This document shows, in pieces, positions 1 through 64,000 of a stretch of 64,000 bases of DNA (within the stretch, counting starts at the first letter, position 1; every line of letters starts with the position of its first letter). The stretch covers positions 8,248,001 to 8,312,000 of the forward strand of contig OZ076409.1 in NCBI GenBank assembly GCA_964187785.1. Reading direction: 5' to 3'. This DNA is from Amphiscolops sp. MND2022. Its lineage: Eukaryota. Below the pieces are notes generated by a model. That model saw only the letters and a program-made list of their open reading frames with translations, did no database searches and had not been told where the DNA came from. The position numbers and the translations under genes were made by a program.

Positions 1-165
1 TGTCCATCCAATTGAAGAAATCGTTGATAAGACTTAACGTTTTTATCACTTAACAATAACAAAAAGATATCGTTAATGTATCTTCAATTTTTGAACCGTC
101 CAATCTCAGACTTTCTCTTCTGTGTGAACTTCTTTGCTAGAAATTTTTTGTGAAAAAAAAACCCA

Positions 166-702
166 ATGGAATTTATTGTAGCGGCAAGTTCCGTTGTCCA
201 TGCCCTTGACACCGTAAACCCTGAAAGCCGAAAAAACTTTAACGAGAAAATTTTTTCAATTCCGGGCCTGAGGCTTAGTCCTTACACAAAAAATCCGGGA
301 CAAATAGTGCAAATTTTGCTCTCCAAAGACTTAGATGAAAAAAACGACATTGTTATTTGGCACGATGTGCTGAATAATAGCATTTCTAAACACGAGAGCA
401 ACAATTATCGAGCTTTAACAGTCCTCCAATCGTTAGAGATTTTGAAATCAATTGAAGACAAACTCCGGGCACTGGTGTACTGCCACCGATTTCCTACACC
501 GAACGTTTATCAAAACTTGAAAGATTTAGAAAAATCCACGAACAACAAAGTGTTTAAAATTGTTGAACACTTCATTTCGCCAAGGAAAAAGAAAGATCCT
601 GAGGATCTCACAACACTTAAGGCGTTACACCAGAGCACCGAAATTGAGTTAAAACACGTTAACTTTATTCTGCGCAAGGAGAGCGAGCTTGACGCTAAGT
701 AG
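166..702 (+). CDS. Accessory ORF of a putative LTR retrotransposon, SGNH/GDSL-hydrolase-like fold (178 aa)
   Basis: Intact ATG-to-stop ORF. Motif spacing resembles SGNH blocks: I FIVAASS (cf. GDS), II SIPGL, III IVIWHDVLNNS, V KALH (cf. DxxH). Lies just upstream of a purine tract and LTR-like segment. Confidence 0.5.
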   Translation: MEFIVAASSVVHALDTVNPESRKNFNEKIFSIPGLRLSPYTKNPGQIVQILLSKDLDEKNDIVIWHDVLNNSISKHESNNYRALTVLQSLEILKSIEDKLRALVYCHRFPTPNVYQNLKDLEKSTNNKVFKIVEHFISPRKKKDPEDLTTLKALHQSTEIELKHVNFILRKESELDAK

Positions 703-807
703 GACGCCATGCGGCCTAGTAAGTCCGCCCAAAGGCTATCAAGAGCGCAGCTGCCGTCTCTGCTTCGTCCTAGACCCCCTCCATCCGTCTTTACAGTACT
801 GTAGTTA

Positions 808-972
808 CGGTGTCCGGACTTCATTGTCTGGTTGAAGTTCCTACAGTAGTTAATCCGTCTTCTTGGGTTGTGTCCGGACTTAATTTTCCGGTTGATACTC
901 AGAAGTCCACTCCCCGTCTTTACTCCTGCCGTTTAGACAGTGTCCAGACTTTATTGTCTGGTTGAAGTTCTA
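808..972 (+). repeat. Three imperfect ~33-bp direct repeats spaced ~60-70 bp apart
   Basis: GTGTCCGGACTTCATTGTCTGGTTGAAGTTC-like units at ~808, ~869 and ~939. Confidence 0.75.
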
Positions 973-1030
973 TCGGCCTTCTTCAGCCCTTTGGGCATTC
1001 AGTATTGGACGAACCGTATTGGGAAGTGAA

Positions 1031-1303
1031 TGTTTTTAAATCGCTGTCTAGTCCCATGTAACTTCCTCCCGTGTCTTGTAACTACTTTTAAAAAACAAAA
1101 AATCGTAAAATTTCTCCATCGTTGCTGTTTTTGTGAGATACAGTTTCCATCAACTCCACACCGTTACCGTCGACCGACATCTTTCTTCGTTCAGCTCTGT
1201 TTAAGCTTAATTGCTTGGTTGACGCTATCGAAGAGATCATTCCTCTATCTATTCTATCTATCTTGTTTAACTCATTTCTCGCTACCTTAATTCATTTCTA
1301 ACA
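1031..1303 (+). mobile_element. Putative LTR (273 bp, TGTT...AACA)
   Basis: Preceded directly by purine-rich GGGAAGTGAA (PPT-like, 1021-1030). Has TG...CA ends with a 4-bp inverted terminus. Followed by a degenerate gag-like frame. No second copy in the window. Confidence 0.5.
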
Positions 1304-1321
1304 GAAGTTCACGACAGAAAA

Positions 1322-2045
1322 ATCAACACTAGGCAAGACAAAGTTATAAAACGTTTTGAAAGCCGTGCCAAAGCCGACACCGAGTTACAGAGGTTGCAAG
1401 AGAAAGTTTGCAAGAAAACCACATAGACTGAGGATCGACCGAGTTGAGAAGGAACAAACACTTCGCGTTGAACAGTTAGAAGAAGAAAATCGAAAGAATC
1501 TAGCTGAAGCAACACTCACCGAGCTTGAACTGACTGAAGACTTGTCGGACTCTCAATCGGAGTTTCTAGACACCGTTTCACAACTAGGCGCTTCGACTAA
1601 AGCTGACGATAATGTCTGAGTCAGAGAGTTGGTTAACAATTCACCCGTTGCTACTGCAAGTGATCCCACAAAAACTGTAATTTTGGAACCGAACGCCGTT
1701 ATCTTCGCTACTACAGCACAAAATTTAGTCAACAGAAGAGCGCCTACAACAGCACCAACACCTTGCTTCCCAGTAGTGACTCTTGTAGCCCCTCCAACCG
1801 CACCAACGACTAAGAACATGCCACTAGCTACGGGACAAGGTTCAATAGTTTACCTACCATCTACTGGCCCGGTTCAAGGTTCCCAATCGACCACAACGCC
1901 TCAGGGGACAAATGCTCCATCGGTAACTGCAATAGCATCGGCCCCTTTGGCGACCGCCACGTCATTTTCAATTTCAACAGTCACCTTTCCTAAAAGTAAT
2001 CTTCCGAACTGGTTGCCTGGTCGTTTCCGAAAGGACCAAGCATAG
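1322..2045 (+). pseudogene. Degenerate gag-like 5' ORF of an LTR retrotransposon
   Basis: Frame begins INTRQDKVIKRFESRAK, then a coiled-coil-like E/L-rich stretch (ORF 1356-1619) and a T/P/A-rich stretch (1629-2045), broken by stops and frameshifts. No CCHC or pol visible. Confidence 0.4.
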
Positions 2046-2187
2046 AGTTATTTTACGGTATGAGTTGTGTTTTTGTTGGAGGAGACTCCTTAGCACTTTT
2101 TACAGCTCAAATGTCGAAAATTTCCGCGGTTACTGTGGGGGAATTAACAGAAATATTCCGTGACTTTTAATAGAACTAAGGACAAAC

Positions 2188-2282
2188 TTTAGAACATTGA
2201 CACTCGAATGACGTACTGTTGACGTGGAGCTCAAGTTGAACGAATTTGAAAACAAAGAAGAGGATAGATATTGTATAGTTGT
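2188..2282 (-). CDS. Gene B exon 8 (phase 0 to 2), TTIQYLSSSLFSNSFNLSSTSTVRHSSVNVL(K)
   Basis: Acceptor attcag|ACA and donor AA|gtttgt. 95 nt = 31 codons + 2. Phase fits the upstream exon, and the 0-to-2 'AA|gt' layout matches exons 3 and 6. Confidence 0.55.
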
Positions 2283-2489
2283 CTGAATTGAATTATTATG
2301 AATAACGCTGTTCTGAATCAAGGCTCTCATTCAAATGAGATCTAGCTGAGAATCTCAGGCTGGACAATCGACAGTTACTTCGACACTTTAATATTTTCCG
2401 CCCACATATAATGGGGCAGGAAAATCTTGATCTGTGTTGCGTTCTTTTTCCAAGTTCTACCAAATCTCCACGATCTCGATAAACTACTT

Positions 2490-2901
2490 GGCTTATTTCT
2501 GTTCCCCCCCCCCCACTACCACCAATTTTTTTTGAAAACTTAGTGAAAATCTTGTGACAAATAGACTTGAATACAAACCAGAAAGCTTCAGTTTTTAGTT
2601 TATACTCAGGGTGATAGTTTAGGATTCAGATACAAACTTTGTTCACACTTTTTCCCTACGTAGTTACGCATTTTTGATGGAGAAATCAACAGCTTCCTGT
2701 TTTGAGTCATCAATTAACACTTGATACGATCATAATTATAGTCAAATTGTGTGAAAAATGCTTTCTTCAAGCGGAAAACCATTCTAATAAAAGTTAGCTT
2801 CCTGTTTGAAAGAAGGTTTTACTTTTAATTAGGCTAGTCTGAAGTTTTTAAGGAAAGTTATTTTTAAATATTTTGGTGGTGGGGGGGGACAGAAAAGAGC
2901 C
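2490..2901. mobile_element. Non-autonomous DNA transposon (MITE), Merlin-like, 8-bp TSD
   Basis: TIRs GGCTTATTTCTGTTCCCCCC / GGGGGGACAGAAAAGAGCC. TSD AACTACTT (2482-2489) / AACTACCT (2902-2909). GG-initiated TIR plus 8-bp TSD is typical of Merlin/IS1016. Confidence 0.75.
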
Positions 2902-3081
2902 AACTACCTGCTTATTTTTATAGTTACTTGACTATTGTTGACTCATACTCGCTCCAGTATGACGTATGCTCAGAATCTCATTCCCGCATACGCTCATTCT
3001 AGTAAATTCGGCATAGTGACGCATTTAGTCACTAGTTTACAACTAATATGTTTAACACTTTCACACATCTACCACACATAC

Positions 3082-3328
3082 TTTATCCACAGTTTCCTTG
3101 AACGATATGGAGCCCTTGGTATCGCGTCGTTGCATCACGTTCTGCCCGTTATTGCGCAACACTGGGGCGGGGCCGACATCGCTTCTGCTTCTGAGAGTGG
3201 TGGCCGCAGTGGCACTCTCAGATATTTCTTCAGAGGGAACCCCCCTGGCGAGTAGCTCTGCGTGACGCATGTCCATGTAAGTGTCATGATGGTGTTTCTT
3301 CTTCGAGGCAAATTCGTCGCAAGATTGG
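3082..3328 (-). CDS. Gene B exon 7 (phase 2 to 0): second inhibitor-2-like helix (DEFASKKKHHHDTYMDMRHAELLA) plus RVxF-like KGSISF
   Basis: Acceptor tttttttcag|C CAA TCT and donor GAT AAA|gtatgt. 247 nt = 1 + 82 codons. Visibly homologous to exon 4. Confidence 0.75.
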
Positions 3329-3382
3329 CTGAAAAAAATCAGGTCCTTTTTTTCCTGCTCCATTTTTCCATTTTGGAACCAA

Positions 3383-3778
3383 CCCCATAACCCCCACAAC
3401 CACCACCATTAATTTTTTTGGAGAATCAGTGAAAATATTACCACCATAAAAAAGACTAAAAACCGCACCAAAAATTTTTAACTTTAAATTTTCCTTTTCA
3501 GGGTGGCAGTTTGGGATCTAAATAGAAACTTTGTTCACACTATTTTCCCTATGAAGTGACCAATTGTTTATTGGGAAATAAACAGCTTCCTGTTTTGAGT
3601 CACAAAAACTGTCAATTTGAACATAATTACAGTGCAAGTGTTTGAAAAAATGTTTTGTTCAAGCAAAAAACTATTGCAGTAGAAGTTAATTTCCTGTTAT
3701 AGACAAAGATTCCTCTTCTCATGAGGCCAGTTTGAATCAGTTTTTGAAATTTTCCATTGAAAAAATTAGACGTTGGGG
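3383..3778. mobile_element. Degenerate copy of the Merlin-like MITE, right end interrupted by an LTR
   Basis: Internal similarity to 2490-2901 (TCAGGGTGGCAGTTTGGGATC, AAACTTTGTTCACAC, AACAGCTTCCTGTTTTGAGTCA). Ends in GGGG directly before TGTAACG. Confidence 0.6.
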
Positions 3779-4890
3779 TGTAACGTCAGGCAAAAGACGT
3801 TGCAGAAGTTTTTGAAAATTTCGATCAAAAATTCGAAATGTGCGACATCAAACAAGCACATTCAAGATGGCCGACCCGGCAGGTACGAAAACCGTAGAGG
3901 AAGCAAAATAAAGGCAAAACACCACCAGAAGACCCCCCACCACCCAGGAACGAGAATGTCCGAGATGTCATCACCCAGAAGGCGTGAGAATCAGGAATTC
4001 TGCCATCTGACAGCAAAAAGACAGGGTTTTGGCAGAAAAGTGCCAAATGAGACCATTGTGCCCCGAAGATGAGGAATGATGCCAGAGGCAGGAAGCCGAT
4101 GATCGCCACCGAAATGTAACTGTATACTTTATTGGGGCCTATCCCCACCTGTTTTGACTGTTTATAGCGTATTTGGATAATGTTTGACCTACTAGGTCCT
4201 CATTTTAGTCCTTATTCACTCATATAATGTATTTCAGTTAGACACCTTTTTGGACCTCGGAGGTATGTAGGAGATAGCAGGAACGCATTAGGAACCTAGG
4301 ATACGTTTTTACAGGCTTGTGGGGCGTGTCCGGACTTTGAGAGTGCCGGCGCGTCGCTTCGGAGCTCTAACTAGAGAAGCCTCCTTAGACGTTAGAAAAG
4401 TCCCCCTTGGAGACCATTTTGGGATCAATAGCCGGTCGTTACATCTGGAATAGTTTTTATGGCGACCACAGAGGGATATTTTTCATATTGCGTACAGGTA
4501 GGAGCAACTTCCGCTTTCCGGCCCCGGAGGGTACAGATCTAGGAAACATTTTGGAGAGTCCTAGATTATTTTTATTGCCTTAATCAAGCCTTTTAGGCTT
4601 TCTTCTAGCTGAATTCCTGCGTTTCCTGCATGTTTCCGAGGTCTGGAAAGAGAAATAACTGATTTACGGCAAAGTACCGTTTTGACACCGTTTCTGCTTA
4701 CCGAGATTAACCATCCGGCTTAACCGGATTCTGTTTTAAAGGGTTTTGTAGTCTCATTTCAGCTTAGTTGTAATGTATTGGGACTGCAGGGACGTGATGT
4801 GAGCGCCTCCACTAGCTGTGACGATGGTGCGACGTCCTTCACGACAACACCCTCTTGACCCACTGGTGGACCACTACGAATCGGCTGGGT
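3779..4890 (+). mobile_element. 5' LTR (3779-4443) plus PBS-like site and leader of a truncated LTR retrotransposon
   Basis: Inverted termini TGTAACG...CGTTACA. TGGCGACCA PBS-like motif at 4460. No gag/pol retained downstream. Confidence 0.5.
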
Positions 4891-5039
4891 TACAATCTCC
4901 TTTTTTGTTTTTGTGGCTTTAAAAGCCTATTCCCAAGCGTACTCCCATTAGTAAGAACTGAGAAAAATACCCACTGGGTATTCCGATTGTTTTCTGAAAA
5001 AATATAGCGAGCTAGCCATAACACCCTATATAGCTCTAA

Positions 5040-5710
5040 TTTCGATTTGGTTACTTTTAGAAGTCGAAATTTTTCAGAAGATAGTACGACCAATGGGAAT
5101 ACAATAAAAACGTTCCATTAACCTATCAGGTCGGGAACAGAAAAATTTGTTTAGCTAAACTGTGAAAAACACCGAAAACTTTAGCGATTTTTGTTTGAAA
5201 ACGTCAACTTTGAACATTGAGACGAAAAATGGCGAGGGCGAAGCCCTGTTCGTTTTTCTCAGAGCAATGCGAGCCACCTAAAATTCTTTTTCCCGAGCCA
5301 GATATCACAAAACGTTATCGTCAAGCAGTTTTTTGAGGCCCTCCAACGAAATATTGAATAAGTTACCAGCCAATTTTCATTTTAATACAATAGCCATTTA
5401 TCGGTCATCATTAGTTACAAAAGCCAAAATTTTTCAGAAGAGGGTACGGCCAGTGGCAATACAATAAAAATGTTCCACTAGACCTATCAGGCTAGGAACA
5501 AAACTTTTTAACCCGCTGGTTTACTTGAAAACAAAAAAAATAAGCGATTTTTTTGTGAAGACCCAAAATTGGCCTAACAGACCAAATGTGGTGAGGGCGA
5601 AGCCTTGAGCGTTTGTTCCAAAGCTTTCAGAGCTGCTCAAAAACATTGTTCCCGAGCTTGGTGGTACAAAACACTACTGCCAAATAATTTTTTACCCTTC
5701 CCCAATATAA
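5040..5710 (+). repeat. Diverged ~360-bp direct duplication within an unclassified repeat region
   Basis: AATTTTTCAGAAGA...ATACAATAAAAA...CCTATCAGG...GAGGGCGAAGCC...TTCCCGAGC occurs at ~5068-5300 and again at ~5428-5660. Confidence 0.65.
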
Positions 5711-8202
5711 ATTGATAGTTTAACCTTTGACTTTCTATTGTTATACATAGACCTGAGTAGAGGACCCCATAGACCTGAGAGTTATAACATCAAAACTAAT
5801 AATTGAAACAATCCCAGTCCCGTGAATAAAATTATTACACCTTATTACGTTACGTTTAGAACTATCTCGAAAATCTGGGAACCGAGAAAAGAAAAGTTGC
5901 TAGGGAAAATACGTATTTTTCACATTGTTCGCAGAATGTAAAAGGTGTAACTTGAGAATTTTTTGAGAGACCTTATTTGGAACCTACCAGGTTTCGCTTG
6001 CCTATTTTCTGTTATTATAGAGTGCAACGTCACAAACGCAGAAAACCGCGAGTGATTCCAACCAGTGGCTGTTGAGAAATAGCTGAAAACGCGTTATTTT
6101 TGCGACATTTTGGGAACCATGTAGTAGTGCTTCCAGCACAGGTCGAAATCTCTCCTAGTAGGAGCAGCCTCAAACGGATTGCACCAGTGTGTAGACCATA
6201 AAAAGTTACGTTAGTGGTGTAATTTTCGTAGCGCTAGCATTACTAGTGATTGAGAAATCTTAGCCGCAGTTTTGCTCAAAAATCGTGTGAAAATGTCGAA
6301 AAATTGGAATTTTAGTTGAGCATAGTGCAATACCTCGCAGGTGTCCCAACACTAAAATTCTTGCATTTTCGTGCGCACGGCACTGGATCACGACGATTTG
6401 TGCAGTTTGAGCAGCCGGCTACTAGCCAAAGCTGAGAAATTGACATTTTTGCGATTTTTGACCCGAAAAAGTGGTACCTCTGGTACATCAAGGTTTTGTC
6501 ACTTCATATCGCCAGATGTTGATCAAGGCACCTCGCCCCTCTGTTTTTCTGTTACGTAGGCAAAAGTTACGCTCGCATGCAAAATTTCAGGTGGCTGGGA
6601 CGCCTCGAAGGCGAGTTTGACCACTTTTTGTGAATTCCACGACATAGTCAATTTTTCAGTGAATATTGTTAAGTGGCCGTGACACCCACAGGGTCAATTT
6701 TGACGCAATCGGAGGTTCATTCCCCACGATTCAACCAGTGTATTAGACGGTGTGAAATTTTCAGGTCGCTAGCAGCGCTACAAGTGATTTTCACCTTCCC
6801 CGGAGGTGCATGTTGACGAAAAAATTGTTGATTTTGAGCATTTTTGCAAAAAATCACATAGTTTTTCTCAGTGTACGTGCCAGTGAGGGCCAAGACGACC
6901 CAATTAGCATACCGATCGCCCTCAGGACGTCTTCTTGAATTACTTTGATTAGTGCTAAGCTGACCCTAAGATGTCGGGTCTCTGAGAAAACGCGTCTACG
7001 AGACATCGAGGAGAAAAACCGAAAATGGAAATTCGCTTCCTGACTGCTATCAAAGTCACCCAAGTGCAATCTATCCATTGCGAACATGCATGCGCGACGC
7101 TTTCTGTACCCTGTGGGTGCAAGAGCACGTTTTTAGGCACTTTTAGAGGTTCAGACTTTGAACGCAGTGCGTCTCAAAACAGAACAACAAGTACACTGGT
7201 GACTGCCATAGTGGAAAAAGAACGCTTTTTCTGATCGTACTACGATCGTAAGGCAAGAAAGCACTTCAAACTCAGTGTCTCTCCTCCTACTCACCCCAAG
7301 GTCTACCGGTAGTCTCTAATCACATTTTTGTTATTACTTGTGCCCTCCAGAAACAGGGCAGCATGAGTGACAAACGGACATTTCAGACAATCTAACATCT
7401 GTAGCCAAGCAGACTTCTCAAAAAATCAGTGTTCGTTGCTCGATTCATGCCTATGGCGTACTTTGGTGCTCGATACCACAGTTGCGTGAACCATGTCGAT
7501 GTGAAAACACCGGACCAGAGATTGGCCCGGGGAGTACCCGTACTCTCCCGAGAGAAATTAACACTAAGCATGATGAAACACCTAGAGCTTCGAAGCTCTA
7601 AGAATTGCTTGGCCTGCGGCCGTGCTTTTAGAACTCGAATGATTGCTCTGGAACTTGTTTTTAATGCCGAAGACTGTTTTCATGATCTATCGTGCCTGAT
7701 TTTTGACTTTTATTGGTCCTGCTCTATCATCGCTAGTGACATTGTCATCCTCTTGAAAAGTAGTTTGTTTCCATCTCTTGCATATACACTGCTGCTTGTA
7801 CTACCTAGACAATAACTTTAACTGAGCGTACACAGCTGACACAATAGATTGAATAGTTCCTCACTTTTGGTGATCTTTTTGATTTTTTGAGGCCTGTTTC
7901 ACCATTAGTGCTAGTTATTGTGCAGTTTCTGTTGGCCATGAACTACGACACTTTTGCAAGACCACAGCTGTTACTTTCATTTTTCGCTTTTCAAGTGCTA
8001 TCGTGCATTTTGTAAACCTAACCTATCAGGTGGGCCCCTGGCCAGTGCCAAACCTGTTGTGATGAGTGCTTTTTATGCAGATGCAATAAGGTGCTAAAAA
8101 TTTTGAAATTTTGGTGCGAAATTAAAAGTTTGAAATTGTTTTGAATATAAAGCTAAGTGTCTAAAGTTGCTAATATTTTTCCAGTGCAAGAACCCGTTGT
8201 TG

Positions 8203-8402
8203 NNNNNNNNNNNNNNNNNNNNNNNNNNNNNNNNNNNNNNNNNNNNNNNNNNNNNNNNNNNNNNNNNNNNNNNNNNNNNNNNNNNNNNNNNNNNNNNNNN
8301 NNNNNNNNNNNNNNNNNNNNNNNNNNNNNNNNNNNNNNNNNNNNNNNNNNNNNNNNNNNNNNNNNNNNNNNNNNNNNNNNNNNNNNNNNNNNNNNNNNNN
8401 NN
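8203..8402. other. Assembly gap (200 N)
   Basis: Run of n characters. Confidence 1.
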
Positions 8403-8570
8403 AACAAAAAGAACAATTTATCTGCGCTTTCAGAGAATCTTGTAAAAAATCTCATCTCAGCCATGTCATTGAAACGACATGACCCACCAGAATGGCATGC
8501 GTTCTTCACAAAAAACCTGTGTCGGCCCTTTTCTGTTAAAAACACCCTAAATCCCTGTGTTTAAACCGAA

Positions 8571-9151
8571 AATAGGAATTTATGTGCGGCCAAGGAGCCC
8601 GCTTAGGTCTTCTTCTTTTTGACCCGCTCGAATCCCAGTCATACGATTTTGATGAAATTGCACAAACTAAACCCTTATATGGTGAGGAAAGACTCCTTAA
8701 AAATTTTTACAAACCGTGTAGAGTATTTGAGAAAATCGAAAAAGTCCAAAAATGGCGGTTTTTTGGTCATTTTGGGGCTAATTTTGGCTATGTTTCTCAC
8801 ATCCCAGCCATACGAATTTAATGAAATTGCACATATAGGACCGAAATTTGGTGTAGAATGAATGTAGAAAATTTCGTTCGAATTGTATGGACAGTTTTTG
8901 AGAAAATAGAAAATGACGAAAATGGCTGTTTTTGGCCATTTTTGGGCTAATTTTGACTGTGTCTCACATCCCAGTCATACGATTTTGATGCCATTGCGTA
9001 CGCAGGGGCCCCTTTGGGTGTAGAATAACTGCGCAAAACTTTATGAAAATCATATGGCCAGTCTTTTAGGAATTCAAATTTCATTGAAAGGTCGGTTGAA
9101 AAAAAGGGACGAATGCATAAGTAGTCGAATTTTTTTTCCGACTCCTAAAAA
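8571..9151 (-). mobile_element. Helentron-associated non-autonomous element (HINE), family 2
   Basis: Reverse complement of 11378-11805 over shared blocks (CATCCCAGTCATACGATTTTGATG; GCATAAGTAGTCGAATTTTTTTTCCGACTCCTAAAAA). Confidence 0.65.
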
Positions 9152-9314
9152 CTTTCGAAAACTCTTTTGTGGTCGGGTGGGGGCAGAAAAGAACTTCTTT
9201 GTGTTTCATGCAGTCAAAAAAATTAACAGTAACAACAGGAAAAAATCTTCTTGTGATTTACTGTGAATTAAAAAAAAACTATTTTGAATTACTCAAACTC
9301 GTAGGTTGACTCAC

Positions 9315-9391
9315 TTCATATTCTGACTCATACTGTCGGAAATGACAATCTCGGAAGTTCGCAGGTCCACTCCTTCTTCGTTTATTTCAAT
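9315..9391 (-). CDS. Gene B exon 6 (phase 0 to 2), IEINEEGVDLRTSEIVISDSMSQNM(N)
   Basis: Acceptor ttgttgcag|ATT and donor AA|gtgagt. 77 nt = 25 codons + 2. Parallels exon 3. Confidence 0.75.
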
Positions 9392-9568
9392 CTGCAACAA
9401 TTTAGTTGAATTCAAATTAACCTATACTTTCTATGTCAAAAGAATCCTTCAAAATTCACTGTCTAGTCTAGTACATTGTTAGGCCGTTGCAAAGTGTTCA
9501 TAAAATATGGAATACAACTGACCACAGTTGACAAAGAATGCATATTTTTTGACATTTTTGGAAGTATG

Positions 9569-10036
9569 AACAAGCCGGGAACGGCCCAAGTCGGCGCCAT
9601 ATCTAAGGCCGACAAATTGTGAAATTTGGGGAAAAATCGGTAATGCTATACGAGAAAAGAAAACGTTATATCCGAACTTTGCAAACGTTATACCCGAACT
9701 TTGAGAACACTATATTCGAACTTTGTAAACGTTACGTCCGAACTTTGAAAATCTTACATCCGAACATTGAAACAGTTTTATCCCAACTTTGAAACGGAAC
9801 ATCCTAACTTTGAAAACGCGTTATATCCGAACTTTGAAAACGTTACGTCCGAACTTTAACTTTGAAAACGTTACATATGAACTTCTAAACATTATATCCG
9901 AACTAAAATATATCGGCTAAAAAGTTGAACATATGAAACGAAAAGGACCATTCAGTGTGAACTGAAAAATTTTAAAAAAACTACCTTCTGTAATAGTCGG
10001 GCTTTTTTCCTTGAGGGAAAAGGCGCCGACTAAAAA
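9569..10036 (-). mobile_element. HINE/DINE-1-like element, family 1, carrying a ~22-bp minisatellite (~9658-9905)
   Basis: AACAAGCCGGGAACGGC hairpin end, subterminal IR AGTCGGCGC/GCGCCGACT, other end TAGTCGG...CCGACTAAAAA. About 11 copies of AAACGTTATATCCGAACTTTG. Confidence 0.75.
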
Positions 10037-10824
10037 ATACTTCAAATATTTCAGTAGCCTCCAATTTTAGGTGCAATGTGTTTTTCGGTGAAAATGGTCC
10101 CTGTGACGCATTAGAAGTTCCGGAAACGCTGAAACTTGATCATAGAGTTGTCATCCCAGTGTATTGTCGAGTCCGCACGGCTTAATTGTTATGCTGATCT
10201 TGAAACGTGTTACCGATTAAACTAATAAATACTTTTGTTCAGCTAGTTCAAAGGGGAAGTAAAAATTTTGTCGCCAGAAATTTTGTCGTACTGGCAAATC
10301 CAGAACTTTTGTCCCCGGAGATATCGTGGTCAGAAAATTTGTCGTATTTTAATTATTCGATTATTAGAATGAAATCTTGAGATTAAGTTTCATTTTCACA
10401 CCAAAATGAAGTTAAAAAGGTAATTGCAGCAAATCAGCTCATCAAGACGCTTATTGAGCAATAGGATATTTTTAGTCCTGAAACATTTTCCCAACCAACT
10501 TTAGAACATTGTTTGAATTGAACAAAACAAAAAGTTTGAATATGCGTAAAAATAATACGTTGAAATTTCTGTAACCATTGAAGATCTTCTATGCATAGTT
10601 AAATTTTTGCCAGTGATTGCGAATCGTTTTGTTATCTCAAAACCACTGCAAATTAGTCAATGATATTAAATATTGCACAATTAACGCTAAATGGTACGAT
10701 AAGTAAACTCAATATTAACAGACGATTCCTAAAAGATAAGCTAAAATGCGACAGCATTTTATAGAACGCAATTACCGACTACGAAAATTCAGACTGTGAC
10801 ATATCACGACGAAATTTCTAACAA

Positions 10825-11115
10825 AACCAGAACCGCGTGTGTGGTGAAGGAGTCGGAAACAGTTTAAGATATTGAAAAATAAATTACGTACTTTAATGTC
10901 ATTGGACTAATTTTCGCAATGTTTCTCAGATCCAAATCATACGATTTTGATGCCATTACGCTCGCAGGGGCACCTATAGGTGTAGAATGACTGTGCAAAA
11001 TTTTATGAAAATCGTATGGACAGTTGTTGGGAAAATTGACATTTTCATTGACAGGTCGGTAGAAAGAGAAGGTACCAGTGCATAAGTAGTCGAAACTTTT
11101 TACAACTCATAAAAA
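10825..11115 (-). mobile_element. Degenerate HINE family 2 copy
   Basis: AACCAGAACCGCGTGTGTGGTGAAGGAGTCGG start. Internal and terminal blocks are shared with 8571-9151. Confidence 0.55.
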
Positions 11116-11377
11116 AATCCATAGAGTGGGTTTTTGCACGACGTAAGAAAAAAATTGCTTGATAAAATTTCGCCCCATAAAGTGAAGCGTTGAATGTAAA
11201 TAGTGAACAGAAAGTAGAAAAAAGCGGAATCTCAGCAACAAGCAGCGCCCCGTGCAAAGTTCCAAAAACTCGTCGCAAATCTTCTTTGAGATTCAGAAAC
11301 GGAAACATCAATGGTATCAAAAGGGAGACAAAAAAGATCCTACGGACCTAGGAGACTTCCAAAGGGAGGAAGGACCC

Positions 11378-11805
11378 TTTTTAGGAGTCGGAAAAAATTT
11401 TCGACTACTTATGCAATCGTGTCGTTTTTTTCTCCCGACCTTTCAAAATAATTTCAAACTTCTCAAAAACTGTCCGTACGATTTCCATAAAATTTTCCAC
11501 AGTTTTTCTTCACCCAAAGGAGCCCCTGCGTATGACTACACCCAAGCCATCAAAATCGTATGACTGGAATGTGAGAAACATAGCCAAAATTATCCCAAAA
11601 ATGGCCCCAAAAAAGCCAATTTTCGACTTTTTTAGATTTTCTCAGAAACTGTCCATGCGATTCGAACGAAACTTTCTACAGTCATTCTACACCATATTAT
11701 GGTCCTTTGTGTGCAATTTCATGAAATTCGTATGACTAGGATTGGAGCGAGTCAGAAGGAGAAAGGCCTAAGCCGACTCCTTTACCGCATATGCGGCTCT
11801 GGTTT
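11378..11805 (+). mobile_element. HINE family 2, full length
   Basis: TTTTT-AGGAGTCGG...TTCGACT 5' hairpin, 3' subTIR CCGACTCCT, stem-loop CCGCATATGCGG, terminal CTCTGGTTT. No TSD; T-rich junctions. Confidence 0.75.
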
Positions 11806-12015
11806 CGCTTCTAGTTTCGTGACGAGAGGAAAATACCAAGTTAGCTTTAGATTCTTTCCAGAATTCTCACACTAGGCCAAACTTAATGAAACGAAAACGG
11901 ACACTTTATATTGGAACTACTTTATAGATAGTTGAGCTATTTAACTCGAAAAATTATTCAAATATTTATTGAATTAAAGGTTTCAAAGAAACTTCTAAAG
12001 AAATTCAGAACTTAC

Positions 12016-12074
12016 TTTTGATCGTAGTTCTTTGAAACCGACAAGAGATGGTCTCCGAGGTAAATGTGCAGCTT
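12016..12074 (-). CDS. Gene B exon 5 (phase 1 to 0), (E)AAHLPRRPSLVGFKELRSK
   Basis: Acceptor tttttggtttacag|AA and canonical donor AAA|gtaagt. 59 nt = 2 + 19 codons. Bridges exons 4 and 6 in phase. Confidence 0.75.
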
Positions 12075-12380
12075 CTGTAAACCAAAAATAACATCACTTA
12101 CTCATAATTGACCTTAATTTACCTATTTAACCAGGTAATTAATGACCTTAATTTAATTCTTAATTTACCTAGATCGGTTGGTATTTTAGAGAAATAATAG
12201 AATAAGAAAATTCTAGAGCTTTATTTATCATGGTTTACGATGTTGTCGGAAAAGAAACTTTAATGGCCTGGCGAGATAATTTCTGAGGATTTGTTTGTTG
12301 AAACTTCATCGAAAATTACAGAAAAGTTCAAAAACGCGTTCTAGGTTGTATTGAAAATGAAGCTGACTTGATGATTGTAC

Positions 12381-12535
12381 CCTGTGATTTGCTGGAAAAG
12401 TCACCGTCCGAGTTTTCAGCCTTGACATCCAGCATTTCTTCATCGCTCAGAGTGCGAATCGCAATCTCGCGACCTTCTCTGAAATCGATGTAGCTCTCCT
12501 CATAATGCTTTTTCCTTTTCCGGTGGAATTCTGCT
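12381..12535 (-). CDS. Gene B exon 4 (phase 2 to 1): inhibitor-2-like helix AEFHRKRKKHYEESYIDFREGREIAIRTLSDEE
   Basis: Acceptor tttttcag|A GCA GAA. Donor G|gtacaa at 12381 (alternative G|gtgact at 12405, same phase). Resembles PPP1R2 FEMKRKLHYNEGLNIKLARQL. Confidence 0.75.
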
Positions 12536-12596
12536 CTGAAAAATTGCAGTTTAAGAGATGGCATTATTAGGGCCAGCAAACCGTCCATGTAGAATG

Positions 12597-13132
12597 AACA
12601 AGCCGAGAACGGCCAAAGTCGGTGCTATATCTAAGACTCAAAATTGTAAAAGGGGACCCTTCACGTTTTGTGAAACTCCAGCTGGTTGCAAAATATGAAA
12701 AAAATCGAAGGGGGACCCTTTGGTGACTTGAAAAAATTTCCCAAAAAATTTCTGAAAAAGTGATTTTTGAACAGTGTCACAGTGCCGAAAAATGTAAAAG
12801 GGGACCCTTTGGGATTTTTTGACATCCATTGTATTGCAAAATATCGAAACAAATGAAGGGGGGACCCTTTGGTGCAATCCAAAAAATTTCAAAAAAAAGT
12901 CGCATAGTGCCGAAAAAAGTGGGGCTGAGGTGGGATCCTTAGTGTGTTTTCGAGGTTCTGGACGTGTTTTGTTTTTTCTTTTCGTTTTGGACGAGTTTCT
13001 GAGTTTTCGAGTGTTTTGAACCTCCATAGTTCAAAATGTTGAACAAATGAACAAAAAAGTGGACATTACGCGTCTAAAAAAACTACCCACTGTAAGAGTC
13101 GAGCACATTTTCTACTAAAATGCGCCGACTAA
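12597..13132 (-). mobile_element. HINE family 1
   Basis: AACAAGCCGAGAACGGC...AGTCGGTGC start, internal AAAGGGG-ACCCTTT repeats, end GAGTCGAGC...GCGCCGACTAA. Confidence 0.75.
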
Positions 13133-13208
13133 CAGAAACTAATGATGGACTGTTTCCGGGATACGTCTCCAGAAAAAAGTTTCAGACTTACAAAAAAGTT
13201 CAACTAAC

Positions 13209-13282
13209 TTTTCGTCGTCTTCTTTTGTGTTTAACTCTACTTCGGATATTTTGGATTGATGGGATTCGTCTTCCGCTTTAAT
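13209..13282 (-). CDS. Gene B exon 3 (phase 0 to 2), acidic IKAEDESHQSKISEVELNTKEDDE(K)
   Basis: Acceptor tttgcattttag|ATT and donor AA|gttagt. 74 nt = 24 codons + 2. Joins exon 4 in frame. Confidence 0.8.
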
Positions 13283-13485
13283 CTAAAATGCAAAATTGCA
13301 AACCATCGAGAAATGTTCACACTGACGAAAAAAGACAGGGCTGAAAAAAGATGACTGAACTGTGTATTGTTGGTTGTAATTGAACGACTCTTATTCTTGT
13401 GTCCAAAATTTTACTTGCTTACTTTTTTTCGGCACAGTCTAATTAATTTACGGCCATCATAATATTGTTTTTATTATTTGTTTAT

Positions 13486-13600
13486 GGGAGCATGGTGTAG
13501 TGGTTAGAGCATTCGGCCTGTACTGGGGCGGTATCAGGTTCGAATCTCTCTCAACTCACCATTGTTGGTCCTTAAGCAAGTCCTTCATCCCTAGCTTAGT
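13486..13600 (+). mobile_element. tRNA-derived SINE head fragment
   Basis: Pol III A box TGGTGTAGTGG and B box GGTTCGAATC, followed by CCTTAAGCAAGTCCTTCATCCC resembling the conserved central block of animal SINEs. No intact cloverleaf. Confidence 0.6.
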
Positions 13601-14649
13601 GGTATGGTTAATGACAAAAAATAACGCATTTGGCGGAGAAAAACAAAACAAAAAAGAGCAACGGTGAGCAGTCAGACCTTTGTGACCTTGAGCAAGTCAC
13701 TTTGAAACCACAGCTTCAAGTCCACCATTACTTGACCACTTGGCTGCAAATATGGTACCATAGCTTGCTATGGGGAGATAGTATCCGAAAGGGCGCCGAC
13801 TTAGAAAAGCAGAACTGCTTATTCGGCGTCCACCCCGCGGTATTGGGGAAATTAACTTCTCTCTATTTCACGTTGAGGAAACTAGCATGTTTTCATGTAG
13901 AAAAACAGCGAAGGTTATAAGAGAAGCAAGCGGCTCACCGCCCATCAAAAACCTTGCTGTTAGAGTTAGATTCTTGGGAAGTTATCTCTACCCTCGAAAT
14001 GAGTTATGAAAAAGTTACTCTCGAAAAGTTATGCGAATAAGATGAACGTCACCGCAGTAAAAAAATCGACAATTTCAGGGAGAACGGGAACTTTTGATTG
14101 AAATATTTTGGAAGCGGTTTTCAGATCCTTGAAACTTTTAGCGCGTTTGGTACCCCGCGGTTCGTCTAGATTCTTCTAAACTGCTTCATACTGTTCATGA
14201 GCAATATTTTTTAGCTCTCAGGGATTCTTTCTGATCAAGTCAAAGAACCTGGAGCATAATGATTTTAAAGACTTTTAAACATTCCTTGTGCCAGAAACAT
14301 TGCTTGTGCGTTCGGAGGTTCAAACCATTGCTTGTGCGAAAATAGATTCGGAGGTATGGGCTCTCGAAAAAATTTTGACCAGCTGTCGCAGTGTAAAAAA
14401 ACCCAACTTTTTTTCAAAAATATGTATCGAAGTGCCACCATATGTCATCTTCGCTTCCGCCATCTGACACTCATTCAGCATCAACTCTGAAAGCACCAAG
14501 TCATAAGTTCAAACAAACTGGTTTGCACCCGAAAAATCAAACATGTTTGCACCCGAGAAATTATACGGAACAGGTTTACACCCGTGAAATCATACGACCA
14601 AAAACCTGCATCTTCATGGATAACCAACAAAATTGAGAGCGAAATTAAA

Positions 14650-17600
14650 AACGTGACAAGTTATTTCACAAATGGATTGAAGATCCCTCTGATGACATTC
14701 GAAATAAGTAGGACGCTATACAGAATAGAATTGCAGAAGAAATCAAAAACGCCAAACGTGAACCTAACTTTTGCAAATTGGGTGACAATCCAACAGTAAA
14801 GAAAGTCTAAAGTTCTCTTAAGTTTCATAAAACGAAAAACCATAAAACAAAAAAACCAAATCATGAAAGACCATGTGTTCATACTCTTAATGATAGCTGT
14901 ACTCAAATTGGGCCAATTTTATCAAATAAGATGAATATTCCATATAAAGATAGCATTCCTAGAAGTTTATCAAAATTGATACCATAGGAAACCACCCCAA
15001 ACGAAGTCTCCAAGATTTTGAAAAGTACAGTACTCGTCCTTTTAGAAACAGTAATGCAATATTGAAGTGCTGCCCACCAATCATTGAAACCTAACTTTGC
15101 ACCTTCAATAATCGATGCATTCAGGAACAGGTGTTTCCACAACAGCAGTTATAGCACTATACAAAAAAGATAACAAACTTTTACCTGAAAACCACCGGCA
15201 CAATAAGTTTGTTGCATTCACGGAGTCTGTGAAGTAAACGGTTACATTCGAAGGAAAATTGATGAAAGAAGTCGTGACAATTCTTGTTTCATTGATATCA
15301 GAAACACATTCGACACCTTACATCAAAAAATATTACTTTTGATGATGACAATTGTGGCTTTAAAGGACCGATATAGAGTCTCAAGGCGAACTATATGTCA
15401 GACCGTTGGCAATACGTAATCCATGATGAAATCAAATCTACAATGAAGTCGATTAGTACAGGTGTCCCACAACGATCATTTTTGGGCACTTCTTGTTTCT
15501 TTTATATATGAACGACTTAGCATAAACCTGTGAAAACAGTAAAACTTATCTTTTGCGGATGATACATCAGTATGCAATATGAATAAAAACTCGGGAAACG
15601 AAATGACCGTTGATATCCAAAAACAACATCTTGGTTTAAACGGAATAAAATAACAGTCAACTGAAGAATGCGGATCTATTGGATCCCGAATTGCGTTACC
15701 AGTGAATAAAAATGCCTTTGGCCAAAAGTTGAGTTGATAAACAGTTGTAAATACTTGGGAATTTCATTTGACAGAAAGCTAGTTAGATTAAAAAAATCAT
15801 ATCGAAATGATCAGAAAGAAGTTAAACAGATTTTGTGGAATAATTTACAAGATACACGAATTGTACCCAAGAAAATGTCTCACTTTTGTCTAAAATTCCT
15901 ACGCTAAGTTTATTTAAATTATGGTCTGCTTGCTTTCGGAGCCACTACAAATGCAAGTTTGGAACTAATTGGGAAAGCTCAGGGGAGGATTGTTTGAGCT
16001 ATGTCTTTTCAAACAATCCGACTCGGTAACCTATGTAATGGAAGAAAATCAGCTGCAACAGTTTTCGAACATCAAATGTACGAATTGTTCCATGAACTGA
16101 TCAACGAAAACAGAAGATTTTCACCAACAACATTTTAGAAATAATTTTTATGCTGCAAAAGTGAACACATGAAGTAGAGAAAAAGGGTTGATTACATCGG
16201 TTTAATTCCGTAGAAAACTCTATCAAACTCAATTGAAAGTATCAAATTTAGAATTCTATTAATGGTTAAAAGAAAAGGGTTTGCTACCAGAAAATATCAA
16301 AAAATTGAATGATGCTAGTTGTTCAGCGCTCAGTAAACAAATCTATTTTGGCCAAAAATTGAGTTGATAAACAGTTGGAAGTACTTGGGAATTTCATTTG
16401 ACAGTAAGCTAGTTAGATTAAAAAAATCATATCAAAATGATCACAAAGAAGTTAAACAGATTTTGTGGAATAATTTACAAGATACGCGAATTGTACCCAA
16501 GAAAATGTCCCACTTTTGTCTATTATTCCCACGCTCAATCTATTATAAATTATGGTCTGCTGGCTTTCGGAGCCACTACAAAAGCAAGTTTAGAACTAGT
16601 TGGGAAAGCTCAGGGGAGGATTTTTTGAGCTACGTCTTTCCAAACAATCCGACTCGCTAACCTATATAATGGACGAAAATCAGCTGCAAACAGTTTTCAA
16701 ACTTCACATCTACGAGTTGTTCCATGAACTGATCAACGAAAACAGAGGATTTTCACCAATAACATTTTAGAAATATTTTTTGCCGCAAAAGTGAACACAA
16801 GAAGTAGAGAAAAAAGGACTGATACCATCGGTTTAAACCCGTAGAAAACTCTATCAAACTCAATTGAAAATATCAATTTTAAAAGTCTATATTTGGTTAA
16901 AAGAAAAAGGGTTTGCTACCAGAAAAGATCAAAAAATTGAATGATGCCAGTTGTTCAGCGCTTAGTAAGCAAATCTGTTTCAGCCAAAAGTTGAGTTGAT
17001 AAACAGTTGGAAGTACTTGGGAATTTCATTTGACAGTAAGCTAGTTAGATTAAAAAATCATATCAAAATGAGCAGAAAGAAGTTAAACAGATTTTGTGGA
17101 ATAATTTACCAGATACGCGAATTGTACCCAAGACAATGTATCACTTTTGTCTATAATTCCTACGCTAAATCTATTATAAATTAAGGTTTGCTGGCTTCCG
17201 GAGCCACTACATAAGCAAGTTTAGAACTAATTGGGAAAGCTAAGCGGAGGCTTTTTCGAGCTATGTCTTTTCGAACAATCCGACTCGCTAACCTTTATAA
17301 TGGAAGAAAATCAGCTGCAACAGTCGTCGAACATCACATGTACGAATTGTTCTATGAACTGATTAACGAAAACAGAGGATTTTCAGCAAAAACATTTTAG
17401 AAATGTTTTTTTGCCGCAAAAGTCAACACAAGAAGTAGAGAAAAAAGAACTGATACCATCGGTTTAAACCTGTAGAAAACTCGATCAAACTCAATTGAAA
17501 ATATCAAACTTAAAACTCTATATTTGATTAAAAGAAAAAGTGTTTGCTACCAGAAAATATCAAGAAATTGAATGATGCTAATTGTTCAGCGCTTAGTAAG

Positions 17601-20600
17601 CAAATCTATTTTGGCCAAAAGTTGAGTTGATAAACAGTTGGAAATACTTGGGAATTTCATTTCACAGTAAGCTAGTTAGATTAAAAAACATATCAAAATG
17701 ATCACAAGAAGTTAAACAGATTTTGTGGAATAATTTACAAGATACGCGAATTGTACCCGAGAAAATGTCTCACTTTTGTTTATAATTCCTACGCTCAATC
17801 TATTATAAATTATGATCTGCAGGTTTTCGGAGCCACTACAAAAGCAAGTTTAGAACTAATTGGGAAAGCTCAGGGGAGGATTTTTTGAGCTATGTCTTTT
17901 CAAGCAATCCGACTCGCTATATAACAACCTATATAATGGAAGAAAACCAGTTGCAACAGTTTTCGAACATCACATGTACGAATTGTTCTATGAACTGATC
18001 AACGAAAACAGGATTTTCACCAATAACATTTTAGAAATATTTTTTTGCCGCAAAAGTGAACACTAGAAGTAGAGGAAAAAGGACTGATACCATCGGTTTA
18101 AACACGTAGAAAACTCTATCAAACTCAATTGAAAATATCAATTTTAAAACTCTATATTCGGTTAAGAGAAAAAGGGTTTGCTACCAGAAAATATCAAAAA
18201 ATTGAATGATGCTAGTTGTTCAGCGCTTAGTAAGCAAATCTGTTTCAGCCAAAAGTTGAGTTGATAAACAGTTGGAAGTACTTGGGAATTTCATTTGACA
18301 GTAAGCTAGTTAGAATAAAAAATCATATCAAAATGATCAGAAAGAAGTTAAACAGATTTTGTGGAATAATTTACCAGATACGCGAATTGTACCCAAGACA
18401 ATGTCTCACTTTTGTCTATACTTCCTACGCTCAATCTATGATAAATTATGATCTGCTGGCTTTCGGAGCCACAACAAAAGCAAGTTTAGAACTAATTGGG
18501 AAAGCTCAGGGGAGGATTTTTTGAGCTATGTCTTTTCAAACAATCTGACTCGCTATATAACAACCTATATAATGGAAGAAAATCAGCTGCAACAGTTTTC
18601 GAACATCACATGTACGAATTGTTCTATGAACTGATCAACGAAAACAGGATTTTCACCAATAACATTTTAGAAATATTTTTTTGCCGCAAAATTGAACACT
18701 AGAAGAAGAGGAAAAGGACTGATACCATCGGTTTAAACACGTAGAAAACTCTATCAAACTCAATTGAAAATATCAATTTTAAAACTCTATATTTGATTAA
18801 GAGAAAAAGGGTTTGCTACCAGAAAATATCAAAAAATTGAATGATGCTAGTTGTTCAGCGCTTAGTAAGCAAATCTGTTTCAGCCAAAAGTTGAGTTGAT
18901 AAACAGTTGGAAGTACTTGGGAATTTCATTTGACAGTAAGCTAGTTAGAATAAAAAATCATATCAAAATGATCAGAAAGACGTTAAACAGATTTTGTGGA
19001 ATGATTTACCAGATACGCGAATTGTACCCAAGACAATGTCTCATTTTTGTCTATAATTCCTACCCTTAATCTAATATGAATTATGGTCTGCTGGCTTCCG
19101 GAGCTACTACATAAGCAAGTTTAGAACTAATTGGGAAAACTAAACGGAGGATTTTTCGAGCTATGTCTTTTCAAACAATCCGACTCGCTAACCTATATAA
19201 TGGAAGAAAATCAGCTGCAACAGTCTTCGAACATCACATGTACGAATTGTTCTATGAACTGATCAACGAAAACAGAGAGTTTTCACCAATAACATTTTAG
19301 AAATGTTTTTTTGCTGCAAAAGTCAACACAAGAAGTAGAGAAAAAAGAACTGATACCATCGGTTTAAACCCGTAGAAAACTCGATCAAACTCAATTGAAA
19401 ATATCAAATTTAAAACTCTATATTTGATTAAAAGAAAAAGGGTTTGCTACCAGAAAATATCAAGAAATTGAATGATGCTAGTTGTTCAGCGTTTAGTAAG
19501 CAAATCTATTTTGGCCAAAAGTTGAGTTGATAAACAGTTGGAAATACTTGGGAATTCCATTTGACAGTAAGCTAGTTAGATTTAAAAAATCATATCAAAA
19601 AGATCACAAAGAAGTTAAACAGATTTTGTGGAATAATTTACAAGATACGCGACTTGTACCCGAGAAAATGTCTCACTTTTGTATATAATTCCTTCGCTAA
19701 GTCTATTATAAATTTTGGTCTTCTGGCTTTCGGAGCCACTACAAAAGCAAGTTTAGAACTAATTGGGAAAGCTCAGGGGAGGATTTTTTGAGCTACGTCT
19801 TTTCAAACAATCCGAATCGCTAACCTATATAAAGGAAGAAAATCAGCTGCAAAAGTTTTCGAACATCACATGTACGAATTGTTCTATGAACTGATCAACG
19901 TAAACAGAGAGTTTTCACCAATAACATTTTAGAAATGTTTTTTGCCGCAAAAGTCAACACAAGAAGTAGAGAAAAAAGAACTGATACCATCGGTTTAAAC
20001 CCGTAGAAAACTCGATCAAACTCAATTGAAAATATCAAATTTAAAACTCTATATTTGATTAAAAGAAAAAGGGTTTGCTACCAGAAAATATCAAGAAATT
20101 GAATGATGCTAGTTGTTCAGCGCTTAGTAAGCAAATCTATTTTGGCCAAAAGTTGAGTTGATAAACAGTTGGAAATACTTGGGAATTTCATTTGACAGTA
20201 AGCTAGTTAGATTTAAAAAATCATATCAAAAAGATCACAAAGAAGTTAAACGGATTTTGTGGAATAATTTACAAGATACGCGAATTGTACCCAAGACAAT
20301 GTCTCACTTTTGTCTATAATTCCTACGCTAAATCTATTATAAATTATGGTCTGCTGGCTTCCGGAGCCACTACAAAAGCAAGTTTAGAACTAATTGGGAA
20401 AGCTCAGGGGAGGATTTTTTGAGCTACGTCTTTTCAAACAATCCGACTCGCTAACCTATATAAAGGAAGAAAATCAGCTGCAAAAGTTTTCGAACATCAC
20501 ATGTACGAATTGTTCTATGAACTGATCAACGTAAACAGAGAGTTTTCACCAATAACATTTTAGAAATGTTTTTTGCCGCAAAAGTCAACACAAGAAGTAG

Positions 20601-22230
20601 AGAAAAAAGAACTGAAACCATCGGTTTAAACCCGTAGAAAACTCGATCAAACTCAATTGAAAATATCAAATTTAAAACTCTATATTTGATTAAAAGAAAA
20701 AAGGTTCGCTACCAGAAAATATCAAGAAATTGAATGATGCTAGTTGTTCAGCGCTTAGTAAGCAAATCTATTTTGGCCAAAAGTTGAGTTGATAAACAGT
20801 TGGAAATACTTGGGAATTTCATTCGACAGTAAGCTAGTTAGATTTAAAAAATCATATCAAAAAGATCACAAAGAAGTTAAACAGATTTTGTGGAATAATT
20901 TACAAGATACGAGAATGGTACCCGAGAAAATGTCTCACTTTTGTCTATATTTCCTACGCTAAGTCTATTATAAATTTTGGTCTTCTGGCTTTCGGAGCCA
21001 CTACAAAAGCAAGTTTAGAACTAATTGGGAAAGCTCAGGGGAGGATTTTTTGAGATACGTCTTTTCAAACAATCCGACTCGCTAACCTATATAAAGGAAG
21101 AAAATCAGCTGCAAAAGTTTTCGAACATCACATGTACGAATTGTTCTATGAACTGATCAACGTAAACAGAGGATTTTCACCAATAAAATTTTAGAAATAT
21201 TTTTTTCCCGCAAAAGTGAACACAAGAAGTAGAGAAAAAAGGACTGATACCATCGGTTTAAACCCGTAGAAAACTCTATCAATCTCAATTGAAACAATCA
21301 ATTTTAAAACTCTATTTTTGGTTGAAAGAAAAAGGGTTTGCTACCAGAAAATATCAAAAAATTGAATGATGCTAGCTGTTCATCGCTTAGTAAGCAAATC
21401 TATTTTGGCCAAAAGTTGAGTTGATAAACAGTTGGAAATACTTGGGAATTTCATTTGACAGTAAGCTAGTTAGATTTAAAAATTCATATCAAAATGACCA
21501 CAAAGAAGTTAAACAGATTTTGTGGAATAATTTACAAGATACGCGAATTGTACCCAAGACAATGTCTCACTTTTGTCTATAATTCCTACGCTAAGTCTAT
21601 TATAATATATGGTCTGCTGGTTGTCGGAGCCACTACAAAAGCAAGTTTAGAACTAATTGGGAAAGCTCAGGGGAGGATTTTTCGAGCTATGTCTTTTTAA
21701 ACAATCCGACTCGCTAACCTATATAATGGAGGAAAATCAGCTGCAACAGTTTTCGAACATCACATGTACGAATTGTTCCATGAACTTATCAACGAAAACA
21801 GAGGATTTTCACCAATACCATTTTAGAAATATTTTTTTTGCCGCAAAAGTGAACACAAGAAGTAGAGAAAAAAGGACTGATACCATCGGTTTAAACCCGT
21901 AGAAAACTCTATCAAACACAATTGAAAATATCGAATTTAAAACTCTATAATTGGGTAAAAGAAAAAGGGTTTGCTACCATATAATAGCGAAACATTAAAC
22001 GATGTTCAGCGCTCAGTAAACAAATCTATTGTATATAAATTACCAATACCAGAGACTTACACAATATATTCTACTAGGTCGAATTATTAAAATATCTCCT
22101 GAAAAATAACTTTGTGGGTTCTCAGGGCGGGAGCAAACAGTTGGAAAACTTACTTCCCGTCCTTGTTGATTGTAATATTACCTCTGTAATTTTATTTTCA
22201 ACGAAATAATTCTAACTTTTAACCTTAATC
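14650..22230 (+). mobile_element. Decayed non-LTR retrotransposon (CR1/L2-like RT), 5' boundary approximate
   Basis: Degraded RT motifs in order: ENHR..ISL (~15187), FIDIRNTFDT (~15287), GVPQRSFLG (~15461), FADDT (~15552), KYLGISFD (~15749). 3' UTR stem-loop GGGCGGGAG...CTTCCCGTCC (~22125-22162) and short-repeat tail. Confidence 0.8.
15719..22030 (+). repeat. Tandem array of 10 ~632-bp units derived from the LINE RT C-terminal region
   Basis: Unit marker GCCAAAA(G/A)TTGAGTTGATAAACAG at ~15720, 16350, 16983, 17613, 18248, 18883, 19514, 20145, 20776 and 21408. Confidence 0.95.
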
Positions 22231-23994
22231 TTCAATTCACAGCGTAACAAAAGAAGGTGCAACAGGTTTTTTCCTTTCCCCCACACTGTTGTAGATGATA
22301 TTGTTTCAGCAAATAACTTGCTCTCAATTGAGTTTTAAATGAAACTTATCACGTGATTTCAAATCATTATTCTCCTTTTTAACATTGAAAAATCTTTTGA
22401 AAATTGGTTCTTCTCAATTCCCGTTTCATTCGGATTCGCAAAAATGAAATTCCCAAAATTGCCTGTTAGCCTGAACGAAAACAAAGAAGCTGTCAAATTT
22501 TCTCTGTATGAATTCATGTGGAGACAACAAAACAAAGCGAAATATATCAAAACAGTTGAAGATCTAACAGTTGAAGATCTGTTAAACTATATAGTCAAAT
22601 CTAGTCCTTCATGTTGAATGTTTTCTTTGAAAGTGTGAGGGAAAGAGCCTGTACCTCTATCAATATCTGTTTCCTACTAATACAGTACCCGTCCAAAAAA
22701 GACAAACCATCGAGCTCCCAAAACTGGTAAGAAATTGGCAAAAAATCTGGTAAAAATCGTTTGGTTCATTATTTTCCAATTGTCCACCCAAACAAGTTTT
22801 TGTAGTTATAGTGTAGGGGGTGTTCGGCACACAAACTAAACAATCATGGCTTTTCATGGTAACCTTGAAAGCGTAGTACCTCGAATTACTCTTACGTAAC
22901 TGTTCTCTTCGTTTTTAACAAGTCCTTAAAAATCATTCAGTTTTCGTGCTTTGATTTTGCCATGACAAAGAGGTTTCGAGTTTCGTATTTACCAACGACC
23001 GTATCATTTCGGTCGTTCGAGCTCTTTTTCGGGTTCAATGTTTACAGTCGCCTACTGAACTGGTCCTCGCTCGATTTCGGGTATAGTTTGAACGTTTGCC
23101 GGTCCATATCAGTCACTTGATTGACATCTCAACTTTTTTCATAGTGAAGTGCCTTCAGTTCAAACGTTACGTAATTTGATCATCTTTCATTCAGTTCACA
23201 CGCCATACAGAAATAATGCTTTTGTGCAGCATGTTCAAATGTCTTGAATCGGTGAAAAGCTGATTCAACATGCGTTACTTTTTCACGGGTTTCAATCAAA
23301 AAGTCATACAGAATGTTCCTTCCCAGACAGCGACCTACCGGTTAAATCACCCTAAACGTTTTGATAATACCTTCCTAAAGGACATTTTTTGGTTGAAATA
23401 ACTTGGGAAATAGGCACTGCTCGGGTCAATGCAACATTAATCAATCACGAAGCCATAGTTCCCATTACATTGGAGATCTCTAACTTATCTTCAATTCATC
23501 GACTAGTGTAAACCAACTTTTCTTTATACTTGAAAAACGAATCAATTAATTCTTCAATTCATTCCTCATCCTTTTTTTGCCCCAAAGTTAACAGTCACGA
23601 GCCCCCATTGTGCACGCGGGCACCAACAGGGGGAGGAAAATTATAAATTGTATTGCGTTTTTTTTTCCAAATGCTGCCAAATCTCCACTTTGTACTCAAT
23701 TTTCTATTTAATATTGCGTTATACAAAGCAGGAGGCGGAGGTTCAAAAACAAGCACTCCCATTTGTCCCAGCACCCTATATCCGAACTTTTAACTTTAAA
23801 TCCGAAGTTAATTGTGTTTTACTACGGAGGAAGCGAAGGTTCGACACAATTCCGCTATATCCGAGTTTTGACGTTATATCCGAAGTAAACTGCGTTTTAC
23901 CAAAAGGGGGTAAATTTTCGATTAAGTGTCTATTGTTAGTCAATTGAAAGCGGAAAGTATTCCGGTGCATAGCGGGCGTCTTGTTTATACTAAC

Positions 23995-24636
23995 CAGTCC
24001 TACGCTTTTGTTGAACTCAATGCGTTGCTTAGTTGGTGTCTCATTCTGGTCATGGTCTGATTCTGGTCTGGGGTCAACGGAGGCTGACCTCTTCTCCTGC
24101 TCGGGAGTCTTGCTGCTCTTAGATGTCGAGAAGCTGCTTCCAGGAGTGGTGGTTTCATCCCTAGAGCCTCTTTTCTGTCACCCCCCCCCCCCCTCAACAA
24201 GATTCCTCAAAAATTTGAAAGTAAATTTCTTTAAAAAGGGCAGACTTGCCTAATTAATTAAAAATGAAACCTTCTTTCAAAACATGAAAATAACGTCTAT
24301 TGGAATAGTTTTTTGTTGGTACGAATTGTTTAAACACATTTTGGAGTCATGATATAATTATATTCAAAATAACAGTTTTTTGTGATTCAAAACAGGAAGC
24401 TGTTGATTTCTTCATCAAAAATGCGTGGCTTCATATGCAAAAATAGCGTGAACAAAGTTTTATCTCATTTCTAATCAGTCACCTGAGAAATAAGTTTAAA
24501 ATTGAAGGTTTCTGGTTTGTATTCATGTCTGTTATAATATTTTTAGGTAATTTTCCAAAAAATTAAAAATTGGTTGTGGGGTTAACAGAAAAGAGCCTCC
24601 CTAGATTTTGAACTCCAGGGCCGTGTCGATTCTCTG
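23995..24636 (-). CDS. Gene B exon 2 (phase 2 to 0), interrupted by a MITE; RESTRPWSSKSR/DETTTPGS...TPTKQRIEFNKSVGL
   Basis: Acceptor ttttttcag|C AGA and donor CTG|gttagt. Removing the MITE plus one TSD (440 nt) leaves 202 nt = 1 + 67 open codons. Contains canonical RVxF-type RIEF. Confidence 0.65.
24166..24597. mobile_element. Merlin-like MITE with perfect 8-bp TSD TCCCTAGA, inside exon 2 of Gene B
   Basis: TIRs GCCTCTTTTCTGTCACCCC / GGGGTTAACAGAAAAGAGCC. TSD at 24158-24165 and 24598-24605. Same family as 2490-2901, opposite orientation. Confidence 0.9.
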
Positions 24637-25593
24637 CTGAAAAAACTTCCCATTAGACACATTCAATGAAATGTGTCTAGATGTGCTTCCCTGGATGTGG
24701 GGCATTTGCTTCCGATGTTTTGTACAATTAACAGAAAATCATGGAACATTTTTTCACCCTTAAAAACACTGATTGTAGAAAAAAGCAATAGTAAAAACTG
24801 ACGTGAGCTTTCAGTAGAATCCGAAAAATTCTCAAAATTGATGGCACAAATTTCGAAGCAAATGCTGTTGCAACGAGTTTCAACTTCCAATGAGGAAACA
24901 ATGAAATCACGGCCAATTATGCAATTTTGAATAGTGAAAAGCAATGAAAATGTTGGTTTTACATAGTAAGTAGACTGTGATTAATGATGTTTCATCAAAA
25001 CAGTCCCATTCAATTTCATTCAAAAGTTTCATGTTTTTGTATGGCTGCAGTTCTAACTGCGATCAACGTGAAGGCTATTAGGAGTTCAGTGATGTTTTAC
25101 TTCTGAAGCAGAGTTCCAAAAAAATCTTTGAAAAACCTTTAAAAATTGCTCAAAACGGTAAAATTCAAATCTATATATCTCGAAATCTGCCATAGGTACA
25201 AGAAAAATGTCAGCTAGGAAACTTTCTCAAGAATTTTACCTAGTTCACAAAAAAACTTTTTTGAGATTTATACGACCCTTGTTAAAAGAGTTATAAGTTG
25301 CAAATTTTGGAAAAACTTGGCTCAAGTTTGAGTTCTTTTTCAAAAGTTTTCAGAAATTTTGTTTATTCAGACTCCTTACAACCTGAACCCCCTGAATAGT
25401 CTTTGGTAAAAAAAGTTTTCGCAATAGAAAAGTTATTCATTATTTGCAACCGAAAAATACCAGCAACCCCAGGAGGTTTGGGGGCTAATCATCGGCAGAA
25501 AGGAAATTTATTTTTGATTTTCTTGCAAACTAAAAAAACTGCCATTTCGATTGAGTTTTGTCCCAAACTTACTATTTCTATATTCTGTCATTT

Positions 25594-28500
25594 TTGTGGT
25601 ATCAGTTTCAAACAGACAAACAAACGAACAAATTACAGAAAAAATTCATAATACTTTCCCAGCTGACGATTTTTTGTTTTCGTAAAAGTTTTCAAGATAT
25701 TTGGATTTATATTTAGCTTTAGGAAAAATTTTGTTTTAAGCAAGGCAGTTGCTATATTTTAGAAGGTTGACTTCAACTTGTGACATATGCAGACCTGACC
25801 TCTAAACTCTCAACCGCTAATACGGACATCAGACGATGAGACATTTGGTGCTACTGACCAACAAAACTCTAATTGCTGTATATTTTTGTTATTTAGATAC
25901 GTAGTCATTTACAATACACATTGATACAGCGAGTAGCTACTCTGTTACTATAGCAAACTCTTAAACAGAAAACATTGTTTTAACCCAGTTCTTTGAGATT
26001 ACAACATGACACAGTAAGCAAGATTCATTTTTAATCGTGTAACATCGAATCTTAACCAACCAAGAAAACATGACCACCGTCAAGAACAATATACAACTAC
26101 CCTACCTCGAAGACACCGGACTTGACGGCAAAAAACTGTATACACTGAAAGCATGGACGGAGCGACTACGACACTACATCAAACGAACTCATGATATAGA
26201 CATGAAACCAGCATTATCCGGGGAAACAATACCAACAAGCAACAGATGGAAGGAAAAAGAATCGGAAATAAGACAAGATCTTATCTGGGGAGCCGGACCA
26301 TCGTCTATTGGAAACATAATTAAAAAAGAATTCAACACAGACCCGGATACAATCAATACAAAAAGATTACTACAACTATTCAAAGACTACTGCATACCCA
26401 AACGGAGTACATATCACAGCCGCGGGGATTTCTTCTGGGCAAAACAAGAAGAAAACGAAAACCCAGAAGAACATTGGAGAAAATTGGTCTCTCTCGAAAA
26501 AAAATTGCGAATTCAAGGACATCATCAAACAAGAAGACCTGCTTATCTCAAAATTCATCACTAGTGTCACCGATAAAAAATTACGGGAAAAACTCATCCG
26601 CGAGAAAACACTGAATATCAAAACAACAATGGACTTAGTAACCCAAAACAGCTACGAGAAAAGACATGAACAATCCACAATACCTGCAGCACTCGTAAAA
26701 GAGAAAGAAGTAAAACAGGAACCAATACAGAAAATACACAAAAACTACCAACCAAACAAAAACACACACACCGGAAGACCAACACAAAAGAAAAACGATT
26801 GCGGATTCTGCGGACAATAAAATTGGACACCATCACGTAAATGCCCAGAAAAAACGGCACAATGCAACAACTGCCACAAACTGGGACACTTTGCAAGAGT
26901 ATGCTGCAGCAATACCGAAAAGATGAGAAAAAGAGTAAACTACATCGAGGAAACACATGACAACGAAGAAGAAGAAAGCGAACCCGAAAAAATTAGACAA
27001 ATAACACAAGTTAACCGGATACTACCAAACGAAAGCGACCATTAAGAAATCGAATTGAAAATAAACGGGAAATACCAGAACTGCACAATCGATACCGGAT
27101 CTCCCGTACCCATAGTGCCAAACAACCTAAAAATTTACGAACAGAAAGATATTCAACCGCTGGGAGTGAGATACCAAGACGTGAACAAAATCGTGATTAA
27201 ATTCTTGGGTAAAATCTGGGCTAACATCGAATACAATGGTGAAATCACAAAGTTACCAATACTCATTACGCAAAGAAACTACATTACACATTTATTAGGT
27301 GTGAATTGTTAAAAAAATACCAATTACCACCAACAAAATTTTACTGGACGAGAAGACCAGCCAATCAGAAGACATCCACACAAAATTCAACAAACTGTTC
27401 GAAACGAATCACACAATCAAGAATACGGAAATAAAAAGAATAATAAAACCACGATGCTACCCGATCCAACAAAAAGCCATACCAAGACGATATCACCTGC
27501 AACAAGATGTGAAAAATGAGTTAGACCGATTAATAAAGTGTGGTATCACTTTCAAACAGACAAACAAACGAACAAATTACACAAAAAATTCATAATACTT
27601 TCCCAGCTGACGATTTTTTGTTTTCGTAAAAGTTTTCAAGATATTTGGATTTATCTTTAGCTTTAGGAAAAATTTTGTTTTAAGCAAGGCAGTTGCTATA
27701 TTTTAGAAGGTTGACTTCAACTTGTGACATATGCAGACCTGACCTCTAAACTCTCAACCGCTAATACGGACATCAGACAGGGAGACATTTGGTGCTATTG
27801 ACCAACAAAACTCTAATTGCTGTATATTTTTGTTATTTAGATACGTAGTCATTTACAATACACATTGATACAGCGAGTAGCTACTCTGTTACTATAGCAA
27901 ACTCTTAAACAGAAAACATTGTTTTAACCCAGTTCTTTGAGATTACAACATGACACAGTAAGCAAGATTCATTTTTAATCGTGTAACATCGAATCCTAAC
28001 CAACCAAGAAAACATGACCACCGTCAAGAACAATATACAACTACCCTACCTCGAAGACACCGGACTTGACGGCAAAAAACTGTATACACTGAAAGAATGG
28101 ACGGAGCGACTACGACACTACATCAAACGAACTCATGATATAGACATGAAACCAGCATTATCCGGGGAAACAATACCAACAAGCAACAGATGGACGGAAA
28201 AAGAATCGGAAATAAGATAATCTGGGGAGCCGGACCATCGTCTATTGGAAACATAATTAAAAAAGAATTCAACACAGACCCGGATACAATCAATACAAAA
28301 AGATTACTACAACTATTCAAAGACTACTGCATACCCAAACGGAGTACATATCACAGCGGCGGGGATTTCTTCTGGGCAAAACAAGAAGAAAACGAAAACC
28401 CAGAAATTATTGGAGAAAATTGGTCTCTCTCGAAAAAAAACTGCGAATTCAAGGACATCATCAAACAAGAAGACCTGCTTATCTCAAAATTCATCACTAG

Positions 28501-31410
28501 TGTCACCGATAAAAAATTACGGGAAAAACTCATCCGCGAGAAAACACTGAATATCAAAACAACAATTGACTTAGTAACCCAAAACAGCTACGAGAAAAGA
28601 CATGAACAATCCACAATACCTGCAGCACTCGTAAAAGAGAAAGAAGTAAAACAGGAACCAATACAGAAAATACACAAAAACTACCAACCAAACAAAAACA
28701 CACACACCGGAAGACCAACACAAAAGAAAAACGATTGCGGATTCTGCGGACAATAAAATTGGACACCATCACGTAAATGCCTAGCAAAAATGGCACAATG
28801 CAACAACTGCCACAAACTGGGACACTTTGCAAGAGTATGCTGCAGCAATACCGAAAAGATGAGAAAAAGAGTAAACTACATCGAGGAAACACATGACAAC
28901 GAAGAAGAAGAAAGCGAACCCGAAAAAATTAGACAAATAACACAAGTTAACCGGATACTACCAAACGAAAGCGACCATTAAGAAATCGAATTGAAAATAA
29001 ACGGGAAATACCAGAACTGCACAATCGATACCGGATCTCCCGTACCCATAGTGCCAAACAACCTAAAAATTTACGAACAGAAAGATATTCAACCGCTGGG
29101 AGTGAGATACCAAGACGTGAACAAAATCGTGATTAAATTCTTGGGTAAAATCTGGGCTAACATCGAATACAATGGTGAAATCACAAAGTTACCAATACTC
29201 ATTACGCAAAGAAACTACATTACACATTTATTAGGTGTGAATTGTTAAAAAAATACCAATTACCACCAACACAATTTTACTGGACGAGAAGACCAGCCAA
29301 TCAGAAGACATCCACACAAAATTCAACAAACTGTTCGAAACGAATCACACAATCAAGAATACGGAATTAAAAGAATAATAAAACCACGATGCTACCCGAT
29401 CCAACAAAAAGCCATACCAAGACGATATCACCTGCAACAAGATGTGAAAAATGAGTTAGACCGATTAATAAAGTGTGGTATCACTTTCAAACAGACAAAC
29501 AAACGAACAAATTACAGAAAAAATTCATAATACTTTCCCAGCTGACGATTTTTTGTTTTCGTAAAAGTTTTCAAGATATTTGGATTTATATTTAGCTTTA
29601 GGAAAAATTTTGTTTTAAGCAAGGCAGTTGCTATATTTTAGAAGGTTGACTTCAACTTGTGACATATGCAGACCTGACCTCTAAACTCTCAACCGCTAAT
29701 ACGGACATCAGACAGAGAGACATTTGGTGCTACTGACCAACAAAACTCTAATTGCTGTATATTTTTGTTATTTAGATACGTAGTCATTTACAATACATAT
29801 TGATACAGCGAGTAGCTACTCTGTTACTATAGCAAACTCTTAAACAGAAAACATTGTTTTAACCCAGTTCTTTGAGATTACAACATGACACAGTAAGCAA
29901 GATTCATTTTTAATCGTGTAACATCGAATCTTAACCAACCAAGAAAACATGACCACCGTCAAGAACAATATACAACTACCCTACCTCGAAGACACCGGAC
30001 TTGACGGCAAAAAACTGTATACACTGAAAGAATGGACGGAGCGACTACGACACTACATCAAACGAACTCATGATATAGACATGAAACCAGCATTATCCGG
30101 GGAAACAATACCAACAAGCAACAGATGGACGGAAAAAGAATCGGAAATAAGACAAGATCTTATCTGGGGAGCCGGACCATCGTCTATTGGAAACATAATT
30201 AAAAAAGAATTCAACACAGACCCGGATACAATCAATACAAAAAGAATACTACAACTATTCAAAGACTACTGCATACCCAAACGGAGTACATATCACAGCG
30301 GCGGGGATTTCTTCTGGGCAAAACAAGAAGAAAACGAAAACCCAGAAATTATTGGAGAAAAATTGGTCTCTCTCGAAAAAAAACTGCGAATTCAAGGACA
30401 TCATCAAACAAGAAGACCTGCTTATCTCAAAATTCATCACTAGTGTCACCGATAAAAAATTACGGGAAAAACTCATCCGCGAGAAAACACTGAATATCAA
30501 AACAACAATGGACTTAGTAACCCAAAACAGCTACGAGAAAAGACATGAACAATCCACAATACCTGCAGCACTCGTAAAAGAGAAAGAAGTAAAACAGGAA
30601 CCAATACAGAAAATACACAAAAACTACCAACCAAACAAAAACACACACCGGAAGACCAACACAAAAGAAAAACGATTGCGGATTCTGCGGACAATAAAAT
30701 TGGACACCATCACGTAAATGCCCAGCAAAAACGGCACAATGCAACAACTGCCACAAACTGGGACACTTTGCAAGAGTATGCTGCAGCAATACCGAAAAGA
30801 TGAGAAAAAGAGTAAACTACATCGAGGAAACACATGACAACGAAGAAGAAGAAAGCGAACCCGAAAAAATTAGACAAATAACACAAGTTAACCGGATACT
30901 ACCAAACGAAAGCGACCATTAAGAAATCGAATTGAAAATAAACGGGAAATACCAGAACTGCACAATCGATACCGGATCTCCCGTACCCATAGTGCCAAAC
31001 AACCTAAAAATTTACGAACAGAAAGATATTCAACCGCTGGGAGTGAGATACCAAGACGTGAACAAAATCGTGATTAAATTTTTGGGTAAAATCTGGGCTA
31101 ACATCGAATACAATGGTGAAATCACAAAGTTACCAATACTCATTACGCAAAGAAACTACATTACACATTTATTAGGTGTGAATTGTTAAAAAAACCCCAA
31201 TTACCACCAACACAATTTTACTGGACGAGAAGACCAGCCAATCAGAAGACATCCACACAAAATTCAACAAACTGTTCGAAACGAATCACACAATCAAGAA
31301 TACGGAAATAAAAAGAATAATAAAACCACGATGCTACCCGATCCAACAAAAAGCCATACCAAGACGATATCACCTGCAACAAGATGTGGAAAATGAGTTA
31401 GACCGATTAT
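25594..31410 (+). repeat. Tandem triplication (~1.94-kb unit): host flank + 5' LTR + gag + protease + start of RT
   Basis: Unit start TGTGGTATCA(G/C)TTTCAAACAG at ~25594, ~27539 and ~29474. LTR copies at 25779-26006, 27723-27950 and 29658-29885. Confidence 0.95.
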
Positions 31411-34400
31411 TAAAATCCGGTCACTTTGAAAGATTGGAAACAATCGAAGAAGACTGTTTTGTATCCCCCGTAGTAGCTACGGCGATGAAAGACAAAACTG
31501 TAAAAATTGCTTTTGATGCTAGAAAACTAAACGAATGTTGCGTAAAAAAAAGACCGCACATGCAAAACATGGACGAATTATTGAACCAGATTTTCGCAGA
31601 ATTGTCAAGGAATGCCTATGGACAGAAGAAACTAGCACCGGAAACCAGCAAACACTGCATTTTCGCCGTTACAAGAAAAAACTCGAATGGATATTACCGA
31701 TTCCTAAAAGGCTTTTACGGTCCTGTCGACATACCCACAATTTTCCAAAAAAAACAGACAGAACACTCGGACACCAAGCATCCGTTTGGCTAGACGACAT
31801 CATCATTGTAACCCGGGGAACAAAAGAAGGACATACCCGAAATTTATATTCGGTACAAACGAAACTAGAAAACGAAGGATACAAAGCAAGTAAAAAGAAA
31901 TCAAAATTTTACCAAAAAGATACAAGATGGCTCGGACACAAAATCTCACAGGATGGAATCAGACCCAACAAAGAAAAAACAGACGCAATAAACAAATTAA
32001 AACACCCCACAAACCCGAAAACATTGAAGTATTTTCTCTCGGCCATCCATTACTTCGCAAAATTCATACCGAATCTTTCCAAAACGACCGACAACATGAG
32101 ACAACTACTAAAAAAGGAACAAAAAGGAATTGGACCGATGAACGCAACACAGAATTCAACAAAATAAACGAAGTATTAACTTCTCTACCGTGCCAAGCCC
32201 ACTACAACGGAGGTGAAGAAACCATCGTCACTACGGACGCTGGCAACACCGGACTGGGAGTGGCCTTATGGCAAAAGCAGAACAATGGAGAATTAAAACC
32301 TATCGCAGTTGCCAGCTGCTACGTAAATGATACAGAAAAGAAATATTCCATCGGTAATTTGGAATTACTAGCCGCTGCTTGAGGACTACAGAGATTCCGA
32401 TTCTACCTATACCTGAAACAAATTCAACTATTCCCGGATCACCAAACACATTATTGAAAAGAAACAAAACCAACAAACAGTACAGCGCACGGCTAACAAG
32501 ATGGCTAGGTAGACTAAACCACTTCGATATCAGTTTAAAACACACTGCCGGGAAAGAATTAAAAATCACGGACTTTATCAGTCGAAATCCAACCAAAAAC
32601 CCGGAATCGGAAGAACAATACGGGGAATAAAGTGTGATCAGCGCCATCGCGCTACTAGCAACGTTAACCGCCCGCATAGGACGGATTTTCAACCAATCAA
32701 AAACCGAGATCACGGACAGCGAAACGAATATGCATAATATTTGCACGCTAATTGATACGTGACGCTACCGAGCAAACAAAAGCCACACTGATTCCAATAA
32801 CCATTCATTACAGCCGCTTGAAAACGAAATAACCGTGAATCATCCGAGAATGAACAACAACAATGATGAGAATCAAAACGCAAGACAGTCCCTAAATGAC
32901 CGGCAAATACGTTACCATTGGGGTGCAGATGATGCTATTATGGCAATAATCAACAGCAGAGAAAAATCACCCGAAACTACGGAGCTAGTAAGGAGACGAA
33001 CTGAAGTGGCAAGACCCGGAGCAATGAGACCGCAATGGAATAGAGAATAGAGGCCTGGGCAGAGAAATATATGTGCCAACAAGACCGAAAGAAGGGAAAT
33101 AAAAAGAATTGACATCCAACTGAAAAAAAAACAAGAGCAATCACAGATCGGCGGCGGATTTTTCAGAAACTTCGACGACGAAATACCGCAAAGACCGGAA
33201 AACACGAACGAAAACAGAGACTCAGAGACGACCACATCATCGAAAACCGAAGAAGCCGTGACAATACACGAACCCGGAGCCTACCCTGTAATACCTGGTC
33301 AGGAATACTGCGACGGCACCATTTAGGACATAGCCGTACACCATGTCCGGATAAATCGAGTGGTTGAACAAAAAGCCACCAGAAAGAAACAATAGGGGGA
33401 CAATATTAGGGCAGCTGAACTGGATTTTATGCTGGACTTGGAGACACTAATCAAAGAGACGGCCGCTGACCCAGACTTGATAAAACTAAATTGCTGCCTC
33501 GAAGACAATAACAGCAACCAAATCCCGCACGACTACAGAACTGTAGCCAAACAGCTGACCCACAGATGGGGCATAATCATGGTAGATGACCCTATCATTG
33601 GACCCAAAACATTACGCTACGCCGCTCTAAACGCCCTACACTTCGGCCATCCCGGAATCAACAAGATGTGTAGCGATGCTGCCATATTCTGGTGGCCGAA
33701 CATGCGGACTGATATTGAAAAGAAAGCAAAAACCTGCTCAGCTTGCCTCAACGCCGGTAAGAATTTAAAGTTCTAAATACCTTTAACCGAAAAAAAACGA
33801 AAATTGAAACACCGAAAAAGCCGAGTGAAGAAATTCAAATCGATATACGTGCTAAGATTTACGATACACTCTGAAACCAAAAAGACACCGTTCGCAATAC
33901 ATTTCGCACGGGAACCCAGAACTAAATTATCTAACATACAAAGTGCTGTTTCAGTAGACTCAAAAGACCTCTCGGTCTACACTACCCGAAATTCGGCGGG
34001 AAAAATAACGGATCACCTAGTGATGTCAAAAAAGAAGACTGTGGATCCCAAATACAAACGAGGGATGACGTTCCAGGAAACCAAAAAACCGACTGTTTTG
34101 GTTAGTATAAACAAATTTGAATATCCTCTTAAATTCTATGAAAAGAAATTTTAAAAAAGATCACTAGAAAGCAAAGTCAAGAATAGAACACAAACCGCAG
34201 TATCAGGTACGGAACACACCGTAACTACAAGCAAAAATAAAATAATACATAGAAAACTAATTTCCAACCCGTTGCCCTTTCAGCAGACAATCACCGCACC
34301 TAAAAAGCGAATAAGCACCCGGGAAAATGACCAACCAACCCGCTCAAAGAACTTAGACACGACCATCGCCAGTGGAAACCCGTGTATCTACAGGCCAAAA

Positions 34401-35178
34401 GAGACCCCACAGCTAATAAACCACGAGAGAAGCGAATATTGGCTAAAAAAAACAGAACAGCCCAGAAACAACAAGGGCCAATTCACGTCACCGAGCAAAA
34501 ACACAGAAGAGATGGAAACAGACCTGAATTTAAGCATCGTGTCGGACGAAGAGTTTGATTGCTGTAAAAAGTCCGAAGGAAAACCGGTTCAAACCAACAT
34601 CGATGACGAACTTCATTTGCTTCTAAAAGACAACAAACTAACTCCCGGCCAAGGTACTTATGAAGGAAGAAATAAAACAACTGAACCGCAAACATTGGTC
34701 AGAAGATCAAACAGACTACCATTTCCAAAACAAACCGAAAAACTAGGCGGTGTACCATACCAAAAATAATAACAATAGAAAGAAACAAACTGTTAAAGGT
34801 AATGTATTGCAGGAAAAAACGGCTACAACAACAAGGGAGACTGAAGACGAAAACCACCGCTCAGTTTGGCAAGAAACCTAAAAAATCTGTACAATACGGC
34901 ACTACAACAACGATAGGCGATTCCCACACGGACAAACCCGGAGAGGGGGGAATGTGACATATGCAGACCTGACCTCAAACTCTCAACCGCTAATACGACC
35001 ATCAGGCAGAGAGACATTTGGTACTATTGACCAACAAAACTCTAATTGCTCTCTATTTATGTTATTTAGATACGTAGTCATTTACAATACACATTGATAC
35101 AGCGAATAGCTACTCTGTTACAATAATGAACTCTTAAAGAGGAAACATTGTTTAAACCCAGTTTTTGAGATTACAACA
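25779..35178 (+). mobile_element. Gypsy/Ty3 LTR retrotransposon (Mag-like), inactivated
   Basis: ~228-bp LTRs TGTGAC...ACAACA, with the 3' LTR at 34953-35178. PPT GGAGAGGGGGGAA. TSD CAACT/CAACC. Decayed PBS TGACACAGTAAGCAAGATTC. Domain order gag-PR-RT-RH-IN. Confidence 0.93.
29949..34769 (+). pseudogene. Gag-pol pseudogene
   Basis: Two Zn knuckles (CGFCGQ*..C, CNNCHKLGHFARVC), protease IDTGS, RT WLDDIII, RNase H TTDAGNTGLG/YSIGNLELLA, integrase HHCC (LHFGHPG...CSAC). Many stops and frameshifts; integrase DDE core appears deleted near 33845. Confidence 0.92.
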
Positions 35179-35243
35179 CAACCCACTAGTGAAACACAAC
35201 ACAGCATACATAAAGCATCGCATTGGAACTAGCAAGGCTACTA

Positions 35244-35587
35244 GGTGAACCAGAAAATGGAACGTGCAAAAATTCTCTCAAAGTTTCAAATATTTACCAA
35301 TAAAAGTTTCACAACATCTTTGAGCGCTGCAGTCAATCATTCAAGTTGGCAACTTTTCTTCGAAGCGACAGAACTTTCACACATTAAAAGTGAAAATGAA
35401 ATGACTGGTCAAGACGTCTGCAATGTTTCTGAAGGTTCGAACCATCCGTAGTTGAAGATGTGTTTACGTAGCGGGAGCTTCATTCTAAATGATTGACAAA
35501 AAAATGAACGATTTTCAAGTTCTTGTTTACAAATAATACAATTTTGAAGACGCAAATTTTTGTACGTTCTGTTCGTTTTGGTTCACC
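35244..35587. mobile_element. TA-flanked MITE
   Basis: Imperfect TIRs taGGTGAACCAGAAAATGGAACGTGCAAAAATT / AATTTTTGTACGTTCTGTTCGTTTTGGTTCACCta. A related end lies at ~36450-36476. Confidence 0.55.
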
Positions 35588-36138
35588 TATAGATCGTTTC
35601 AAAAAGTTCGCGAGACTAGAACTAATCAATCGTCGCTGACAATACCATGTGTAAAGTCAAAAAATAAATGTCGACGGCACCAGTTAACTCTCCTATCTTT
35701 TTGAGCATTCGTAAGAACGTCTTGTATAGCAACACGATTTCGAATGTCGGGATTTTTTAAAAAAACGGTGTCCGTGGCATTGGAGAAAAGTCGTCTGGCT
35801 GTAAGCAGAAGGTCAGAAAGCCGGAATTTCGAGTTTCGATTAACGCGGCCCAGAAGCTGACGCTTGATTTTTCTTGTGAGTACAGATTTTTGACCCAATT
35901 TGCCTTTTTCTGCCCAATACGTTGCTTCAGGATTCCTCTAAATGTTGTCTCCGAAATCGAGAAATTCTGAGCAATTGCTGAGTTTGCATAATCCGGGTTT
36001 GCATCTTTAAAACGGTATATCGATTTTGCAAGGTCGTCAGATGTGCGTTTGCCTCGCATGGTTGCAGAAATTGATATCATAACATCGCTAATTAAAAGAC
36101 TGGTACCTAGTCTCGCGAACTTTTTGAAACGATCTATA
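35588..36138 (-). mobile_element. Internally deleted Tc1/mariner element with transposase N-terminal remnant
   Basis: Perfect 32-bp inverted repeat including flanking TA (35588-35619 / 36107-36138). Minus-strand frames MRGKRTSDD...AIAQNFSIS (HTH-like) and LTNAQKDRRVNWCRRH...IVSDD (start of the DDE domain), frameshifted. Confidence 0.85.
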
Positions 36139-39100
36139 ATATGAAACATGTCATTGTGCCCTTTGCTGCACGGCGTAGAACTCAAATGCCTTTTAAACCA
36201 GCCTTAGCATGACAACCAAAGCTTGAAAAACTCACAAGCATTTTTCTGAAGGCATCAATGGATCCACAACTGACTATGAATGAGAAGTTAGTGTTTTTCT
36301 AAAATTCTTGTTTCAGTACAAAATCGACATCAGAAATATTTTACAAGGAAAAAGTTCGAAAAAAACATTAACTCAATTGAGACCGTTTTCGAGCTTTGGG
36401 AACGATTCAGAAAAAAATCCAAACCTTGTATGGCAGCTACGGCTCACAATTTTTGTACAGAACCACGGTTCACCATATCAATGATAGCATTCAGACCAGC
36501 GACAAAATCCAAACTGATCTGGATTGTCAAAACTAATCGAGATCACTAACATTTTCAATATGCGTAGAACAAGCCGGGAACGGCATGAGTCGGCGAACAG
36601 CAAATGACTTGGCTCTCGTTTTCTGTAACAATAATTCTGGTTTGATCCCCAGAATAAATCTTCTTGTACTTCGATTTTTTTCCGGACCATCCGGTTCCTG
36701 GCATTTCTTCTCCTTCTAGTAGTGGAATAATATCCATTTTGTGTTCTCCCTTGATGAACTGACCCCTGGTCGAAACTACAGGAACTATTTACATGCAGCA
36801 TTAAAGCGCGCAGGCTAATTTATTTTAAAAACATAGAAAATTCACAGACCATGCATGGAAAATTCTTGCAAAACTTCCCTGCAGCTTAGAAATCCTGGCA
36901 GCATTTTCCTGCGCTTTGAAAAAATGTCCAAGCTGCTTAAAGCAATTTTGAAAAAAAATCCATGCAAGACTGTAAACATTTTCTTCAAAAACGACCGTTT
37001 TCTTAGCCCAAAAAAAATTCAGATATACGAATTTGTTTGCCACACTGGCACACGCAAAAATTTTGTTTACATCATATTGTAGCTTCAGCACTCGCAACAT
37101 TTGAGATTTTACCCGTAAAAACATGAAAAATTTTGCGGGGAATTTCTCTTGAACTTTCTTGATGTTGTTCTGAAAACCCGCCAAATTGTATAGAAATCCT
37201 AATAAATATTTGAAAAAATAGCATTGCATCATGGAAATATTTAGCATTAATGATTCTCTATGAAACTCTAAAAATCATGCTAAAAATGCTTGGTAGCCTA
37301 TAAAATCATGTAAAAGTTTCAAGCAGTTTCAACTAGGGACACTAATCTTTTTAAGTATTGTCTCAGCGTAAATACCGGATTCCCGGCCACCATTTTGGTT
37401 TCTAGTTTCAGTCCTCTACGTTTTTCTACTATGTTTGGTTGTTGTTCTCGTAGTAAGATTATTTCCGGCTCAATTTATTAAAAATTGGCTGAGTGTGCCA
37501 TGTTCTTATCTAAGGTTAAGGTTGCAAAAACGCGAATTATTGAAATGAGCCTTTTTCTAAGCAACTGGCCGTAACAAAACAAATGAATATATTTTTAATA
37601 TACTTCTAACACTAATGTAATGTTTGATAGTAAACATCTCACTAGTCTTTGAGACTGAAACTTGGTAGGTTCATTGGCGTTGCCCGCATTTCACTTCAAA
37701 GCGTCAAGGATGCTCTTTTGAATGAATTCTCATTTTCACACTACCAAAAAGAAAAGAAGTGGACCTTTGGAATCAAAAGGGCTTTTTTCCGTTTTTCTCA
37801 CTAGAAACATCAGAAACCAAAGCTTTTGTGCTTTTTTTGTGCTTCTTCCCCCACCTGAAACATCAGAAAAAAAGCAAAAAATATTTTTGGGAACTGAAAA
37901 TTTTCCCTGAAAAAGCCCAACAAGGTACAAAACTCCAATGCAGGGAACCATTGACCTTAGAAGTGCTTCTTTGTTTTTATACCCAAGAGAAACATGAGAA
38001 AACCAATGCTGTTTTGCTTCTCCTCCCACATGAAGCATTAGAAAAACAAACCGAGAACCCTTTTTGGAAATGAAAAATTTCCCTATAAATTGCAGTGCCA
38101 AAAAATCCAAAGGATAGACCCTTCGGTTTTGAAAAAACTCTTTTAAACTAAAATGCAAAAAAAAACAGAGGATCCTTTTGGAAAAGTGAGATTTTTGAGG
38201 AAAAGTAGCAAAGAATAAAACCCGAAGGGGCGGCCTTTGGGCTTAAAAACGCTGTTTTGAGAAAATATCAAAAATACCAAGGGGGACCCATTGGAAAAAT
38301 TGAAAAATTCCGAAAAAAATCTCAAAACAAAAACAAAACGAAAAGACCTCGTTTTTAGTTAAATAATTTTGTCAAAGATTGACAATTTGCTATTTTGTAG
38401 GATTTTTGTATTTTGGCATTCGGCACGAAATGTCACTATAACAGTCGTGTTTTATTTCATAAAGCGCCAAATGAAACCTGTCGAGTAATTGGAACTCAGC
38501 TGACATAAAGTTAATGGAACTTTTTCCTTCCCCCCCCCCATACTTTTCAAGATGATGTTTTTGCAATTAACTATATCTCAATTGCGTTTCCAATGAAACA
38601 GTTCAGTTTTAACTTTATTCTCAGGGTGATAGTTTAGGATTCAGATACAAACTTTGTTCACACTTTTTCCCTATGTAGTTACGCATTTTTGTTTTGAGTC
38701 ATCAATAAACACTCAATACGAACATAATTAGTCAAATTGTGTGTGTCGATACTCGACCGGCGTTGGTTCGATCCCCGATATTGACCGATCTTTCTGAAAC
38801 CGTAAAAGTAAAAATTGATTTTTCAAATATTATTCGAAATTTGCTATCTCGAATTGTCTGTAATTCAGCTTCAATTCTGCCGTCGATGAAATACCTTGGA
38901 GTCCGTACCATTAAAAACGCACTATCAATTTCTACGACAAAAATTTCTCATAGTAATTTAAACGGTTGGTTGGCCATAAACTATCATCTAAACGATATAC
39001 CACCCGATATATTTCCTTTTCACTTTTTCCACCCGAAAAGAAAACAGATAAATGCTTCTATCAGACCAAACACCAATTTCTAGATCGAATCTTCGGCGAT

Positions 39101-39445
39101 ATTTATTCAAAGAAAATAAAATAGCATAGCTATCATAGCATGTAAAAAGGAAGCATAAAAAAGATAGCAGAGCATGTAAAATACTTCGGCTTTTTTCCGA
39201 ACACCTGAAAGGTACTATAAAATTACATTAAACTCCGAGAATATCTGAAATTCAAGTTTCGGATTTCATCTGATATTTTTAAAGATGAATCTCGACTGGA
39301 GCCTTTGTGTTTTTTAGCAGTCATCACGAATTATCCCCCATTCTTGTATTTAAATACAAAGAAATTTGTTAATTTCTAAAATTTCACATGACTTGAGTTG
39401 GCTCAATTGGTTCAATCGATTTTGAAACTGCACAGAATTTCTCAC

Positions 39446-39694
39446 GCTAAGGTTGTTTTCGAGTTTTCAACATGACGCAGAAATTCTCCTTTTTTTTCTT
39501 CGCAAGCTTCGTTTGTTTTCCCTTCCTTTGGACTAAGAGCTGTTGGTATGTTGGTCTCATTGCACTGAGTAACATTGACCTTCTTCTGTTTGTTTGAAAA
39601 CATCTGGTGAATCATATGAAAATAATTGTACGGTTCATCGGCGCCATATGTCTTGAAAAGTCCTTTTGTGACATGTTTATTTTTTTCTGGCAAC
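39446..39694 (-). CDS. Gene B exon 1 as visible (phase 2 to 2), LPEKNKHVTKGLFKTYGADEPYNYF...KTTL(A)
   Basis: Acceptor atgttttag|G TTG and donor GC|gtgaga. 249 nt. Phase fits exon 2. Upstream connection uncertain. Confidence 0.6.
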
Positions 39695-40103
39695 CTAAAA
39701 CATTAAAGGAAAGTTCTAGTTGAAAAATGCTTTAAAGCTCTGAAATTTTTTCAACCAATGTTAAAAACTATCGCGGATTTCTCCTATATAAAAGATTCAT
39801 TTGGATAACAAAAAAGCTGTCAGTCCGAGAAAAAAACAATTCATTTCTTCTTCTTTCAGTTTTACACGGTCTTACATCTGTGTATTTGGGCATTGAACAA
39901 AAGTAAAATGAATATACTATATTCATACATATATAATTCCAGAAAAACAGCGAAAAAAACAAAAGCTATGAAAAGGCACTGGGGTAAATTAAACAAATTA
40001 ACATGAATCAGTGAGTCAGTTGGTTTGGCAGCTTTGGATATTTGATGCATGACGATTACGTAACTAGCACTACTTCTAATTCCAGCAAACAGTACAATCT
40101 GTT

Positions 40104-41493
40104 TTAAAAATAGCACACTTTTTCCAATTTGATTTCCTTCTGACAATGCATAAGCCAGTTGAGCACCAACAATGTTTTGTCAAACTCGGTCATCGGGGGG
40201 TTTATCACTTGGTTTTCAGCCAGTCCGTGCTGGGATAAAACGTACGGACCCACTGGCTGGGGTCTAGGTTCGTTCAACGAAGGTATGGACCCGATGTCTG
40301 AAGGAAACTTGGACAAAGATCGTTTGCGGAACCTTTTCATCACAGTTTCACTCACGCCTTGACTGTCGAAAAAGCTGTTGAGTTTTCTCAAATCTTTCTC
40401 AAAACTTCGATAAAAAGACTGCGGCGATGTGTCTTGGTGACTGTTTGCTTTAAAGGACATGTCCTTTTTGTTCATTGATGATCTGGGTTGGAGAGTAGCG
40501 TCCATTTTGGAAGTTATGGTTGAGTAGTCGTGGTCTTTTCCGGCTGAAACGCCACTAGGCGGCTCGATCTTTCTTCTGGTCCAGAGAGGACTTGTCTGGA
40601 TCGCGCTGGAATTGCCAGTCATCGGTGTATTGGCTGTCATCGAGGGCGCTTTCAACGTCCGAATCGGCAAGTTTGGCGATCCAGGCGCCGACTGCCCATA
40701 GATTATGTGACTTTCTTGAGACGGAGTTTGTTGCATACATGTATTTGTGGCATGGGGCAAAGTTTGTTTGTTATCGTGTTGACAAATTGTCTGAGGAGTT
40801 GTCAACTGCATGGATTCCGGGGGTGTCGTGGTTGAAAACGATGAAAAGTCGAAATAGCTTTTGACTTGGTTGCTCTTAGCTGGAGCCGTGTGGGCAGGCG
40901 GGGAATTGTTGCCTCCGGAAGTGACTGAAAGTTTGCGCAGTCTGAAATTGGGGTTGGTGAATGGAATGGGTTGCTGGGAAGAAGCACCCCCGGCGGATGT
41001 TGACGCATGGTTCTGACCCTTTAAATGGTAGTCACTTGTTTGGGTGCACTTGGATTCCAAATTATCCGCCAGCGGCAGTGGCTTGCAACCCTGTTTATGT
41101 ATGTCGTTCAGAGGAATCCGCAGTTGCTTGTTTTTGGTTGTTGGCGTCGGAGTTGTGCATTGCGATTGAATCATTTTGGTGGAGGGAGATTTTGATTGGT
41201 TCAGACGATTGCTGGACGCTGATTGGCTGTTCAGTGCGTGGAGTTGATTGACTCGGGGAGTGGAGTGGTTAACCATGAGGGAATTAGCGGTATCTAGGGT
41301 CGCGTAGCCACTGCTTTTATGTTCCGGCGAGGAAGAAACAGATTGATTGTTAGTGGCCGCGATGGAATTTTCCATGGAAAGCACCCTTTGTTGTTCTTTC
41401 GGCTCCCCTAGTTGTTGTTGTGGCGAAGGAGACGTTTCATTCTGACGATTATGATACGGGCTACTGCGTCGCCGTCTACAGCTTCCTTCGAAC
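40104..41493 (-). CDS. Gene A terminal coding exon, low-complexity S/T/Q/P-rich
   Basis: Acceptor ttatttctag|G TTC, 463-codon open frame ending in TAA. GC-richer than the flanks. Confidence 0.85.
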
Positions 41494-42242
41494 CTAGAAA
41501 TAAAAAGAAAACAGTCTTGTTTAAATTCCAAAACAACATTTAAATTCCATACATTTTCTATTTTCTTAGAACTCTAAAACTAACCCGTTTAACAGAACGG
41601 AGGCATAGAAGAACACAAAGCTACAATATTATATGATGATCTGGGTTGGCATAGTAAAACTTTTTTTCTGAAAAAAAACAAGAACTTGTTTTTTTTCGAA
41701 AAAAAAAACGTTTTTAAAAATTTTTTTTTGACAAAAATCTAAATGAAAATGATTTTAAAAAAAGGAAATTTATAATTTATAATGGAACATTTAGACAATA
41801 AAGCCAGATGCTTTCACATTTTCCTCGTTTCTGGGGAAGGTTTACATGAACGATTCTTGATTGTTAACTTCCAAGGGGGAAGTTGTAAAACTTTTATTGA
41901 TAAGCATTCCGAAGAACGTAACTTTAATGACAGCTCAAGTCTATAAAATGACGGCATTTCGGTTATTGACCTTTCAAGACATCAATACTCAACAAAAAAA
42001 AGAATTTTGCCGAATCCGATCTCTAAACAGTATGCGATACTTTATACAATTGTATTTGCTTGAATTCAAAAGTACTTTTTCAACAGTTTTTTGAGCTTCC
42101 TTGAATCGGTTTGTAAAATCATTGTGATCAAAAGACATGTTCAGAATTCGTGTGAAAATATGAATTATCAAGATTTTTGCAGTATCCATGCTTTGTAGAA
42201 AAAAACATGTCAACCATGCAAACCTCTGATGGACAATAATTA

Positions 42243-42398
42243 CCGTATTTCTTCGAATACAGGCCGCGGCTTGTAAGTTTTCTTCGTAGCGATTTCGCGG
42301 CTTATATTCGGTGGGCAATCTATTTTTTTCAGGCTTAATGAGGCTTCTAATCGGGGCCGGCCAATTTTCGGGAGTGACTTCTATTCGAAGAAATACGG
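42243..42398. mobile_element. 156-bp Tc1/mariner-type MITE
   Basis: TIR CCGTATTTCTTCGAATA / TATTCGAAGAAATACGG with TA on both sides. Confidence 0.8.
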
Positions 42399-43674
42399 TA
42401 CTTAGGAACTACCATCTACCACCATTTGAAATATGGAACTTTTCTTACACTTTCGACTATCTACAGTACTCAGTATTGGCATCAGGGATGTAAAAAATAT
42501 TGCATTTGAATATATTGGCAATATATAAAATCTACTGATTTCTTAGTTTTGTACAATACTTATACAATACAATAAACATGTACTTATTTTTGTACCAATC
42601 CAATCTATTTGTTTTCAAGTTTTTTGTGTTAGATGTATTATTGACGTTTTGGGTCAATATATTTTCATTAAATATATATTTTCATTATTCATTTTAATGT
42701 TGGCGAAATACAAGAAACTCAATTCAATTTCTCGGCCAACTGTTATATAAAGTATTCAAATTTATTTGCTGATCTTGTAGAAAAATCAATTCAGGAAGTT
42801 TGTTAAAAATTATTGATGGTTATAAATACAGTTCAAGAAGTGTACCAACAAAATACTTTGTTCGAACAATATATTTTTCCCCACACATTTTTGGACAATA
42901 TATTTAATATACTTTTTGTTAGCCAGCAGCAAATAGATATATTTATTTTTCAAAAAATAATATTTAAATACAATATTTTACATTCCTGCTTCGAATCAAA
43001 TATCTACCATTTAAAATGTTTTTTTTTACACTTTCAACTATCTACAGTAATGCTCAGTATTGAAATTGATGCAAGCTTTCGGGTGTCTAGCACCGCAAAT
43101 TGAATATTGAATTTTAATTTGAAGAAGAACGCGTTGCATGTTGAGGGAAACACCGAAATACAAATCAAAGAACTATTTGCTATTTCGATGACGGTGAAAA
43201 AAATCTTTTTTTTCTGTCGCGGCCTTACGATGACTCATGTGTAATTTATTGCACCTGAGAAGAAATGATGCGTTTGACGCTTTGAAATTTTATCTAAAAA
43301 TGTTTTATTGTACGTCGGGTCGGCCGGCTAAACGTCTGCATCGAAGACGTGAAATTAATCATAAATGAGAACTAATTGAAAACACTTCTCTATGCATGAA
43401 CACCTTATTGATATAAAATTTTCAATTCATTTTCAAGCGAAAAAAAATGAAGCAAATATTCTCTTTGCTGAAAATACAAGGAGCATTACTGCACGTAGAA
43501 TGTGGGATTAAACTTGAACTCTTAGTTGTTAAAATTGAACGTTATTAGAAACAGCTGGCAAGATGTTGTTTCAATAGCGTGATAAGATCAATTTTGAGGA
43601 GGCAAAGCAGTTATAAAATTTCTAGAAAAACAGAGGGATTAGTTAGTTATGAAAAGAGAGGTATTACTACTAAC

Positions 43675-44703
43675 GGAGCGAGGTTATTACTGTTGAAGAC
43701 AACTGTTGAACTGTCTTGAATGCACGTGTTGTCCAAGAAGTGCGAACCTGGACCTCGTTTTGTCATGACGTCATCGGTTGCGACAGAAGCGACACTGCTT
43801 TGAAGTTGCGTGACATTTGTGAGAGTGTTCATCATTTCTTTCCGCGAGGAGTAGGTCGCTATTGTATGACGGTCGCCACCGCCATTTGCAACTGAAGCCC
43901 CGGCATTAGGTACTGACACTTGAGGCGGCACCGGGTGTGGTGAGAAAAACTGTTGCTGCTGATGCTGTTGGATTGGGCACGAGAGGTACTCGGTGTTAGT
44001 GGATCCCGCCGCTAACATTTGACCTGGAGCATTCGCATTCAAAACCGCCGCGCCGTGACAGGTCATCGGGGGGTCATGGGTCGCGGACCTGCTTCGATGA
44101 CCTTGACCTTTAGGATGGCGGCACTGAGATGAGGAGGAATAGTTATTGACACTTTGATGTTGCACTGCCCCGTTAGCAGACAAGATGGGGTCTCCTCTAA
44201 CGTGGGATATATAATGGATTTGTCTCCCAGAAGACGAAGATCTGTGCTGCTCCAGGAATTCCGATGTGTGTATTGCAGCACCCATGTAGTAAGGGACCAG
44301 TTTTTCCACGACCCCGCTACTGAACACGGGATAGTATAGCACATTTTCCATTTGCGACAGTGGCAACGAGTTTTCCCTGGAATGGGGCGAAACTCTCGAC
44401 TGGTGCTGATGATAGAGGGAATGTGAGGTTGACGCTTTCCTGGAATGCTGGGCGTGACTGGCTCTGGACCCAGTTCCAACCCCTGGTGCCCCGGAAAGGT
44501 GGTCATTAAAGGGGGGCGGGGAAGAGGAGTAGAAAAGGATGGGTTGGTAGGTTGGGTTGTTTCCCACTTGTTGGCTGCAACTGGCACCCGCCGGATGAGT
44601 TCCAGTGCCTATCGGGTGCAAGGGGGGAGTTCTGGAGTGATTGGAAAAACAACAACCGTCTGAAACTTCTTGCTGGGCCATTTCGTGTCTCGAAGCTTCA
44701 TAC
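43675..44703 (-). CDS. Gene A internal coding exon (phase 2 to 2), S/H/Q-rich
   Basis: Acceptor tttttggttgtag|G TAT and donor CC|gttagt. 1029 nt, in frame with both neighbours. Confidence 0.85.
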
Positions 44704-45879
44704 CTACAACCAAAAACCTCAAATATAATTATAGTTTTTTTCACGAAAAATGTTTTAAACATGTTTTTTTTGCATTTTATTGTTTTTTTGCGCTCGTGAA
44801 AACTACAGTGGAAAACAACGTGTTATGCGCAACGCTTTTTCATTTAATGCCAAGTATTTCATTGCACAAAAGTGTAACAAATGAATATAAAGCATGAAAG
44901 TCATTCACTCTATTGAATTACTTGCAGATATCATGTTTCACGAAAAGGGTAAAAGTACCAAACCAATTAAACAGTCAGAAACTAGACCATAAACAACTGA
45001 ACAAAAATGTCTGAAAAAAAAACAGGAAAAAACAGTGTTTTCTTTAAATGGTTTTTTATCATGTTTTCTTGGGTTTTAATCATGAATAAAACACCTTAAA
45101 AACCTTGGAAATTATAATAAACAGTAAAGGGTGGAAACAGTCACAAACTGTTGATAAAACGTTATTTAGGAGTGATAGTACATAACTTTTGTCAATATTT
45201 GACCGAAAACACAATTATCTCTAAGTTAACTGAACCAGATATTTTTGCTTTTCAGATATTTTATGCTGTTTTTTTGCGACCGAGTATAGGCATACCCAAA
45301 GTACCAACAGACTCCAGTGAAAGTAGGCTTTACTAGCTTGTTTATGACCGTTCAACAAGTTAAAATCTGTTATGTTAACAAAACTAGGCCATAAGGTAAC
45401 CCGAGGGTTGTGATCGTAAACCATGGTCTAATTGGGCCAGAGGGAATTGACAAAAACATTGGGACGCTAGCCTCTATTTTTGTCCATCATTAATGGACTG
45501 CTTTTTTCATGTACCTTCATTTTGCTTCAAAACTTTGGGGAAAAAAGAAATAAGCCCGAAAGTGAATTGTCGAGTTATGCTGTGATTTGCAATGCATTTT
45601 CGGTTGCCTGGGGTTTCAAGGTCGAATAAAAGCAGCAATTTGATCGAAATTGTCTTTAAGAAACGTCATCAAGGTCACAGCGGCAAGTCGAAAAACTTTA
45701 TCGTGCTGACTTTTGTTCTTGTCAAGAATTTTAATGATCAATTCTTTTGTTGCGTCCAATTTTCATCTTGAATTAGTTCTCGGTTTTTATAGAAGAACCG
45801 CGCTTTCATTATAAAACTTTTTGAATTAAAAAAGCTCTTTGTCCAAATGTTTTTGCCAGAACCGATGAATTAAATGTAC

Positions 45880-46384
45880 TTTTTAGTCGGCGCATTTTAG
45901 TAGAAAATTAGGGTGGCGACTAATACAGAGGCAGGTTTGTTTTTGTCAGATAACAGAATGTATGCGTAGTGGACACTTTTTACAGAACTACTAAACTACT
46001 AGACCGGCAACCGGAAACGCATCTAAGTTAGTGCAAAGGGTCCCCTCTTTTGTGTACTCAATGTTTACCATAAGATACAAAATCGGACGAGACTATAGGG
46101 TCCCTCCTTCAAATTTTTTCGGCACTGTGAGACTTTTTTTCGAAAATTTTTTTGTCGCCAAAGGGTCCCTCATTCGATTTTATTGGAGTCCCCCCTCATA
46201 ATATCCGAAGTAAAGCGCTATATTCAAACTTTTGACGTTATATCCAAACTATATTGCGTTTTATTAAGGAGGAGGCGGAGGTTCGAAAACATGAGTTTTT
46301 CATTGAAACGTCCTGCGCATATTTCAAAAACTGCGCTTTTTCAGCTTTAGATATAGCGCCAACTTTAGACGTTCCCGTCTTGTT
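45880..46384 (+). mobile_element. HINE family 1
   Basis: TTTTTAGTCGGCGC...CGACTA 5' hairpin, 3' subTIR GCGCCAACT, stem-loop AGACG-TTCC-CGTCT, terminal TGTT. Confidence 0.8.
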
Positions 46385-47610
46385 GGTCATTGCAAGCTCC
46401 CAAGGTTTTTTCTATTTTGGATGCGTGACATTGCCGATAGTATTTCCCAAACGATCAAACTTATTTCAACAATTGTTTTCTAAAATCAATAAACAATTTC
46501 CAGAGACTAACAAAAAATCTCTGCCGTGATTTAAACCTTTTTTAAATTTCGTTTAATCTATTTTATCAAGTCTGATGATGTAAAAAAATCAGCATTTGGC
46601 TAAGTAAACGAACGTGATAAGCTCAAAGCGTATAAAAACGGATTAAAGGGAACAAAATTCGATTGAATGTTTTTTTGTTTTATCTTGTTTAGCCGATAAT
46701 ATATTGTTTCCTAAGCTGCCCACGTAATAGCTTCTTTTCTCTTTGAGATGTGACACTGTAATTGAATTATGATTGGAGTCTGGTATAGAGGGTATCAATC
46801 GATTGCGAATGTAAGACTATACAAAATATTGCCTTATCGTCCAAGCTCAAAGTTCAAAGCTTCCGCTTTATCTTCCCAACAAATCCAAATATAGAAACTA
46901 GCATTCCAAAATAATGCTTCTGTAGCCCCGGTAGCATCTAATTCGCATCTAACAACATTGTGCCGATTATCTGTTACTTTGTCATTGAAGAACGCCAAGA
47001 AGAAAGTTAAGATGCAACCGTTTTTAAATAGGAAATCAAGGGGAAATCAAGGGGAATTTTAAAAATAGCAATCCAAGGGTAAAGATTGTCACAAAAAACC
47101 TCACTTGGAATGGCGATTTAGACCGTGGAGTACCTAGCGTCTAAATGGTTTCCTACTTTATTGACAATCGTCAAGACTAAATTTAAGTGCGTACTGACTT
47201 GCGGAAGCAAAAACGCCCTCGCAATTCAGATATGGTTTCAATAAAAAGTGCCATATATGGTTCTGAAAGGTATAGGAGAACCTTAGCTAGCAAATTATAA
47301 GTGTAACGAAGGAAATTTTCCGAAGAATATTAAAAATCCAAAGGAATTAAGACCTAAATCATCCGGAAAAATTGCCAATATCTGGCACAAATGCACGTAG
47401 CTTGCTACTTGCCGAAGAACTTGTAATTTCATTGGAGAAAGATATTTTTATGTAAAAACCAGAAGCATGATTTAAAAAATCGCGGAGGCTTTTGATAACG
47501 ATGATGCTTTTAGAATCATGATTTTGTGAAGCATTAAATACTAACAACGAAAAAGGGGCTCCTTTGGCGGCATAAAAAGATTTCAGAAAAACGTCTCACA
47601 ATACCGGAAA

Positions 47611-48763
47611 ATAAAACGGGAACGTCTAAAGTCGGCGCTATATCTAAGGCTCAAAAAGCGCAGTTTTTAAACCTGTAAAAGGGGGACCCTTCGAGCTTTT
47701 TGAAAATCCAGTTTGTTGCAAAATATCAAAAAAATTGAAGGGGGAATCCTTTAAAGACATTTTTTTTTAAATTTTCGAAACAAAACGAAAAATGAGAATT
47801 TTGAACAGTCTCATAGTGCCGAAATACATAAAAGGGGAGACCCTTTGGGCTTTTTGGCACTTTAGTTTGCTGCAAAATATCAAAAAAACGAAGGTGGGAC
47901 CCTTTGAAGATTAAAAAATCGAAAAAAAGTCGCAGAGCGCCAAAAAAAATTGAAAGAGTCGCACAGTGCCGAAAACAATTGCTCGGAAAAGTTTCTGGCT
48001 AAGGCAAGGACTCGAACCCGTGACCGCTGGGTTCACCGTAAACCGAGTAAGACTGTACTGACGAGTACACGTGAACGAGTGAAGTCTGTAAAAAGTGGTA
48101 CATGCACGATGAGGTCTGTGGTCTGACGGAAAAAAAGAAAACAAGACGGGAACGTCTAAAGTCGGCGCTATATAAAAGCTTTGAAAACACTTTCGAGACA
48201 CCCAAAGTGTGCCTTTCATGCTCGATATGACTGGAAAATCACTTTTCTCGACTGGAAACAAAAAAATTTGAAAATTTTTTTAAAATTTTTTTGAAAAAAT
48301 TTTTTTTGAAAAAAACTTCGAAAACGTCGCATAGTGCCGAAAAATGAAAAGGGGGGACCCTTTGGGATTCATTAACATACTTTCTGTTGCGAAATATCAA
48401 AAAATCCGAAGGGGGGACTCTTTTGAAAAATTAAAAATTTTCGAAAAAAAATTCGCACAGTGCCGAAAAAAATTGAAAGGGGGGACCCTTTGGAGTCTTC
48501 CGGTTTTGTAGGTTACGTAAAAAAGGTAAAAAACGAAAGGAGGGACCCTTTGCAGTAAGTTTGCATTGGTGGAACTTGGCCTGAGTGAACTTATCAGTTT
48601 CTGTAAAAAGTGGTACATACGCGATGAGCTCTGTGGTCTGACGAAAAAAAAAAAACTAGCCACTGTAATAGTCGGGCTTTTTTCCTTAAAGGAAAATGCG
48701 CCGACTAAAAACTAGTCACTGAAATAGTCGGGCTCTTTTCACTAGAAAAGCGCCGACTAAAAA
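47611..48763 (-). mobile_element. HINE family 1 with a second copy (48139-48710) nested in its A-run
   Basis: Two starts (47611, 48139) followed by two ends (48710, 48763), in last-in-first-out order. Confidence 0.8.
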
Positions 48764-51039
48764 CAGTAAAACCAAACCTTCTGAGTTGTCTAGTAACGAC
48801 AAAAGCTTTAAAAGCTATGGTAGCCAAAAAATGTACCCTTTAGAAGCACCCGGGTATGCTTTCTAGGAAGGTAGGAAGGCCTAGAGAAATTCTGCGAACA
48901 GTGGACCTTTCAATATGAGCTCACCTAGGTCTGTGGTCTGGAGAAAAAAATCTTGTCACTGTAAGAGTATGGAATTTTTGTTTCCCAAAAAGCGCCGACT
49001 AAAAACAAGAAAAGCAAGATGGTATTTTCAATATTACATCACAAGGTCCTTTTCAGGGGCTTCTATGTTAATTCTTTTTGGTTAATTTAATTTATTGCCT
49101 GTTATTTATGCCCTCTGATAAAATAAATTATTATTAATTATTATAAGAGACAATTCGCGACCTTGGCAAATTGGGTCAACTAGGTGACCTTGGAAAAATT
49201 TGACTCCATGGAAATTTTAATCAATCCAGGGAAACGATTGACTGTTGAACACAAGAGCATCTAGAGTTAATCCTTAACTTCTGTCACCATTAAAGGACGG
49301 CTTTGGTAGCTTTGCCTCCGGTTGAAATTGGATTTGGCGCTGGATTAGAAATGACTCAAGATCATTCTCCGTTTTCAATAGACACTTAACGCCACTTTTA
49401 CTCGCTTCGCAAAGCTCCATGCTTGTTATAACTAGCTTTGCTCAGGAGCTGCGGAAAGCAACAGTCATTGCTAAAGCAACGGAACATTGGGACTGCTGTT
49501 ATGGTGGCATTGTTAAATCTTAGCGACTTTCTTACTCCTCAGTTCAGGTCAAATGCGTTTCACTCTTGCTTTGGCTAGCATTTAATGAGTCATTTAATAA
49601 TAATTTTGTAATAGTAGTACAGTGTAGTATCATAATTTAGTACTAAGTAGCTTTACTGCGTAGTATTCTGGCATGTTCACAACTGGCATTAAACACGACT
49701 GGAGTCAGCTGATACTGTAATTGGTAAACATAGACAAACAACCAACCATGTTCGAACATTCAATTCAACTCAAAAATTCCAGGGACAGAAATCTATCTGC
49801 CATCTAGAAGCGCCGACGCCGCGCCACTTGAATGCTTTTTGTGTCATACAAGAATTACAGTATAAATTATTATTATTATATCGCCGCTACAGCGAGCAAC
49901 TGCTGCAGTATAATTGATTATTCACTCTCCGGAGAAATGGAGAAATAAAACTAAGGATATTTATTGCGCCGCACGGAGCGTAGCGCTGAGATAGAGATAC
50001 AATAATAACGGAAAATAACACCTGTCTAATCGAACAAAAGCAATGCTCGTCCAAACGTGCCAAACAGGACCCAGTTCAACGGTGTGAAAACATTCTTTTC
50101 AAAAGAATTCGTTCACAGTGATGTCACGATTGAAAAACCATTGTTTACAATGTCAATGTTGTTCACACAAGTGTTCACGCTTGATATCACATTTCATCAC
50201 CTCAAAGAGAAACGAAGACCGATGAAAATTGACCGCTTTTGAAATCTTTTTTTTTTAAAAGGCCGAATAGCAATGGATTTTGAAGAGACAAAGAAAAGCA
50301 ATCTCAGACAAAATGCAATCAGTCGTTGCATTTTTACTTAGCATAACCGGGTAGCAATAATAAAGCAGGCAATAATTTATTGAATATTCAATGAGGGCGA
50401 TTGAATGAAGCCTTTGGCTTGGCAAATTGTGAAGCAGTGGATTGTGAAGGAATTAATATGTAGGTAGCAAATTCCCAGGAGGACAATTTAGGTGACTCCA
50501 TATTTGAGCTGAATTGTTTTGCAAAATGCAAAATAGGCAATAATGAGGGTTTTGATAAGCTGTAAGAACAATAAAACTGCTTTGAAGCAACTTTGCGCTC
50601 CGATCTAGATCAAACTTGTTCTTGAAGGCCTGTTCTGGCTGTTTCTACAAGAAACAGAGATGATAATAACATTTTCTCAGCATTCAGCGAACGATTGAAA
50701 AGGATTTGTATTTGGCCAGCAATTGGCCCAAGGTTGCGAAAAAAGACCCGGTAAACTTCGTGAAATCAAAGGCATGAAAAACAAAAGGGAATGCTTCCTA
50801 TTTTATTTCAACCGATTCACAACTTTCCCTATATTACAATAGTGAATTTTTTTGTAATTTTGTAAATTGCCTGATTATACACTGTTATTTAAAATTAGGA
50901 AATAAAATTATTTTTTTAGAAATAAATAAAATTTTTTGAAACGAATTTTTTTTATTTCAAATAAACTGTTTTTACAGTACTAAAAATAAATAATTCCAAT
51001 TATTGAAAAAGTTCAACATGAAAACTATTCACAACAAGG

Positions 51040-52135
51040 AACAAGACGGGACCGTGTAAAGGCGGCGCCCGCCTAAGGCTCCAACATCGCTAACTCTTTT
51101 AACAGCACTTATCAGTGTGAACTTCAAACGATTTCTGAAAAAAACTCAGCGCAGAAACTATCTGATGTGAACAAACTCAGTTAAAAAAAGTTGACGCTCC
51201 AGATCAGAGCCTCTATTTTATTGCGTTAAAAATGCCTGAATGTGCGTAAAAAAATTGCGCATTGAACTAAGAAAAATTGCGTTAAAAATTGCGCTAAAAT
51301 TAAATTAAATCAGAGGAATTGACAACATTTAAATACCAATAAATGACACTGTATTGCCGCAAATGGCTGGCTTTGTAAAAACAGCTAGTTCAACACAGCT
51401 AGTTCAAAATTTTATAATTGTATCCTTTTGCTGGTTTTCGAAAGAATTTCGCCCAATTTTGCGTTAAAATAAAACAAGACGGGAACGTCTCAAGTCGGCG
51501 CTATATCTAAGGCTCAAAAAGCGCAAAACATTTTTTTTTGGAAAAAAACTTGAAATTTTCGAAAAAAATTTCTTTCGGAAAATGTCGCACAGTGCCGAAA
51601 AATGTACAAGGGGGGACCCTTTTTGATTTATAAACACGCATTCTGTAGCAAAATAACAAAAAACTCAAAGGGGGGACCCTTTGGGGACATTAAAAAAATT
51701 TCGAAAAAAGTCTCACAGCGCCGAAAAAAAATCGAAAGGGGGGGTACGAAACTTTAGTCCCGTCCGGGCTTGTATGTAACGTTTAAAAAGTAAATGAATG
51801 CGCTCCCCGTTTGCCTTTAGCGGTCCAGTAGTTTAGTACTTATTTAGTAGTTGAACGTTAATTTTAACGTTCGTCGCTTCGAGTCTGTCTTAAATAAAAA
51901 AAATAATAAAAAAAACGAGTGACTGTAATAGTCGGGCTCTTTTCTTAAGAAAATCGCCGACTAAAAAATGCGTAATAAATGAAAATGGCCAAATTTTGCG
52001 TAAAGCATTGCGTTATGGCTAACGCAATTAAATAGAGGCTCTGCTCCAGATGCATTCTGTGGTCTGATGCAAAAAATGAAGAAATCAGTCACTGTGATAG
52101 TCGGGCACATTTCTTACAAAGTGAACCAACTAAAA
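51040..52135 (-). mobile_element. HINE family 1 (older copy) hosting nested elements
   Basis: AACAAGACGGGACCGTGTAAAGGCGGCGCC start. Decayed end CACTGTGATAGTCGGGC...CCAACTAAAA. Confidence 0.65.
51205..52043. mobile_element. hAT-type MITE, 8-bp TSD CTCCAGAT, itself containing HINE 51471-51968
   Basis: TIR CAGAGCCTCTATTT / AAATAGAGGCTCTG. TSD at 51197-51204 and 52044-52051. Subterminal TTGCGTTAA repeats. Confidence 0.88.
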
Positions 52136-52970
52136 AAAGCTTAGCTTTAATTCCTGTATGTACAAAAAGGACTAGCTCTGTTTGTAAACACTTGAGTATG
52201 GGTCCCAGATGCAAACACCGATGTTCTTGAAACCCAAGTCATCAAAGTACAGCCAGAATCCCATACATACAGCCTGTCGAAATATTTATTCAATATTGAT
52301 AATTCGATAATCAGGCAACTTCTATTTCAATTCTCAAAAAAATATTATTTCAGGGTGAGCGTGTGAAAATAAAAATCTTATGACAATGTTTGTTTCTGTA
52401 TCCCTCGTGATTATATTATGAAGATACAATCACATTGAAATTAAACCAGTATAAAAAACACTATAAATTCCATGTAATATCATTTTAAAAATGGATATTT
52501 TAAATTTATTGAAGGAAATCTTTCGAATTTCTCGGAGATTTTTGGAATTTGCAGAAGCATTGCAGTCATTATTATTATTATTATGCATATACCGTTTGAG
52601 CTGCAGTGTAATTTTATTTTTCGTTGTAATTAACATTTCGTAAGTTTTAAATCGACTGCATTTGGTACACAATGATTCGATTTTGGCGCCCTACTTTCTT
52701 GTTCAAGCGCTTTTTACAGCTTTGACTACCAAGTAACTTGATTTATTACATTGAATATGAGGACATACGCGGAATTCACTGCCCTTTTTGCTCTCTGCAT
52801 TTCAATCGCACGGACGCCGTATTTATTAATAATCTTTCGAATTTATTCCATCCCTCTAAAATACCAAATGAGACAATGCCAAAATCCTCTCGATTAGCAG
52901 TTCATACCAAAAATTAATCATTTTCGGCATTGTTCCTTCCTTGCTGCCATGAGCGCCAATCATGCTCCTC

Positions 52971-53820
52971 AAACAAACCGGGAACGGCATAAGTCGGCGC
53001 CGTACCTAAGGCTCAAAAAGAGCATAAGGACTGCAAAGGGTCAAGTATTCTCTTCTACAGTACACGAAAAACCCAAAAGTTGGAGCGAACTAACCCTGGC
53101 CTGCTAAAAGGGGGGGACACTTTCAGAGTTTTCAACATTTCTGTCGCAAAACATCAAAAAAATTGAAGGGGGGACCCTTTGGTGGAAATTTTTTGAAGTC
53201 TCACAATGCCGAAAAAAATTGAAAGGGGGACACTTTAGTTTTGCCCGGTATTGAATGTTGCGAAGAAAAAAAGGAAGAACCCTTTTGGTTAAGTTCCTTG
53301 GGCAATTTGACACCTTTTGTAGAACTTTTAAGATCTATTTTGGTCAGTTCGTGTGGATTGAAAAAAAGTGACGATAATAGTCGTGTTTAACTTCACAAAA
53401 CAAGACAGGAACGTCTAAAGTCGGCGCTATATCTAAGGCTCAAAAAACGCAAAGTTTTTAAAATTGTAAAAGGGGGGACCCTTTCGGCTTTTTGGAACTT
53501 CAGTTTGCTGCAAAATATTAAAAAACTTGAAGGGGGACCCTTTAGCGACAAAAAAATTCGAAAAAAAGTCGCACAGTGCCGAAAAAAATTCAAAGGGAGG
53601 ACCCTGTAGTCCCGCCCGGTTTTGTATCTTACGTTAAAAATTGAGTACACGAAAGGGGGACCCTTTGCACTAACTTAGTGCGTTTCCGCTTGCCGGTCCA
53701 GTAGTTCAGTAGTTCTGTACTAAAAAGTGTCCACTACGCATACATTCTGTGGTCTGACGAAAAAAAACTTGCCACTGTAATAGTCGGGCTCATTTTGTTG
53801 TTAAAATGCGCCGACTAAAA
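52971..53820 (-). mobile_element. Two adjacent or nested HINE family 1 copies (52971-~53400; 53398-53820)
   Basis: Two AACAA..GGAACG starts with AGTCGGCGC. The second copy sits in the terminal hairpin region of the first. Confidence 0.7.
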
Positions 53821-54127
53821 ACAAGTGCCCATTTTTTGAAACGTGCGACGTCTCAACTTGTTTTAGGTCACGTTATGTCTGCAGCTAAGTCTTTCCTAAT
53901 TAAAGTTCCTGTCAACTTCCTGTCACAAATCAAGTGAGCTCAAATTGTCCGTTCAGTTTGCTGAATGAATCGAAATTAATGCACATTTCAACTTTTTGCG
54001 CTTTGTGACGTATAAAGAATGTTGGTAACTTTCTTTTGAGTAAAATCTATGACGCAGTCAGGAATGTCCATAATAATTATCGGCTTTGTAAAAGCATCTC
54101 TATTAGGCGCGAAAGGGTTACTGACTG

Positions 54128-54639
54128 CAGAGTTTTGATACCGCTTATCAGCGATTTACCAAATTAGTGGACGCGCAAGGATTTTTCAGCGATTTCATTA
54201 ACGGTTCAAATTAGCGGCAACTAATAAAATCTCCAAAATCAAACCTTCCTCAGAGTATACGCGGTGTTTCAGAATGAATTTCGAAAAATTCTAACTCTTA
54301 CCTTTGTAAAACCCATAAGTTATGAAAAATTCAGTTTTTCTTGCAAAAACTAAATTAAGCTATGACTTAATTTCAAAATATACATGAAGTAAAACATTTG
54401 ATAGTATGGAGAAACCTTTTCAGCGAAATAGCAGTTTAGCGATTAGCGAAAAGAATTAGCGATGTCAAAACCCTGATCAATTTAACATAAACTTATAAAA
54501 CATACTTGAGGCCAAACAATTAATAGTTCGAAAAAAGGTTTTCAGCTCGAAGAAAATTTTTTCGGCGAAATAGCGATTTTGAAATTTCTGAAAAGCGGTT
54601 TAGCTATTAGCGAAAAAAATTATCGATGTCAAAACCTTG
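54128..54639. mobile_element. hAT-type MITE, 8-bp TSD ACTGACTG, with duplicated right end
   Basis: CAGAGTTTTGATA...TGTCAAAACCTTG. TSD at 54120-54127 and 54640-54647. Internal extra TIR TGTCAAAACCCTG at ~54475. Related copy at ~60690-61024. Confidence 0.8.
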
Positions 54640-55040
54640 ACTGACTGGTCAGTTAAAAATGACCGGGTGAAAACCTAAATTCGTCGTTTCTCGAGAATTT
54701 TTTTTCTCTATGGAGAAAAATAAAGATGTCTCAATTTAACAGCGATAAAAGCAACGTTGTATTGAACTTAAAAAATGTTTCTAGTTTTTTTGCCCCAACA
54801 CAGGCTACAAAGGTCACAAAAACTTCCAAAAAAATATGCTGAAAATAGATACGCCAACCTTTTTATCTTAATCGCAAAATCGTAAGGCTTTCATATTGAG
54901 AAAAATCGTTTGTTCAAGTAAGTTGTCGACCAATCTCCTACTGAAGTCTTTTTTGTGCGGGGGCTCTTAGGCTGCAAAATAATTTCATTTGGTATGCATG
55001 CGTACTTTCATCAATCCTGTGCTTGTAATAGAATAATATA

Positions 55041-55469
55041 AAACAAGATGAGAACGTCTCAAGTCGGCGCTATATCTAAGGCTCAAAAAAGTGCAAAGTT
55101 TTTAAAATTGTAAAAGGGGGACCCTTTCGACTTTTTGAAAATCCAATTTGTTGCAAAATATCAAAAAAATTGAAGGGGGACCCTTTGGCGACAGAAAAAA
55201 TCGAAAAAAGTCGCACAGTGACGAAAAAAAATTCAAAGGGGGAACCCTGTAGTCCCGCCCGGTTTTGTATCTTACGTTAAAAATTGAGTACACGAAAGAG
55301 GGACCCTTTGCACTAACTCAGATGCGTTTCCGTTTACCGGTCCAGTACTTTCGTAGTTCTGTAAAAAGTGTCCACTACGCATACATTCTGTTATCTGACG
55401 AAAAAAAAAGAAAAAAAACCTGTCACTGTAATAGTCGGGCTCAGATTTTTAAAATGCGCCGACTAAAAA
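55041..55469 (-). mobile_element. HINE family 1
   Basis: Closely matches 53398-53820, with the same termini. Confidence 0.8.
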
Positions 55470-56172
55470 CAAAGGTTCATGTGAAACTTTTGCTTTCAAC
55501 ATGGAAAATTTCACAGTTTATAATTCACGTTCGGCCGTGACTCGGTCTCATCAACTTATCACCACAAATAAAAATTGGTTGCAAATTTTCAAAAGATTTT
55601 CATCCTTTTTTGATGCTTACTTAGCAGCATGGCGGTGCGATTAACTTTTAAATTGAGGCCATTGCTTATTTAAAGCTCTTAAGGTGAGGAAATTTGCTAA
55701 AAATGCATCTGCACTTTCCTGACAGATTTGTTTTTTATCCTCGCACGGAATCAAGGGCAGCGCGTGGTCTCTGTGATTGTGAGTATAACGGTCTAACAGT
55801 GCTGTAGCTTGGGGCATTGTATTTGTTTATTTGATATAACGCTCAATTTTTAATGCCTTCTTTGCGGAGCGTTTTGAATAATTGACCACATCATTACAAG
55901 GCGTTTGCTTTTTGAGCTTTATTTTTGTTTGCAGTTTGCCAATGGCGATGCAACCAATCATTCTAAGAGCTGCTTGCTCGCAACACCTGGTGGCTGTTGA
56001 TTAAGGGATCTTTTCACGTGCACTGCACCGCATGACGCAAAAACTGCACCGTGGGAGTCCTAATAGGAAAAGTTTCATAGCAGGAAACATGAAACATTCA
56101 CAAAAATCATGTGGAAATACTGAAAAAAAACGGACCATGTGTGTGTCTATTTAACCCCCCCCCCCCCAGGTA

Positions 56173-56763
56173 CACCTTGTTTCGATCTTTGACCCCCCAA
56201 CACGAGAGCACATTTTGCTGTTGGATAAAAATAATTCAATAATCAAAGAATATTATATGAATGTAAATACTTAGAGTATGGTCTTTACAGCTGTTTTGAC
56301 ACTTCCAGCAAAAAATGACCCTAATTTTCGTCCAAAGGAGCGAAATAAGAGACATGGTCCGAAAAAATTTCTTCTGAAGTATGTTGTTAAGAAACAAGGT
56401 CAATATACCATTATGTTTGCGTTAGAACTTCTGCCCAATAAAATAATTTATGTCGACATAATCCTATCTTACACATTAATTCATAATTCACAGCCAAAAG
56501 TGGCTCATTTATTTTATGGCGGAGAAAATATGCATTAAAATAGGGGCCTTTATACACGGTTTTGGCTTGTTTCTGGCATGAAGTTTTGCTATTTTGGATA
56601 ATAAATATCAAAAAATTAGGGTAAATTTTTGGTGGAAGTGCCAAAACACCTGTAGAGAGAATTCTTCAAGTATTTGTAACCCATAAATTTCTTTTAATCG
56701 TCCAAGAACTTTTTTCAGGAATACAACGTGTTTTCGTGTTGGGGGGGGGGGCGAAACAAGATG
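56173..56763. mobile_element. TA-flanked MITE
   Basis: TIR CACCTTGTTTCG...CCCCCCAACACGA / TCGTGTTGGGGGG...CGAAACAAGATG with TA on both sides. Confidence 0.65.
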
Positions 56764-57220
56764 TACAAAACAAGGGGTGGAAATGAGAAAAATGGTCCAC
56801 ATTCACAAAAACCATCTGGATATATTGAAAAAATTCTTCTGAATTTTTTCAATATCTCTAGATGGTTTTTGTACAAAAACCTTTGTAGAAACATTTGAAG
56901 AAAATGCTGTGCTTTCAGTTTTAGAGGAAAACATGAAATGAGTCAGAAAAAATTAAAATTAGAAAAATGAAAATTGTTTGAATAATCTCAGTGCTTGAGT
57001 ATGTCAAGAAAATCAAAGGGGCGGTTCGGTAATTAAAGCCGCTTCCTCAATGATTTTTTTGTTTGTTCTCTCGTTTTAATTCGCAACATGCGAGTCAAAA
57101 AAGTGAAACAAACACACTTCATACAAAAAGGAGAGGACTATATCTTGAATACAAGTGTGATTAAGAAAATTCAGTTCAAAAGTGGCAATTAAAACACACT
57201 GTGGTAAACAGCATCTAAAG

Positions 57221-57707
57221 AAAACAAGCCGGGACCGGCCCAAGTCGGCGCCATATCTAAGGCTCAAAAATAGCAATACTTCAACATGTCAAAGTATTGG
57301 TGAATTGGGGACACTTATATGAAAAAAATGAAAAAAAGTCTCACAATGCCGAAAAAAACTGAAAAGGGGGACCCTTTGGGATTTTTTCAACATCCATTCT
57401 GTCGCAAAACTCCGAAAAAAATGAAGGAGGACCCTTTGGGGAAAAATTTTTCCCGAAAAAAAGTCTCGCAATGCCGAAAAAACTGAAAGGGGGCCCTTTG
57501 GTCTCCTCCGGTATTGTATGTTACGCGGGAAACTTTTTGGTTCAGTTCCTTGCGCCAACGGGTACAATTTGGCGTCTTCTTAAAATTTTGTAGAACTTTC
57601 GGTAGAACTATTTTGGTCACTCCAGGTGTATCGAAAATATTTTTTAAAAAAACACTGACGAAAAGCCATGACTATAATCGGCTCTTTTCAAGAAAAGCGC
57701 CGACTAA
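57221..57707 (-). mobile_element. HINE family 1
   Basis: AAAACAAGCCGGGACCGGC...AGTCGGCGCC start, end AATCGGCTCTTTTCAAGAAAAGCGCCGACTAA. Confidence 0.8.
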
Positions 57708-58426
57708 TGACCTATTTGCTCGAAATTATGTTTTTCACTATTTATATAGTTACACGTGTCTGGAATTCAAAATACCTTATATGACTTTTTTCGACTGAGA
57801 AAAATTTAAAAATTGCTTTTCTGGCTGCATTTGATAACGGTCTAAACAATAATTGTTATCGAACTGGAATAGCAATTTTTCATGACGCCTTCTTACAATT
57901 TGTGGCCATTTCAGACCTCGGATGTCCCAAATTTAACTTGAAAGTTGCGGTATTTCAGGCTTAAAAGCGACGGAGACATCTAAATATACCAACAGTGCAG
58001 ATGAAAAATGAGTTTGGAAATGGAAAATTTTCTTACAATGAATCATTATCATTCAATACAGTTGTATACAAAAAAAGTAAGATAACATTTTGTGGGATGG
58101 AAAATTCAAGTGCAAACTTGGAATGACTAATTCTTTTCCCTAATGTCCTAAATGTGGAAAAGATGAAACAAATTCGGGCGCCGATTTATTGAGTAAGCAA
58201 ACAAATAAATTTGTCTGCCGCATTTTTTAGTCATTCATGACCTAAAAGTCGCAATGATTGCAAATTCTCACTTTGAAGTCAGTAGACTTACTGTTGCCAG
58301 CTTTGCTTACTGTTGCAGAGCACCCTTCCTGCGTAATTCCTAGTTATTCCTAGTTATTACTAAAGCAATAACAATAATAAAAACAGTGCAAAAAAAGTTG
58401 CAGATAGGGGGGGGGCAATGACTAAC

Positions 58427-59097
58427 AGTTTTTCCAGCGATGCGCAGTTGTTCATTGTGCAGGCTCGGTTCCTAAGGTTGGGCAGGTTCTGCACTGATAT
58501 GAAAACTTCCTCGCCCTTCTCGTTTTTGGATGACTTGCGTTTCCGGAACCAGTTGGGGATGAATTTAGGGAGAAACTTGAGTTTCCTGGAACTCTTTTTG
58601 GCGGCCGTTGTTCCATATGGAAGTGACTCATTAATGTGCATCATTTCAGGGGAGGTCCATCCGGCGGTAGCGTTGAAAAGGTTCTCGCAGCTGGCAACAT
58701 TGCGTCTGGATTGTGACGTAATATGCATGACGTCATTCGGCACTCTCTCAGAGGTTCCAGTGGAGGTTATGGTAGCCGGAATCTGGATTTCTTTGGCCGC
58801 AACTTTTTTCCCACGATCCACACTGTTGCTGTTTACGCGGGAAAAGTCGATGTAGTCCGAGGATCTTCGGTGCAAAGCGCTGCCGACACTTTTCCCGGCT
58901 TTTTTGGGCGGTAAGAGGAGTCTTCCATCGAAAGGGGCTTCTAATGACGACGTGAAAGATCCGATGGGAGGGGGCGATGACGTAACAAAGTCGAAGCTCT
59001 TGCCAGAATGCATCTGCTGGATTTGAGGACAATGGCTGTTGTAGTTAGCCAGAACCAAATCTCTGTAACTGTTGCTAGCTGTGCTATTATTATGCAT
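58427..59097 (-). CDS. Gene A first coding exon (ATG to phase 2 donor), uncharacterised disordered protein of ~1029 aa in total
   Basis: ATG MHNNST... and donor AAA CT|gttagt. 671 nt = 223 codons + 2, joining G TAT of the next exon. Probable exon acceptor upstream at 59850 (gtttgtttcag). Confidence 0.8.
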
Positions 59098-62000
59098 GTT
59101 CGCGAGGTTACAGTGGCGTTACAGTTCCAAACCCAGTTAATTTTTTGCAGGTTCGTTCCAGACCACTTTCGTTTGTGTAATGATACATTGACCTCTTGAA
59201 GACAATGACGAAGATATAAGTTTTATTGCAGCAATAATTTTAATAACAATAATAATCTCGGCCTTTTTTGATAAGCTAGACAAGACAAATTATTAGCTTT
59301 GTATTCAGTTCTGCTGCTTTCGTTGTGTTGCCGTCGCCGCGCGTAACTCTGAAAATTTGCAGCTTTTGCTTCTCTGGCTTTGTGACAAACACAGAACTGG
59401 CTGAAAAGACCGGCTGTAGTATTTTATCCGAATTACAAGGTCGTAAATAACTGTTATAAACAATTTCACCCAGCGATACACATGCCGGACAGTGTATTGG
59501 ATTGATTTTGTTGCGGAGTCCGGACGATAGGTGGTTGCTGCAAAGTTACATGCAACGTACAAAATGCGGTTGCATTGGATAAACTCTTCTCCCAAATTAT
59601 TATCCTACTAATTTTAGCCAATGACAAGGGCGCTTGTTGTCTTGTTTGGGTGTTTTCCGACGATGTCTTTCCGTTTTTGGAGAACGGCACCTGGCAACGG
59701 GGGGCGGTAATTTAAACCCAACGGCTCAGGGGCTTTAGACTGACAGTTCAATTCGTCTTGGGCTGACTTGAACCGAATAAAAGGGTATTATGTAATGTAC
59801 ACTTCCTTCAACTTCGGCTGTTGCTCAGAAACTTCACCGAATTACAAGCCCTGAAACAAACGATATGTTTAATTGTACAGTCATTCGGGTAATACAGTGA
59901 TAATAACTTTCAAAATGGAAGAATTTCAGGACTAGGCAAAATTCCGTCTATTTCCGCGTCAACTTTCACTAGTTTCAACACTCATAGATAGAGCATACAG
60001 TTACAAAGACATGCCTAGATCAGTTTAGTGCATTTCATGTGAAAGGGAGAAATATTTACATAGAGGTATCTTAAGCCAGGAACGTGTTTGGGATTTGAAA
60101 CTATGAGACATTGTCCCAAGGCGGCTCATTTAAGCCTCAAAACGCAACTCAACTGTTCAGTTTAAGCTCTGTAAACAAAACACAATCCACTCGGGGGCAC
60201 ATTAAACAAGTGCTCTGCAAAACTATTTTCCATGCAATTCAACGACACTTCCTTACTTTCCATACATGGGCGGACTTATTTTATACCACTGTTAGCCCCT
60301 AAAGAGCTATTCCATGCTAAGACATTTATTTTCACTGGTATTTCCTTCATTCAATTAAAAACGCGTGTTCGTTTTGTGCCACCAAAATTGCATTTGCCCG
60401 CCAATTTGTAGGTCTGCTGCCAAATTTCGCTATTTCTCACACAATCCACATTAAATCATGACAAGGGTGTCACTTTGCCGATATCAATTCGGCTGCTCTA
60501 ATTGGGCAACTTGGAAAGAGTTGAGATTGTAAACCCAAAATTTGAGAACACTTTTGGTTGTGAAACTTTCCGTACTATTAAGTTGTTGTATATAGTTTTT
60601 TGCTACATTTTCAGGAGTGAATGTTTTTGGGGCCAAAAAATAATTTTTGTTCACAACACTCGAACAACATGAAAATCGCTGGTTAAAAGCAGAGTTTTGA
60701 TAACGCTAAGAAGCGATGCAGCAAAATTGTTTGAGCGATTTTATTAGCGATTCAAATTAGCGGCAACTTATAGATAGTCTAAGTTCAAAATTTCCTCGGA
60801 AAATACACGGAGTTTCAAGAAGAATTTCAAAAAATTTCAAGTCCAACAATTGTGTGAGAAATTATCGTCTTTTTTCTTGCAAAAGTTGAAAAAAGTTATC
60901 GTTAAATTTTGAAACACTTAAATTCAAACATTTAATAGTTTGAAGAAAGTTTTTTTTACCGAAATAGCGATTTTAAAATTAGCGGTTCAGCAATTAGCGA
61001 AAAAATTAGCGATGCCAAAACTAGTTGAATGATTGCGTATTTTTGTTGTGATCTTTTGTTCACACCTGAACGTTAACCGTTGTTCTTACCGTTACATTTT
61101 CAATTACAGGAAAGGAAAATCCAGGAAAAAAATGAAATTTGGAGTCTGCACAAGTGACCTATCGTTCATTTCATGCCACCGAGCAATTTCTCTTAATCTG
61201 CTGAAATGTCACTTTTTTATCACGTGAAAAAAGACTGAATAATGAGGGTTGCGGTCAATAAAACTCGCGCTAAGTTGCGATACCCAAATTTGTTCCTCTC
61301 CAAAAAGATCGTAAATAAATTGGTGCTTGAAAATTCCATGGATATAATCCGTCATACTGAAAAAATTTCCACGGAACTTACATGTTTTAGCTCGACCTGT
61401 AAGGGGTTATTCCCGATTGAAATCCTTTAAAAGAGGAGGAAATTTGGGCAAACTAACCTCACTGTAGTTATTTGCTTTTGCAAAGTAGTCAGAAATCAGA
61501 GAAATTGTAATGGTTGGGAAAAGGTATAATTGTCACAGCAAGCAACGTGAAATGTTTTCTTTTGATGATGAAAGCGCCCGGTCAAAAAGTGCAATGTTGG
61601 TGGTAGGAGCGTTAGGCAAAGTGGGGATATCGATGGAAAGAAAAAGTGGCTTACTGTAGCTGAAGAAATGAAAATTATTTCAAGGTATCAGGCAGAAAAA
61701 TGGTGTTTGCACGGTCGCACAGTCGATGCAGTTTATATATTCTTTAGGCTTGCTGAATTAACCGACCGAGGGTAGAAGTAAGAAGACAGAGTGATTATTA
61801 AATGGCGCCAGCTAAAGATTGATATGCTGGGTTTTATTGCAAGTGAATCCAATTAAGGACTTACTGCAACTCTTGCGGGACAAGATAATTAGAATAGACC
61901 GTGAAAAAAATAAATTGACACAGGAGAGAAATGACAAAAGAAAAATTAAGGCAAAGCTTACCAACCAGCATTCACTTTGTGCTTGGTAAACACGGGCAGG

Positions 62001-63576
62001 CGAATTTTGGTGGACGGAAGAGAAAGAAAGCACGCTTCTTAGAGCGGGAAAAACGATCGTGGAGAAATAGGGAGAAAATAAATAATAATAAGAATAATGA
62101 AAATAATAACACAAATACTGCAATTTTGGGAAAACAAACTATGAGATAAATAGTAGTACTAGCTGTAAGAGGCAAAGAAGCATACGAGCTGAGAGAGAAA
62201 ATGATAAAACAAGCGGCGTTGGTTGTGGTTTAGTTGTTCGTTGTGGCTGAGAAAAAGAGGGATAGATTATGAAAAAAAACGACGGCGCAGGAAAAACGAG
62301 CATAGCATAGGATGCATTTGTTTATACGTCGTGCTTCGATATCATTTATGGTAGCTAATACAGTCGTCGGCCTTCGATTCTATTTAGTCGAACGAGGATA
62401 ACAAGGAAGACACAATTCACAAGCGCAAGGAATTCAAATCAGTCCGCCGCTACGGCTAATACAAAAATATGAGATGCGGCGGCGATATTCCCAGATATGC
62501 ACGCATATTACGAATTTATATTATTCCTGCCAAAACTGCGCAGTCTTAATTTTTCACGATACGACGCAACGATTGGACCGAAAATCGAAAAAATAGAACC
62601 GCGCCACCACCGCCGCTGTAAAGCTTCTATTTTTGAGAAGCACGATTAAGAAGGATGAATTTCTATGTTCTACAGCCTCCAGCCAATGTGTCACATGCTA
62701 AAGACATAGTTTGCGACGAATCTAACAGAAATTGCATTGAAAAATACGCTTCCTGTCAGAATTCATGTTTTGCACCGAAAAAAAACGGAGAAAATGCAAA
62801 CATCTGAACATCAATTGAAGGTTAGCAGAATCGACAAAAATTGGCAGAGCCTCAAATTAATTTCCTTTTTCGCATCTTTGGAACAGGTCTGCAAAAAACG
62901 AAGACAATTTAGCAGTGTTCTGCACGTGATCAAATGCGTGAAAAAAAGATGGATTGAACGAGCAACTGAAACTTGCATGCGTTAAAACATGCAAGAAATT
63001 TTAAAAAAAGGCATGAATAAAACAGTCAACAGGTTGAACAAGAACAAAAAGAAACAATAGAACTTCGATTGGCCAAAAACGAGACAGAAAACGGGTGGAA
63101 ATCATGACATACTCTGCCATGGAACAATAAGGAAGCAGGAAATGGCTGTATCTTTCTCATTCAAAACGGAATTGCAATTTGAAAAGACCCTTTCAGCAAA
63201 GGGGGAGAATGAGATTTGAGAATGAGGGAAAGCGCAAAAAGTAATGCAACTTCATAATAACATGGTAGTGGTTTCGCAATTTCCAATTCCACGATAAGTC
63301 CTTCCCTACGGGAGCCATAAAATGAAACACATTAACATATGCAATTAACGCCTGCATTTAACGTGTTTTTTGTTATGTAATTGCTCAAAGTCGCAACAGT
63401 CAGTTTGATGCTTACCTTTGTAGTGCACGTGCCATTTTAATACCATTGAAAAAACAAACACACCAATGAAGGCTTCAGCGCCATTCCCAGTTTTACCGGA
63501 GCCATTAAATCAAATCAAGGGGTGGGATTTTACATGTTATTTCAACAACACAAAGATTTATGAATTACCGTGATTA

Positions 63577-63800
63577 TTTTCTGACCCCCCCCCCACCATC
63601 AAAATGTTTTTGAAAAATCAGTGGAACGATTAGCATAAAAAGACTTGAAACTAAAACAAAAACCTTCAAAGTTAAATGTATTTCCAGATTGACAGTTTGG
63701 GATCCGGATATAGATTTTATTCACATTTTTCTCCTTATGAAGTCACGCATTCTCGATTAAAAAATCAACGTTTGATTTTTAACTGCAGTCAAATTATCAT
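63577..63800. mobile_element. Fragment of the Merlin-like MITE (another at ~38520-38740)
   Basis: ATTTTCTGACCCCCCCCCCACCATC left-end motif and shared internal blocks. Confidence 0.55.
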
Positions 63801-64000
63801 GTTCGAAAATTTTGAGAAATTGGGAAAAACTGAATAAAGGATTGCATATTTTTTTTAAAACGAAGAGTTATTTCAGTTTAGCCTGAAGTCTACAATTACA
63901 AGACGCCCACGGAGCACAGGGATATTTTCCGCTCTGATTTGTCTTAAAAACGACATGTTTTTAAGGGTCGAGCGCATCCAATAAACACGCTAACAAGAAA

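Follow-up and report, generated by a model that had tools for sequence, protein, structure and literature searches.

A nine-exon acoel gene carries the C-terminal half of inhibitor-2 three times, and its protein may hold several PP1 catalytic subunits

Exons resembling parts of PP1 inhibitor-2 lie scattered along the minus strand of a contig of Amphiscolops sp., and they raise the question of whether they form a single gene and, if so, what a protein that repeats such parts would do. The window analysed here is a stretch of 64,000 nucleotides of contig OZ076409.1 (positions 8,248,001 to 8,312,000). We propose, with moderate confidence, that the gene is an acoel inhibitor-2 paralog carrying the C-terminal half of the protein three times, and that its product is likely a disordered string that would bind as many as three PP1 catalytic subunits.

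One gene of nine exons

A first-pass annotation had joined eight exons into one chain. The five peptides that it quoted are all found on the minus strand at the places implied, and seven of the eight exons have the AG/GT ends and phases given for them. The last, at 2282-2188 on the minus strand, was rejected: its sites are weak (summed score -2.0), including it makes the chain fit less well to both orthologs that extend over this part, and it is most likely intronic. The gene extends beyond that span, and its best exon 8 (E8) and its exon 9 (E9) lie 44-45 kb to the left of the window. The annotation had anticipated there, behind a phase-2 acceptor, an exon with a third helix, and E9 is this exon. 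The comparisons below use P0121, a three-helix protein from a contig of 1155 nt; splice-site scores and percentiles come from generic weights of our own, untrained on this species, and are to be read accordingly. The features are as follows.

39694-39446, minus strand: E1, probable first coding exon; phase 2-2; 83 codons open; AG/GT at the 94th percentile
24166..24597, no strand assigned: MITE of 432 bp; terminal inverted repeats of 12 bp, flanked by a perfect target-site duplication of 8 bp
24160-23995, minus strand: E2, ending with motif 1 (RIEF); phase 2-0
13282-13209, minus strand: E3, linker exon of unit 1; phase 0-2; 4/24 residues identical to P0121, all 24 aligned
12535-12381, minus strand: E4, helix 1 (IDoHA-like, core HYEE); phase 2-1; 18/43 identical to P0121
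12074-12016, minus strand: E5, motif 2 (VGF) after RRPS; phase 1-0; sites at the 99-100th percentile; 9/19 identical to P0121
9391-9315, minus strand: E6, linker exon of unit 2; phase 0-2; 7/21 identical to P0121
3328-3082, minus strand: E7, helix 2 (degenerate, core HHDT) and motif 3 (ISF) after RRDT; phase 2-0
G000:C1:8203808-8203708: E8, linker of unit 3; phase 0-2; 12/23 identical to P0121
G000:C1:8202708-8202588: E9, helix 3 (core HYGE) and stop; phase-2 acceptor, TGA end

Spliced together, the nine exons keep 415 codons open without a frameshift, and AATAAA occurs 202 and 247 nt past the stop of E9. The chain is colinear with P0121 at 34% identity (E 3.6e-49); the Smith-Waterman score of the pair is 400, and the highest among 300 shuffles is 99. 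E6 is the sole candidate that passes the exon scan between E5 and E7, and E8, with a score of 9.8, is the best of the six 0-2 candidates listed for the stretch from E7 to the third helix exon; the chain with E8 aligns to P0121 at 155 bits, against 136 bits with the first-pass exon 8. Repeats make up 48% of the gene span, and exons E1-E7 all lie in sequence that is unrepeated within the 234 kb compared. An assembly gap of 200 N (8203-8402) falls within the E6-E7 intron. A genome-wide search with P0121 gave five matches, of which the three highest-ranking are the helix exons, each unit of the query falling on the matching exon, and found no second copy of the gene.

A paralog of inhibitor-2 with relatives in other acoels

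None of the five window exons scanned singly matches the Pfam IPP-2 family (PF04979, curated cut-off 25 bits), and E9 reaches 20 bits (E 0.0012), which is below that cut-off. The spliced chain gives three domains of 8.9, 9.3 and 18.6 bits against our own profile of 108 homologues, and the only match of E4 to PDB sequences at E<=10 is PP1 inhibitor-2 itself (2o8a_I, E 0.38). Among the relatives, P0121 scores 40.2 bits against Pfam IPP-2, above the cut-off and in three stretches, P0125 scores 23.2 and P0124 scores 15. The canonical inhibitor-2 gene of the same genome lies 89 Mb away, so that the triple-helix gene is a paralog. One intron of the canonical gene follows LDAQ in phase 0, probably with a GC donor, and another interrupts the helix in phase 1. 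These positions differ from those of the present gene, and we rejected direct copying of the exon blocks that the canonical gene has today.

Relatives occur in three other acoel-type records. XP_063727504.1 of Symsagittifera roscoffensis (LOC134855056) and XP_075254682.1 of Convolutriloba macropyga (LOC142346069), both "uncharacterized protein" in RefSeq, share with P0121 and the Amphiscolops gene the orthologous units, their motifs and their order. Each of the two RefSeq models shows two helices (units 1-2 and units 2-3), and both are likely partial. Of ten profile matches, P0121, P0124 and P0125 form the family, P0122 is the gene call over E9, and P0130 is the canonical inhibitor-2; P0123 and P0126-P0129 were dropped as unrelated repeats (P0126 judged by eye). 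An AlphaFold model of P0121, computed from a 6-row alignment, is disordered save for three kinked helices with pLDDT of about 80-88, so this ortholog is predicted to be intrinsically disordered outside the helices at the PP1 site.

Other searches yielded little. In a word-based protein search, none of 48 candidates matched E7 at E<=1, and P0121 found only itself among 1706. This type of search is insensitive here, because it missed the two RefSeq orthologs that the collection contains. A metagenome scan with the helix alignment gave 436 pattern matches, none confirmed; P0121 had no match among PDB sequences at E<=10, and Foldseek with its model had none at E<=0.001, which is uninformative for a disordered chain. 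The only PDB sequence match of E7, a uridine kinase (E 0.15), was taken as chance.

The repeated unit and its Phe motif

Each unit consists of a short hydrophobic-x-Phe motif, an acidic linker and an active-site helix. The three units resemble each other with z of 4.9-8.9, a score reached by none of 1000 shuffles. The P0121 alignment, the IPP-2 scores and E9 bear out the earlier proposal of a multi-exon gene built of repeated inhibitor-2-like units, whose exon blocks run from phase 0 to phase 0. The duplication of such blocks likely produced the repeat before these acoel lineages split. Helix 1 is nearest to the helix 1 of both orthologs that have it, so the triplication is old.

What the chain retains of inhibitor-2 is limited to this half. 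SILK is absent from the chain and from all three orthologs and present in the canonical gene, and Plasmodium inhibitor-2 is likewise described as lacking SILK (PMC3735429). The native RVxF-like site and the DEMNILAT region have no profile match in the chain, the motifs scoring -18 to -38 on the profile of that region, and the IDEPxTP phosphorylation site is absent from the chain and from the three orthologs. Without this phospho-switch, the protein would act as a sink or store of PP1 rather than cycling as inhibitor-2 does. A basic-basic-x-S/T sequence precedes motif 3 in the three proteins that have unit 3, and such sites just ahead of the motifs may serve as kinase-controlled release switches.

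The first-pass annotation had called the motifs RVxF-like. They are indeed conserved, with the hydrophobic-x-Phe core kept in all eight motifs found, but the label is doubtful. The strict pattern, [RK]-x(0,1)-[VI]-x-[FW] in a disordered region, is matched by one of three motifs here and by none of five in the orthologs, and both spacing and profile map the motifs to another inhibitor-2 segment, LDxxxLAxKL. Motifs of the RVxF type are often not strictly conserved (PMC9813921). In the reading that we favour, the Phe motif, though non-canonical, would take the place of RVxF in its groove, and each helix would cover the PP1 active site in the way known from the complex with inhibitor-2. Alternatively, the helices might bind PP1 while the motifs are a remnant of LDxxxLAxKL that stays outside the groove; the protein would then clamp PP1 already on RVxF adaptors, inhibiting or clustering holoenzymes. 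The motif Phe lies 31-45 residues ahead of the helix Phe, which fits the LDxxxLAxKL segment (median 42) and not the RVxF site of inhibitor-2 (median 88), and on the LDxxxLAxKL profile the motif of unit 2 comes 3rd among 401 windows, 1st among 303 and 1st among 274. Ternary complexes in which neurabin takes the RVxF groove from inhibitor-2 have also been described (PMC11561318). Yet the scores on this profile are all negative, units 1 and 3 rank lower, and a Phe in eight of eight motifs, where inhibitor-2 has Ala, Pro or Ser, looks like a new docking residue, and we regard this alternative as unlikely.

How many PP1 per chain

The helices are not equivalent. A helix-only inhibitor-2 profile gives 10.2 bits for helix 1, 0.6 for helix 2 and 23.4 for helix 3. 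The IDoHA helix with its His-Tyr core is present in units 1 and 3, and unit 2 has His-His; His-Tyr is retained in seven of seven ortholog helices. In helix 2, K and H stand in place of an R and a Y that were invariant across all 102 inhibitor-2 helices compared. P0121 has three intact helices, whereas helix 2 of the Amphiscolops gene is degenerate, and for this reason the protein of this species would probably hold two PP1 rather than three, a number that, like the binding itself, is read from the sequence. This non-equivalence, with helix 1 of a distinct type, would also suit three units serving one PP1 at a time, the repeats then adding avidity, offering alternative phospho-regulated registers or setting an isoform preference. 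Against this improbable arrangement stands the spacing of the helix Phe residues, 85-115 apart in the chain and in P0121, which in a disordered chain would be long enough for separate PP1 molecules.

The first two exons and the MITE

E1 has its first in-frame ATG at 39615 and ends in a phase-2 donor. From this ATG it reads M-I-H, as at the start of XP_063727504.1; overall similarity is not significant (reached by 335 of 5000 shuffles), and E1 is only a putative member of the gene. Its acceptor at 39694 is possibly a trans-splice site. We rejected the idea that E1 extends the upstream ORF 41493-40101, which has no positive-scoring phase-2 donor, and the idea that it is an inhibitor-2 N-terminal region, as it has no profile match, and found no short myristoylation-type first exon as at the start of P0121. 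In E2, 14 of 46 aligned residues are identical to P0121, a count that includes a piece upstream of the MITE. Its longer donor fits the ortholog at 155 bits against 150 for the shorter one at 24004, which was rejected. The E1-E2 link is the weakest in the chain because the E2 acceptor, at the 13th percentile, sits in the right-hand target-site duplication of the transposon. Ahead of the MITE, at 24636, a phase-2 acceptor is followed by 13 codons that stay open (chance expectation 12%).

The poorly scoring E2 acceptor within the target-site duplication, the stop that read-through into the MITE encounters, and the R-to-K and Y-to-H changes of helix 2 could together mean that the family is functional and the allele here crippled, the MITE blocking splicing at exon 2 and unit 2 decaying. 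We consider this very improbable, since the reading frame stays open across all nine exons, helices 1 and 3 are conserved as in the orthologs, and no second copy was found in the genome. Finally, real inhibitor-2 ancestry with helices that now serve another partner (another PPP phosphatase or a kinase, or nuclear import through a basic signal) deserves very little credence: the C-terminal halves of the helices are unlike inhibitor-2 and the genome has 11 other PPP-like matches (31-60% identity), but units 1 and 3, like the helices of the orthologs, retain the active-site core with its basic residues, His and Tyr.

Comparison with known systems

Inhibitor-2 is among the oldest PP1 regulators, and its role as inhibitor, chaperone or hand-off factor is still debated (PMC11561318 and 10.64898/2026.03.15.711929). 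In the former, HYNE-to-AAAA abolishes PP1 binding and changes in SILK or RVxF merely reduce it; in the latter, RVxF-mutated inhibitor-2 traps PP1. Peptides with HYNE or RVxF alone are reported to bind Plasmodium PP1 without inhibiting it (PMC3735429), which counts against our proposal. A natural variant that keeps the active-site helix alone, three times, without SILK, the native RVxF or the phospho-switch, separates these functions and offers modules for testing them; it would also annotate two uncharacterized acoel proteins. A search that covered literature outside subscription journals and supplements found no account of an inhibitor-2 paralog that has several helices or belongs to acoels.

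Like PP1 inhibitor-2 (PPP1R2, PF04979; PDB 2o8a chain I), the protein has an IDoHA-type helix with an F-x3-R-K-x-H-Y core, an acidic disordered linker ahead of it and, as predicted for P0121, overall disorder. Unlike inhibitor-2, it has three helices instead of one, lacks SILK, the KSQKW/DEMNILAT region and the IDEPxTP site, and carries the new hydrophobic-x-Phe motif ahead of each helix. The P0066 cluster (three Logan proteins), a canonical inhibitor-2 with two HYNE helices, shares with it the tandem active-site helix but retains the whole canonical N-terminal half. This two-helix form is one of 120 inhibitor-2 homologues examined, and its duplication is apparently independent. In its working the protein may recall calpastatin, a disordered inhibitor with tandem domains each able to inhibit the enzyme (PMC5358782). 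A full trap of this kind, with a new non-canonical RVxF-groove motif standing in for the lost SILK and RVxF sites, three PP1 per chain and release by basophilic kinases, is a tentative and rather doubtful extension of our proposal. The target of calpastatin is the calpain proteases, and the likeness meant here is one of working only.

Gene structure and support from orthologs

The first-pass annotation had chained eight minus-strand exons into an inhibitor-2-like gene and predicted a further phase-2 exon, carrying a third helix, to the left of the window. All its quoted peptides were found on the minus strand, and seven of its exons (E1 to E7) are bounded by AG/GT in the phases it gave, but the eighth (2282-2188) has weak splice sites. 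The search of the source genome (1.07 Gb; window at G000:C1:8248001-8312000) with the helix-1 exon returned a single further match. It lies 45 kb beyond the left edge of the window and is the predicted exon (E9), ending in a stop.

G000:C1:8203808-8203708, minus strand: E8, strong exon of phase 0-2, located roughly 1 kb upstream of E9
G000:C1:8202708-8202588, minus strand: E9, phase-2 exon with the third helix and stop

E8 tops the six candidates listed in the interval, with a splice-site score of 9.8 against -2.0 for the original eighth exon. The latter was dropped because of its weak sites and a poorer alignment with the ortholog P0121 (136 bits, versus 155 with E8). From E1 to E9 the chain extends over 85 kb, with 415 open codons, 389 counted from the first in-frame ATG.

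We built a profile from the three helix exons and ran it over 1.84 billion representatives. Three of its 10 matches are family members: P0121, an unnamed 317-aa protein with three helices encoded on a 1155-nt contig, and XP_063727504.1 (Symsagittifera roscoffensis) and XP_075254682.1 (Convolutriloba macropyga), both named 'uncharacterized', with two helices apiece. The P0121 contig is probably a spliced transcript, because the same gene has kilobase introns in the source genome. Over 321 columns, the chain and P0121 are 34% identical (E 3.6e-49); the pair scores 400, against a shuffle maximum of 99 and 98 for the best canonical inhibitor-2. With P0121 as genome query, the three helix exons are the top three of five matches, each query unit pairing with its corresponding exon. 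These matches support E2 to E9, including the join over a 200-N gap; E1 is outside their coverage. Neither named acoel ortholog has the same helices as the source species.

The 5' end and mobile elements

E1 begins M-I-H, as does the Symsagittifera protein, but the two do not resemble each other significantly (p about 0.07), and BLAST gives no alignment. Part of the acoel spliced-leader sequence printed in PMC9911081 has 154 exact copies in the source genome and none for the reversed control, which makes this an acoel-type genome with trans-splicing genes. E1 begins 406 nt past the stop of an upstream ORF, and its start may be a trans-splice acceptor. The upstream gene, on the same strand (41493-40101, 44822-43647, 59118-58360), has long Ser/Pro-rich open frames, for which a Pfam search gave no match of note; its distance from E1 is operon-like. 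Inside E1, a 20-codon upstream ORF (39674-39612, minus strand) has a stop overlapping the first in-frame ATG.

The link between E1 and E2 is the weakest in the chain: E2 takes its acceptor from the 8-bp target-site duplication on the right-hand side of a 432-bp MITE.

Window 24166-24597, about 2490-2900 and 3360-3760: MITE family, about 400-440 bp, 8-bp target-site duplications, flanking E2 and E7

Most other copies found with both ends also show duplications (7-8/8). Genome-wide there are 3733 candidates; among 40 scored, the best other copies are 74-79% identical. The MITE is preceded by an acceptor in the matching phase and an open stretch of 13 codons, as are 12% of random positions. This arrangement suggests that the MITE inserted inside exon 2 or right at its beginning.

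In the E2-E3 intron, a 631-bp unit is repeated ten times head to tail (15700-22100). Single copies sit on many contigs, so the array is a dispersed element that was amplified in tandem at this site. In the E1-E2 intron, a decayed LTR-retrotransposon-like gag/pol region (25500-35200, plus strand), labelled by eye, contains a 1.94-kb segment three times (97-99% identical).

Three repeat units

Each of the blocks E3-E4-E5 and E6-E7 begins and ends in phase 0; E8-E9 opens in phase 0 and closes with the stop. This layout fits an origin by exon-block duplication. The three units resemble one another (z 4.9-8.9). The nearest relative of helix 1 is helix 1 of the orthologs, so the triplication predates the split of these species. 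In the predicted structure of P0121, three kinked helices interrupt an otherwise disordered chain. At two positions where 102 of 102 inhibitor-2 helices carry R and Y, helix 2 of the source species has K and H. Its score with the inhibitor-2 helix profile is 0.6 bits, versus 10.2 and 23.4 for the other two helices; its counterparts in the orthologs are intact.

A hydrophobic-x-Phe motif lies 31-45 residues ahead of the helix Phe in 8/8 cases found, a count partly by construction because the pattern was derived from these same sequences. It is found in 0/120 canonical homologues, and has no match ahead of the first helix in XP_063727504.1 or XP_075254682.1. Of the motifs here, labelled 'RVxF-like' at first pass, only motif 1 fits the strict RVxF pattern. 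By spacing and profile, the motif maps to the LDxxxLAxKL segment of inhibitor-2 (median 42 residues before the helix) rather than the RVxF site (median 88); we infer that its conserved Phe is a newly evolved docking residue. Basic-basic-x-Ser/Thr sites, which we take to be PKA-type, precede motif 3 in 3/3 proteins and motif 2 in the source species only.

Relation to inhibitor-2 and proposed function

Inhibitor-2 is the only PDB sequence match of helix 1 (E 0.38). Against Pfam IPP-2, helix 3 matched at E 0.0012, below the cut-off, and P0121 cleared it with three stretches matched. The genome also encodes a canonical inhibitor-2 and a PP1 catalytic subunit.

G000:C1:97110300-97142920 (C1:97.1 Mb), plus strand: canonical inhibitor-2 gene, complete: KGILK, DEMNILAT region and IDEPKTP present, a single helix
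G000:C4:74619000-74633000, minus strand: PP1 catalytic subunit gene whose coding sequence is in two large exons; identity with PP1 of locus L034, 89-92%

The second coding exon of the canonical gene ends at a probable GC donor. SILK and IDEPxTP are absent from the new gene and from 3/3 orthologs; given the complete canonical gene elsewhere, the new gene is therefore a paralog of different build and not the inhibitor-2 ortholog. Judged on its sequence, we regard it as real, conserved and unannotated; its architecture is new for the inhibitor-2 family, and to date only acoel-type records show it. The literature searched (without supplements) yielded no description of a multi-helix or acoel inhibitor-2 paralog.

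PMC11561318 and 10.64898/2026.03.15.711929 report that the IDoHA helix of inhibitor-2 covers the PP1 active site, that its HYNE core is required for binding in human cells, and that in worms, inhibitor-2 lacking a functional RVxF motif acts as a PP1 trap. For these reasons we lean towards predicting that the acoel paralog is a multivalent PP1 binder, which would store or inhibit two to three PP1 molecules per protein and would not run the inhibitor-2 phospho-cycle. Against this multivalent reading, isolated HYNE peptides bind Plasmodium PP1 without inhibiting it (PMC3735429). Helix duplication has a precedent in one of the 120 canonical homologues, P0066 (a Logan cluster of three proteins), with two HYNE helices 78 residues apart. 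The closest working analogy for a multivalent PP1 binder would be calpastatin, as described in PMC5358782.
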